A stretch of 64,000 nucleotides of DNA from Octopus sinensis (GCF_006345805.1 NC_042997.1:207452001-207516000); one strand, 5' to 3'; counted from the stretch's first letter, positions 1-64,000 are shown. Notes: generated by a model not told the origin, from the sequence alone. Program-made: numbers and translations.

Positions 1-439
1 CACACTCTCTTGCCTCTATTTTCATTAATGATAATTTCATATTTACTTCAAGTTGTTGCAAAATCCACTTTATTCTATATATATATAGTGTAAAAAAAAT
101 ATTTATTGAATGAATGAATGCTATTACACAATTTGATGTGTGTTTTTGATAAAATGAAATTTTTTTTCATATACCTGTATAATTTACAAAAAAAAAAATT
201 AAGAAGTGGTTTTGTTGGTATGGCTGTATGGAAAGCTTACAATGGAATGCCTTACTATGTGATCGCTGCTATTTATTAGCACACTAAACGTATAAATTAC
301 TAAAAGAAATATCTACTAAGCAAGAGAGATTTTTTTTATCAATTGAAGTTTTCAGGAAAATTTACAGTAAATATTTTGTAAAGGACCCATTTGTACTTCA
401 ATGTGAAATAATATATTTTCCACAGGTTTTTTTAAGTGT

Positions 440-2000
440 ATTTAATGTATCCGACCTCTAAACCCACTGCAAGACAACCAAGAGGAATTCCCATTCCTTG
501 ACGTACTGGTTTAAAAAAATAAACAAAAAATAGAAAGGAGCATCTTTTACAAAAATATGGACAATAAACAATATCTATTATTTAGCTTGTTCTACCCAAG
601 ACATTAAAACATGCATGACAGAGTGTTAGCGTCCTGAGAGAAATGTTGGGCATAAGAAGCATTGGCTGCAGCGTGCAGGAGAGACGATTGCGATGGTACG
701 GTCATGTACTAAGGATGGACGAGGAGAGACGTGTGATGAAGTGCCACTCCCAAACTGTAGAGGTAGACCCAGGAAGATATGGGACGAGGTGGTCAAGCAT
801 GACCTTCATACTTAGAACCTCACAGAGGCTGTGATGAAAGACCAAGTCCTCTGGAGATATGCTGTGACTTTGAAGACCCGACAAATGAAGTGAGTTCATG
901 CTCGCAGGACAGCTTGCTGTGCTAACCTTGGATCGTAGAGGGACCCACTGTTCTTGAGGAGACTTGTTGAGTCAAGTTCGTTAAGACACCCATGCTGGTG
1001 ACACGTAAAAGCACTGTTCGAGCATGGCAGTTACTAGCGTTGCCTGACTGGCATCCATGTCGGTGACACGTAAAAGCACCAACCGATCATGGCCATTTGC
1101 CAGCCTGCTCTTGCCTCTGTGCTGGTGGCACGTAAAAAGCACCCACTACACTCACGGAGTGGTTGGCGTTAGGAAGGGCATCCAGCTGTAGAAACACTGC
1201 CAAATCAGACTGGAGCCTGGCGCAGCTTCCATGGCTTACCAGAGCCCAGTCGAACTGTCCAACCTATGCCAGCATGGGAAACAGATGTTAAACGATGATG
1301 ATGATGATGATGATTCCCTTCAACCCTGCAAGAAGGATTTGCACCATAGTGATGGAAAAACTACCAAAGAACTAAGACTGCAAGAGCTTAAAAATGTACA
1401 CTACTCAATTCTGCTCATAGGTGATGGGATTAAACATGTAAAATTGATTGACATAAAAACATTAAGAAAAGTCACACACAATAACACACCTACGCTGAAA
1501 ATACTAACCTATATATCCACATACCACCCCAGAAACAACAAAGCATTTAGCAAAATTGTCCAAAATCTCCCAATACTCCATAAGGGCCCCAAACTGAAGG
1601 AAATTCTGCATATACATAAGATCATTAAAAGCAATGAACAATTAAAGACATTAAAGACGATCCTACATTATTCTCAAGAATAACAGACAGAGGAGTAAAA
1701 AAAATGCAGAACATGTCTCAGTCTTTTGGAAGGATCAGAATTCCAGTTTAAACAAGGGCAAAAATAGAAAATTAAATCCAATTTCTATCGCACCTCCCAA
1801 AACCTTCTTTATGTCACCAGATGCTGGGGCTGCCATAAAAACTATACAGTTTCCACAGGGATGGCTCTTAGACATAGATGTACAGTCCACAGGCAATAGA
1901 TTTGTTCCCCACAATATCGCCAGATACATCTCAATGAACCCATTCATAGATGTGCAGAACAACTACAACCACAATTCTTTATCTTCCCATTATATCAGTG
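440..2000 (+). mobile_element. Degenerate Penelope-like element (RT C-terminus plus GIY-YIG endonuclease), split by an RTE insertion at ~613-1313
   Basis: PFLDVLV..YK..DNKQYL..HPRH before 612 resumes as IPFN.ARRICTI after 1313. It continues through TYHPRNNKAF and LEGSEFQFKQGQ to a GIY-YIG remnant (NLLYVTRCWGC...FFIFPLYQC). Similar to ORFs at 14064-15050 and 23579-25876; contains stops and frameshifts. Confidence 0.85.
613..1313 (+). mobile_element. RTE LINE 3' fragment (ORF C-terminus, 3' UTR, (GAT)n tail)
   Basis: LGIRSIGCSVQERRLRWYGHVLRMDEER is an RTE C-terminal motif. Followed by the shared 3' UTR (GGAAGGGCATCCAGCTGTAGAAAC) and (GAT)n. Confidence 0.9.
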
Positions 2001-4149
2001 TGCTCTTTGGACCTTAACACAAATGTAACTAAATTAAGGGGGCTCATTTAGTGAAGAAATATAAGCAAGAACTAAATATAAGTCCATATTGAAAATTATA
2101 CAAGTGCAACTAAATATAAAGAGGCCTCATTTTTCTTGAAAATATAAGCCAGAACTGAATATAAATTACAGAATTACCTCCCCTTTACTCAAAATACCTT
2201 AGTTACCAATTATCTACCCCTTAACAACCAAAATTTCTCCTTTCATAATGCATTTAATACTCAAAATTTGAAAAACTACAGTGAAACCAGTTGTTTTATA
2301 GGGGGAAAAAAAATCTTATTTTGTATATTATTCTATAATACTTTTACCACAGTTTCATGAAACAAATCTGTGTTTTTTCATCTTATTTCTTTCCTTGTAG
2401 ATTCAATCATGTGTGATCACTAACCATACATTCTCATATATATATATTAATACAGTGTACATTTAAACACATAAGAGATGGCCATAACAGGACATCTGAC
2501 TCACTAGATATATATATATTTGTGAAATATAACATGTCTTGAATGGCACAACAATGCAGAGTGGACTATAATAAATGTTATAATTGATATGAAAATTCAT
2601 AGTCTGATATAATATTTTGGAATATAAAAATTCCCTCTTCATATGTCACTAATAATTAATAAGAATTTTGTCCCCAATTAATAAGTATTATGCCTACTCA
2701 TAATAAGTCATAGATTTTTCTCTAAAGTGAATAAATTTTAGATCTTTAATTTCTCCTTTAATCCAATGTATCAAAATACTCAAAACCTATAAAGTTGATG
2801 TATATAAGTTTTTTAAAAAATCTCTGCTTTCTCTATGAGTGGTCATTATAATCATTATAACCATTTGACACTAACCTAGTTTTCCTAATGCTAAATCTGT
2901 TTACCAAATAGTAGTAAAAGGCATCTGTAGTGTGACAACCCTTTTCTCTCTACCTCAATTTCTTTGACATCTATTTCACCCCTATTTCTATAAATAGAAA
3001 ATCTTTCTTGTCTCCTTTCAATTGTTCATTCTTCTCAAAACCTTCTAGCAGTTCAAAGCAACTGAATATTCTTCAGTCAGTTGATAAACTCCACTACCTT
3101 AAATGTTCTTAAAATTTAAATCCACATCTTTGTCTATATATCTACCTTCTCTATAATGTTATCACTTAATATGAAAATTATGTTTTAATGGAAAACCTCA
3201 ATTAATTGCTGATGAGTGCTCAGCATTTTAAAACTGTTGTAATACTTACAACATTTAATGAAATGATGCAGTGTGAAACGATTGTACCAAATTACTGAAG
3301 TTATTCTTGTTGCGTATTTTGATTATAATCACTCCATGGATTTATATGGATAACACCATGAAAAATTCTGGTGCATCTAACTTAGGTACCATATTCATTT
3401 AAATCTAAATTTTGCTGAACTTATATATATATAAATATATAAATTAGAAAAAAAGCACCTTTTATCAATTCAATAATAAAAAATTCAAATATACCATTTA
3501 GAAAAATTACATATTATAGAAAGATTAAATATAAGATAAAACATATAACAATGATTAGGTAATGTGCAAAATAATAAATAAAATGTATATATTAAATTTA
3601 TATATAATTTCTTGATAATTATTAGTTATGATATGTATATCTATTTATTTATTATGCTTTATTATTATTATTTTTATAATGTGTTTTAATGTATTACATA
3701 TAATTTAATTTGAGAATTAGATTTGTAAGACAATACATTATTTAATAGTTAAGTGGTCTATTTATTACATAGTATTACATTTAAGAAAATTAGTTTAATA
3801 TTAATTAATATTTTGGTCAACTATAATATTGAGTAAAATATTAAATCTATAGATACTACATATATATTAATAATATTGTTAGTTTATGTAATAGGTGAGT
3901 ATATATTTGAACCATTTCCTATTTTTAATTCCAATATTTATAGCTTGTACTACCATTAATTAACATTAAGGTTTTTAATATAAATTACTTAATGAGTATA
4001 AGATTTTATTTAGATGTTTATTAAATACATAAATTAATTAATAATTTAATTTAATGTATATAGATTAAATTATAGTATTTAGTTTTCACTTAATGTATAT
4101 TTTGTATCTTATTCTAATTAATTGTATCTTGTTTTTTAAACAAGAATAT

Positions 4150-6889
4150 ATTAGGGATAACTTAGGATGCCCACAATTCCACACAGTCAGCTACACGGAT
4201 CACAAATTCGTGACGTGTACGCTAGACTTAGATAAGGCACATAGACAGGGTCCTGGTTACTGGAAACTGAACGCATCTTTCCCGTCCAGACAGGTTTTCA
4301 GAGACAGAATCAACACGTTAGTAAAAAGGGCTTTAACGGGAGCCATTGTCAACAACAAATGGTGGTTCGCCCTCAAGAGAGCAGTAAAAGCGGAAGCAAT
4401 TAGATATAGCAAGGCACTAGCCGTAGATAGAAATAGAGTAGAGGGTGAGTTAGTTAAGAAGTTAGAAGAGGCAATAAGAAGCGGCATCACATCCGACGTT
4501 TTAGCGGCGAGGTTGGCCCTTGACCAACACTTCAACGCCAAACACGAAGGGTGTGCTGTCAGGGCTAGGATGCGTGCTCTAAGGATGGAAGGTGTTGGAG
4601 CCGCGAGGGAGGCCCGGGTGGCGGAGGCGCAGCAGGGCAACAAAGCCACCATTCGGTCTCTGGTAGATGAACAAGGGCGCGAATTGCTCGAGCTCAGCAA
4701 GATGTCCGAGACATTTCAGCGGCACTTTGCCCGACTGTACGAGATGAGTGGCGAGCGTGAACGCAGGGTGGACTTCAGTGCCTTCCTGCACAGCCTACCA
4801 CGACTCTCGGCAAGAGAGGCAGAGTGCTGCGAAGGTGCCATCACGGCGGCGGATGTGCGGGATGCGATGGCAGAATGCTCGAGAGACAAATCGCCGGGTT
4901 TGGATGGTCTGCCCTACGAGTTTTACAATTGTATGCCAGACTTGTTTGGAGACGTCTTGGCAGCGGTATACTGCAACTGGCAGCAAAACAGTGAGTCGAG
5001 GAGCCGTAACGCTGCTGAAGAAAGATCCAAACAACGGGAACATTATAGATAACTTTAGACCAATCACTCTGCTCAATGCAGAACTGAAAATTTTGACAAA
5101 GGTGTTAGCCAAGAGGTTGGCGCTTGTCATCCATGACAACCTCCATCTGATGCACTACATCATAGACAGAATAGTTAAGGAACCTGGCATGGGTGGGGCC
5201 CTGATCAACTTGGATCAATCGAAAGCCTTCGATAGGGTAGACCATCGATACTTGGAGGCAGTCCTGAGAGCGGCTGGTTTTGGTCCCGTCTTCCGCAGCT
5301 GGATAGCTGCCTTGTACAGAGGCATCCGTTCGGTAATTCACGTGAATGGACATCTATCGAGACCTTTCGACATTGCACGTTCGATCCATCAGGGATGCCC
5401 CCTCTCGGCGCTTCTATACGTATTGACTCTTGAGCCACTACTGCTGAAGCTGGCGACTCTGAGGGGCATCCCATGAGAATTGGGATGCGGGACGAGCGTG
5501 TCTGCATACGCGGACGACGTCGCCGTCATAGTGTCAAGCCACGAGCACATCGAGCTGGTCGGCGAGACACTGAAAGACCACGAAGCGGTGACAGGAGCAA
5601 AAATCAACCGGGAAAAGTCAGTGGGCTTGCGGCTCGGCACCTGGAAAAGCAAGCCCATGCCGTCCACCAGTACTTCCGTCGTGGGACGCTGGACAGACGG
5701 CCCGGTTGAGTTGCTCGGGGTCTGGTTCGGTACGGACCTCCAAATGGAGAAGAACTGGAACGAGATAACGAGTAGGGTGGTCACTCTCGCCCAGCAATGG
5801 GCCGAGAGGAAACTGTCCCTAAAAGGTTGGGCGGAGGTGGCGAACGCGTACATCGCGTCCATCATCTACTACCGCCTGACCGTCGTACCTTGTCCCGACC
5901 CTACCATCACCAAACTAGAACGCATTCTCTTTCGCTTCTTGTGGAAAGGATGCGTCCCGATGGTCAGGCGATCCATTTGCTGTCAACACCCGTTAAAAGG
6001 AGGGCTGGGCATGCCATGCATGATGCGCAGACACCCGCTGAGACGGCGACATCTCCGGCTCTATGTAGACGACGGTGAACAGGTGTGGTCGCCGTTTGTG
6101 AGGCACGCGTTCCTGCAGCTCGTCTCCATGACTGAACTGCAGTCGTGGATCAAAAAGAGGCCGAGGAAGGGCAAATGGCACCGCGAGTGTCGAGTTGCTC
6201 TCAAGCAACTCTGCCGTCCTGGGTCGACCTTGAGTGACTTCATCACAACCAAAGCATTCTATAGGGGATTACTGGAGGGGAGGTACGACGACGATCTTGG
6301 GGCAAACCTGGGCGTCGACGAGGAATACCTGACCCGCCTGTTTGAAACGACTTTTGGGCCGGGACCTATGGACAACTTCCAGAGATCCCTGGCCTGGCGG
6401 TGCTACCGAGAAGCGCTACCCGTTCGGGATAAGCTCTATAGGCATGGCTCGAGAAACACGGGGCCGACCTGCCCGAGATGCGGTCAGAGCGACAAAACCG
6501 CTCTGCACGCAATCGTGCAGTGTCCAGCAATTTCCGACCTGTGGGCTTATGTCGAACAACTGCTGTCACGTGTGGGACGAGTCGGTTTATCAGCCGAGTC
6601 TATCGTTAATATCGTCACGCCTCCTTCCTTCAAACGGGAAGGAAGAGCTATTTTTATCATACTTGTGGCTATGGCGAAAGAATGTATCTGGTGGACGCGC
6701 CTGAAAGGATTAGAGACAAACACTTTCCTCTCTGGTCAATCTCTCATCAACTTCTTCAAGTATCACTTGAAGAGGAAAGTGAGAGTAGAGAGGCAAGTTT
6801 TGTCTAGTGAATGTTTTAAAAAAAGATGGGTGAATGTAGCATGGATGGCACGTATGAATGACGAAGCCACCTCGACTATGATTCTATGA
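4150..6889 (+). pseudogene. Frameshifted Tx1 ORF2 (pieces 4093-5052, 4748-5476, 5480-6889 in the ORF track)
   Basis: RT motifs are spread over three frames, with internal deletions near 4990 and 5130. Confidence 0.85.
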
Positions 6890-7268
6890 ACCGTAAAAAT
6901 TAATACAGAGAGTTGCTTATTTGCAAAAAAAAAAAAGAAATATAACATGTGACTTCATTGACCGATGTTACCGTGGTATTTTCCGTAGGCTTTTCTTTCC
7001 ACGGGTAAACATCACCTGTCCTCCCCTTTACACTTCATATTGACATTTCTGTGATAACGATCCCTATTGATCATTTTTTTCCTTTCCTTTTTTTTCCTTT
7101 CCCCCTTTTTTTTGTTTTAATTTTATCCCCCCCTTTTTGTCCTCTTTCTTTCCTTTTATGATCCCTTTTGATCGAAAACCAAACCGCCTTTTTTTTTACC
7201 CCAAAAAGAAAAGCTCTACCTTGTAATTTGTCCTGTTTGTGTGCAGCCCTCTGTGGCTAATAAAGAAA
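4150..7268 (+). mobile_element. 5'-truncated Tx1/L1-clade LINE (APE C-terminus, RT, CCHC finger, 3' UTR)
   Basis: Motifs TDH..GPGYWKLN, KSPGLDGLPYEFY, RPITLLNAELKIL, DQSKAFDRVDH, QGCPLS, YADD and CPRCGQ..TALHAIVQC. T-rich 3' UTR ends in AATAAAGAAAC followed by (TATC)n. Confidence 0.92.
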
Positions 7269-7270
7269 CA

Positions 7271-7317
<47 letters not shown>

Positions 7318-7318
7318 A

Positions 7319-7349
<31 letters not shown>

Positions 7350-7356
7350 ATATCTA

Positions 7357-7414
<58 letters not shown>

Positions 7415-7512
7415 TACACATACATGTATACATATACATCTATATCTATAGAAATACATCTATACATATACATGTATACATATACAGCTATATATATATA
7501 TATATATATATA
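7269..7512. repeat. (TATC)n/(TA)n compound microsatellite
   Basis: Direct reading of the sequence. Confidence 0.97.
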
Positions 7513-7513
7513 A

Positions 7514-7761
7514 TTTTAATCCAAACGGGAAACAAAAAACAACACAATGGAACAATTACAGTATTATTATTAATAGGCGCTCAGGAAATGGAAGCAGGGA
7601 GGTATGACGTTTCGAGCGGAGCTCTTCGTCGGAAACATAAAGAAGGAAGAGAGAGGAAAGAAAGATCCCAGAGCGGGATAGAGAAAAAAAAACGACTGGT
7701 GTTTACGAGTTGCACATGGTGAAAGGCGGATGTTTACGATAACAAGAGCAAAGTAGATATA

Positions 7762-7797
<36 letters not shown>

Positions 7798-8340
7798 ATA
7801 TTAATTAGAGACAAAACCACTATTATGCAAATCAAACAAAGAAAGACTTAATCCAATACATAAAAATTTTATATAAATTAAATATAATTAAGATATCCAC
7901 TACGATCGTTTCTTGTCACTTCTATGGACATTCATCAGGTGGTTTCAAGATCTAAAAAATAATCAATATTTTTAAGATATAAATTTGAAATGACTAAAAT
8001 ATATAAAAAATATAAAATTATCAATGAAAAAATATATATAATCAAGAACTAAAATAACCTCTATAAACGATTGAATATAATGAAACCCAGTATATTTAAA
8101 TTCTCATATTTGAAGACGAAATGGCTAATTTCAAAAAACAAATATATGTGCTCATGCACATATATCCATGTATGTATATAAACATATCTATTGGATTAAG
8201 TCTTTCTTTGTTTGATTTGCATAATAGTGGTTTTGTCTCTAATTAATATTATATTATATTTTACTATAAAATTGGATTCAATCCTAAATCTGATTTTTCC
8301 CTGTAAATTTGGATTTATTCCCTAATATTTATTATTATAT
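7514..8340. mobile_element. PLE pseudo-LTR remnants with an internal inverted pair (~7800-7860 / ~8190-8250)
   Basis: AATTAGAGACAAAACCACTATTATGCAAATCAAAC is shared with pLTR ends at ~20030, ~21170 (reverse) and ~55978. Hammerhead motifs are present. Confidence 0.7.
7897..7942 (-). ncRNA. Type I hammerhead ribozyme, canonical core
   Basis: Minus strand reads CCAC CUGAUGA A UGUC-loop-GACA A GAAA CGAUCG UA GUGG. Stem I is CCAC/GUGG, stem II is UGUC/GACA, stem III is the palindrome ACGAUCGU, and the cleavage triplet is GUA. Confidence 0.8.
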
Positions 8341-8639
8341 ATATATATATATATATTTATATATACTTATATATATATATTTATATACATCTATGTGTAT
8401 ACGTATACATCTATATCTATAGAAATACAGCTATACGCTCTTCTACAGAAAGGGACACAGAAAAAACAAGGAGAGAAAAAAATCTGTGTAGTGGCTAACG
8501 ATCTATCATGGCGACTAGTGCCGGACAGAAGGGTCAAACACGAGAAGGAAAGTAGGGGAGATAACAAAGTAAAGATGACCCTCAACACAAAGGTACGTGC
8601 GTGTATAAGAGAGTATGTATGTGCATGTGAAAGAGGGCT

Positions 8640-9318
8640 CGGGGTCTGGATGTGTGCATGTATGTATGTGTAGGTGTGAAGATGTGGGGATGGGTGTGTG
8701 GGTGGTGTGGTGTGATGTGATGTGTAATGTTGTATGGTGTGATGTGATGTGTAATTTTGTATGGTGTGGTGTGATCTTGTTGGGAAGTGGGGAGGCGAGA
8801 GTGGGGAAAGCACGGGTAGGGTGTGCGTTCGGCTGAGGGTTGGGGTGGAGTTGGAGTTTGTGGGAAGGCTGAGGGTGGGGGTAGAGGTGGGGTGTGTGGG
8901 ATAGGATGGGCGATGGGATGGGTGGATGGGAAGGATAGGGATGGTGGAGTAGGGATGTGTAGGGGTGGGTGGGCTTATGGGGGAGGGGAATGTGGGTGAG
9001 TGAGGAGAGAAGAGAGTAAGATAGAAGAGAGAAAGAGAATAAGAGAGGAGAGAGAAAGAGGGAAGAGAGAAAGAGAGTATGAGGTAAAGTGGGAGAGAGA
9101 GAGTAGGAGAGAAGAGAGTAAGAGAGAAGAGGGAAAGAAAGTAGGGGGAAGAGAAGTAGGAGTCGGGGCAAGAGAGGAGAGTTGGGTGGGAAGAAGGAGG
9201 AGTGAGGGGGGAGAGAGTAGAGAAGGAGAGTGAGCGAGCAGAGAGTAAGAGAGAAGAGGGAAAGAGAATAGGGGTGAAAAAATGTAGGAGTGAAGAGAAG
9301 TAGGAGTCGGGGAGGAGG
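8640..9318. repeat. TG/GA-rich low-complexity tract (3' region of the minus-strand PLE)
   Basis: GTGTG/GGT/GAGA runs directly downstream of the PLE stop codon. Confidence 0.8.
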
Positions 9319-11310
9319 TTAGATGAAAAGGGGAAGAGAGTTGAGCCCAAATGGCGTTAAAGAGCGAAGAGAGAAGATTAATCCCTGTTCACGGTGCAAA
9401 CGGGAGTCCGGATGGCCTCTGTGCAAGGATAATCCGAATACAGACAGCTGTTGCAAGGAGTGACCAGTGGAGCGGAAATGGTGTGAGACTGGGGTGTCAT
9501 TGCCGAGGCGGATGTCTCGGAGGTGTTCCGCGAACCGGTCAACCAAGCGGTGTCCTGTTTGTCCGATATACAGGGAATGGCAGAGAGAGCAGAATATGCA
9601 ATAGATGATATTGCTGGAGGTGCAGGTGAAGGAGTCAATGATGCGATAGGGTCGATGATGGGTGCCGGTGAGGAGGGTGGTGTTTTAGAGGTAAGGGCAA
9701 GTGCGGCAGCGTGGGCAGGAGCAGGGGAACGAGCCAGGTTGGGAGGTAGGGTTGGGGAAGAAGCTATGGACCAAGAGGTCTCGTTTGAAGGAGGAGAGGG
9801 GTCTGTTAGGGAAGATGTGTGAAGTGGACGGGTTGGACTGGAGATGCCGGAAAGCTCGGAGAATGGTGCATTGGAGAGGTAGGGTAGTGGGGTGGTAGGT
9901 GAGGGGAAAAGGGAGGGGGAGACTTCAGGGTGGGTTGGGGGTGGGGGAGAACAGATGCACGGTCCACGGAGCGTGCTCTGGCAAGGGAGGTGTGGATAGT
10001 GGTGGGGGATATCCACGTAAGATGAAGTGGCAAGCCATGAGTTGAGACTGAGTCTCAAAGTCATGGTTGTCACTACAGAGCCTGCGTAGATGGAGGAATT
10101 GGGAATAGGGGATGGAAATCTTGGTGTATTTGGGGTGGGAGGAGAAGTTTAGGTATGAGTGTGAGTCTGTATGTTTGTAGTGGATGGAGGTGGTAAGAGT
10201 GGAGTGATGAATGCTGACCGAAATGTCAAGAAAGGAGACAGAGGTGTCAGAGATAGTGCTGGAGAAGTGGAGGGCAGGATGGAAAGATTTGACGAAAGAG
10301 AGGAAGGAGTCTTGATGTTCGCGGGAGAGTGAGGTGGCACCGATACAGTCGTCAATATAACGGCCATATAGTTTGGGAGTGGGACGAGTGAAACTAGAGA
10401 ATATTTGGGCCTCAGGATAGCCAACGAACAGGTTTGCATAGTTGGGGCCCATTCTCTTCCCCAGGGTCACTCCCGAGATCTTCTGGTAAAACTTGCCCGT
10501 GAACGAGAAGCAGTTGAGTGAGAGGACAAGTTCGGCCAGACGAACGAGTGTGGAGGTGTAAGGCTGGGAAGCATTTCAGTGAATGCAGCCCCTCGTTGCA
10601 AGGGATCACAGTGTAGAGTCTCTGGATGTCCATTATAAGGAGAAGTTTGGAGGAGCCAGGAGGGAAGGAGAAAGAGCTGAATAGACGAAGAGCATGGTTG
10701 GTGTCATGGATGTGACAAGGAAGAGAAGCCACTAGGGGGTCAAGGATACGGTCGAGATATTTGGAGATAAGCTTGGTGGGGCAGTTACAGGCGGTGACGA
10801 TGGGGCGGCCAGGGTTGTTGGGTTTGTGGATTTGGGGGAGGAAGTAAATGGTGGGGGTGCGGGGAGTTCGGACAATGATGTTGGATGCGGTGTGGGGGAG
10901 ATGGGAGGACGAGATGAGGTCATGGATGGTTGAGGAGACCGTCTATTGGTAGCTGGGCGTGGGGTCAGACAACAGAGGGCAGTAGAAGGAGGTGTCATGG
11001 AGTTGCCAGAGAGCTTCGGCCTTGTAGAAGTCCACATGCCATACCACCACAGCTCCACCCTTGTTGGCTGGTTTAATAACGATGTCAGTGCGCCGTCGGA
11101 GGGATCGAAGAGCCGAGAGTGTGGCTGGGGAGATGTTGAGACGACGGGGACGCCTGGAGAAGTTGAACCGCTCTAAAGTGCACTGACAGACGCCCGCGAA
11201 AAGATCCACTGCTTGGAACTGGCCAGGAGCAGGCGTCCACTGGGATGGTTGGCGGCCCAGGTGAGTGAAGCAGTCCTCCTCGTTTGATGCGGGTGGATAA
11301 GGGTTATTTA
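9319..11310 (-). mobile_element. Penelope-like element (Neptune-like), frameshifted RT plus GIY-YIG
   Basis: Motifs IKPANKGGAVVVW, GKRMGPNYANLFVG, RYIDD, SFLDISV, YKHTDSHSYL..HP, and DRFAEH...VSHHF...EQGLIFSLRSLTPFGLN. Confidence 0.92.
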
Positions 11311-11928
11311 GTGTGCACTTTTCCATATATATATATATATATATATATACATCCATATATCTATAGATCTATATATATACATTTATTTGTATACATAAAT
11401 TTAAATTTAAAATAATAAGGGTGAACAATTTAATATTAATTTGATTAGTATCAATTTAAAACGAGTGGTGTAGCATATAAGACCACAGTGGATCTTCTTC
11501 TAGCAGAATGGATGTCCAGTAACAGTTCATCCCTGCTATATAATAGTTTCATTTTAATAGTTTCAGTATTAAAGTGAAAGTATCTGACATTACAGTAGAG
11601 ATATGTTTTTGTTTCACTTTTAACACGTAATACTGAAATAGTGGAGGAAATATGATATTGCTGTGGGCTCGCCCTAGGGAAGAAGTTAGAATTGTTTTTG
11701 CCCTAGACACTACATGGACCCTAAGTAAGGCATTTGTAAAATTTGAATGAAATTGGTTGTGTAGTTCTCAAGTTTTAGGGATTCACAGACAGACACACAT
11801 TCTCAATTTTATATATATAAAGATATTAATTATTAAAATATAACATACAATATATATATATATATATATATATATGAAAAAACAAGTAAAAAATAGAAAA
11901 TGCTAAAATAATTTTATAGTGAACATTT

Positions 11929-11966
11929 CAGTACCGGTTTCGGTCATTTTGAGACCTTTTCAACTG
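11929..11966 (-). ncRNA. Hammerhead ribozyme motif, U3-A8 core variant (inverted arm copy)
   Basis: Exact reverse complement of 15744-15781. Confidence 0.6.
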
Positions 11967-12315
11967 TAACGATTAAATAATTAAATTTAGAAAAATTAGA
12001 AGAAAAGTTTTTTTAAAAGAATATTTCTATAGTAGTGTTCAGATTTAAGTGGCATTCTGCCTTTCTCTGACTCCCTTGTTTGCACTTGTGTGTTCGAGGT
12101 AGTTGTGAGCTCTTGGTAGGGTAGTAGAGAGAAGGCTGGTGAGGAAAGGGGGGTGGGAGAATCTGGGAGTGCCCTGATGGTCGTATTTTGAATGGTCAGT
12201 GGCGGCTGGCAGTCTCAGTTCAATTCAGGAGAATATTTATATTGATAGGCTTCTTTATAGAATTAGCGTAGGTGTTATACTAAAAAACATTAGTGACAAA
12301 CTTAAGGGGTAGGGG

Positions 12316-12530
12316 GTGGAGAAGAAGAAGAAGAAGAAGAAGAAGAAGGAGAAGGAGAAGGAGAAGGAGAAGATGACGATGATGGTGATGGTGGTGATGA
12401 TTATGACGACGATGATGATGATAACGATGATGATGAAGAAGAAGAAGAAGAAGAAGGAGGAGAAGGAGAAGATGGTGGTGATGATGGTGGCGATGATGAT
12501 GATGCCGATGATGATGATAACGATGATGAT

Positions 12531-12563
<33 letters not shown>

Positions 12564-12570
12564 AAAACAG
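12316..12570. repeat. (GAA)n/(GAT)n/(GGT)n trinucleotide tract in the pLTR, mirrored at ~15160-15395
   Basis: Direct reading; produces the spurious poly-K/M ORFs. Confidence 0.95.
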
Positions 12571-13270
12571 AGAAGGGAGAATATGAATGTAAATATAGCT
12601 ATGAAGGGGCTGATTAGTAATGGATTCTATTGAGTGTAGTATTTGTGTGTGTATATATATTTTTTTCTTTTATTCTAAAGTTGAGGTATATTAATTGTTT
12701 GTCGTAGACCCGTTAAGAAGTGGCTTGTATTTTGTAATAAAGAGATTTTCTTTACTTATTCGTTGTCTCGAAGTTGTATCGTCCCTAAATTGGTAGAGGG
12801 GGAAAATTCTGAAGTTTGGTGTTTTTTTGTTGGCGCAAGTATCTATGTGTTGGCTAAAAGCTATTTTTCTGTTTTGGGGAATTTTTATCTGGGATCTGTG
12901 CAGGGCCATTCGTTTACGCAAACCATTTTTTGTTTGGCCTATGTACTGCTCTTGACACCCGGAGCAGGTTAGTGAGTATATTAGGTTCTCCGAAGCACAT
13001 GTGAAGTTGCTTTTCACTGTAAAACGTTGTCCCTGTTTGAAGGAGAACTCAGAACCCTCGATTAGATAGTCGCATATCCCGCAATTGGGTCTTCCACATT
13101 TTTTTACTGTCGGCTTCTGTGTTGAAGAGTGAATTCGGGCTTGTGTAAGGAGACTTTTCATGGATCTAGGCTGTCTTTTGCTTTTTATGATCGTGTGTGT
13201 TTGGAGGATTGTGTTCATTCTGTGGTCTTTTTTTAGGAGGGGTATGTTGTGGAGGATGTAATGAGGGATA

Positions 13271-15050
13271 ATGAGGGAACTAAAATCCATATTAAACCCA
13301 TACAAAGCAGGGCTAACCGACAAAGAATATGATTATATGACCAATTTCACAAGTAAAACTAGCCAATTCTACGGTATACCTAAGATCCACAAAAGTGAAA
13401 AAATAAGCAACGCATGCAAGATAGCTACAGACAAAATAATTAAAGTCCCTAATCCTAATGACCTCAAATTGAGACCCATAATAGCAGGTCCCGCATGCGA
13501 AACCCACCGCCTCAGTAACTTTTTAGACACCCTGTTAAAACCACTCCTCAAACATGTCAAAAGCTATATAAGGGACGACTTAGATATGCTCAATCACCTA
13601 CCGAATACTATAAACAAAAACACCATACTGGTATCCTTCGATGTAGTCAACCTCTACTCCAATATCCCCCACAACCTAGGACTAGAGGCAATCCAATTCT
13701 GGCTAGAGAATCACGCCAACGAACTACCACACCGCATCAAAAAAGAATTTGTGATAGAAGGGGTTAAATTCATCCTGGAAAATAACTTCTTCGCCTTCAA
13801 TGACAACTTCTACCGACAAAAATCGGGGACTGCGATGGGTACACGAATGGCCCCCTCCTTTGCCAACCTAGTCATAGGATACCTAGAGATCAGTCTGTAT
13901 CGTAAGGTTCTAGAAAGATATGGCAGCCCTTTCTCCATCTACATAGAAAACAACTGGAAGAGATATCTAGATGACTGTTTCATCCTTTGGCATAAAAATA
14001 TAGAAAAAACTCATAGAATTCCAGAAAATTTTAAACGGACTGGACGTAAACATCCAATTCACGATGGAATATAGCCAACAACAACTCCCCTTCCTCGATA
14101 TCCTCATTAAGAAAGCTAATAATATAATAGAAACAGACATATACTATAAGCCTACAGACTCTAAGCAATATCTTCCATTCAATTCATGCCACCCCAGACA
14201 CACCAGGATGAATATCCCCTTCAATCTAGCAAAAAGGATATGCACTATAGTCTCTAACGCAAACACCAGAGACACACGACTACAAGAACTAAAAGATACC
14301 CTAATCACCAGGAACTATCCACCTTCACTTATTGACAAATGCATTCAACGTGCCCTTCAACTTAACATCAAGGAACTGAGACATCCCAAATCAAAGAAAA
14401 ACTTACAACCAAAAGCCTTACCATACATCTCCACACACAACCCTCTCAATAACGAAGCCTTCGACACCATCCTCCACAACATACCCCTCCTAAAAAAAGA
14501 CCACAGAATGAACACAATCCTCCAAACACACACGATCATAAAAAGCAAAAGACAGCCTAGATCCATGAAAAGTCTCCTTACACAAGCCCGAATTCACTCT
14601 TCAACACAGAAGCCGACAGTAAAAAAATGTGGAAGACCCAATTGCGGGATATGCGACTATCTAATCGAGGGTTCTGAGTTCTCCTTCAAACAGGGACAAC
14701 GTTTTACAGTGAAAAGCAACTTCACATGTGCTTCGGAGAACCTAATATACTCACTAACCTGCTCCGGGTGTCAAGAGCAGTACATAGGCCAAACAAAAAA
14801 TGGTTTGCGTAAACGAATGGCCCTGCACAGATCCCAGATAAAAATTCCCCAAAACAGAAAAATAGCTTTTAGCCAACACATAGATACTTGCGCCAACAAA
14901 AAAACACCAAACTTCAGAATTTTCCCCCTCTACCAATTTAGGGACGATACAACTTCGAGACAACGAATAAGTAAGAAAATCTCTTTATTACAAAATACAA
15001 GCCACTTCTTAACGGGTCTACGACAAACAATTAATATACCTCAACTTTAG
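13271..15050 (+). pseudogene. 5'-truncated PLE RT/GIY-YIG ORF with two single-base frameshifts
   Basis: Motifs FYGIPKIHK, LRPIIAG, SFDVVNLY, GTAMGT, RYLDD, PFLD, KCGRPNCGIC and IYSLTCSGCQEQYIGQT. Frame breaks at ~14005 (A-run) and ~14975. Confidence 0.9.
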
Positions 15051-15161
15051 AATAAAAGAAAAAAATATATATACACACACAAATACTACACTCAATAGAA
15101 TCCATTACTAATCAGCCCCTTCATAGCTATATTTACATTCATATTCTCCCTTCTCTGTTTT

Positions 15162-15194
<33 letters not shown>

Positions 15195-15743
15195 ATCATC
15201 ATCGTTATCATCATCATCGGCATCATCATCATCGCCACCATCATCACCACCATCTTCTCCTTCTCCTCCTTCTTCATCATCATCGTTATCATCATCATCG
15301 TCGTCATAATCATCACCACCATCACCATCATCGTCATCTTCTCCTTCTCCTTCTCCTTCTCCTTCTTCTTCTTCTTCTTCTTCTTCTTCTCCACCCCCTA
15401 CCCCTTAAGTTTGTCACTAATGTTTTTTAGTATAACACCTACGCTAATTCTATAAAGAAGCCTATCAATATAAATATTCTCCTGAATTGAACTGAGACTG
15501 CCAGCCGCCACTGACCATTCAAAATACGACCATCAGGGCACTCCCAGATTCTCCCACCCCCCTTTCCTCACCAGCCTTCTCTCTACTACCCTACCAAGAG
15601 CTCACAACTACCTCGAACACACAAGTGCAAACAAGGGAGTCAGAGAAAGGCAGAATGCCACTTAAATCTGAACACTACTATAGAAATATTCTTTTAAAAA
15701 AACTTTTCTTCTAATTTTTCTAAATTTAATTATTTAATCGTTA

Positions 15744-15781
15744 CAGTTGAAAAGGTCTCAAAATGACCGAAACCGGTACTG
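15744..15781 (+). ncRNA. Hammerhead ribozyme motif, U3-A8 core variant
   Basis: CAG UUGAAAA GGUC-ucaaaau-GACC GAAA CCGG UA CUG. All three stems are present, with palindromic stem III ACCGGU. Confidence 0.6.
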
Positions 15782-15868
15782 AAATGTTCACTATAAAATT
15801 ATTTTAGCATTTTCTATTTTTTACTTGTTTTTTCATATATATCAACTCGTGTGTTCCTTTTCACCCTT

Positions 15869-15909
<41 letters not shown>

Positions 15910-16249
15910 AAGGCGCATGGCTCAGTGGTTAGAGCGTCGAGCTTACGATCATGAGGTTGTGAGCTCGAATCCCGGACCGGGCTGCGTGTTGTGTTCTTGA
16001 GCAAGGCACTTTATTTCACGTTGCTCCAGTTCACTCAGCTGTAGAAATGAGTTGCGACGTCACTGGTGCCAAGCTGTATCGACATTTGTCTTTCCCTTGG
16101 ATAACACTGGTGGCGTGGAGAGGGGAGGCTGGTATGCATGGGCGACTGCTGGTCTTCCATAAAACAACCTTGCCCGGACTTGTGTCTAGGAGGGTAACTT
16201 TCTAGGTGCAATCCCATGGTCATTCATGACCGAAGGGGGTCTTTACCCT

Positions 16250-16250
<1 letters not shown>
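15910..16250 (+). mobile_element. tRNA-derived SINE with CORE-like central domain
   Basis: A box TGGCTCAGTGG, B-box-like AGCTCGAATCCC, then GTGTTCTTGAGCAAGGCACTT; flanked by (TA)n. Confidence 0.8.
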
Positions 16251-16400
<150 letters not shown>

Positions 16401-17004
16401 TGTATATATTGGTGAAAAGAAAAAAATCCTCATGAGGACGTTTCGCTTGAACTTTATGAATTAAGAAGAACTGTATGCGAAAAGCCATAGTATAACTGTG
16501 TGTGTGTTATATATTTATATACATGTACATTTGTATGCATATATATATATATATTTGTTTGTATGGATTGTAGTTTGTTTATATTATATTGTATCGTAAT
16601 ATTTGATATGTTAGAATCTATTATAATACGTATTGTCAAGTGAAGATTACTGCAAATATAATATTGTTATTATTGATAAACATAACAATAATAATAATAA
16701 CAATAATAATAATAATAATATTAATAATTGATTATTTATTTATATGGTCACAAGAGTAGACGTGTTGATCTGTTCCAGTATATGTATATATTTGTTTATG
16801 ACGATTGGTGTATTTACTTGGACCTATTGTGTAATTGTGTTTATTTATGTATTTTACACATATAAAAGTATATACACTCTACTTATGTATGTATATGTAT
16901 ATCTATAAGTTTATATGGGTATTTGTTCATATTTTTTATTTATATTAAATAATACGTGTATCATGTTTCATGTATTACTATTAATATTTTTAAAGTTCCT
17001 TATA

Positions 17005-17140
17005 ACCTCTGACAAGGCCTATGGTTAAATATATAAATACCCTATTTTTAAATACCTACAACCTCAATATATGGACAACTATAAGCAATAAAAATAAAAA
17101 TAAGTAATTTTAACCATAGTCTGAAACAGCTGTAAGAAGT
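17005..17140 (+). ncRNA. Hammerhead-like motif with long stem II (decayed core)
   Basis: CUGACAA, a 14-bp stem (GGCCUAUGGUUAAA/UUUAACCAUAGUCU) around an ~80-nt loop, then GAAA CAGCUG UA. Stem I is weak. Confidence 0.45.
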
Positions 17141-17209
17141 GATTTTAATGATTTCAATATTTTATTATGATTTTTATAATTTATATTCTTATCTTATATG
17201 TATTGAATT

Positions 17210-20028
17210 ATAAGATGATGGCTGCTTATGAATGCCAAAACCTTCCCAGGCGAAGAATGTACCCCACAACATAGACTGGTAGTTAGTGACTTCAGGATCA
17301 GGATTAAGAGGACGACCAGAAGACAACCAACATGGAGGAGAAGGGTCTGGAAGCTTAAAGATCCTGTGAATGGACAGAGATTTAGAGAGATGTTACTTGA
17401 AGCCTTTGACGAAATAGAAGGGGATATAGCTTCATATGGGGTAGAAGACAACTGGAGGTTTCTAAAGGACAACCTGCTGAGAGCCACTGACCAGATCTGT
17501 GGATGGTGCAAAGTCCCCTCAAGACACAAAATAACGTGGTGGTGGAACAATATTTGTTGATAGGGCTATTAGACAAAAGAAACAGGCTTGGAAGGACTGG
17601 AAGTACGGTGGTAGCAGGGAATTGTATCAGACTGCCAGAAGGAAAGCTAGGAGGCAGGTTTATTTATCCAGAGGGGAAGCAGATAAGAAAAAATTTGCCA
17701 ATGTTCTGCGCCGTGAGGACGAAAGACTTGAGGTATTTCGTGTTGCAAGACAGTGTGTGAGAGAGAATCGTGATGTGGTAGGAGAGAAATGTGTCCGCAT
17801 GGATGATGGTTCACTTGTGCTAAATGAGGATGCAAAGAGAGAGGTTTGGAGATGCCAGTATGAAAGGTTGCTGAATAAAGAAAATGAATGGGAGAAAGAT
17901 AGTCTGTTGAATGTCGACCCAACAGAGGGACCAGCTATCTGTGTTGACAGTTCCTTGGTAGTCAAGGCAATTAGAAGCATGAAGACAGGGAAAGCCCCAG
18001 GCCCATCAGGAATTACTGTAGAGATGCTCAAAATATCTGGCAGTGTCGGTTATAGCCTAGTCACCCGAATAGTTAACCAGGTGATACACGAAGGAGTCAG
18101 ACCCAATGACTGGTGTAGCAGCATAATAGTCAACTGCTACAAAGGTAAAGGTGACGCCCTAGATACAAGTAATTACAGAGGTATCAAGCTGTTGGATCAG
18201 GTAATGAAGGTTACGGAGTGGGTCATAGCCCAACTGATTAGGGAGAGAGTCAACTTGGACGAGATGCAGTTCGGTTTCGTGCCAGGGAAAAGCACCACTG
18301 ATGCCATATTTCTGGTGAGACAGCTGGCTTTCGTTGACTTGGAGAAAGCCTTTGACAGGGTCCCCCGTTCCCTTATCTGGTGGTCAATGAGGAAACTAGG
18401 GATAGATGAATGGTTAGTGAGAGGTGTGCGAGCCATGTACAGGGACGCTGTTAGTAAGGTGAGGGTTGGCAACGAGTACAGTGAAGAATTCAGGGTAGAG
18501 GTTGGGGTCCACCAAGGCTCAGTCCTCAGCCCCCTCCTATTTATCATAGTCCTCCAAGCAATAACGGAGGAATTCAAGACAGGATGCCCATGGGAGCTCC
18601 TCTATGCTGACGACCTTGCTCTAATTGCTGAATCACTATCAGAACTCGAGGTGAAGTTTCAGGCGTGGAAGCAAGGATTAGAATCGAAGGGCCTTAGAGT
18701 CAATCTAGCTAAAACCAAAGTCCTAATAAGTAGGAAGGTAGACAAATTACAAATTCCTTCAGGTTGATGGCCCTGCTCGATCTGTAGAAAAAGCGTAGGT
18801 AGGAACTCTATAAGTTGCACCAAGTGTAGGCTATGGACACATAAGAGGTGCAGCAATGTCAAAGGAAGGCTAACTAGGAATATAGTTTTTGTATGTGGCA
18901 GATGCTCTGGTGCAATAAACATGGAAAATGCGCAGAGACCATCTTCTTCCACATTCCAGGGAGGAAAACTAGAAATAGTTGATAGTTTCCGTTACCTAGG
19001 TGATCAAGTCAGTAGAGGACGCAGGTGTGCTGAAAGTGTAACTGCTAGAGTAAGAATAGCATGGGCAAAGTTCAGAGAGCTCCTACATCTGCTGGTGGCA
19101 AAAGGCCTCTTGCTCAGAGTAAAAGGCAGACTCTATGATGCATGTGTACGAACAGCCATGCTACATGGCAGTGAAACATGGGTTGTGACTGCTGAGGATA
19201 TGCGTAAGCTTGCAAGAAATGAAACCAGTATGCTCTGTTGGATGTGTAATGTCAGTGTTCATATCCAACAGAGTGTAAGTGCCTTGAGAGAAAAGTTGGA
19301 CCTAAGAAGCATCAGATGTGGTGTGCAAGAGAGACGTCTACGCTGGTATGACACGTGGTAAGAATGGATGAAGATAGTTGTGTGCGAAAGTGCTACACCC
19401 TAGCGGTTGAGGGAACCTGTGGAAGAGGTAGACCCAGGAAAACCTGGGACAAGGTGGTGAAGCATGACCTTCGCTCTTTAGGTCTCACCGAGGAAATGAC
19501 TAGAGACCGAGACCTTCGGAAATATACTGTGCGTGAGAAGACCCGGCAGGACAAGTGAGGCCATAACCCATGGCCTTTACCTGGGATGTAGTCAGGCCAC
19601 CTGTGCATACCTTCCTTCTTGGGACACATAACTCTACTTGTAAAGATCTGTTGAGGCAAGTGAAAATCGAAATCGATGAACATCAATGGAATTTGTAGCT
19701 GCGATACCAGTGCTGGTGGCATGTAAGAGAACCATCCGAACGTGGCCGTAGCCAGCACCGCATCGACTGGCCTCCGTGCCGGTGGCACATAAAAAGCACC
19801 ATCTGATCGTGGCCGTTTGCCAAACTCGTCTGGTACCTGTGTCGGTGGCATGTAAAACGCACCCACCAGACTCACGGAGTGGTTGGCGTTAGGAAGGGCA
19901 TCCAGCTGTACAAACACTGCTAGATCTGACTGACCTGGTGCAGCCTTCGGGTTTCCCAGACCCCATTTGAACCGTCCAACCCATGTTAGCATGGAAAGCG
20001 GACGCTAAACGATGATGATGATGATGAT
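17210..20028 (+). mobile_element. RTE LINE, long 5'-truncated copy (APE C-terminus, RT with PHD-like insert, 3' UTR, (GAT)n)
   Basis: Motifs PQHRLVV, KAPGPSG, NYRGIKLL, QFGFVPGKSTTDAIF, DLEKAFD, HQGSVLSP, LYADD and ERRLRWY. Contains stops and an in-frame deletion near 18325. Confidence 0.95.
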
Positions 20029-20029
20029 A

Positions 20030-20485
20030 AATTAGAGATAAAACCATTATTAGGCAAATCAAACAGTGAAAAACATAAGCCAAAACATAGAAATAAAATT
20101 AATTAATATAATATACAAAATATATAAAATATAAAATTCAAAATTTAAATTATTTAAATTTAAAGTAAAAATTTTAAATTATTAATTTATATTTATATAT
20201 ATATATATTTTTTTTTTTATTTTTAATTTCTTTTTTATTATTTTATTTATTTATTTATTTATTTATTAAATATATATAACTATCAAAAAGTATAAAAAAG
20301 TAATATAAGATAAAATATATCTTATATTACTTTTTATCCTATATTACTTTTCATACTTTTTGATAGTTATATATATTTAATAAATAAATAAATAGATAAA
20401 ATAAATAAATAAATAAATAAAAATAAATATATATATATATATATATATATATTTATTTTTATTTATTTATTTATTTATTTTATCT
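20030..20485. repeat. Inverted pLTR end plus AT-rich fold-back (~20195-20450)
   Basis: Starts with the reverse of the pLTR end motif. AACTATCAAAAAGTATAAAAAGTAATATAAG is mirrored by TATATTACTTTTCATACTTTTTGATAGTT. Confidence 0.7.
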
Positions 20486-20912
20486 ACTTGATTAAAGCCA
20501 CCTAACGAAACGATTGGTCAAAACATTGATGACGTCACGCTACGCTAGATTGACCACCTAACAGACATTATAAAACCGAGCATTTCACAAAAACTCACTA
20601 GAACCACCCAGCGAACTTCCACCATGGGTCATCACAATTGCTTAAGGTAAAAATGAATTCCTCGCTCTTTCGGAAACATCAATCTTCTGTATTGACCGCT
20701 TTCCACCACTTTGATCTGTTTTTTGTATTGAATACGTATCGCCACCGTGGGCCACTGCATCGAACACTTTGAACATATACTTCAAACTATATATCAACTA
20801 TACATGAACTATATATCAACTATACATGAACTCTAAGATGTCTGACTCCGTTGTGTATTATAAATGAATTTCTTGTGTTTGACGGCATGAGCTGTCTTTT
20901 TTTATATATAAC

Positions 20913-20956
20913 TTTTTTTGATAAGGTTCATTTCAGGAACTGAAACATGTTATAAT
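20913..20956 (+). ncRNA. Hammerhead-like motif, U3-A8 core (second copy at ~26846-26890)
   Basis: UUGAUAA GGUUC-loop-GAACU GAAA CAUG UU. Stem III palindrome ACAUGU; weak stem I. Confidence 0.45.
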
Positions 20957-21286
20957 GTATATATAAAAATTAAAAATTGTATAATACAGCAGCATTTTCG
21001 AACTTCATTTTTTACAAATATATATATATATATATATATATATTAATAATTTTAAATTTTTAACTTATAATGTTTATTAATTTCTTTTGTACTTTTTGTG
21101 ATCTAGATATATGCTTTATAACATTTTATTTTTCATTTATGATTTGGTTTATGTCTATCATTGTTTGAATTACATAATAGTGGTTTTTCTCTAATTTATA
21201 TATATTATATATTTATATTGTGAAATTTGATTTAATACTAAATTGAATTTTTCCCTGTAAGTTTGGAGTTATACTCCCTATTATCA

Positions 21287-21318
<32 letters not shown>

Positions 21319-21576
21319 TTACTTCTTTCTTCAAACTTTCTTCTGTTTCTCGCCGAGTGTTTTCCGTACACCTAGGACAGAGAAGCTCATTGTATGCATT
21401 CCCAGATTACACACACAATTCGAGACACGTGTGATTCGAACTGAATAGCATGTGTCTCGAATGGGCTGGAGGATTTGTATTTTGGATATATTTGGGGTAC
21501 TTAATTGTGCTCATGACTTAGTGTTTGCTTCTTCCATGGGTATGAGTAAGTATTTCATTTATTTTCTTTGCCGCAT

Positions 21577-21636
21577 TTATCACTGACGAAGGGAGGGTTC
21601 TTATGAACTAACCCTGAAATCGGTCCGATATAGTAA
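21577..21636 (+). ncRNA. Type I hammerhead ribozyme (CUGACGA core)
   Basis: CUGACGA AGGG..GUUC-uuau-GAAC..CCCU GAAA UCGG-u-CCGA UA. Stem I has one mismatch. Confidence 0.65.
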
Positions 21637-21875
21637 TAACGGAATTTTGTAGAAATTTCTATCGACCTTTTTCGAGTAGCATGCTTATTGCGATAAATTA
21701 TATGGTTATGGACAATGTGTCTAGTTTCGGCATATTTGGCATTAGAAATTTTTTCGTTTGCGCTTATTTATAAGTTGTTTATAAATTTAATCTTTAAAGG
21801 TATTTTTTAATATGCTGGCCATTGATAAAATTTTTTTCGAAAATTTTATCCTACATTAGATGTATGTAACCTTAC

Positions 21876-22130
21876 CTGGCCCCCGTGCTGGTGGCACATA
21901 AAAAGCACCATCCGATCATGGCCGTTTGCCAGCTTCATCTGGCACCTGTGCTGGTGGCACGTAAAAAGCACCCACTACACTCATGGAGTGGTTGGCGTTA
22001 GGAAGGGCATCCAGCCGTAGAAACATTGCCGGATCAGACTGGAGCCTCGTGCAGCCTTCTGGCTTCCCAGACTCCAGTTGAACCGTCCAACCCATGCCAG
22101 CATGGAAAGCGGACGCTAAACGATGATGAT
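21876..22130 (+). mobile_element. RTE 3' UTR tail embedded in the pLTR (second copy at 27811-28065)
   Basis: Same 3' UTR and (GAT)n as 19700-20028. Confidence 0.9.
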
Positions 22131-22211
22131 ATATATTTTTTACAAATATATACCTACTCGTATACGAGCTAATCCTATTATAAATATCATATCACGTACG
22201 AGCTCCCGAAA

Positions 22212-23612
22212 ATGCTTGCTAAAAAAGACACCAACGACATCTCCTCAATAAATGAAGAGATACTGAAAGAATTGAAATGCATAAATTCAAACCTAACAGC
22301 AGTGTTAAACAAACTCAACTTAACACCTCGACCTTCTACACAAACTAACGAGGAAACCGAATCGAATAAAACACCCTCCGAAATATTCGAGAAAGTTGAA
22401 AATCTATGCGATACAATGACGACATTCTTCACAAACTTTACGAAACAAGAGCAACAAAAAGAAGGAACACATGAGAAGAACCGAGCAACTCCAACATTAC
22501 AAATAAAGAACCAAGTCCTCCCCCAATGGAGAACACTACAGCGAAACAGAAAATTCGCTTTTTGGAAAATGATACAAAATCAGAATAAAGCAGAGATTTA
22601 CCAAAAATGGCTAGACTCAACACCCCTAGTCATACCCCGTAAATTACAAATCAAACCCATCTCGGAAGAACCAGAAGAACAAAGAAAACTTAGAGACAAA
22701 ATGTCATTAGAAAAAATGAAGATGGAAATAGAACAACTTAAGCTGAGAGCTAAAACGAATGAAGAAAAAGTAAAAACCATAGACGAGGAAATCAACGAAG
22801 AAGTCATCAAACTAATAGACGACAACAATACTGAAACATTACCAGCACTATGGAATGAAGAATGTGAAAAAGAGGAACTTAAGTCCCTCCAACTATGGGA
22901 AAAGAGCGCCATCTGGTTTCTAGATTATGAAACCAACTTCAAAAATGAACACATATCCAACAACCCCTTCATAAAATTAAGCAAATCAAAGCCAAATACC
23001 AATAGAACGGAACAACCACCAAGAAATCCTACCACACTCTACACCAGAAAAGTACACCTAAAACACACCCCACACTACCTACACCAACCCCAAAACACCT
23101 ACAGAGGCCCACCACACCAGTTCGAAAATAGACATACCAACAGAGCAGAACAACCACCAAGAAATCCAAACACACTCTACACCAGAAAAATGCATTTAAA
23201 ACACACCCCACACTACCTACACCAACCCCAAAACACTTATAGGGTCCCACCACACCATTCCACGAACCTAAGAGCCACAACATACAATACTATAAAATAC
23301 AACCCACATAACCAAACCAAAACGCTACTACCAAACATCCACCCCAGGAACCAACCATACAACCATAACAAACAACAAATGCACTACGGAGGAAACAACT
23401 ACCAACACAATATACCTGAGGAACTAAGACGTAACACTAGGTTCAACAACAGACTCCAGAACAGAGCACCACAAACTCACTCTGACAATTATAACAACAT
23501 GAGACAGATAAATAATAGCTTTGAACATAACTACACCAACCATTTTTTAGACCCCACACACAGGAACAGGGACACACGATGGCAAAGGACAAACAAAAGA
23601 AACCTCAGGTAA
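22212..23612 (+). CDS. PLE ORF1, 466 aa: predicted coiled-coil N-half and N/Q/H/P-rich C-half
   Basis: Open ORF inside the element. E/K/L-rich heptad-like segment (KMKMEIEQLKLRAKTNEEKVKTIDEEI) and an in-frame 46-aa duplication. Confidence 0.7.
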   Translation: MLAKKDTNDISSINEEILKELKCINSNLTAVLNKLNLTPRPSTQTNEETESNKTPSEIFEKVENLCDTMTTFFTNFTKQEQQKEGTHEKNRATPTLQIKNQVLPQWRTLQRNRKFAFWKMIQNQNKAEIYQKWLDSTPLVIPRKLQIKPISEEPEEQRKLRDKMSLEKMKMEIEQLKLRAKTNEEKVKTIDEEINEEVIKLIDDNNTETLPALWNEECEKEELKSLQLWEKSAIWFLDYETNFKNEHISNNPFIKLSKSKPNTNRTEQPPRNPTTLYTRKVHLKHTPHYLHQPQNTYRGPPHQFENRHTNRAEQPPRNPNTLYTRKMHLKHTPHYLHQPQNTYRVPPHHSTNLRATTYNTIKYNPHNQTKTLLPNIHPRNQPYNHNKQQMHYGGNNYQHNIPEELRRNTRFNNRLQNRAPQTHSDNYNNMRQINNSFEHNYTNHFLDPTHRNRDTRWQRTNKRNLR

Positions 23613-25876
23613 TTAAGATAATCAATCTCTCAAACAAAGAACTTACACCTAACGAAATAAGCATACTCTCCAAAGGACTTAAATTTACACCCACCCCACA
23701 ACGTTCTAATTATTATGAAATGAAAGATGATATTTCGGAATTTTGCAGAAAACTAAGACTCACCGAGGCATTTCAAGACAAACAAATAGAGGAGGACTCA
23801 ATAGCTAGAAACAAGAGCAATTACACCCCCACCAAAGGTAAGAATAAAGCCTTAGACCGCTATTGTGACTACATAACTAATTTCCCGTTTCAATTCATCA
23901 AGAAACAAAAACACAGCCCTAACTTCAACAAAAGAGAATGGAACGACCTCATCAAACTAAGAGAAGACAAAACAATAACAATTAAGGAGGCAGATAAGGG
24001 CAACGCGATAGTAATAATGAATACAAACAATTATAAAAATTTAGTGCTATCCCTATTAAGAGATGAAATGTATTATGAAAGGGCCCAACAGTATAACCAG
24101 CAAAAAATAATGCATAACCTTAGGACATTAATCAACACATACCAAGAAGGACTCACGAACAAGGAGTATGAATACATCACTAACTTCAAATGCAAATCGA
24201 GTTTGTTCTATGGTATCCCTAAGGTACACAAAAGCCAAACCATTAGAGAAACGTGCAAAACATCCACCGACACACTCATCAAAATCCCTTCACCAAATGA
24301 TCTTAAACTAAGACCGATAATAGCAGGGCCAGCATGTGAAACTCACCGCCTCAGCAATTTCTTAGACACACTTCTTAAACCTTTCCTAAAACACATCAAA
24401 AGCTACGTAAGAGACGATATAGATATGCTCAACCACCTCCCTAAAACAGTCAATGAGAAAACCCTTCTAGTATCATTCGACGTAGTTAATCTTTATTCTA
24501 ACATCCCTCACAACCTAGGAATAGAAGCGATCACCTTCTGGCTGAATAACTACCCCTTTGAACTCCCAACTCGCATAAACAAAGACCTTATAATAGAAGG
24601 ACTTAGATTCATTTTAGAGAACAATTATTTTATTTTTGACAATGATTTCTACAGGCAAAGATCGGGAACAGCGATGGGCACGCGTACTGCACCATCTTTT
24701 GCCAACCTAGTGATGGGATACCTCGAGAAAATACTATACCGGATGACACTCGAGAAATATGGAAACACCTTCGCCACCTATATCCATAACAACTGGAAAA
24801 GATACCTCGATGACTGTTTCATCATCTGGGACAAAGGCATAGAGAAACTTGAGGAATTTAAAATTCTATTAAATGGAATAAATGACAATATACAATTCAC
24901 GATGGACCACAACGAAAAAGAATTACCATTTTTAGACATCCTCATTAAGAAAACCGGCAACAAAATAGAGACAGATATCTACTATAAACCGACAGACTCT
25001 AAACAGTACCTACCCTTTGATTCATGCCACCCACGACACACTAGAATGAATGTCCCTTTTTGTTTAGCTAGAAGGATTTGCACCATAATATCAGACACAA
25101 ACACCCGACACACACGTCTCCAGGAACTTAGAACCACACTCACAAATAGAAACTATCCACAGCCCCTAATAGACAGTGCAATCCAACGGGTACTTAAATT
25201 AAGTATAGAAGACCTGAGACAAACAAAACCAAAAAAGAAAGAACAATTAAAAACCCTTCCCTACATCTCTACACACAACCCACTCAACAATGAGGCCTTC
25301 AACACCATACTACAAAGCACAGCCCTACTAAAGGGAGACCCAAAGATGAACCGGATCCTCGAAACACACACCATCATTAAAAGTAAACGGCAACCAAAAT
25401 CCTTGAAAAGGATTTTAACCCAAGCTACACTGCACTCAACATCAACCACAAAACCAGCAGTTAGAAAATGTGGAAGGCCCAACTGCGGAATCTGTGTCAT
25501 CTTGAAAGAAGGATCAGAATTTATACTGGAACAAGGCCACCAGTTCACCATTAGAACAAACTTCACCTGCGCATCAGAAAACTTAATTTACGTCATAACA
25601 TGCGCAGGCTGCAATAGGCAGTATATAGGCCATACAAAAAATAGCTTACGTAACAGGATGGCGGTGCATAAATCACAAATTAGAAACCCTGATTACCGCA
25701 AAATACCGGTCAGCGGACACATAGATAGATGTGCTGGAAATGTAAATCCGAAATTTACAACTAACCCGCTCTATAAATTCAGTGACAACGCAACCTTCAC
25801 ACAACGCCAAAATAAAGAACTATATTTCATAAAAAAATTTAGACCAAGTTTAAACACCCTGGGCCAGGAATACTAA
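23579..25876 (+). CDS. PLE ORF2, 765 aa: reverse transcriptase plus C-terminal GIY-YIG endonuclease
   Basis: Motifs IINLS..L...E..ILSKGLKFTP, IKEADKGNAIV, FYGIPKVHK, SFDVVNLY, GTAMGT, RYLDD, PFLD, KCGRPNCGIC and IYVITCAGC..QYIGHT...R...H. No stops. Confidence 0.95.
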   Translation: MAKDKQKKPQVIKIINLSNKELTPNEISILSKGLKFTPTPQRSNYYEMKDDISEFCRKLRLTEAFQDKQIEEDSIARNKSNYTPTKGKNKALDRYCDYITNFPFQFIKKQKHSPNFNKREWNDLIKLREDKTITIKEADKGNAIVIMNTNNYKNLVLSLLRDEMYYERAQQYNQQKIMHNLRTLINTYQEGLTNKEYEYITNFKCKSSLFYGIPKVHKSQTIRETCKTSTDTLIKIPSPNDLKLRPIIAGPACETHRLSNFLDTLLKPFLKHIKSYVRDDIDMLNHLPKTVNEKTLLVSFDVVNLYSNIPHNLGIEAITFWLNNYPFELPTRINKDLIIEGLRFILENNYFIFDNDFYRQRSGTAMGTRTAPSFANLVMGYLEKILYRMTLEKYGNTFATYIHNNWKRYLDDCFIIWDKGIEKLEEFKILLNGINDNIQFTMDHNEKELPFLDILIKKTGNKIETDIYYKPTDSKQYLPFDSCHPRHTRMNVPFCLARRICTIISDTNTRHTRLQELRTTLTNRNYPQPLIDSAIQRVLKLSIEDLRQTKPKKKEQLKTLPYISTHNPLNNEAFNTILQSTALLKGDPKMNRILETHTIIKSKRQPKSLKRILTQATLHSTSTTKPAVRKCGRPNCGICVILKEGSEFILEQGHQFTIRTNFTCASENLIYVITCAGCNRQYIGHTKNSLRNRMAVHKSQIRNPDYRKIPVSGHIDRCAGNVNPKFTTNPLYKFSDNATFTQRQNKELYFIKKFRPSLNTLGQEY

Positions 25877-26039
25877 AACAAAAGATAAGTCCTCCGAAAA
25901 GGAGAACCAAATTTCACCACGGCCGCTACTTCAAACAGACACTCACTCTGACGGAAATATGCCTTAGTAAAAAAGGAAAAAAATTCTTTCGTGCAAATCT
26001 GACCCTGATACATACGATACAGCTAAGGGTCAGACCCGA

Positions 26040-26470
26040 TTCTGATTGGTCAACAAGTTGATGACGTCTAGCTCTGCTAGAATGGACAGGATACAAACAG
26101 GGGACAGTCATTAGTCAGAATATTGATGACGTCCTTTTCTGCTTGAATAGTCACCTAACAAGTACAGACAGGGGGCAGATCTAATGTAGCTATAAGTCGT
26201 GATTGGGCAGAATCTGGATGACGTCCCGCTCTGCTTGACTAACGAAGCGACTGGTCAAAACAGGAAACAAACAAGAGGCAGATATAATGCAGCGATTGGT
26301 CAAAATAATGATGACGTCCCGTTCTACTTGACTAACGAAGCGACTGGTCAAAACAGGAAACAAACAAGAGAGAGTTATAATGCAGCGATTGGTCAAAATA
26401 ATGATGACGTCCCGTTCTACTTGATTAAAGCCACCTAACGAAACGATTGGTCAAAACATTGATGACGTCA
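26040..26470 (+). promoter_or_regulatory. Array of six ATTGG-N12-TGACGTC (CCAAT box plus CRE-like) units
   Basis: Units at ~26045, 26109 (ATTAG), 26202, 26296, 26388 and 26447, all with a 12-nt spacer. Function is inferred only. Confidence 0.45.
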
Positions 26471-26946
26471 CGCTACGCTAGATTGACCACCTAACAGACA
26501 TTATAAAACCGAGCATTTCACAAAAACTCACTAGAACCACCCAGCGAACTTCCACCATGGGTCATCACAATTGCTTAAGGTAAAAATGAATTCCTCGCTC
26601 TTTCGGAAACATCAATCTTCTGTATTGACCGCTTTCCACCACTTTGATCTGTTTTTTGTATTGAATACGTATCGCCACCGTGGGCCACTGCATCGAACAC
26701 TTTGAACATATACTTCAAACTATATATCAACTATACATGAACTATATATCAACTATACATGAACTCTAAGATGTCTGACTCCGTTGTGTATTATAAATGA
26801 ATTTCTTGTGTTTGACGGCATGAGCTGTCTTTTTTTATATATAACTTTTTTTGATAAGGTTCATTTCAGGAACTGAAACATGTTATAATGTATATATAAA
26901 AATTAAAAATTGTATAATACAGCAGCATTTTCGAACTTCATTTTTT

Positions 26947-26981
<35 letters not shown>

Positions 26982-27221
26982 TAATTTTAAATTTTTAACT
27001 TATAATGTTTATTAATTTCTTTTGTACTTTTTGTGATCTAGATATATGCTTTATAACATTTTATTTTTCATTTATGATTTGGTTTATGTCTATCATTGTT
27101 TGAATTACATAATAGTGGTTTTTCTCTAATTTATATATATTATATATTTATATTGTGAAATTTGATTTAATACTAAATTGAATTTTTCCCTGTAAGTTTG
27201 GAGTTATACTCCCTATTATCA

Positions 27222-27253
<32 letters not shown>

Positions 27254-28065
27254 TTACTTCTTTCTTCAAACTTTCTTCTGTTTCTCGCCGAGTGTTTTTC
27301 CGTACACCTAGGACAGAGAAGCTCATTGTATGCATTCCCAGATACACACACAATTCGAGACACGTGTGATTCGAACTGAATAGCATGTGTCTCGAATGGG
27401 CTGGAGGATTTGTATTTTGGATATATTTGGGGTACTTAATTGTGCTCATGACTTAGTGTTTGCTTCTTCCATGGGTATGAGTAAGTATTTCATTTATTTT
27501 CTTTGCCGCATTTATCACTGACGAAGGGAGGGTTCTTATGAACTAACCCTGAAATCGGTCCGATATAGTAATAACGGAATTTTGTAGAAATTTCTATCGA
27601 CCTTTTTCGAGTAGCATGCTTATTGCGATAAATTATATGGTTATGGACAATGTGTCTAGTTTCGGCATATTTGGCATTAGAAATTTTTTCGTTTGCGCTT
27701 ATTTATAAGTTGTTTATAAATTTAATCTTTAAAGGTATTTTTTAATATGCTGGCCATTGATAAAATTTTTTTCGAAAATTTTATCCTACATTAGATGTAT
27801 GTAACCTTACCTGGCCCCCGTGCTGGTGGCACATAAAAAGCACCATCCGATCATGGCCGTTTGCCAGCTTCATCTGGCACCTGTGCTGGTGGCACGTAAA
27901 AAGCACCCACTACACTCATGGAGTGGTTGGCGTTAGGAAGGGCATCCAGCCGTAGAAACATTGCCGGATCAGACTGGAGCCTCGTGCAGCCTTCTGGCTT
28001 CCCAGACTCCAGTTGAACCGTCCAACCCATGCCAGCATGGAAAGCGGACGCTAAACGATGATGAT
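26416..28065 (+). repeat. 3' pseudo-LTR (composite)
   Basis: Direct repeat of 20486-22130. Confidence 0.95.
27511..27571 (+). ncRNA. Type I hammerhead ribozyme (copy of 21577-21636)
   Basis: Identical motif in the 3' pLTR. Confidence 0.65.
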
Positions 28066-28109
28066 ATATATATATACATACATACATATATATATACATA
28101 TTTATACAT

Positions 28110-29260
28110 ATATGTGGTCTGATCAATAAGTATCCGGACTGTTGCCACAGTAACAAAGCTAAAGTATGCAGAGTGAAGTGCCTTGGCACAGATTGACCTT
28201 GAACTCTGCTATGCATGCATACTAAGTTTTAATGCTCTATCTCACTTTTGCTGTTTATTGCAGTGCTTGGGAGGAACATGTGTAGCATGTGATTGTTGCA
28301 TTGACCATCACAAAGGCAGTCGAGCAAAAACTCATAAGATTTTGCCAAAAGCTTGGTAATGCCTGCTTGTAGACGAGTGCATGAACTGCATGCATGTGTA
28401 CTAGTGGTTCAGATATTTTCAAGGCGGTGACAAAAATATCAAAAGTGATGAAAGTTTTGGGAGACCCACAACCAACAGAACTGAGAAAAATATTGCAGAT
28501 GTGCATGCAGCTGTGAGGGGAAATCCTCAAATCACCATCCATGAGTTATCAGAGGATGTTCAGGTTAGTTAGTTACAGTTCAGTTCAGTCGATTATCACT
28601 GAAGATTTGGGTATGAGACGCGTTTCTGCCAAATTTGTGCCAAAACTGCTTTCAGCTGACCAAAAAGACACTTGGGTTTCAGTTGCTCAAGATCTCCTTG
28701 ATTGGGTCGAGAACAATGGAAACGTCTTGAAAATGGTCATAACAGGTGATGGATCATGGGTCTATGGCTATGACCCTGAAACAAAGCTTATTCTTCGCAG
28801 TGTAGACTCCAGCCTCTCCAAGAGAGAAGCAATGTGAAGACACTGTTGACTGTTTTCTTTGATTACAAGGGGATTGTTCATCATGACTATGCTCCAGCTG
28901 GTCAGACAGTAAACAAGCAGTACTACTATGACGTTTTGCAGTGTTTACAGGATGCTATTCCTCAGAAAAGACATGTGTCCAGTGAGTGGCAATTGCACCA
29001 TGACAATATGACTGCCCACTCAGGAGTTGTTTTGGGTTAGGCACAGCACTCCCCAGTTCCAACTGCCACTGTATTCCCCAGATCTTTTCCCTCTTTCCAA
29101 ACACTTGAACTGAAAAAGATTCCAGGACATTGAAGAAGAGAATGCAATGAGGCAGCTGCGGATTATCCCAGAAAACGAGTTCCAGGAATGCTTCCATCAA
29201 TGGAAACAGCACAGGATTAAGTGTGTGGCTTCTGAAGGGGATTACTCTGAAGGAGATTAA
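28110..29260 (+). mobile_element. Degenerate mariner (irritans-like) lacking its right TIR
   Basis: TIR-like GTGGTCTGATCAATAAGTATCC. Motifs RRVSAKFVPKLL, ITGDGSWVYGYDPETK, TVFFDYKGIVH and HHDN, ending CVASEGDYSEGD*. Confidence 0.88.
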
Positions 29261-30345
29261 ATGGATAGACAAAAATTTCATATTCGCATTGTAATGCTTT
29301 TCTTTTTTAAAAACTGGAGAAAATCCTGCAAAGACTTGCAAAAACATTTGTGCAGCTTATGGTGATGATGATGCTGTAGGTGAATCAACTGTTCAAAAAT
29401 GGTTTGCAAAATTTAAAGCGGGAGAGTTTAGCTTGGGAGATGACAGTTGCAGTGGATGACCTTCAAAATTGGATGAAGATGTTTTGAATGCCCAAAGATT
29501 GAAGAAAACTCAAATATCACAACTAGAGAACTTGCAGAGGAGTTGGAAGTTTCTAAAAGTATAGATCATGAAGACCTAATGAAGCTAGAATACATTTCTC
29601 ACAAACTCTCAGAAAAGAATTGCTTTTACTGGTATTCCGTTTGTGATATGTTGTTGAAACGGAATAAAAGCATGCCTTTTCTGAAACAACTTGTGATTGG
29701 AGATGAAAAATGGATTGGGTATGAAAACATAGTGCAAAAAAGATCCTGGAGTTTGTGTAAGGACTTCCCCAAAGCAGCAACCAAAGACAAATAACCATGC
29801 CAAAACAGCTATGCTTTGTGTTTAGTGGGATCATCATCATCATCATCATCATTTAGCGTCCGCCTTCCATGCTAGCATGGGTTGGACGGTTCAACTGGGG
29901 TCTGTGAAGCCAGAAGGCTTCATCAGGCCCAGTCCGATCTGGCAGTGTTTCTACGGCTGGATGCCCTTCCTAACGCCAACCACTCCGTGAGTGTAGTGGG
30001 TGCTTTTTACATGCCACCAGCACAGGTGCCAGACGGAGCTGGCAAATGGCCACGGACGGATAGACCATTAATTCTGATGTGTACTCTCATTAGCTGGCTA
30101 ATTTGAACCAAAAAAAATCAAAGAATTGAAGCAGGAAATTGCCAGCAGGAAAGAGGTAATGTTCCAACAAGACAATGCCTAGTCACATGTCTTTGGCTTT
30201 ACATGAATTTGGCTGGGGTCTCTTACTCCATCCCCCATAATATTCTGATATTGCACCACCCGATTACCACTTGTTTTGTCTCTACAGAACTCATTGCAAG
30301 GAAAAACATTTAACAATTTAGATGGAAAAAAAAACTTTCATGAAG
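29261..30345 (+). mobile_element. Second degenerate mariner (different subfamily), interrupted by an RTE tail at ~29830-30060
   Basis: MDRQKFHIRIVMLFFFK, TVQKWFAKFKAGEFSL, IGDEKWIGYEN, QQDNA and SDIAPPDYHLF. Confidence 0.85.
29830..30060 (-). mobile_element. RTE 3' tail fragment
   Basis: (ATC)n followed by the reverse complement of the shared RTE 3' UTR. Confidence 0.9.
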
Positions 30346-30359
30346 ATTTTGCACTCTCT

Positions 30360-30564
30360 TATTTGGTATGTCTCTAAGGATGCTAAGGGTAGAGGAGTGG
30401 CTTGTTAGAGCTGTCCAAGCCATGTACAGTGATGCTGTCAGTAAGGTGAGAGTTGGCCTTGAACACAGTGAGAAATTTAACATACAAGGTGGATTTCACC
30501 AGGGATCATTTCTTAGTTCACTCTTATTTATCCTCCAGGCAATAACAAAGGAATTCAAAACTAC
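30360..30564 (+). mobile_element. RTE RT fragment
   Basis: LRMLRVEEWLVRAVQAMY..HQGSFLSSLLFI. Confidence 0.85.
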
Positions 30565-30566
30565 TA

Positions 30567-32001
30567 CACCCAGGACCATGCTAATAGCTTAGGAGTAAAA
30601 TTTAGGATTTCTCAGTTTTCTGTGAATTGATCTTGTTAAAACTGTTCCTATCTGATTTCCATGCTATGGCAACACTATTGTTATGTTTTCATAATTCTGT
30701 GTAATGTCCTTCCTTATGTATTTCAGATTCTTTAGTTTTGGGACAAACCATGCTAATAGTGTCTACCCTTCCTAAGGGATGTGGGGAAAAGCCTGAACAA
30801 TAAAGAAAAGTCTGTCATCATCAAAGAAAGTGCTAAAGACAACCTTCTTCATGGCATCGTGGAGAAGTTAGGTCGTCATGTGGACATGGTTTGATGATTC
30901 CTGAAAAACCCTTTGACAAGGAAGAAACGATCCATTGTGGGACCTCCAAGACTGTGACAGCTAGGGATTTTCACTCCCTCCGGACTTCCTCATGTACTGA
31001 AAGCTACCAGAAATTGCATCCTTGGGACCATGGCTTCCATGTGAGAACCCCTGAAACTGCCTCCTTTGATGTCCCATCACAGGAGTTTGAGGCTTCTATG
31101 GGCCCCAAAATGCATGACATTAGACTTGAGTTGTGTTCTATTCACTGACAAAACCAGGGTGACCCTTGACAAACCTGATGGTTGGGCAAATGGCGTATTT
31201 CGGAGAGGAGCATCAACAACAGGGTGGAGGAATCATGTTGTGGGCTGGTATCACTGGGGGCACACATGTTGGCCCAGTCAGGGTGCCTCAAGAGGTTAAA
31301 GTGACTGAAGGAGGTCTTGGATCCCTGAATAGATGATATACCAGTGTCAATTCTAAGGAATCTTGTATTCATGCATCACAATGCTGCTTCCCACCCTGTT
31401 AGGACCACTCAAACATTCCTAGGGTTTTACGGCAAACAAGGTGAAAGGTTGATTATGTGACTGTTAGCATCTCCAGGTCTCAACCCTTTTGAAAATCTTT
31501 CGTCTGTCGTTTAATAAGATGATTTTGCCAATGAATGCCAGCTTACATTGAAAGATGTCTTATGGGCGGCCATCAAAGCTGCAGCAGAGGCTGTCCAACC
31601 TGCTACTATTAAGAAATTGACAGAATCTTTGACTAATTAGTTTTTCGAAATTATCAGTCAAAATGGTACTCATGTGGCTAAAGAATTAATTATGTCAATA
31701 AATGTTATAATATTATTATGGTTTTCTGTTAAGTAAATACTCAATGTAGGCTTAATATGTATCATTACCCGTCAGATTTCAGGAAAAAAAAATGTCTAGA
31801 TGGGCTCTTTTCATTCAAAAGTTATTGGCATGGTTCACCCAAAAACTGAAGAATCTGAAATAAAAATGGAAAAGACGGTACACAGAATATCGGAAACATA
31901 ACAATGTCCATAGCATCTGGGAGAAGTTTCATCAAAATCGATTCACAGATAACCAAGAAATCATATAGTTCACTCCTATGCTATTTGCGTTGTTCTGGGT
32001 G
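30567..32001 (+). mobile_element. Degenerate Tc1-like DNA transposon with long TIRs and TA flanks
   Basis: TA|CACCCAG...CTGGGTG|TA. Motifs FTDKTRVTLDKPDGW, GGGIMLWAG, HHNAASH and SPGLNPFEN. Confidence 0.85.
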
Positions 32002-32003
32002 TA

Positions 32004-33060
32004 TATGCTGATGATCTTATTACAGAATCTGAAGCAGAAGTGGAGAAGAAGTTTTGGGTCTCGAAGCAAAACCTGGAATCAATGAGCCTGAAAGTTAACT
32101 TAGCAAAGACTAAAGTTGTTATAAGCAAGAAAGCAGGTAGATGGAAAATGGTGGTGGTGGTGGTGGAGGTATGTAGGGAAGTGGTGTAAGCTATGGATGC
32201 ATAAGAGATGCAGTGGAATCGTAGGTAGGTTAACAGATGGGGTTGCTTTCATGTGTGGCAGATGCGCAGGAACAATAAGCACTAAGGGCACGAGGGACTC
32301 TGTCAAATGCCCAGGAGGCTCTCTTGAGGTAGTAAATAGTTTCTGCTATTTAGGTGACCAGATTAGTAAAGGGGGTGGATGCTCTGAAAGTATTGTTTCT
32401 AGAATAAGAATAGGGTGGAGGAAGTTCAGAGAGCTGCTACCTCTGTTGGCAACGAAAGGACTCTCAGAGTGAAAGGTAGATTGTATGATGCCTGTGTGCG
32501 AACGGCTGTATTACACGATAGGGGGACATGGGCTCTGACTGAAGAGGAATGAACATTGTATGCTTCATTGGATTTGCAACACAAGTGTGCATGACCAACA
32601 GAGCAGAACTGTATTGAGAGAAAAGTTGGGCATAAGAGGGACTGAATGTGGCATGCAGGAGAGGAGAATGTGGTGGTTTGGACTTGTGATGTGTCTGTGT
32701 GTGAAGAAGTGCCTGTCACTGAAGGTGGATGATACCTATGGGAGAAGGAGGCTGAGGAAGGCATGGGAGGAAGTGGTGAGGACTGATCTTAGGCTCACAG
32801 ACGAAATGACAATGGACCAAAATATTTGGCACTATGAGGCTCTACCTGCCCACATTGGCAAAACTGAGGGCTAGAAGTGTTGTGTCCCACCCACGTGTAA
32901 CAGCAACCTTTTCACAAACCCTACCCCAAGAAACCGACCTACATCACCTCTTCTAAACAGCATCTTTCTCTTCCTCACATTTCCTCTTCATAAACTATGA
33001 TTGTCTTCCTTTGTCACCTTTCCTGTCCTGCTCACTGTTCCCTACACCCCAACCCTATTT
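32004..33060 (+). mobile_element. Diverged RTE subfamily fragment
   Basis: YADDL, FCYLGDQISKGGGCSESIVSRIRIGWRKFRELLPLL and LREKLGIRG. Confidence 0.85.
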
Positions 33061-33232
33061 AATATGTACCAGTTGGGCTCTGCCTAATCGTAAGCAAGAA
33101 GAATTGTTTTCTTCTTAGAATCAAATTTACAAAATCAGGAAGCAATGTCTTCCATGGCACAAAATTGGTTTATGCATTCTTATTAAATACAATACAGAAT
33201 AATAGACTTTAACTGGATTTGAACTTTCAGTC

Positions 33233-33238
33233 TTTATT
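33233..33238 (-). terminator. Candidate polyadenylation signal (AATAAA, minus strand) for the PARP gene
   Basis: First AATAAA on the minus strand just beyond the satellite. Inferred from position only. Confidence 0.35.
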
Positions 33239-33339
33239 TTACTTTAAGCAATAATTACTTCTAATGTAAAAAAAGATTGAAAATGTCAAAATGAGATAAC
33301 GATTCAGAAAATATGAAATTCAATAATTTTAATGTAATA

Positions 33340-34525
33340 AATTTGAATAGTTTTAGTGTTACAAATCAGAAAAAGTTTTAGTGTTACAAATCAGAAAAAG
33401 TTTAAGTGTTACAAATTTGAATAGTTTTAGTGTTACAAATCAGAAAAAGTTTAAGTGTTACAAATTTGAATAGTTTTAGTGTTACAAATCAGAAAAAGTT
33501 TAAGTGATACAAATCAGAAAAAATTTAAATGTTACAAATTTGAATAGTTTTAGTGTTATAAATCAGAAAAAGTTTGTTACAAATCAGAAAAAGTTTAAGT
33601 GTTACAAAAAAAGTTTAAATGTTATAAATTTGAATAGTTTTAGTGTTATAAATCAGAAAAAGTTTGTTACAAATCAGAAAAAGTTTAAGTGTTACAAAAA
33701 AAGTTTAAGTGTTACAAATATGAATAGTTTTAGTGTTAAAAATCAGAAAAAGTTTAAGTGTTACAAATATGAATAGTTTTAGTGTTAAAAATCAGAAAAA
33801 GTTTAAGTGTTACAAAAAAAGTTACAAATATGAATAGTTTTAGTGTTAAAAATCAGAAAAAGTTTAAGTGTTACAAAAAAAGTTTAAGTGTTACAAATAT
33901 GAATAGTTTTAGTGTTATAAATCAGAAAAAGTTTAAGTGTTACAAATATGAATAGTTTTAGTGTTAAAAATCAGAAAAAGTTTAAGTGTTACAAATATGA
34001 ATAGTTTTAGTGTTATAAATCAGAAAAAGTTTAAGTGTTACAAATATGAATAGTTTTAGTGTTATAAATCAGAAAAAGTTTAAGTGTTACAAATATGAAT
34101 AGTTTTAGTGTTAAAAATCAGAAAAAGTTTAAGTGTTACAAATATGAATAGTTTTAGTGTTAAAAATCAGAAAAAGTTTAAGTGTTACAAAAAAAGTTAC
34201 AAATATGAATAGTTTTAGTGTTAAAAATCAGAAAAAGTTTAAGTGTTACAAAAAAAGTTTAAGTGTTACAAATATGAATAGTTTTAGTGTTATAAATCAG
34301 AAAAAGTTTGTTACAAATCAGAAAAAGTTTAAGTGTTACAAAAAAAGTTTAAGTGTTACAAATATGAATAGTTTTAGTGTTAAAAATCAGAAAAAGTTTG
34401 TTACAAATCAGAAAAAGTTTAAGTGTTACAAAAAAAGTTTAAATGTTACAAATTTGAATAGTTTCAGTGTTACAAATGTGAATAGTTTTACTGTTACAAA
34501 TCTGAACAGTTTTAGAGTTACAAAA
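33340..34525. repeat. Tandem satellite of ~24/25-bp related subunits (49-bp dimer plus 20/21-bp variants)
   Basis: TGTTACAAATATGAATAGTTTTAG alternates with TGTTAAAAATCAGAAAAAGTTTAAG; flanks are degenerate. Confidence 0.95.
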
Positions 34526-34534
34526 GTCTTGATT

Positions 34535-34800
34535 TCAATTAGAGAATGTAATTAAATAATGAGGATATGCCTGAGAGTCACGAACAATAACATAATTCCT
34601 GGGTCTTTGAATATTATCAACAGTGGAATTGTAAGGATCCTGTAAAACATTCAATCCATGACGTTTTTGTATCACTTTGCCCACAAGAACACTGCATTTG
34701 TATATTCTCTTTATGTTGTTATGGTCAGGAGTAGAATATTTATCACTTGTAGAATTCTGGATGTCTGTGGTAAAGGAAACACCTTCATCAAATGCAGTGG
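34535..34800 (-). CDS. PARP14/15-like ADP-ribosyltransferase, terminal coding exon
   Basis: Acceptor ttttttttgtctattcttag|CC (phase 1, matching the upstream donor). Translates (A)TAFDEGVSFTTDIQNSTSDKYSTPD...IYKCSVLVG...YNSTVDNIQRPRNYVIVRDSQAYPHYLITFSN*, the typical QAYPEYLITF PARP C-terminus. Confidence 0.92.
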
Positions 34801-35009
34801 CTAAGAATAGACAAAAAAAAAAGATATATATATATACATATATATATTTATCATGCTGGGACTACTTGTTAGTACCATTCATTATTAATTGATAATTTTT
34901 TACTGTTATGGGTTTTTTTTCTTTAAGCCACTGATATTATTGTAAACAAAGATATCCTCATATATATTTAAATAACTTTTATTCACTTCCACCACCTTTT
35001 TTTAAATTT

Positions 35010-35456
35010 CCTGCAGCAAAATCAAAATAGATGAACATCAATGGAATTTGTATCTTTGAGGTACCAGTGCCGGTGGCACACAAGAAAACCATCCGAACGT
35101 GGCCGTAGCCAGTACCGCATCAACTGGCCTCCGTGCTGTGGGCACGTAACAAACACCATCCGATCGTGGCTGTTCGCCAGCCTCATCTGGCACCTGTGTC
35201 GGTGGCACATAAAAAACACCATCCGAGCGTGGCCGTCTGCCAGCCTCGTCTGGCACCTGTGTCAGTGGCACATAAAATCACCCACTACACTCTCGGAGTG
35301 GTTGGCATTAGGAAGGGCATCCAGCTGTAGAAACACTGCCAGATCTGACTGGCCTGGTGCAGCCTTCGGGCTCCCCAGACCCCAGTTGAACCGTCCAACC
35401 CATGCTAGCATGGAAAGCGGACGTTAAATGATGATGATGATGATGATGATGATGAT
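35010..35456 (+). mobile_element. RTE 3' UTR fragment with (GAT)n
   Basis: Matches 19660-20028. Confidence 0.9.
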
Positions 35457-35754
35457 TCAAAACAGTCATTATACACATTAGTGAGATGAATAATCTCTTA
35501 CTCAAAATGTTACTCAAAATGAACTAAGAGTCTTTCTCAATATTCGAAATCATGCTGCTACAGGTATGTCTAGCTTTTTCAATTTTTAATTATTGTCATC
35601 ATTGGTGCGGGTTTCTAGTATCTATATTCATTTGTCCACTTTCACCTTTGTGTTTAAGTGACAATTTGTGGTTTGGTCATTTTGACTGCTATATTTAGCA
35701 TGCTGGGTACTACTTGTTAGGACCCTTAATTAATAACACACACACACACACACT

Positions 35755-36880
35755 CATCAGAACCACGCAAATAGCATAGGAGTGAACTATATGATTTCTT
35801 GGTTATCTGTGAATCGATTTTGATGAAACTTCTCCCAGATGCTATGGACATTGTTATGTTTCCGATATTCTGTGTACCGTCTTTTCCATTTTTATTTCAG
35901 ATTCTTCAGTTTTTGGGTGAACCATGCCAATAACTTTTGAATGAAAAGAGCCCATCTAGACATTTTTTTTTCCTGAAATCTGACGGGTAATGATACATAT
36001 TAAGCCTACATTGAGTATTTACTTAACAGAAAACCATAATAATATTATAACATTTATTGACATAATTAATTCTTTAGCCACATGAGTACCATTTTGACTG
36101 ATAATTTCGAAAAACTAATTAGTCAAAGATTCTGTCAATTTCTTAATAGTAGCAGGTTGGACAGCCTCTGCTGCAGCTTTGATGGCCGCCCATAAGACAT
36201 CTTTCAATGTAAGCTGGCATTCATTGGCAAAATCATCTTATTAAACGACAGACGAAAGATTTTCAAAAGGGTTGAGACCTGGAGATGCTAACAGTCACAT
36301 AATCAACCTTTCACCTTGTTTGCCGTAAAACCCTAGGAATGTTTGAGTGGTCCTAACAGGGTGGGAAGCAGCATTGTGATGCATGAATACAAGATTCCTT
36401 AGAATTGACACTGGTATATCATCTATTCAGGGATCCAAGACCTCCTTCAGTCACTTTAACCTCTTGAGGCACCCTGACTGGGCCAACATGTGTGCCCCCA
36501 GTGATACCAGCCCACAACATGATTCCTCCACCCTGTTGTTGATGCTCCTCTCCGAAATACGCCATTTGCCCAACCATCAGGTTTGTCAAGGGTCACCCTG
36601 GTTTTGTCAGTGAATAGAACACAACTCAAGTCTAATGTCATGCATTTTGGGGCCCATAGAAGCCTCAAACTCCTGTGATGGGACATCAAAGGAGGCAGTT
36701 TCAGGGGTTCTCACATGGAAGCCATGGTCCCAAGGATGCAATTTCTGGTAGCTTTCAGTACATGAGGAAGTCCGGAGGGAGTGAAAATGTCTATGCTTGT
36801 TTGTCCAGGTCTCCCGCATAACTTGCAGCCTATATTCCTTAAATCCCTAGCAGTCACTGTGTTGCAGGTCCCACAATCAG
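35755..36880 (-). mobile_element. Second Tc1-like copy, inverted; 35765-36788 is near-identical to 30969-31990
   Basis: Reverse-complement comparison by eye; identical short ORFs appear in the track (31066/36456, 31142/36383). Confidence 0.92.
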
Positions 36881-37017
36881 ATTCTTTTACTCCTTGGCAT
36901 TCATGTAGCTAAATAATTCATCATCATCATCATCGTCATCATTTAACGTCCATTGTCCATGCTGGCATGGGTTGGACAGTCTCACTGGAAGACTGCACCT
37001 GGCTCCAGTCTGATGTA

Positions 37018-37210
37018 TTATGTCAATAAATGTTATAATATTATTATGGTTTTCTGTTAAATATATACTCAATGTATGATTAATATGTATCATTACTCTT
37101 CATTTACTGGGGAAAAAATGTCTACATGGGCTATTTTCATTCACAAAAGCTATTACTATGGTTCACCAAAAATTGAAGAATCTGAAATAAAAAAAGAAAG
37201 GATGTTACAC
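37018..37210 (+). mobile_element. Third, diverged Tc1 3' fragment
   Basis: Similar to 31694-31885. Confidence 0.75.
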
Positions 37211-37212
37211 AA

Positions 37213-38540
37213 GAGAAGTTTCAAGTGTGGAAGCAAAGTCTAAAATCGAAGGGCCTTAGAGTCAATCTAGCAAAAACCAAAGTCCTAGTAAGTAGGAAGT
37301 CGGATAAGCCACAAATCACTTCAGATAGATGGCCCTGCTTGATATGTAGAAAAGGCATATCTAGAAACTCCATAAGCTATGGACACATAGGAGGTACAGC
37401 AATATCAAAGGAAGGCTAACTGGGAAGATAGTTTCTGTATGTGGTAAATGCTCAGGAGCAATAAACACTGAAAATGTGCATAGAACAGCTACCATCACAT
37501 TCCAGGGGGAAAAACTACAAGTAGCTAATAGCTTCAATTACCTAGGTGACCAAGTCAGTAGTGAGGGCTGTTGTTCTGAGCGTATAGTGGCTAGAATAAG
37601 AATAGTCTCAGCAAAGTTCAGAGAGCTCCTACCTCTGCTGGTGACAAAGGGTTTCTCACTCAGAGTGAAAGGTAGATTGAATGACGCATGTGTGAGAACA
37701 GCCATGGTACATGGCAGTGAAACATGGGCAATGACTGCTGAGGACATGCGTAAGCTCGCAAGAAATGAAGCCAGTATTCTCCGATGGATGTGTAATGTCA
37801 GTGTTCATACTCGACAGGGTGTAAGTACTTTGAGAGAAAAGTTGGACCTGAGAAGCATCAGATGTGGTGTGCAAGAGAGGGGACTGTACTGGTATGGTAA
37901 TGTGGTGTGAATGGATGAGAATAGCTGTGTGAAAAAGTGTCATACCCTAGTAGTAGAGGAAACCTGTGGAAGAGGTAGACCCAGGAAGACCTGGGATGAA
38001 GTAGTGAAATACAACCTTTGGATGGTGGGCCTCACCGAGACAATGACAAGTGATCGAAACCTTTGGAGACATGCTGTGCCTGAGGAGACTCAGCAGGCCA
38101 AGTGAAACTGTAACCGTGGCCTAAGCCAGTGGTGCATAACTAGCCCATTTAAGAGCACCCTTCAGTTGTTGGGCAATAAACTGCACTTGTGAAGATCTGT
38201 TGAGGCAAAGGAAATTGGTGTTCTGGCCGATGACAATACCACCTGATTGGCACCTGTGCTGGTGGCACATAAAAAAAAAACACCATACGAGTGTGGTCAA
38301 TGCCAGTGCCAGCTGACTGGTCCCATGCTGGTGGCACATAAAAAGCACCATTCGAGCATGGTGGTCGCCAGTGTTTCCTACTGAAGCCAGTACTGCCTGA
38401 CTGGCCGTCATGCCGGTGGCACATTAAAAGCACCCATTACACACTCAGAGTGGTTGCCTTTAGGAAGGGCATCCAGCTGTAGAACCGTCCAACCCATGCC
38501 AGCATGGAAAGTGAACGTTAAATGACGATGATGATGACGA
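37213..38540 (+). mobile_element. RTE 3' half with tail
   Basis: KGLRVNLAKTKVL, WPCLICRKG, YLGDQVS, ARNEASILRWMC, then 3' UTR and (GAT)n. Confidence 0.92.
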
Positions 38541-38556
38541 TAAACAAATTAGATAT

Positions 38557-38790
38557 CATCATCATCATCATCATCATCGTTTAACGTCTGTTTTCCGCGC
38601 TAGCACGGGTTGGACGGTTTGACCGGGGTCTGGGGAGCCAGGGGCTGCTCCAGGCTCCAGTCTGATCTGGCAGTGTTTCAACAGCTGGATGCCCTTCCTA
38701 ATGCCAACCACTTCGCAAGTGTAGTGGGTGCTTTTTACGTGTCACCTGCACAGGTGCCACAGGGGTCTGGCATCGGCCACGATCGATTGG
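38557..38790 (-). mobile_element. RTE 3' tail fragment
   Basis: (ATC)n plus reverse 3' UTR. Confidence 0.88.
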
Positions 38791-39065
38791 TGCTTATATA
38801 TATATATACATATATATATACATACATATACACATACATATATACATAAATACATATACATATATACACATACATATATACATATACATATATATATATA
38901 TATATACATATATACATATACATACACATATATACATACACACATATATACATACACACATATACATATACATATATACATATATATACATACATATATA
39001 TATATATATACACATAATAAACATACATATATACACATACATATATATATACATACATATACATA
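38790..39065. repeat. TA/CA compound microsatellite (similar tract at 40322-40535)
   Basis: Direct reading of the sequence. Confidence 0.95.
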
Positions 39066-39067
39066 TA

Positions 39068-40321
39068 CGAGGGGCGTTCAATAAGTAATGCCCCTGTCCC
39101 ACTCCCCATAGCAGTAGAGCAACGACACTTGGAACAGTTATTAGACTTTCTCTACATAGGAACCACCCAGAGTTATGCATTTCTCCCATCATTTGATACA
39201 GCTATGGAGACCGTTTTTGTAGAAGACCCCAGCTTCGTCCTCCAACCACGACGTGACTTCAGAAATCAAGGCTGTATCATCTGGGAAACGCTTTCCTTTC
39301 AAAATCAACTTCATGGCTGGGAAGAGGTGAAAATCAGAGGGTGCAAGGGAAGGAGTTCATAGCTGCACGCCTGTGCTTCTGATCTGGCGACACGCGAGTT
39401 GTGGACCGGAGCGTTGTCCTGCAGGAGGAGGATGCCTTTGCTGATCTTGCCCCGCCTCTTGATTTTGATAGCTTCTCTTAATTTCCTCAAAAGTGAAGCA
39501 TAATAGGCTCCTGTAATTGTGGTACCCTTTGCCAGGAAATCTGTCATCACTACTCCGTCCTGGTCCCAGAAGACTGTGAGCATAACCTTGTCAGCGGAGG
39601 GCTGCACCCTTGCCTTCACGGTGCTTTCACTGCATTGACTGGGCTTTGGTCTATGGATCATAGTGATGGACCCAGGTTTTATCCTGTGTGATCAGTCTTT
39701 TGAAAAATTTTGACTCATCTTCTTGGCACATCTCCAAATTCATCCTCGAGCACTCAACGCATTCTTGCTTCTGGAAAGGTGTGAGCAACCTGGAAATCCA
39801 TCTGGCAGACACCTTTTGCATATGCAAATGGTCATGAATGATAGTTTCCACAGACCCGGTACTAATCTTGACCTTATGGGCTATTTGGCGAATAGTTATG
39901 CGTTGACCTTCCAAAAAGGGCAGCTTCAACTTGACGGACAGACGTCTCATCAACGGCAGAAGGGGGCGACCAGATCTGGGAGCTGTTTCCACAGAGTTCC
40001 GACTATGTTTCAATTCACAATGCCAGCGTTTTACAAGGTCATATGATGGGGCATCATCACCATAAGTTACTTTCATTTCATCAAAAGTCTCCCGTGGTGT
40101 CCGTCCTTTCAAATACAAAAACCAGATCACTGCTCGACACTCAACAGGCTCCATTTCACACTTGACTCAGTTCAAACACCTGTAAATCAGAAACCACAAT
40201 TAGTTCAGAGCTGTAATTCGCCACTTAATCTATAGAGGTATAAGTAAGTGCACATGCAAAATTTCAGCTAGATCAAACAACTGCAAGTGGGTCAGGGGCA
40301 TTACTTATTGAACGCCCCTCG
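39068..40321 (-). mobile_element. Full-length mariner (irritans/Himar-like) with TIRs and frameshifted transposase
   Basis: TA|CGAGGGGCGTTCAATAAGTAATGCCCCTG...CAGGGGCATTACTTATTGAACGCCCCTCG|TA. Motifs MEPVECRAVI, WISRLLT, TQDKTWVHHYDP, MLTVFWD and QDNAPVH. Confidence 0.96.
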
Positions 40322-40404
40322 TATACACATACATATATACACATACATATATACATACATATATACATACATACATATATACATACATATATACATACAT
40401 ACAC

Positions 40405-40437
<33 letters not shown>

Positions 40438-40689
40438 CATATATACATACGTATAAGCTCTGTATGCAGTGGACCTACACATAAACACACACACATACAA
40501 ACATGCACCCCGTCCACACACACACACACACACTGTATATCCATAGTATGTAGGACTGTACAGCTGCTATAAATAGCAGCTGAATATGCTTCAAATCTCA
40601 CCATATTGGCTTGAAATATTTTAAGTACAGGCAAAATTGGGCTCAGCAATCCATAATAATGTTGATAGATTTAGTTCATCACAATATGC

Positions 40690-43020
40690 TGTTGTATGGA
40701 TGCAAGGAGCATCGGATGAGATGATCCTGCGTCATCAGGGCAGAGAAGATCTTAATGCAGGGAAGGATTAAATGTGGAAGGATTAAATGTGGAGAGCAGG
40801 ATGTATTGGAGGGGTAGCTGGTGGAGGGGGAGTATTAAGACTGGGAATGGTGAGAGGGGAAAAGAGGGTTCAGGGGGAGCGAGGGGTTAATAATGAGGTG
40901 GTAGTAAAAGTGGAGAGTAGGAGAATGAATAGGAGGGTAGAGTAGATAGCATTTGAATGATAGTCTGTTATGTGGGGTTTGTTAAGTTTTATGGATAATA
41001 GTTATAGAATTAGTGGGAGTTGAAATAGTGAGGAAAGGAATGGCAATTATTTGAGGGAAGTGTCTAGTTCAAAGATTACTAAGGTATGTAGAAAGGTATG
41101 AGAGAAGAGAGAAGTGGGTGATTGGCAGTCAAGATAGTAATGGTTAGTGGAAGGGGAGTACTGAGATATGCAGAGGTGAATGAAATTGGATAGAGCAGGT
41201 GAGTAGAGAGGGTGAGGAGTAGTATAAAGTGCTTTTGTTTGAAGAAGCGAATTAAGAGGAGAGGAGACCCCTTGTGAGGATGAGGAGGCTATGAGGGAAA
41301 CGGGATGTACTGGGTTGGAGGAATTTGGAAAGCTAACAATGAGAAAGAATAGTTTAATGGGAAGGGTGGTATTAGTTGAGGTAAGTTGCTAGGCTGACCT
41401 AGTCGTGCCTCAAGATTAATTTTGAGTAAGGATACTTAGAGCTATGGGATTGCATAAATTTAATGAAATGGACAAATGATGAGTAGAACCTGTGTTCACA
41501 AGACAGTATTACATCTGAGAATCTATTAAGTAAAGAGGGGTTGTGGTGGTGAAGCATGGTTAGCGGTTCTCTTAAGCATAATTTTACACATACCAATGTA
41601 TGTGTTGTATGGGGGAGCCTCATCTATGATGGACCAGGATAGGGTATAGGGAACATTTTGAGAATTGACGTTGTGTATAATAAGGTGCTAAGGAGGGTGA
41701 TAATTTGAAGTTGGATTGGAGAAAGTGTTCATGTGTACACGGTAGCAGCACTTTAAATCAACAATGCCACCAATATAGACCCTTGCTTGGTGGGAGCATG
41801 GTGTGATAATACAGCGCTTGAAGACTTCATATTTACACAGACAGAAACCCCCCAAGAGGGCATACTTGAGAAGTTCAACAATTTCAAGTTTTCCAACTTG
41901 TTCTGCAGTTGAAGTTTATTGTTATGGAGGTCAAACTATGGTGGTCCATTATTAGTGAGGGAGAACTTGAAGTGCAGTCTGTATCAGTATTGGATTTGGG
42001 GGAAAGGTATCACTGCTAGTATATGTGGTCACACAGTATTGTGGGAAGATATCGTGTTATTATTTAGTCGAGGGGGATACTGAGAGTTGTATTATTGCCA
42101 CTAGGTGGCTTAATTTGGGGTGCAGTGTGAAAAATTGCAGGTTACAAGAATTGACATTGTAGTTTGTGTTTGTTAGAGGAGGTGATTATGGATCCCAAAT
42201 TTGAGTAGGAGATTTTAACAGAGGATTTATAAAAAGATAAGTTAGTGAGAAGTTAGAGTTTAGGAGTTTAAAGAAAGTTTAGAGAGAGATTTAACTTGAA
42301 GAGAGAATGGTGATACAAACCATAACATCTCTCACTTCCCATACTTAAGATGTATAAAACACGTGATTGCACCGAGTAGATCTAGATAGGGAAGCTTACA
42401 GTTACTAGAGGTTTGAAGTGGTTAGTGGGGTTATTGAGTACGATGTGAAGGTTCTTTTTTTTTTTTTGAGAGTTAATGGATTAATGTAGAGTGGAAAAAA
42501 GATCTGAAAATTTGGGGTTTGTATTAGGAAAGAAATGTGCAATTTTGATTTTAAGTTTGGTATTAGAGATATAGGAGATATTTTCATAGAAGTTAGTTAT
42601 CTGGAGAGCCTGGTTATAACAAGGGGCATGACTGCTAAAATTTTCATTTGCAGATAAGTTGGAGATTCTGATAGAAATGCCTATTAAGAGTAAGTTTAGG
42701 GTGATTTGATAGGATGTTGATATATTGTAAAGATTGATTGAGTTTATGGAAAGGTTGATATAGATTTGTATCTAAGTTCAGAATGATGTCTAAGAAATTG
42801 ACTAGTTTAGAGTTACTTTTGAATGTAATACTCAGGTTATAGTTTTTAAAAAATTTGTGTAGGGTTTTCTTGGTGCATCCAACCAAGAAGGTTGAGATAA
42901 TCCAGTTGCTGTAAGGAGTGCATCATCCCTGTAGACCCCTCTGGAGAGGTTAGGGAAGTATTGTTTAATTTGGGAAAGAAGGAATTATTATATATATACA
43001 TATATTTCCCTGTTACACTC
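40690..43020 (-). mobile_element. Highly degenerate PLE of a different lineage (YRDD-type RT plus GIY-YIG) with purine-rich 3' region
   Basis: Motifs G.YRDDAL, FKNYNLSIT..NSKLVNFLD.ILNL, SNHP, VKISYS and CPLGGFC..VYIG...WSII...PY...CK. Confidence 0.75.
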
Positions 43021-43089
43021 AAACCTGTCATCATTTGATACAGGATAACCACCTCTAATGCCCTTCTGTTGTGGCCAGACACTTGCTTC

Positions 43090-43445
43090 TGTCTCTTTGT
43101 CTCCCTCTAACCTTTCATCCTCTGACACAAGTTCCCCACTAAAATGCTCTGCCCCTCTCATAATTCAATGTCTTGTGCCAGAGCTGGTGCCACATTAAAA
43201 GCATCCAGTCCATACTGTAAAGTGGTTGGTGTATGGAAGAGCATCCAGCTGAAAAACTCATGCCAAAACTAACTTCACCTGTGCTAGAGCCACATAAAAA
43301 GCACTGAGTCTACTCACTAACCTCTCATCTATCCCTAGTTTCTGCATTACCCACTAGATAAGGGAGGGGGGGGACCCTGTTAGAGGCTTTCTCCAAGTCA
43401 GGTAAAGAAGTTTATCTTTGGCTAGGTATTTCTCCTGCAGCTGTC
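43090..43445. mobile_element. RTE tail (+) and RT fragment (-, FLARQLQEKYLAKDK)
   Basis: Motif similarity to other RTE copies in the window. Confidence 0.7.
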
Positions 43446-43679
43446 TTGCCAGGAATATAGCATCATATGAATGTATGTATGTATGTATGTATGTATGTAT
43501 GTATGTATGCATGCATGCATGCACGCATGCATGCACGCATGCATGCACACATAAAGGCAGGCAGGAAGATAGATAGACAGACACACACACATATAGTTAT
43601 CATATTATACCCGGATGGGAATTTATTCCCTCTTCACAACATTTCCATGGGCCTGAAACGACTATAGGTCCAGGCAGTA

Positions 43680-44215
43680 GAGGGTTGTCTTTTTCTTTTT
43701 ATTATTTTATGGGTTTCAAGTGTTTTTTTCGGTGTGGGTCTTGACTCAGTAGCAGGATGTTCTTGTATATAATTGTTTGAACTTCTGCATTTCTTGGATT
43801 GTGTGTTGAGAGATATGGGAGACTATTAAATGTACCGTGATTGTGTTTCAATTTTCATAAGTCTTGAGTAGTGATTGTCTTGGCCTGTTCTATTCCATTG
43901 TCAACTAATGATGCTGGGTAATGTCTTTCGAGAAGAATTACCTTCAAAGAATTTACTTTATGCCATAAGGTGTGAAGAGTGCCACAAAGATTACATAGGA
44001 CAAACAAGCCTTGCCTTCAGAGAATGGATGACAGTCCACCACCAACAACCGAGGGACCCTACCACAAGACATATACCACTTAGTGGTCACTTAGATCTCT
44101 GTGCACAAAACAAGTCCCCCAAATTCCTAGTTTTCCCACTATACCAATGCCCAGACAACACCACTGACCAAACACGAATAAATAGAGAAAATAAGCTTAT
44201 TCAAAAATAGACCAC
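43680..44215. mobile_element. PLE fragments in opposite orientations (linker on -, GIY-YIG on +)
   Basis: Minus strand LPYLSTHNPRN...THKII. Plus strand NLLYAIRCEECHKDYIGQT...GHLDLCAQ...FPLYQC. Confidence 0.82.
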
Positions 44216-45350
44216 AACTCAACATACTCTAACATACTGCCCCAAGTACACACCCACAATAAACACCCACACATACATATACACACATGCACAAACACAA
44301 TATCCCCACACCTGAGCACAAACCCACACACATCCCAAGAAAAAACACATACATATATCCACTTGCAATATGATTCTAGCAACCATAACCAACACTCACA
44401 CACATACGTAAACATGTACATGCACACACTTACACACACCACCCTGACAATTACAAATCACATTCACACAAACATATTCACACATACAGATACACACACA
44501 AACATGCAAATACAACAAAACCCACACAAACATGTATGCATATATGCACACACACACACACACACACACACTCAAAAGAAAGAAACACACTCATATACAC
44601 ATAATAAAATCCCAACAATCACAACAAGCATGCACACACACAATGACACACCTCCCTGACAAATTCAAGACATATAGACACATCCACACGCATATACACA
44701 CACGTATACACACACTGCACTAACAATACAAACAAAACAAATCACTCACAAAAGCAGCACACACACATACACCCGGAAACTATATAAACCATACCCACAT
44801 ATACACACGCACAAACGCATACTCAGTACTAACATGCACAGAACGTACACGCAGACACATACACACCACCCGGATAAACATAACACACATGGACACACAG
44901 AACCCGATAAATACAACACACTCACACACAGACACCCACACATACCCCCACACACATACATATGCACCCTCACATATACATACGGTGGCTCGCATACACA
45001 CACACAAGGAAAATTAACACAAGACAAACATACTCAGACAGAGACACACTCACGTACACACATAACATCCCTACCAAGACAAAACACACAAACATACACA
45101 CGCACACACAGATGCACATACATACACACGTGAAGAAACACATACACACAGCACCCAGACAAATACTAATTACACACATACACAAACATGCACACATATA
45201 CAGACATGCACACATATACACACACCATCCTACCAAATATAAAAAACACACACAGACCCATATACACACGCCACAATATACTCTGGGACCAATCAAAAAT
45301 GGCCCACACACACATAGAGATGTGCACAGTGAAACACACACTCACACCAT
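44215..45350. repeat. CA-rich low-complexity tract after the PLE stop codon
   Basis: Direct reading; source of many spurious H/T/C/V ORFs. Confidence 0.9.
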
Positions 45351-45569
45351 TCTGACCTCTGAGACCAGTCCTGAAAACCCCTGAACCATGACAGACTAGC
45401 CCAGAAACAAAAAATCTTAATTCCACATTGCTCAGAAAAATGTCAAATAGACAGCTCAGTTATTCCTCTCCGAATTTTTGTAAACTCTTAAATATACCTC
45501 CTTTTGTGTATATATATATACTACCGAACAAACATGATTTTTATTGAACTACTCTCTTTTCTTTTTTTT

Positions 45570-45928
45570 CTCTTTTACTTGTTTCAGTCATTTTGACTGC
45601 GGCCATGCTGGGGCACCGCCTTTTAGTACTTATTCTATCGGTCTATTTTGCCGAACCGCCAAGTAACGGGGACATAAGCACACCAGCATCGGTTGTCAAG
45701 CAATGCTAGGGGGACAAACACAAACACACACACACATACATACATATATATATATACATATATACGACAGGCTTCTTTTCAGTTTCCGTCTACCAAATCC
45801 ACTCACAAGGCATTGGTTGGCCCGGGGCTATAGCAGAAGACACTTGCCCAAGGTGCCATGCAGTGGGACTGAACCCGGCACCATGTGGTTGGTTAGCAAG
45901 CTACTTACCACACAGCCACTCCTGCGCC
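45570..45928 (-). mobile_element. tRNA-derived CORE-type SINE (octopus OR/OK-like), complete
   Basis: Head GGCGCAGGAGTGGCTGTGTGGTAAG..GGGTTCAGTCCC, CTTGGGCAAGTGTCTT core, internal microsatellite, and tail GACTGAAACAAGTAAAAGA. Confidence 0.88.
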
Positions 45929-46164
45929 TACTAATACCTTTTGTTGAATACTTTCTTAAATACTTTCTTGTTAACTGTTTTAAAAATTTTCTTATTATTA
46001 TCAAAGAATGTATAACTGTATTTTAATACTTTTGTGACAACCACTACTTAACACAACAAAGCTTTTACATTTTACTTTTGACAATCTTTTTCTTAAGAAA
46101 AGTGAAACCGGTCAAGTGAATAAACATCTTTTAAAATTGCATTTTCAAACCTTGTTTCATACAT

Positions 46165-46216
<52 letters not shown>

Positions 46217-46219
46217 GTA

Positions 46220-46740
46220 AAGTTTGAAAACACTACTATATAAGATAAATTTTAATTTTCTTAGAAATTTTACATGTTTCGGTTCTTCTTGAAAAAACAA
46301 ACCTTATCAAAAATATTTTTAAAAGTTAAGTGTAATAAAAAAGTTCATAATTGTTTCTTACTGGTCTCAACAGAATCCACGTGGTGGTTTTTTGTGGGTA
46401 GTAAGCATAATAGCTATCTTATGTGTTCGAATAAAATAAGGAAATGACCAGTGGCCGAAATGGCAGTAGCAGCAGTGAAATGGCAGTAACTGCTGCTACT
46501 GCCATTTCGGCCACTGGTCATTTCCTTATTTTATTCAAACACATAAGATAGCTATTATGCTTACTACCCACAAAAAACCACCACGTGGATTCTGTTGAGA
46601 CCAGTAAGAAACAATTATGAACTTTTTTATTACACTTTTTAAAATATTTTTGATAAGGTTCATTTTTTCAAGAAGATCCGAAACATGTAAAATTTCTAAG
46701 AAAATTAAAATTTATCTTATATAGTGGTGTTTTCAAACTT
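46220..46740. repeat. ~260-bp-arm inverted repeat (fold-back PLE pLTR) with a 12-nt spacer
   Basis: 46220-46476 is approximately the reverse complement of 46489-46740. Confidence 0.92.
46267..46314 (-). ncRNA. Hammerhead ribozyme motif, U3-A8 core (mirror at ~46646-46693, +)
   Basis: AUUU UUGAUAA GGUU-loop-AACC GAAA CAUG UA AAAU. Confidence 0.55.
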
Positions 46741-46781
46741 CTTTTTTATAAATATATACCCACTCATATACAACCTACACT

Positions 46782-46809
<28 letters not shown>

Positions 46810-46816
<7 letters not shown>

Positions 46817-46995
46817 TTATTTGTTTCAGTCATTTGACTGCAGCCATGATGGAGCACCAGCTTTTAGATGAACAAATCGGTCCCAAGACTTATTCTTTGT
46901 AAGCCGAATGCTTATTTTATTAGAATCTTTTGCTGAACTGTTAAGTTACAGAGATGTAAACACACCAACATCGGTTGTCAAGTGTGGGGCGGGAC
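46810..46995 (-). mobile_element. SINE tail fragment
   Basis: Similar to 45570-45720. Confidence 0.8.
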
Positions 46996-47029
46996 AAACA
47001 CAGACACAAAAACATACACACACACACAT

Positions 47030-48120
47030 CAGATTCCATTACATGCCAGGGAGAAAAGCTAGAAGTAGTTAATAGCTTCTATTACCTAGGCAGTCAAGTC
47101 AGTAATGGAGGTAGATACTCTGAGAGTGTAGTAGCTAGAATAAGAATAGTCTTGACAAAGTTGAGGGAGCTCCTACCTCTGCTGAAAACTAAAGGCCTCT
47201 TGCTCAGGATGAACAGTAGACTGTATGATGTACGTGTGCAAACTGCCATGCTACACAGCAGTAAAACATGGGCCATAACTGCAGAGGACATGCGTAGGCT
47301 TGAAAGAAATGAAGCTAGTATGATCCGCTGGATGTGTAACATCAGTGTGCATACACGACAGAGTGTAAGCACCCTGAGAGAAACGGACATAAGAAGCATC
47401 AAATGTGGTGAGCAAGAGAGATGACTGCGCTGGTATGGCCATGGGTTAAGTATGGATGAGGACAGCTGTGTGAGAAAGTGCCACTCTCTAATTGTAGACG
47501 GAAGCTATGGAAGAGGTAGACCCAGAAAGACATGGAATGAGATGGTGAAACAGTACCCTCAAACACTGGGCCTCACAGAGGCAATGACAGGAGACTGAGA
47601 CCTTTGGAGATATGTTGTGCAATTGAGAAGACCTGGCAACTAAAGTGAAATCGTATCCATGGCCGATGCCAGTGTTGCATGTCTGACCCCGTTGAAAGTA
47701 CATCTGATGCGTCAGGCGAGATGATATGCTAGAGAAGGTCTGTTGAGTCAAGTAAAATCAAAATCGTAGCTGTGGCCAGTGCCCCCTCACTGGCCCCCAT
47801 GCTGGTGGCACGTAAAAAGCACTGTCCATACATGGTCAATGCCAGGTCTGCCTGACTGGTTCCTGTGCTGGTGGCACGTAAATAGCACCATCTGACCATA
47901 GTCAATGCCAGTGTCCTGTTACTGGCTCCCCTGCCGGTGGCACGTGAAAAGCACCCACTACACTTTCAGAGTGGTTGGCATTAGGAAGGGCATCCAGCTG
48001 TAGAAACACTGCCATATCAGATTGGAGCCTGGTGCAGTCACTGGGTTTACCAGACCTCAGTCAAACCATCCAACTCATGTCAGCATAGAAAACGGATGTT
48101 AAACGATGATAATGATGATG
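47030..48120 (+). mobile_element. RTE 3' half with tail
   Basis: GEKLEVVNSFYYLGSQVS, ERNEASMIRWMC, then 3' UTR and (GAT)n. Confidence 0.9.
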
Positions 48121-48134
48121 ATATAAAGATATAT

Positions 48135-48305
48135 ATATATATGTATGATGGGATTCTTCCAGTTTCTGTCTACCAGATCCACTAACAAGGCTTTGGTGGG
48201 CCTGAGACTGTAATAGGAGACACTTGCCCAAGGTGCCATGCAGTTGGACTGAACCTGGAACCTTGTGGTTGGTAAGCAAGCTATTTACCACACAGCCACT
48301 CCTGC
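48135..48305 (-). mobile_element. SINE head plus core
   Basis: Similar to 45770-45928. Confidence 0.85.
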
Positions 48306-50709
48306 TTTATAAATCCACTGGTAATAAAGCCACCCACTTAATGTAGCCAAAATGGGTTGTGACAGAATTTTTACACATAAAATCTCTTGTTTAATAAATC
48401 CAATTCTCACTGCTTCTTCTTTAAGTGTCAACAAGTGACAGGGATCAAATGAAGTTTTTTTTTTTTGGTCTTAAATACTGACAAGTAGGCTCCAACAGCC
48501 ACAGACAGCCAGCCAGCTGCTACACTCCATCATCCAAAAATAGATCAATAAATAAGTAGTAGCTGGCAGCAGCTACTGGAACCTACCACACAATCCTGTC
48601 ATTCAAGCAAAAAAGTAGAATCTGGGACATGAAATTTTTTTCCCCACAAGAGTTCCAGACCCCAGTTATGAACTCATTTGCATAAAGCTAATCAGAGCTC
48701 AACTATCAAACTAGTGTCCTCCTATTCATGAAAATACTCTGGTTGAGTTCAGTGGAAAACGTGCGTTATAGTGAAATCTAACTGTTCTAAATGGGTTAAT
48801 AGAGGTGACAAAAGTGAAATTTAGTGCATAAAGTGAATGGAGAGCTGTTCACCGATGATGCCTGCAAGTGTTGCCAATTTGTATAATTTACTAGAAAATG
48901 TAAATGAGTGTAGTTTCCTAATTTTTTGACTGATTTTCTACATTCCTAATTTAAAATGTTGGTGTTGATTTAGGAATATCGTAATCAATATGGCATTCTC
49001 TCGTATTGCACCCTCTTTGCATACATCAATGGCTACATGTAATATCACTAATCTCAGTCTGAGCATAGGTACCTAATGTTAGCTCCAGATAGAGATGGTG
49101 CTCGATTGATCTATGACGATGGAATGTGGTGCTTATGTGAGACTTATGCTGTACTCGCAGTGTGGCATACACCATTCTATCCCTGACCTGCTGTACTGTA
49201 GTAGTACACAGTATGTGGATTTTTAAGTTGAGCTCCAATTGGTTGTATGCAAATGAGTTCATTATTGAGGCCCAAAACTCTTGTGGGAAGAAAATTTTGC
49301 CTCTGGAACACCTCTTGTCAAAATTAAATGCCCTTCTCACTGGATGATGAAATGTACCACATGATAGCTGGCTGGTTGTGGCTGTTGGAACCTACCTGTC
49401 AGTATTTAAGGGTAAAAGAACATGTCATTTGCACAGAGAGGCAGACAGACACACAAGTTGTTCAAAATATTCAAAATGAAAAGAGAGAGACAGGACAAAT
49501 CTGTGGCAGAAAAGATTCAATTGTTAAAACGTTAGAAGGTTTTGGGAAAACACCTCAGCAAGGAGCAGCACAGAGTTTGGGAATTTCAAGAAGTCTGCTC
49601 CATAATTTGTTGTGAGACGCTATAAGATGGCAAAGGACTGTGTGGCCGTGATGCAACAGGAATGGAGACAAAGAAAACTTGCTTTTAATCAGAGAGGCTG
49701 GTTCACCAAGATGCTTCAAAAAGGTCAAAACGCTTCCAATACAGAACAACTTTTTTAACCAATGCTTGGATGACAGAAAAAATCTATGGAAAATGGCTCA
49801 GATCTTGGGATTGACATTTGCAGGAACCTGGAAGACAAGCGGTGGTCTTACTTGATAATTGCTCTTCTCATGTAGTCATTGATGATCTCAAGAATACCAC
49901 TTTAAAATTTCTTCCTCCTAACACAACGTCAATGCTGCAGCCCCATGACATGGGAATAATCAAGACCTTGAATGCCTACTTCAGACGTGAGAAGATCATT
50001 GCTGTGACGTTTTTGCCCAAGAAGTTGCAAAACAGATCACCATTTTGGATGCCATATACATGTTAAGCATAGAATGGAAGAAGGTCTCTAGCCAGACAAT
50101 CAAACATTGTTGGACTAAAGCTGGTTTTGTTTTGAATTAAACAAAGCCATAGATTTTAACGAAGATTTGATTCTGCCTTCACCACCAACTGGATTGACCA
50201 AAAGGCATTTTGAGAACTGATTGTCCGTAAATAAGAAGGCTGTTGTTCCTCCAGAGATCATCACCGAAGAAGAAAAACTAGGCAAGATCATTCATGACAT
50301 TCGGCAATCTGAGAAGGGAACTGAAGGAGAGTATGGTGATTCCAATGTTGATGTTGATGAAAGCATTCCAGAGCCTCCAACACCAGCTGAAATGAGACAC
50401 ACTATCTCGAATAGAAAATGGCCTTCAAAGTTTTGATTTCAGTGATATGAATCTTTTTAGAACTCTTAAAGAAAATATCAATGCAGAGTTGCAAACAAAG
50501 TGAACACCAAAGCAAACAACACTCTACAAATTTTTCATTCAATGACATTGTTTATAATGTTTTTATTTGTGTATTCACCTATGTTTGTATTTTAATAAAT
50601 ACACATGTTTAATCAATCAACGAATTTTGTTCCCTCAGTTAATAAATCCCTTGCTTCATAAATCCAAAATAGGCAGTCCCAAGACGGATTTATAAAGCAG
50701 GGTCTACTG
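48301..50709 (+). mobile_element. Degenerate pogo/Tigger DNA transposon
   Basis: Right TIR GGATTTATAAAGCAGGGTCTACTG|TA; left TIR remnant CCTGCTTTATAAATCC at 48301. DDE_1 motif LLDNCSSH...FLPPNTTSMLQP.DMGIIK. Confidence 0.85.
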
Positions 50710-50774
50710 TATTTTTATGCTTTTGGGTTTTATTATTGAATTCCCAGATGTTTTAGATATGTATTTATGTTCAT

Positions 50775-51460
50775 CACCATCATAATCATCATCGTTTAAT
50801 GTCTGTTTTCCATGCTGGCATGGGTTTGACGGTTTGACTGGAGAATGGCAAGCCAGGAGGCTGCACCAGGCTCCCATCTGATCTGGTAATGTTTCTACAG
50901 CTGGATGCCCTTCCTAATGCCAACCACTCCGAGAGTGTAGTGGGTGCTTTCTACATGCCACTAGCATGGGAGCCAGTCAGGCAGCACTGGCAGCGGCCAT
51001 GTTTGTATGGTGCTTTTTATGTATCACCAGCACAGGATCCAGTCAGGGTGGGGGCTGGCATCAACCACATTCAGATGTGCTCTTTATATGCCATTGGCAA
51101 AGGGAGCCAGTCAGGTGGCACTGGCATTGTTCCACACATGAATGGTGTTTATTGCTTGCTGGTGATGAGACACTGGTATCAACCACACCTACAATTTCCC
51201 TTTTGATTTTATTTGATTCAATAGGTCTTCTCAAGTGTGGCATGCTGGCTGTCAATTCAAAGGTACTTTTTAAATGGACTGATGTAAGCTACAGCTGTGA
51301 TCTCAATTTACTTGCCAGGTCTTCTCAATCACAGCATATCTCTAAAGGTCTCGGTCTTTAGTCATTGCCTCTGTGAAGCCCAATGTTCGAAGGTTGTGCT
51401 TCACCACTTCATCCCATGTCTTCCTGGGTCTCCTCTTCTGCAGGCTCCTTCTACTGTTAG
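50775..51460 (-). mobile_element. RTE 3' end
   Basis: Reverse 3' UTR and ORF end (RPRKTWDEVVKH). Confidence 0.88.
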
Positions 51461-51615
51461 GGAGTGACACACGGGAGTTTTATAAAGTTGTTTGACCAAC
51501 TGTTTATTATATTCTTTTGAATTTATTTTCTTTGTCTCAATTTTACCTGAGCATTTCTACTTGCAGCCCTATATTTTTTTCAGTTTCTATTAAAAAGGTG
51601 AAATTATAAAAGTTA

Positions 51616-51664
<49 letters not shown>

Positions 51665-51666
<2 letters not shown>

Positions 51667-51975
51667 GGAGTGGCTACGTGGTGCATTGTGAGTGGATTTG
51701 GTAGACGGAAACTGAAAGAAGTCTGTCGTATATATGTATATATATATATATATACATGTGTGTGTGTGTGTTTGTGTGACTGTGTTTGTCACCCCAACAT
51801 TGCTTGACAACCAATGCTGGTGTGTTTACGTCCCCATAACTTAACGGTTCGGCAAAAGAGACCAATAGAATAAGTACTAGGCTTACAAAGAATAAGTCCT
51901 GGGATCGATTTGCTCGACTAAAGGCGGTGCTCCAGCATGGCCACAAACAAATAACTGAAACAAGTAAAAGAGTAC
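51665..51975 (+). mobile_element. Internally deleted CORE-type SINE
   Basis: Head GGAGTGGCTACGTGG joined directly to GTGAGTGGATTTGGTAGACGG, then the full tail. Confidence 0.85.
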
Positions 51976-51989
51976 AGAGAGAGAGAGAG

Positions 51990-52625
51990 TATCATCATCA
52001 TCATCATCATTTAGCGTCCGTTTTCCATGCTAGCATGGGTTGGACGGTTCAACTGGGGTCTGTGAAGCTGGAAGGCTTCATCAGGCCCAGTCAGATCTGG
52101 CAGTGTTTCTACGGCTGGATGCCCTTCCTAACGCCAACCACTCCGGGAGTGTAGTGGGTGCTTTTTACGTGCTACCCACACAGGTGCCAGACAGAGCCGG
52201 CAAACGGCCACGAACAGATGGTGCTTTTACGTGTCACTGGCACGGGGGCCAGGCGAGGCTGGCAACGGACACGAATGGATGGTGCTTTTACGTGCCACCA
52301 ATACGGGGGCCAGACAGAGCTGGCAAACGGCCACGAAACGGATGGTGCTTTTACGTGTCACCGGCACGGGGGCCAGGCGAGGCTGGCAACGAACACGAAC
52401 GGATGGTGCTTTTACGTGCCACCGACATGGGGGCCAGACAGGGCTGGCAAACGGCCACAAATGGATGGTGCTTTTACGTGTCACCTGCACAGGGGCCCTG
52501 ATGTTGATCGACCTCAATTTGGTTCTGCTTTCTGATATATGTATTGATTTGGTTTGATTTTGATTTTGACTGTTCTCGCTGGTCTTGCCGGGTTTTCTCA
52601 CGCACAGCATACTTCCAAAGGTCTC

Positions 52626-52627
<2 letters not shown>
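51990..52627 (-). mobile_element. RTE 3' end with an expanded ~62-bp tandem repeat
   Basis: Six GTGCTTTT anchors at ~52158, 52221, 52282, 52345, 52406 and 52468. Confidence 0.9.
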
Positions 52628-52678
<51 letters not shown>

Positions 52679-52729
52679 ATAATAAATCTCTGAATGAGGT
52701 ATAAACAGTAACTGCACGACAATGTGAGG

Positions 52730-52761
<32 letters not shown>

Positions 52762-53879
52762 TATATTACAAGTAAAATATATAAACAAAACAGCAGAAGT
52801 GAAAGTCCTAAAAATGTGCAAAGAGGGAGCATAGCATCAGGTATACATACATTATATGCACATTGAGTGAGTGGAACAGGTAAGATGCAGGCTGTGCATG
52901 TTTTTAGCAAACTGATTGTCTGATGTAATACCTACTCAACAATGGATGCTCAACTTCTGGCTGAGATTACCAAAATTAGATGGAAGTTACATTGTCATTT
53001 GGAATATCCAAATTAACTCATCACAGATGTAAGCTGGTCTGAACCAGAAAAGCCAGTAATACAGAATAAAAATAGAAAGGGTAAGAATGGAAAAGATGGG
53101 GTCAAATATGTGGGAGTGGGAGTTGTATAGAGTTGATGAGAATGAAGATGGCTGAAGAAAGAGAAGAGACAAATGAGCAAATAGTTCATGTTGTTAAGGG
53201 GAAAAACTAGTAAAATGAACATCCGTTGTTGAGTGACTATTACGTCAGGCAATCAGTTTGCTAAGAAGCATATCCAGCTAGCAATTAACCTGTTCCCCTC
53301 CCACAATGAAGATTTTTATTTGCTTTTGTAGCAATTCTGGTTACTAACTGTGAGCTATATAGAAACTATCAGTTTATTGAATTTCTTCATAACTTCAATA
53401 TAGGGAAACAGAGTCAAACCTTTGATGCCAATAAATTATTATTTTTCCTCATCGTAACAACCTCCACTTTTTGTTATCTATAGCTGCCATGAACTACCTG
53501 AAGCTTACAAACTTCCTACACTCAGATCCCCGGTCCTTTTGTGTATTTATATACATATATAGGCACGGGAGTAGCTGTGTGGTAAATTAATGGAGCTTGG
53601 TTAGGAAGTGATATCACACCCACCATATAGCCCTGTCCTTTCATCATCAGATTACCATTTATTTCAAAGTTTTTAAAATTCTTTGAATGGTAAAAGTTTC
53701 AATAATGAAAAGCAGGGGCAAATTACGCCAATCTAATCTACAAAAAAATAAAATATTTTGCATTTTATACAGAGTATTCAGAATAACCTTCATAGTTTTT
53801 TTTTTAATTAGATGCATATGTTGCCATAAAAGGAAAATGTTACTATTGATCTAGTTTATTCAAGGTAGGCAGTGCCTAG

Positions 53880-54560
53880 CGAGGCAGCATATCCTTGAAA
53901 GCCTACACAGCAATCAAGTCCAGTAGTGACTTGAAATATTCAAACGGGGTTAATTCTCCTAATTATCTACCCAGCAATGTCAGCAGAAACTTCCAGAATG
54001 AGTTCCATGTCAGTTGACAGATGTGTGTCATTGAAACTCTGCAAGCATTTAATAGTTCCAAACACTTTATCAGAAAAGATCTATTAAAAGCCTGTCCCCT
54101 GCCAATATTTGCCACTGAACATGTTTGGGTGGCATTTTGTGGAACACCACTCGTCCACTCACCCCATATCCATATTCAGCAAACACATCCAAATCTAATT
54201 CCAAAAGATGATAAAAGAGTCAGTGAGAGAGGGTCGTTTGAGATATCTAAATGGAGTTACCTCTGTGATGGTACCACTGCTAGTTTATCAGATTTCTGTA
54301 CAGTTATTAAATGTCCCTTAACCAATTTCTAGGCCGTAGCAGACATTGAATATTTCAATGAGAGTTAACAACACTGGATTGATTATCTCAGTATATCTAT
54401 AATTGATAAACTCAGAATGGTGATTGCTAGGCCTGGTGTTCGCTTGTTGATATTTCTGTCCAGTCTTGCAGACTCTCCACTATACCCAGTCCTTCTTCCC
54501 CATAACATTACCCCTCTGGAATTCCACCCTTTCTCTTATCTTTCCTGCCCTATTTTCATT
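53880..54560 (+). mobile_element. Old CR1/L2-group LINE 3' remnant
   Basis: SSDLKYSN.V and terminal SFFPITLPLWNS, resembling the SFFPRT..WN.L motif. Confidence 0.6.
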
Positions 54561-54859
54561 TACAAAGGTTCAAGAGGAACATTGATGGATGGGGACAGAC
54601 CCTTCCTCCCAATCCAAATAAAAGTGTTGGTTCCACAATAATAAGATACACCTGGTTTACTCTAGAGCAGAAGATGTTAGGAAGGGGACCTGGCAGTAGA
54701 AACGATGCCAAACATGGAATGTGTGAGCAACATGACATCCTCTCTGTGTGAGAAAGGATTCTAAACAGCAATCAATGTGGAGAGTGACTGTCCAGCTCAG
54801 GACAATAGGAAGGGTGGGTAGAGGACACTACTATTGCCACTTTGAGAATATGTACTTAC

Positions 54860-55037
54860 CATTTTTACCACAAGAGCTATGGTTGAAACCATATTTATTT
54901 ATTCTCTCAACACATTCTGCAGTAGTACCATGCCAAAGGCCATCAACTTCAATTTTAACCTTAGGATTTTCTGCCTCATATTGTTTTTTCAATGCTTTGT
55001 ATCTCTGGTATAATGTTTTATTTTGAATTCTCTCAAT
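54860..55037 (-). CDS. PARP14/15-like, catalytic-domain exon (178 bp, phase 0 to 1)
   Basis: ttttctacag|IERIQNKTLYQRYKALKKQYEAENPKVKIEVDGLWHGTTAECVERINKYGFNHSSCGKN-G|gtaagt. Confidence 0.95.
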
Positions 55038-55425
55038 CTGTAGAAAAGGAAAATACATTTATGAAAAAACAATCAGTTCACTTCTTTGACAAGGAAATAA
55101 CGTTTGTGGTGAAAAACCCCAACCCTATCTGCTTTTTTTTTTCTTTTTTATTTGATACCAATTTTGATTCGGCTGTAAATTTTGGTAAGGCATAATAGTT
55201 TAGCTGCAAAATGGTGTTGCATTTACAATTCAATGCAAGAAGTTAAAGCAGAGGTATTTTTGTTGAGCAAAGATTTCTTGTGAATATCCAAAAACACATA
55301 GAACCATCCCAAAATAGGTTCATACAATGAGATTTAAGTCTTTTATACAAACAAAATGTCTCTTAACATTTTGTTTTAACAATAAACCATCAAATATTGT
55401 TTATAACAGAAGTAAAAATACAAAC

Positions 55426-55559
55426 TTTGATTATACGATAGGAAGGCAAATTCCGACAGAAAGTGGCCTGGATGTCGTCATATTCTGGTCCCTTTGTGAC
55501 TTTAACAATTTTAATTAATCCCTTGTCATTCATTGGTGACCATGTAACAGGGACCGATT
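55426..55559 (-). CDS. PARP14/15-like exon (134 bp, phase 1 to 0) preceding the catalytic exon
   Basis: gaactctag|..SVPVTWSPMNDKGLIKIVKVTKGPEYDDIQATFCRNLPSYRIIK|gtttgt. Matches the P..W.PM...EY..V...F...I.K motif and joins in frame to IERIQN. Confidence 0.88.
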
Positions 55560-55783
55560 CTAGAGTTCAAACAGAAATCAAATATTTCAGAAGAAAATTA
55601 AAATTATGAACCCTTTTTATGTTGAAAGTTTAGAAAAACCCCCAGGAGTATTTAGATAAATTTTTTGGGTTTTGAAAGGAAATACTGAATTACTAAACAA
55701 GCACTGTAGTTTTGTAGTAGTACTAGTAGTAGTGGTAGTGATGGAAGTGTTAGTGGGTGTGGTGATAAAACAAAGCAGACATT

Positions 55784-56682
55784 AGGCGCAGGAGTGGCTA
55801 TGTGGTAAGTAGCTTGCTAACCAACCACATGGTTCCGGGTTCAGTCCCACTGTGTAGCATCTTGGGCAAGTGTCTTCTGCTAGAGCCCCGGGCCGACCAA
55901 TGCCTTGTGAGTGGATTTGGTAAACGGAAACTGAAAGAAGCCTGTCATATATATGTATATATATATATTATATTAAATTAGAAATAAAACCACTATTAGG
56001 CAAATCAAACAGTGAAAAACATAAGCCAATACATAAAATTAATTTAAAAATATAAAAGTTAAACATAAAAAAATTATTAAAATAATTTAAACTTATAAAT
56101 TTTAAATATATATATACAAATATATATATGTATGTATATTTTTATATTTATATATTATTTTGTTTACTAATTTATTTATTTATTTATTTATTTTATTTAT
56201 TAATTTTTATTTATTTATGTATATATATTTTTTTTATATAAATATCAAAAGTATTAAAAGTTTAATAAAAGATAAAGAGTAAAACACTACGATCATTTCA
56301 TGGCTGTACCAATTCGAATAACAATAATTTAAATTCAGTTAATAATTCGAGTTATGGTTACAGTCAATCTTCAGGTTAATTGAAATATTTTAAAAATAAT
56401 CAGAAATATTTAAACAATATTTTTAAGATATAAATAATATAATAATTTTACTTATACTAAACTCTATTATCAAACTAGAAACTTAAAACTTAATAATTGT
56501 GATTATATCAAAATCGATTATAATGTTAAATATTAATTTTAATTTTTAAGGTAAGAAACCCACCGATAATCTAATGTCAGTAATAGTCTATATCTAATTA
56601 CATATATATTTTTTTTTAAAAATGACTATTATATATAAAAAAATTATCAATGGATATATATAAATGTATATATATAAAAATG

Positions 56683-56779
<97 letters not shown>

Positions 56780-57010
56780 GTGTGTGTGTGCTTGTGTGTC
56801 TGTATTTGTACCCCTAGCATTGCTTGACAACCGATGCTGGTGTGTTTACATCCCCGTCACTTAGCGGTTCGGCAAAAGAGACCGATAGAATAAGTACTGG
56901 GCTTACAAAGAATAAGTCCCGGGGTCGATTTGCTCGACTAAAGGCGGTGCTCCAGCATGGCCGCAGTCAAATGACTGAAACAAGTAAAAGAGTATAATAG
57001 AGAGTATAAA
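55784..57010 (+). mobile_element. CORE-type SINE split at its internal (TA)n (head 55784-55950, tail ~56790-57010)
   Basis: Head and tail match 45570-45928; the intervening DNA is pLTR-like. Confidence 0.85.
55975..56600. mobile_element. PLE pseudo-LTR-derived AT-rich insertion
   Basis: Starts AATTAGAAATAAAACCACTATTAGGCAAATCAAACAGTGAAAAACATAAGCC, as at ~20030 and ~7805. Confidence 0.7.
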
Positions 57011-57129
57011 AGAGTATTAAAGCACAATACAGTCCTTGCACCTACATCAAACCATCCAACCTATGCTGGCATGGAAAACAGATGTTACAAGATTATGATG
57101 ATGATGATGTTGATGATATTATATATATA

Positions 57130-58275
57130 TATCATCATCATCATTATCATCGTTTAATGTCCGCTTTCCCTGCTGGTATAGGTTGGATGATTTGACTGAG
57201 GACTGGCGAGCCAGATGGCTGCACGAGGGTCCAGTCTGATCTGGCAGTGTTTCTACAGCTGGATGCCCTTCCTAATGCCAACTACTCTGAGAGTGTAGTA
57301 GGTGCTTTTAAGTACCACTGGAATGACGGCCAGGCAGGCGGTACTGGCAATGGCCACGTTCAGATGATGCTTTTTACGTGCCACCTGCACAGGAACCAGT
57401 CCAACAGCACTGGCAACAACCTTGCTCAAATGTTTTTTCACATGCCACCGGCACAAGTGTCAGTGAGGTGATGCTGGTAATAATCACACTCGAATGGTGC
57501 TTTCTACGTGCCACCAGCATAGAAGCCAGTTAGCTGCTCTGTCAATGATCACGCTCAGATGGTACTCTTAGTGCTCCACTAGCATGGATGCCAATCATGC
57601 GGTGCTGTCATCGAATTTGATTTTGATTTTGATTTCACTTGCCTCAACAGGTCTTTGCAAGTAAAGTTTAGTGTCCAAGAAAGGAAAGGTACACATAAGT
57701 GGGCTGGTTACACCCCTAGCATAGGTCTCACTTGGTTTGTTGGGTCTTCTCACGTATAGCATATTTCCAAAAGTCGGTGAGGCCCAATGTTCAGAGGTCA
57801 TGCTTCACCACCTCGTCCCAGGTTTTCCTGGGTCTGCCTCTTCCACAGGTTATCTCAACCGCATGGGTGTGACACTTTTTCACACAGCTATCCTCATCCA
57901 TTCTTGCCACATGACCATACCAGTGAAGTCATCTCTCTTGCACACCACATCTGATGCTTCATAGGTCCAACTTTTCTCTCAAGGTACCTACACTCTGTCG
58001 AGTATGCACACTGACATTACACATCCATTGGAGCATACTGGCTTCATTCCTTGCGAGCTTACGCATGTCCTCAGCAGTCACGGCCCATGTTTCACTGCCA
58101 TGTAGTATGGCTGTTCATACACATGCGTCATACAGTCTGCCTTTTATTCTGAGCAAGAGGCCTTTTGTCACCAGCAGAGGTAAGAGCTCTCTGAACTTTG
58201 CCCAAGCTATTCTTATTCTAGCCGCTACACTTTCAGAGCACCCACCCCCGTTACTAACTTGGTCACCTAGGTAAC
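57130..58275 (-). mobile_element. RTE 3' half
   Basis: Reverse of GDQVS..IAWAKFRELL through the 3' UTR and tail. Confidence 0.9.
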
Positions 58276-58277
58276 AG

Positions 58278-58975
58278 AATGGTCATGTGGCAAGAATGGA
58301 TGAAGATAATTGTGTGAAAAAGTGTCACACCCTAGCGGTTGAGGGAACCTGTGGAAGAGGTAGACCCAGGAAAACCTGGGACGAGGTGGTGAAGCACAAC
58401 CTTCGAACTTTAGGTCTCACCAAGGAAATGACTAGAGACCGAGACCTTTGGAAGTATGCTGTGCGTGAGAAGACCCGGCAAGAAAAGTGAGACCATAACC
58501 AATGGCCTCTACCTGGGATGTAGCCAGTCCACTAATGCATACCTTCCCTTCTTGGGACACTAAACTCTACTTGTGAAGACCTGTTGAGCCAAGTGAAAAT
58601 CAAATCAAAAATCGAAATCGATCAACATCAATGGAATTTGTAGCTGTGATACCAGTGCTGGTGGCACATAAGAGAACCATCCGAATGTGGCCATTGCCAG
58701 CGTCGCCCCGACTGGCCTCGTGCAGGTGGCACGTAAAAAGCAGCATCTGATCGTGGCCATTTGCCAGCCTTGCCTGGCACCTGTGCCAGTGGCACATAAA
58801 AAGCACCCACTACACTCACGGAGTGGTTGGCATTAGGAAGGGCATCCAGCCGTAGAAACATTGCCAGATCAGACTGGGCCTGGTGCAGCCTTCTGGCTTT
58901 CCAGATCCCAGTTGAACCATCCAACCCATGCTAGCATGGAAAGCGGATGCTAAACGATGATGATGATGATGATGA
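58278..58975 (+). mobile_element. RTE 3' end, head-to-head with the previous copy
   Basis: ARMDEDNCVKKCHTLAVEGTCGRGRPRKTW, then 3' UTR and (GAT)n. Confidence 0.92.
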
Positions 58976-60014
58976 TATATATTTGCATATAATGTTTGAA
59001 GTGGTGCACAGATTTTATGTATTAAGAAAAAGTCAAAATTCTGGATAATATATAGAAAGAAGAAAGGAAAGTTTTCTTTCTCCTTCTTTCTTCTTATCTT
59101 TTTCAATCCTCTCTTTCATTCTAACTTTTTTATTTCTATCATCCATTTTTCTGTCTAATGTTATGAAATGATAAATTATAATGTGAAGTAAACAGGAAAA
59201 CAGTTTTCATGCTGCACTGGAAGGATGAAGTCCATTATTAAAATGGGGGACGCTATAGTCATTAGCCAAAACTGTGAAACTAGGACAAATTGGCTAGACC
59301 CTGGCAAACTTTATAAATAGAGATAATTTTACCCTCCAGTTTTTTTGTGATAGTTTATTCTGTGAGACAAAGTTGTTCAATTGGATTCTGGAAGCTATGA
59401 TTGCCTGTTTAGTTTATGTCAGATTTAAAATAATTTCTGTGTTACATCTGGGTCAAAGGTTCGAAATCAAAGGTTGAACAACGAATTGATAGAAGACAGA
59501 CTTAATGATATTCCAAGGTTCAAAATCCAAGGTTGAACACTGAATTTGTGAAGAAAGATTGTATGAAGTCAAGGTTCAAAATCCACTTTTGAAATCCAAG
59601 GTTCGAAAACTGAATTTGTACTAAAATCCAAAATTATGAAATCCAAACTTTTTGGAATACATATTTTTGAAAAACCAATTTTGTGTGAGCTGTTTTTTAT
59701 GCTGACTGTTAATAATACTTTACAAAAAAATTTCATGGTGCGGTGTTGTTTTGGGTTCACCCTATCCTTGTTGATTCTGTAAATTCGGGTTAACACTAAT
59801 CAAGCCTCCAAAAATTCACCACACACATACACAGATTCAAAATAAAAAAGAACCTTCTCTTTCCAATTCAACTCCAGATGAGCACCATTATACACCACAC
59901 AGTTTAGCAATGATCACCTCATTCAAATTTCCATTTATTTTGATATGGGGCAAAATGTATAATATGCTGGTTAATAAACTTTGTTGATTGTATATTATCC
60001 CCCTTTTGTCACCT

Positions 60015-60200
60015 TTCATCATCATCATCATTTAATGTTTGTTTTCCATGTTGGTATGGGTTGAATGATTTAACTGACAACTGGTAAGCTGGGCAACTGT
60101 ACCAGGTTCTAATCTGAGTTGGCATGGTATCTAAAGCTGGATGCCCTTCCTAATGCCAACCACTCCCTGAGTGTAGTGGGTGCTTTTATGTGCACATCTA
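60015..60200 (-). mobile_element. RTE tail fragment
   Basis: (ATC)n plus reverse 3' UTR. Confidence 0.8.
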
Positions 60201-60394
60201 TGATCTCAGCTTGATAGGTCTTCACAAGCATGGCATATTGCCAAAGGGATCACCTATACAAGCTGCAGCCATGTTTGATGCTTGTTAACGTTCTCTGCTA
60301 AGATTTTTAAGGATCACACTACTCTATCACTTGCTATATGTGTGTGTGTGTGTGTGTGTAAGTATCATGTAGTCACCTGTATAGTTAATCAGGT

Positions 60395-63115
60395 TATTCA
60401 GGTGGGGCGCACACCATCCCCAACGACTGGTGTAGTAGCGTTATAGGTGATGCCTTAGATAGAAACAACTACAGAGATATTAAAGTGATAGACCAAGTCA
60501 TGAAAGGTACTGAGAGGGTTGTATTTCATGTGATTAGAAATAGAATTAAACTAGATGAGATGCAGTTTGGTTTTGTAGCTGGGAAGAGTACCACAGAAGC
60601 CATCTTCCTAGTGAGACAGCTGCAAGGAAAGTAGTTGGCCAAAAGTAAGCCATCGACCTGGAGAAAGCTTTCAACAAAGTTCCTTGGTCTGTTACATGGT
60701 AGTCTGTAAGGAAGTTAGGAGCAGAGGAGTGGCTTGTTAGAGCTGTCCAAACCATGTATAGTCAGGAAGGTGAGAGTCAGCTATGAATAATACAGAGATG
60801 AATTTTGCGTTCAGGAAGGGGTTCACCAGGGCTCAGTTCTCAGCCCACTCTTATTCATTATAGTCCTTCAGGCCATCACAGAGGAATTCAAGACTGGGCG
60901 CCAGTGGGAACTGCTATATTTCTTTATTGCCCACAAGGGGCTAACATAGAAGGGACAATCAAGGACAGACAAAGGGATTCAGTCGATTACATCGACCCAA
61001 GTGCATAACTGGTACTTAATTTATCAACCCTGAAAGAATGAAAAGCAAAGTTGACTTCGGCAGAATTTGAACTCAGAATGTAACGGCAGACAAAATACTG
61101 CTAAGCATTTCACCCAGTGTGCTAACGTTTCAGCCAGTCATCGCCTGTCTTTTTTTTTCCTCAGATAAATAATGGGTGTTTGGTTGTCCATTTTGGAAGG
61201 TCAGAGTGGTACATGATTTATCATCACAGGATTGAGAACTGCTATATGCTGATGACCTTGCTCTTATTGCAGAATCTTTAGCAGAATTGGAGAAGAAATT
61301 CCATGTATGGAAACCAAACAACTTGGAATCAAAGGGCCTAGCTAAGTCAAAAGTGGTTCTTAGTGAGAAAGAAGATAAATTTTCCTTCCGTCAGGTAAAT
61401 GGTGCGACTCAATATGTAGGAAAAGTGTTGGAAGAAATTCCAATTGTTGCACCTAATGTAAACTATGGACACAGGTATATTAACAGATAAAGTCATCTTT
61501 GTGTGTGGCAGATGTGCAGGAACAATAAACACTGAGGGCATATGAAACTTAGATTCTCTCAAATGCCCAGGAGGATCTCTTGAGGTTGTAGATAGTTTCT
61601 GTTACCTAGGTAACCAAATTAGCAATGGTGGAGGATGCTCTGAAAATATTGTTTCTAGAATAAGAATTGGGTGGGTGAAGTTCAGAGAACTATTACCTCT
61701 GTTAGCAACAAAAGGACGCTCTCTCTCAGAGTGAAAAGTAGACTATATGGTGCTTGTGTGCAAATGGCTATACTCCATGGCAGTGAGACATGGTCTTTGC
61801 ATGCAGAAGACATGCATAGAATGGAGAGAAACGAAGGTAGTATGCTCTGTTGGATGTACAATATCAGTGCACATGTGGGACAAAGGGCAAATGTATTGAG
61901 AGAAAAGTTGGGCACAAGAGGAATCAAATGTAGCATGCAAGAGAGAAGACATGTGATGCATATGAATGAGGATAGCCGTATAGAGAAGTGCCAGTCACTG
62001 AACGTGGATGGCATCTGTGGAAAAGGGAAACCCTGGAAGACATGGGATGAAGTGGTGGGGACTGATCTCAGGTTTTTAGGCCTCATGGAGGAAATGACAA
62101 TGGATCAAGATGTCTGGGCAATATGAGGCTTTTGAGAAGACCTACCCATTTCATTGAATCTGTGTTCTAGAAGCTCTGTGTGTTCCACATGCAACAATAA
62201 ATCTTTCCACACATCCTACCCCAACAAACAAAAGTACATCACTTTCTCCCATTTCCACTTCATGCATTAGGCTTATCTCTCACTCCTCAATCCCTTCCTC
62301 ATGGCCCTACTCACTGACTCATTGCTATCCCATGGTACCCCACCCCTTCTATATACCCAGGTTTTCACCAGCCACTGCACTACTCTTGGCCCTTATGCTT
62401 CTTTGCCAATACCCTGCCACTTATATTATGACCTCCATACCTTGAGGTTCTACCCTGGCACTTACCACCACCTATCACTCTCTCCCTTTACAATCCAATT
62501 CATATTCTGATCCCTGCTCCTTGTGAGTAAGCCCTGGCACTTTGCTACCACCCCTCTCCTACTCTCACTTACCCTCTTGCTCTCTCCCACTCCCTTTTCC
62601 TTTTGATCTTCCCTCAGGCTGGACAGCCATGTGTCTCCTCTACAGCGGTACACATGTTACTGTCTTCATTCTTGATCACTCTCTCTCTCTCTACCTCCCT
62701 GGTAAATCATGAACCTCCCCCTACAACAGGATGTGGGTTTCTGCTCCTGTTTCTCCATCACACTCGAACCTAATGCCCCCTCCCCCTCTCAAAGGGTCTT
62801 TGTCTTGCAATTTACTTGGTGACCCTGACAGTGCAGGTGCCACTTCAAAGTACCCAGTGCACTCTGTAAAGTGGTTGGCATTTGGAAAGGACATCCAGCT
62901 GTAAAAAGCTTACAAAACTGACCTGACCTGAGCAAGTGCCACATAAAAAGCACTCAGTCCAATCTACTGGGTGGGTGTGTTAAGAAGGGCATCCAGTTGT
63001 AGAACTGTGCCAAAACAGACACAAAAGTCCGCTGCAGGCACCTACCTGGCCAGGTCCTGTCAAACCATGCAACCCATGACAGCATGGAAAGAGGAAGTTA
63101 AAAGATGATGATCAT
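60395..63115 (+). mobile_element. Degenerate RTE subfamily copy with a long pyrimidine-rich 3' UTR, interrupted by a SINE
   Basis: PNDWCSS, NYR, QFGFVAG, LEKAF, HQGSVLSP, LYADDL, CLKVDRLYG and GKPWKTW; tail ends with GATGATGA. Confidence 0.85.
60925..61146 (-). mobile_element. tRNA-derived SINE with Nin/Deu-like domain
   Basis: Minus strand has GAGTTCAAATTC (B box) then GTCAACTTTGCTTTTCATTCTTTCAGGGTTGATAAATTAAGTACCAG..GGGTCGATGTAATCGAC. Confidence 0.7.
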
Positions 63116-63174
63116 GACATACATATTCATACAATGTCAAAGCACTTGTGCAGCTGTCATGTGAAAAGCATGTG

Positions 63175-64000
63175 TGCCAGTACCATGTATAAAGTACCTC
63201 TTCTGGTACCATGTATAAAGCATCTTTATTGGTATCATGTATAAAGCACCTCTACTGGTACCATGTATAAAGCACCTCTACTGGTACCATGTATAAAGCA
63301 CCTCTATTGGTACCATGTATAAAGCACCTCTACTGGTACCATGTATAGAGCACCTCTATTGGTACCATGTATAAAGCACCTCTATTGGTACTATGTATAA
63401 AGCACCTCTATTGGTACCATGTATAAAGCACCTCTATTGGTACCATGTATAAAGCACCTCTACTGGTACCATGTATAAAGCACCTCTACTGGTACCATGT
63501 ATAAAGCACCTCTATTGGTACCATGTATAAAGCACCTCTACTGGTACCATGTATAAAGCACCTCTACTGGTACCATGTATAAAGCACCTCTATTGGTACC
63601 ATGTATAGAGCACCTCTATTGGTACCATGTATAAAGCACCTCTACTGGTACCATGTATAAAGCACCTCTATTGGTACTATGTATAAAGCACCACTACTGG
63701 TACAATGTATAAAGCACCTCTACTGGTACCATGTATAAAACACCTCTACTGGTACCATGTATAAAGCACCTCTATTGGTACCATGTATAAAGCACCTCTA
63801 CTGGTACCATGTATAGAGCACCTCTATTGGTACCATGTATAAAGCATCTCTACTGGTACCATGTATAAAGCACCTCTACTGGTACCATGTATAAAGCACC
63901 TCTATTGGTACTATGTATAAAGCACCACTACTGGTACAATGTATAAAGCACCTCTATTGGTACCATGTATAAAGCACCTCTATTGGTACTATGTATAAAA
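63175..64000. repeat. 26-bp minisatellite (GGTACCATGTATAAAGCACCTCTAYT)n, about 31 units, running off the window
   Basis: Direct reading; period 26. Confidence 0.97.

Follow-up and report, generated by a model that had tools for sequence, protein, structure and literature searches.

A PARP14/15-like catalytic cassette with a non-canonical H-S-N triad in a multi-copy Octopus gene family

The locus and its three-exon cassette

The 64-kb stretch of Octopus sinensis DNA analysed here, referred to below as the window, carries three exons of a PARP14/15-like gene, whose positions are given in Table 1 together with those of the elements around them. When joined, the exons form a single open frame of 191 codons, 183 of which run from the ATG at 55533-55531. 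Exon 1 is an internal exon: the frame is open from its acceptor (SVPVTWSP) into this ATG, which is the start codon used by short paralogue models. A search of the three exons for stops, frameshifts and broken splice sites found none, and the sequence contexts of donors and acceptors recur unchanged in nine annotated paralogues. Each exon was returned only once by tblastn across the window, and a canonical alternative exon 3 inside the 20-kb intron 2 was thereby ruled out.

Table 1. Positions of the cassette and of neighbouring elements in the window
Feature	Position	Strand	Remarks
PARP14/15-like exon 1	55559-55426	minus	AG before, GTTTGT after
Intron 1	55038..55425	minus	99% identity with the O. 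sinensis P0008 locus; private substitutions at 0/385 sites
PARP14/15-like exon 2	55037-54860	minus	acceptor ...CTACAG, donor GTAAGT
Intron 2, conserved 5' block of ~770 bp	54089..54859	minus	93-97% identity with paralogues
Intron 2, remainder	34801..54088	minus	~19 kb; nested transposons, low-complexity DNA
pogo DDE_1 fragment	49818-50066		in intron 2; Pfam
ORFs like the 3' end of the 17194-19361 retroelement	37476-38105, 46975-47600		in intron 2; similarity
mariner	39311-40154		in intron 2; Pfam
PARP14/15-like exon 3	34800-34535	minus	acceptor ...TTCTTAG; TGA stop 34537-34535
Minisatellite 3' of exon 3	33328..34525	minus	24/49-bp units, starting 10 bp past the stop codon

The minisatellite that follows exon 3 probably belongs to the 3' UTR; beyond exon 3, poly(A) signals first occur at 33333 and 33238, and P0008 of O. 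sinensis has an array of the same kind after its stop codon. For one of the retroelement-like reading frames in intron 2 (37476-37910), a Pfam match was sought and none was found, its retroelement identity being a matter of sequence similarity only. A 765-aa retroelement ORF is also present in the window.

The three-exon product matches the Pfam PARP family (PF00644) with an E-value of 3.9e-15 and a score of 56.3 bits (cut-off 26.7), and it aligns over the whole domain with the solved catalytic domains of PARP15 and PARP14 (E about 1e-34 to 1e-31); the assignment to the PARP domain is far beyond chance. Matches in the PDB are ordered PARP15 > PARP14 > PARP10 > PARP12 > ZAP. With a catalytic domain nearest to PARP14/15 and a cassette common to octopus PARP14-like loci, the product belongs to the PARP14/15-like subfamily. 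The motifs HGT, FN.S..GKN, YS.PD and QAYP.YLITF are common to the window copy and human PARP14 and PARP15, whereas the human proteins, mono-ADP-ribosyltransferases with an H-Y-L triad, have YGKGTYFA and Leu as the third triad residue (PMC9189837) where the window copy has FDEGVSFT and Asn.

No counterpart of the macro/WWE part of the human proteins was seen in the window. Six full-length octopus PARP14-like proteins, compared by tblastn with the 64-kb window, detected the three catalytic exons only, and neither these proteins nor the N-terminal extensions of paralogues revealed macro, RRM or WWE exons in 55560-64000. The preceding exon of the O. bimaculoides gene is located 12.6 kb upstream, and macro/WWE exons are therefore not to be expected in the 8.4 kb that the window offers. 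The search for upstream exons suggested with the original prediction found none inside the window.

Catalytic residues and relatives

The original prediction had described three in-frame exons with GT-AG sites, encoding WHGT, FDEGVSFT, HSS and an Asn before YVI. Its coordinates are exact, the splice sites are canonical, and all four readings match the codons. The triad His is kept in the WHGT of exon 2 (CAT, 54932-54930). In the FDEGVSFT of exon 3, the first Gly of the GxG motif is replaced by Asp (GAT, 34789-34787) and the triad Tyr by Ser (TCC, 34777-34775), and the third triad position, in RNYVIV of the same exon, is Asn (AAT, 34597-34595). Another Tyr is replaced by Ser in exon 2 (TCT, 54875-54873), where NHSSC stands in place of NRSYC. 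The replacement of the triad Tyr takes two nucleotide changes (TAT to TCC); two-nucleotide replacements are found in three codons, the others being CCA to AAA and GGA to AAA. RNA editing was rejected as a rescue, since A-to-I editing cannot make TCC a Tyr codon or AAT an Ile codon.

His72, Gly73 (the HG glycine), the nicotinamide-contacting Ser112 and the stacking Tyr117 are retained in the window copy. We take the nicotinamide-stacking Tyr to be that of DKYS, from the alignment with PARP15 and from PARP14 numbering, and the Ser of 'NS' is likewise kept. The Tyr-to-Asn change in 'QNS' was considered as a loss of the stacking Tyr and ruled out, because in the PARP15 alignment that residue sits in DKYS. 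An AlphaFold2 model built on an 11-sequence alignment had a mean pLDDT of 36 and was unusable.

The His and the Tyr of the triad have been described as orienting NAD+, and the third triad residue of active human mono-ADP-ribosyltransferases varies (I, L, Y) (PMC9189837). Among the relatives of the window copy, this position is occupied by M, I, L, V or T. Of the features of an active H-Y-Phi mono-ADP-ribosyltransferase, the window copy has the His but lacks the Tyr and the hydrophobic third residue (I/L/Y; M/V in relatives).

The window copy is one of a family of PARP14-like cassettes that has at least 14 copies in Octopus, itself included. Each of the three annotated Octopus genomes has many such cassettes, all placed on a single large chromosome-scale record, and the copies are attached to different upstream exons. 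The paralogues have the same three-exon cassette and splice contexts as the window copy; protein identity with it is 68-73% for O. sinensis P0008 ('PARP15-like') and P0011, O. vulgaris P0006 and O. bimaculoides P0158 (XP_052829884.1). In a collection of 5.8 billion proteins, including the annotated proteomes of three Octopus species, the closest protein has 73% identity. Unlike its Octopus paralogues, the window copy has no annotated protein equivalent, which is weak evidence about its state, and it also differs from them in forming the longest terminal branch of the family.

All 13 other Octopus copies keep H-Y-[I/V]. The wider pattern of His, GxGVYF and [I/V/F] is kept in nine paralogue loci, four more Octopus proteins, two from Argonauta and one gastropod protein. 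In an alignment of 165 domains from the nearest relatives, the triad Tyr is present in 163 and the first Gly in all 165, and none has Asn at the third position. Four of these domains have degenerate triads (Q-Y-T, Y-Y-V, S-S-T and H-H-I). The combination of Ser, Asp and Asn occurs only in the window copy among the 14 Octopus copies and the 165 related domains.

Mosaic structure, selection and a possible early transcript end

The locus is not uniform in its relationships: segment trees conflict, and different parts are each nearest to a different paralogue. Compared with the P0008 locus, identity is 99% in intron 1, 87% in exon 1 and 92% in exon 2, and the introns of both the P0008 and P0006 loci are 96-99% identical to those of the window copy. 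Its exon 2 sequence type is common to O. sinensis P0008, O. vulgaris L004b and O. bimaculoides P0158. The window copy has private substitutions at 8/137 sites of the 5' flank and at 8/134 of exon 1, where they cluster in the first ~100 nt; exons 2 and 3 have 4/178 and 17/249. None occurs at 1071 sites in intron 1 and the initial ~760-770 bp of intron 2; both share 96-99% identity with P0008-type copies, a sign of gene conversion with such copies.

The higher conservation of introns than of exons was considered as proof of positive selection on the window copy and rejected: pooled over 36 copy pairs, intron, synonymous and non-synonymous divergences are equal (0.087, 0.088 and 0.100), the 5' flank has diverged as much as exon 1, and trees of the different segments disagree. 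The contrast is explained more simply by patchy gene conversion, with room for selection on exon 2 besides. Exon 2 is distinct while the introns on both of its sides are homogenised, and this distinctness could reflect selection on the window copy.

A dN/dS comparison with the octopus paralogues, which had been suggested as a check, was run and has little power. The family-wide ratio is about 1 or higher (omega about 1 to 3), so that it cannot separate decay from function and is uninformative as a test of decay. Exon 3 differs from the family consensus by 10 synonymous and 26 non-synonymous changes; its omega is 0.65, and no other copy has so low a value in this exon. A non-synonymous excess is seen there in most of the other copies, but 26:10 does not depart significantly from the neutral 3.8:1 (p = 0.2).

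The 28 private substitutions are spread evenly over the three codon positions (9/8/11). At 11 of 94 family-invariant positions the window copy departs from the family, while other copies do so at 1-7 (pooled Fisher p = 3e-4). Of 60 deeply conserved positions, at which human PARP15, Gigantopelta and most octopus copies agree, it has changed 8 and each other copy 2-4 (p = 0.014). The neutral chance of acquiring neither a stop nor a frameshift, calculated with the indel-to-substitution ratio of 0.085 measured in family introns, is ~0.03 for the 28 private substitutions and ~0.003 for the 46 differences from consensus in exons 1 and 3; such low values imply that much of the divergence of the window copy took place under coding constraint.

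Intron 2 measures 2-16 kb in the paralogues, compared with 20 kb in the window copy. Translation continued past the end of exon 2 adds GKYIFSKWQ before a stop (54833-54831), and the poly(A) signals ATTAAA (54053) and AATAAA (53860) lie just past the conserved block of intron 2. The read-through terminus is annotated in O. bimaculoides P0158, P0019 and P0009. The exon 2 protein of P0158 is 83% identical to that of the window copy (81% for P0008 and L004b), and an exon 3 looked for within 9 kb of P0158 was not found. Since the annotated P0158 protein, the O. bimaculoides one closest in exon 2, terminates inside intron 2, exon 3 of the window copy may be unused.

Status of the window copy

Judged by its residues, the domain of the window copy is almost certainly an inactive enzyme that has lost positions needed for NAD+ binding. 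We consider it moderately probable that the whole copy is a catalytically dead, probably drifting duplicate. Exons 1-3 are the 3'-terminal catalytic cassette of one copy in a multi-copy, fast-evolving PARP14-like family. Recent non-allelic gene conversion would have kept the segment from the 3' end of exon 1 to ~770 bp of intron 2 near-identical to P0008-type copies; a long private branch is carried by the 5' flank, by exon 1 for the most part and by the whole of exon 3. On this branch, the Gly of GxG gave way to Asp, the triad Tyr to Ser and the hydrophobic third residue to Asn, along with other deeply conserved positions. Given its sequence and what is known of PARP structure and function, the domain should not hold or activate NAD+ as PARP14/15 do, and would be dead. 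The duplicate, freed from selection for enzyme function, is probably drifting, and its frame would still be open only because too little time has elapsed. Transposons would have stranded exon 3 20 kb downstream, where its splicing-in may be lost and transcripts possibly end in intron 2.

A dead and drifting duplicate is supported by the triad and the Gly, kept in the paralogues and in the Argonauta and gastropod proteins compared, and by the counts among the 165 related domains. Further support comes from the excess of changes at conserved positions, the even spread of private changes over codon positions and the near-neutral ratio in exon 3, and from the mosaic, the transposon-filled intron 2, the P0158 terminus and the lack of a closer protein. 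It is opposed by the 183 open codons, the conserved start and splice sites like those of active paralogues, by the low neutral odds of an open frame, by the retained His, Gly, Ser and stacking Tyr, and by the distinct exon 2. The original prediction spoke of an inactive paralogue or early pseudogenisation; worded with this hedge, it fits all findings, and the unique Ser, Asp and Asn and the conserved-site excess support it in part. Far from being a lone gene, the locus is one cassette of a multi-copy cluster with gene conversion.

It is also possible, if unlikely, that the three-exon product is expressed and selected as a dead PARP-like module that serves as a decoy or a surface for binding. 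It would probably form the C-terminal part of a larger RRM-macro protein with upstream exons outside the window, and would be comparable in principle to the inactive PARP domains of PARP13/ZAP and PARP9. Selection of this kind would fit the intact frame and splice sites on a long private branch (joint neutral odds ~0.003-0.03), the low omega of exon 3, the three codons with two-nucleotide replacements, and an exon 2 distinct between homogenised introns. A family dN/dS of about 1 or higher, alongside core motifs that are conserved, is as expected for conflict genes; degenerate triads do occur among the related domains; and inactive PARP domains can be required, as in ZAP-L, where antiviral function depends on the inactive domain (PMC8568172). 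However, an orthologue with the same states was sought and not found, the omega of exon 3 is not significantly below 1, the changes reach buried, deeply conserved positions beyond the pocket residues, and exon 3 lies 20 kb off, with the O. bimaculoides relative most similar in exon 2 annotated without one.

The known inactive PARPs, PARP13/ZAP (Y-Y-V) and PARP9 (Q-Y-T) (PMC9189837), share a PARP fold with a broken triad with the window copy, and ZAP matches it weakly in sequence (E 4e-10). Both are old conserved genes that have lost the His and kept the Tyr, whereas the window copy, a single private copy, has kept the His and lost the Tyr and so is not of their type. That it is a maintained dead H-S-N module in a gene-conversion cluster, working as an NAD+-independent binder or decoy in cephalopod host-pathogen conflict, is a doubtful proposal. 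In such a cluster, conversion would hold the introns uniform as the coding exons diversify. If true, it would add to the two known inactive PARP types another of independent origin, with His kept and Tyr lost, and if the copy were expressed and conserved, it would offer a natural experiment on PARP repurposing after the loss of NAD+ binding. Inactive PARP domains are already known, and one degenerate copy alone matters little. Cephalopod antiviral biology is poorly known, and the family context is more useful than the single copy: the Octopus cassettes combine dN/dS of about 1 or more and a kept catalytic core with gene conversion and varied upstream exons, which is a profile of conflict-driven innate immunity.

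It is very unlikely, from the residues present, that the window copy is an active mono-ADP-ribosyltransferase with a non-canonical H-S-N triad, in which His, Gly, Ser and the stacking Tyr would suffice for NAD+. The retention of these four residues and the variable third position (PMC9189837 for the human enzymes) would allow it, but the near-invariant Tyr and the invariant Gly of the relatives are both replaced, the His and Tyr are described as orienting NAD+ (PMC9189837), and further deeply conserved positions are lost. A sequencing or assembly artefact, whether base errors or a mis-joining of exons 1-2 and exon 3 from two copies, might be suspected in a repeat-rich region with many near-identical family segments and locus parts each closest to a different paralogue, yet it is most improbable, as the 28 private substitutions include three double changes in single codons and are not isolated errors, the exon order, orientation and post-stop minisatellite are collinear with the P0008 locus, and intron 2 reaches 16 kb in other paralogues.

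Structure and catalytic residues of the window copy

The PARP14/15-like gene of the window consists of three exons (see table) that join, as originally predicted, at canonical GT-AG sites into a single open reading frame of 191 codons (183 when counted from the ATG at 55533). No stops or frameshifts interrupt this frame, and its splice-site contexts match nine annotated octopus paralogues at every base. Pfam assigns the product to PARP (PF00644; E 3.9e-15, exceeding the curated threshold), and its best solved-structure matches are the catalytic domains of human PARP15 and PARP14 (E ~1e-34 to 1e-32), with PARP10, PARP12 and ZAP ranking behind. The nearest proteins in a collection of 5.8 billion share only 68-73% identity with it; they come from O. 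sinensis, O. vulgaris and O. bimaculoides, where they are named 'PARP14/15-like'.

Family copies were sampled as annotated genes of these three species, and nine paralogous loci, plus later a tenth (L009), were compared. The family loci of each species are confined to one large chromosome-scale record, falling within 205.6-211.1 Mb of it in O. sinensis. Each locus carries the same three-exon cassette, with an intron 2 of 2-16 kb. Some cassettes terminate long gene models of RRM-macro-PARP type; others are annotated behind unrelated short N-terminal extensions (proteins P0001, P0005, P0006 and P0007; loci L004-L007), which may be captured exons or annotation artefacts. A literature search on octopus PARP14-like genes returned nothing beyond one proteomics mention.

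With six full-length octopus PARP14-like proteins as queries, no RRM, macro or WWE exons were detectable in the whole window; the macro/WWE exons suggested to lie beyond 55559 were thus not found in the only 8.4 kb available upstream. The O. bimaculoides cassette is separated from its preceding exon by 12.6 kb. As in the paralogues, the exon 1 frame contains no stop as far back as its acceptor (SVPVTWSP); there are therefore probably further 5' exons outside the window, or there once were.

The catalytic motifs read as the original prediction had them: the His of WHGT is kept, GxGxYFA has become FDEGVSFT, the RSY/F motif (NRSYC in the family) is NHSSC, and Asn directly precedes YVI at the third triad position. 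The triad Tyr codon, TAT in the family, is TCC here; since two bases differ, a single base error is ruled out for the Ser, and it is most improbable that the residues or the arrangement of this copy are an artefact. The QNS Ser and the DKYS Tyr are kept in alignment to PARP14/15 structures, and we take these to be the residues that contact or stack on nicotinamide in PARP14/15. Residual activity is nevertheless very unlikely in view of the conservation of the residues lost. From an exhaustive HMMER search across 1.84 billion representative proteins, 165 domains of the nearest relatives were aligned; in these, the first Gly of GxG is universal (165/165), the triad Tyr is present in 163 and the triad His in 162, and none has Asn at the third position. 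The His, GxGVYF and a hydrophobic third residue are likewise kept in the nine copies, four more Octopus proteins, two Argonauta proteins and one gastropod protein. Given this conservation, and the role in orienting NAD+ described for His and Tyr (PMC9189837), the PARP domain of the window would almost certainly be catalytically inactive.

Dead PARP domains are known already (ZAP, PARP9), and H-S-N has no counterpart in the human triad table, which lists H-Y-L for PARP14/15, H-Y-I for PARP10, Q-Y-T for PARP9 and Y-Y-V for PARP13 (PMC9189837). Only four of the 165 domains depart from H-Y-x (H-H-I, Q-Y-T, S-S-T and Y-Y-V), and dead PARP domains are therefore recurrent in the clade. These relatives are P0160 of Argonauta hians and P0038, P0088 and P0144, the last three each with two PARP-domain matches.

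Features of the window, with comparison to the O. sinensis P0008 locus
Feature	Position	Strand	Description	Identity to P0008 locus	Private substitutions
LINE-type element	4093-6889		reverse-transcriptase ORF, zf-RVT
Low-complexity ORF	8391-10073		long
Penelope-like relatives	12691-15050		degraded
LINE-type element	17194-19361		reverse-transcriptase ORF
Penelope-like retroelement	22212-25876		apparently intact; 466-aa ORF, then 765-aa ORF with RT and GIY-YIG domains
Minisatellite	33328-34525		24/49/90-bp periods, ~1.2 kb
Exon 3	34800-34535	minus	AG acceptor, terminal TGA		17/249
Mariner	39311-40154	minus	frameshifted; HTH_48, Transposase_1; in intron 2
Low-complexity ORF	44200-45400		long
Pogo/Tigger-like	49328-50066	plus	DDE_1 fragments; in intron 2
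AATAAA	53860
ATTAAA	54053
Read-through stop	54833-54831		P0158-type ORF beyond exon 2
Intron 2, first ~760 bp				93-97%
Exon 2	55037-54860	minus	AG acceptor, GT donor	92%	4/178
Intron 1				99%
Introns, together					0/1071
Exon 1	55559-55426	minus	AG acceptor, GT donor	87%	8/134
5' flank					8/137
1.7-kb unit	55785-54089		exon 1, intron 1, exon 2, first ~770 bp of intron 2
Insertion	59999-61878		1.9 kb, relative to L007
Tandem array	63180-63999		26 bp, 31.5 copies, 93% matches, reaching window end

Mosaic origin within the cluster

The 1.7-kb unit of the window aligns to every paralogue at 86-93%. In exon 3 the window copy has no more than 79-83% identity with any other copy; the rest share 86-92% among themselves, apart from a near-identical O. 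vulgaris pair (97%). The flanks of window exon 3 align with P0008 alone (~75%), via a common minisatellite. Counts of window-private substitutions per segment were compared by Fisher tests (see table). Segment trees conflict: introns and exon 2 group the window with P0008- and P0006-type copies, whereas exon 1, the 5' flank and exon 3 place it on a long isolated branch. In a tree with Argonauta and Gigantopelta outgroups, the window copy groups among the Octopus sequences and has the longest terminal branch. Two segments farther upstream (61879-63999 and 59798-59998) match the upstream region of a different paralogue, O. vulgaris P0007, at 94-97% identity. Our interpretation of this mosaic is that copies in the cluster have repeatedly undergone non-allelic gene conversion or recombination, through which the introns of the window copy would have been recently homogenised, or would have been donor to other copies.

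Among paralogues and across species (window and L001-L009), the 1.7-kb unit is 86-99% identical, with sharp ends common to the copies. In several copy pairs the introns are far more alike than the exons (e.g., 2% vs 9% non-synonymous divergence), and the pattern looks like concerted evolution plus exon diversification. A selection-driven, exon-specific excess was dropped as an explanation, for pooled intron, synonymous and non-synonymous divergence are equal (0.087, 0.088 and 0.100; 36 copy pairs).

Constraint and the fate of exon 3

Between family members, pairwise dN/dS ranges from 0.6 to 3.9 and mostly exceeds 1; against the family consensus, most copies give 1.2-2.9, in branch estimates that ignore gene conversion. 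The pooled non-synonymous excess of exon 3 reaches nominal significance (p = 0.005), the comparisons not being independent. The family thus evolves fast yet retains its catalytic core, a pattern expected of conflict-driven genes. The dN/dS check proposed for the window copy gave 0.87 overall (again ignoring gene conversion), and 0.65 for exon 3, where 26 non-synonymous and 10 synonymous differences do not depart from neutrality (p = 0.2); with values near or above 1 family-wide, the measure cannot discriminate between dead and live copies. Tests at individual sites say more. Of 94 positions that do not vary among the other nine copies, the window copy alters 11 (those copies, 1-7; pooled p = 3e-4), and of 60 shared by human PARP15, the gastropod and most octopus copies it alters eight (others, 2-4; p = 0.014). 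Its private changes are spread evenly over codon positions (9/8/11).

The original alternatives were an inactive paralogue or early pseudogenisation; inactivity is supported by the conservation of the lost residues, but the stops and frameshifts of a pseudogene are not seen. From the sequence, we favour a duplicate that is drifting, or whose exon 3 is a relic. Fragments of mariner, pogo and retroelement type, nested in one another, fill the 20-kb intron 2. Of the exon 2 sequences, that of P0158 (XP_052829884.1, O. bimaculoides, annotated 'PARP14', 1032 aa, RRM plus Macro) is closest to the window's, at 83% protein identity vs 81% for P0008 and the O. vulgaris copy L004b, and it has the PKVKIEV patch in common with the window. 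The annotated terminus of P0158 is a read-through into intron 2 (ending KNGKYIFSKWQQ before the stop), and exon 3 was not found in the 9 kb available downstream of its cassette. Because the window carries the same type of read-through ORF, with ATTAAA and AATAAA just beyond the end of the conserved block, transcripts of this copy may plausibly terminate within intron 2, leaving exon 3 as a stranded relic. Read-through into intron 2 is also annotated for O. bimaculoides P0019, P0009 and P0003, truncating the PARP domain, as in P0158, after its His-bearing half (loci including L009, 102211-102244, and L008); P0003 reads through also into a duplicated partial exon 2 (L008 25127-25216).

That the copy is instead a maintained pseudo-enzyme is a weaker possibility, which draws on the intact frame. 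With an indel-to-substitution ratio of 0.085 (family introns) and a stop-creating chance of 5.5% per random substitution, a frame would survive intact with a probability of ~0.03 were all 28 private changes neutral, and of ~0.003 for the 46 exon 1 and exon 3 differences from the consensus. Much of the window branch therefore evolved under coding constraint, and any relaxation would be recent. A useful dead PARP domain has a precedent in ZAP-L (PMC8568172). However, ZAP and PARP9 lost the His and not the Tyr, the reverse of the window copy, and, unlike it, are old, conserved genes.

Repeats and mobile elements elsewhere in the window

The minisatellite begins 10 bp past the stop codon of exon 3, and a related one lies 3' of the P0008 stop codon. 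Together with the adjoining 1.3 kb, the 26-bp array matches L007 13602-15721, upstream of O. vulgaris P0007, at 94% identity. By ORF sequence similarity, relatives of the 3' end of the 17194-19361 element occur at 37476-38105, 46975-47600, 57730-58279 and 61671-62126; the ORF at 37476-37910 has no Pfam match. GC skew is extreme at 8001-12000 (+0.35 to +0.58) and 44001-46000 (-0.47), and the skewed stretches at 8001-12000 and 44200-45400 are probably microsatellite-like repeats.
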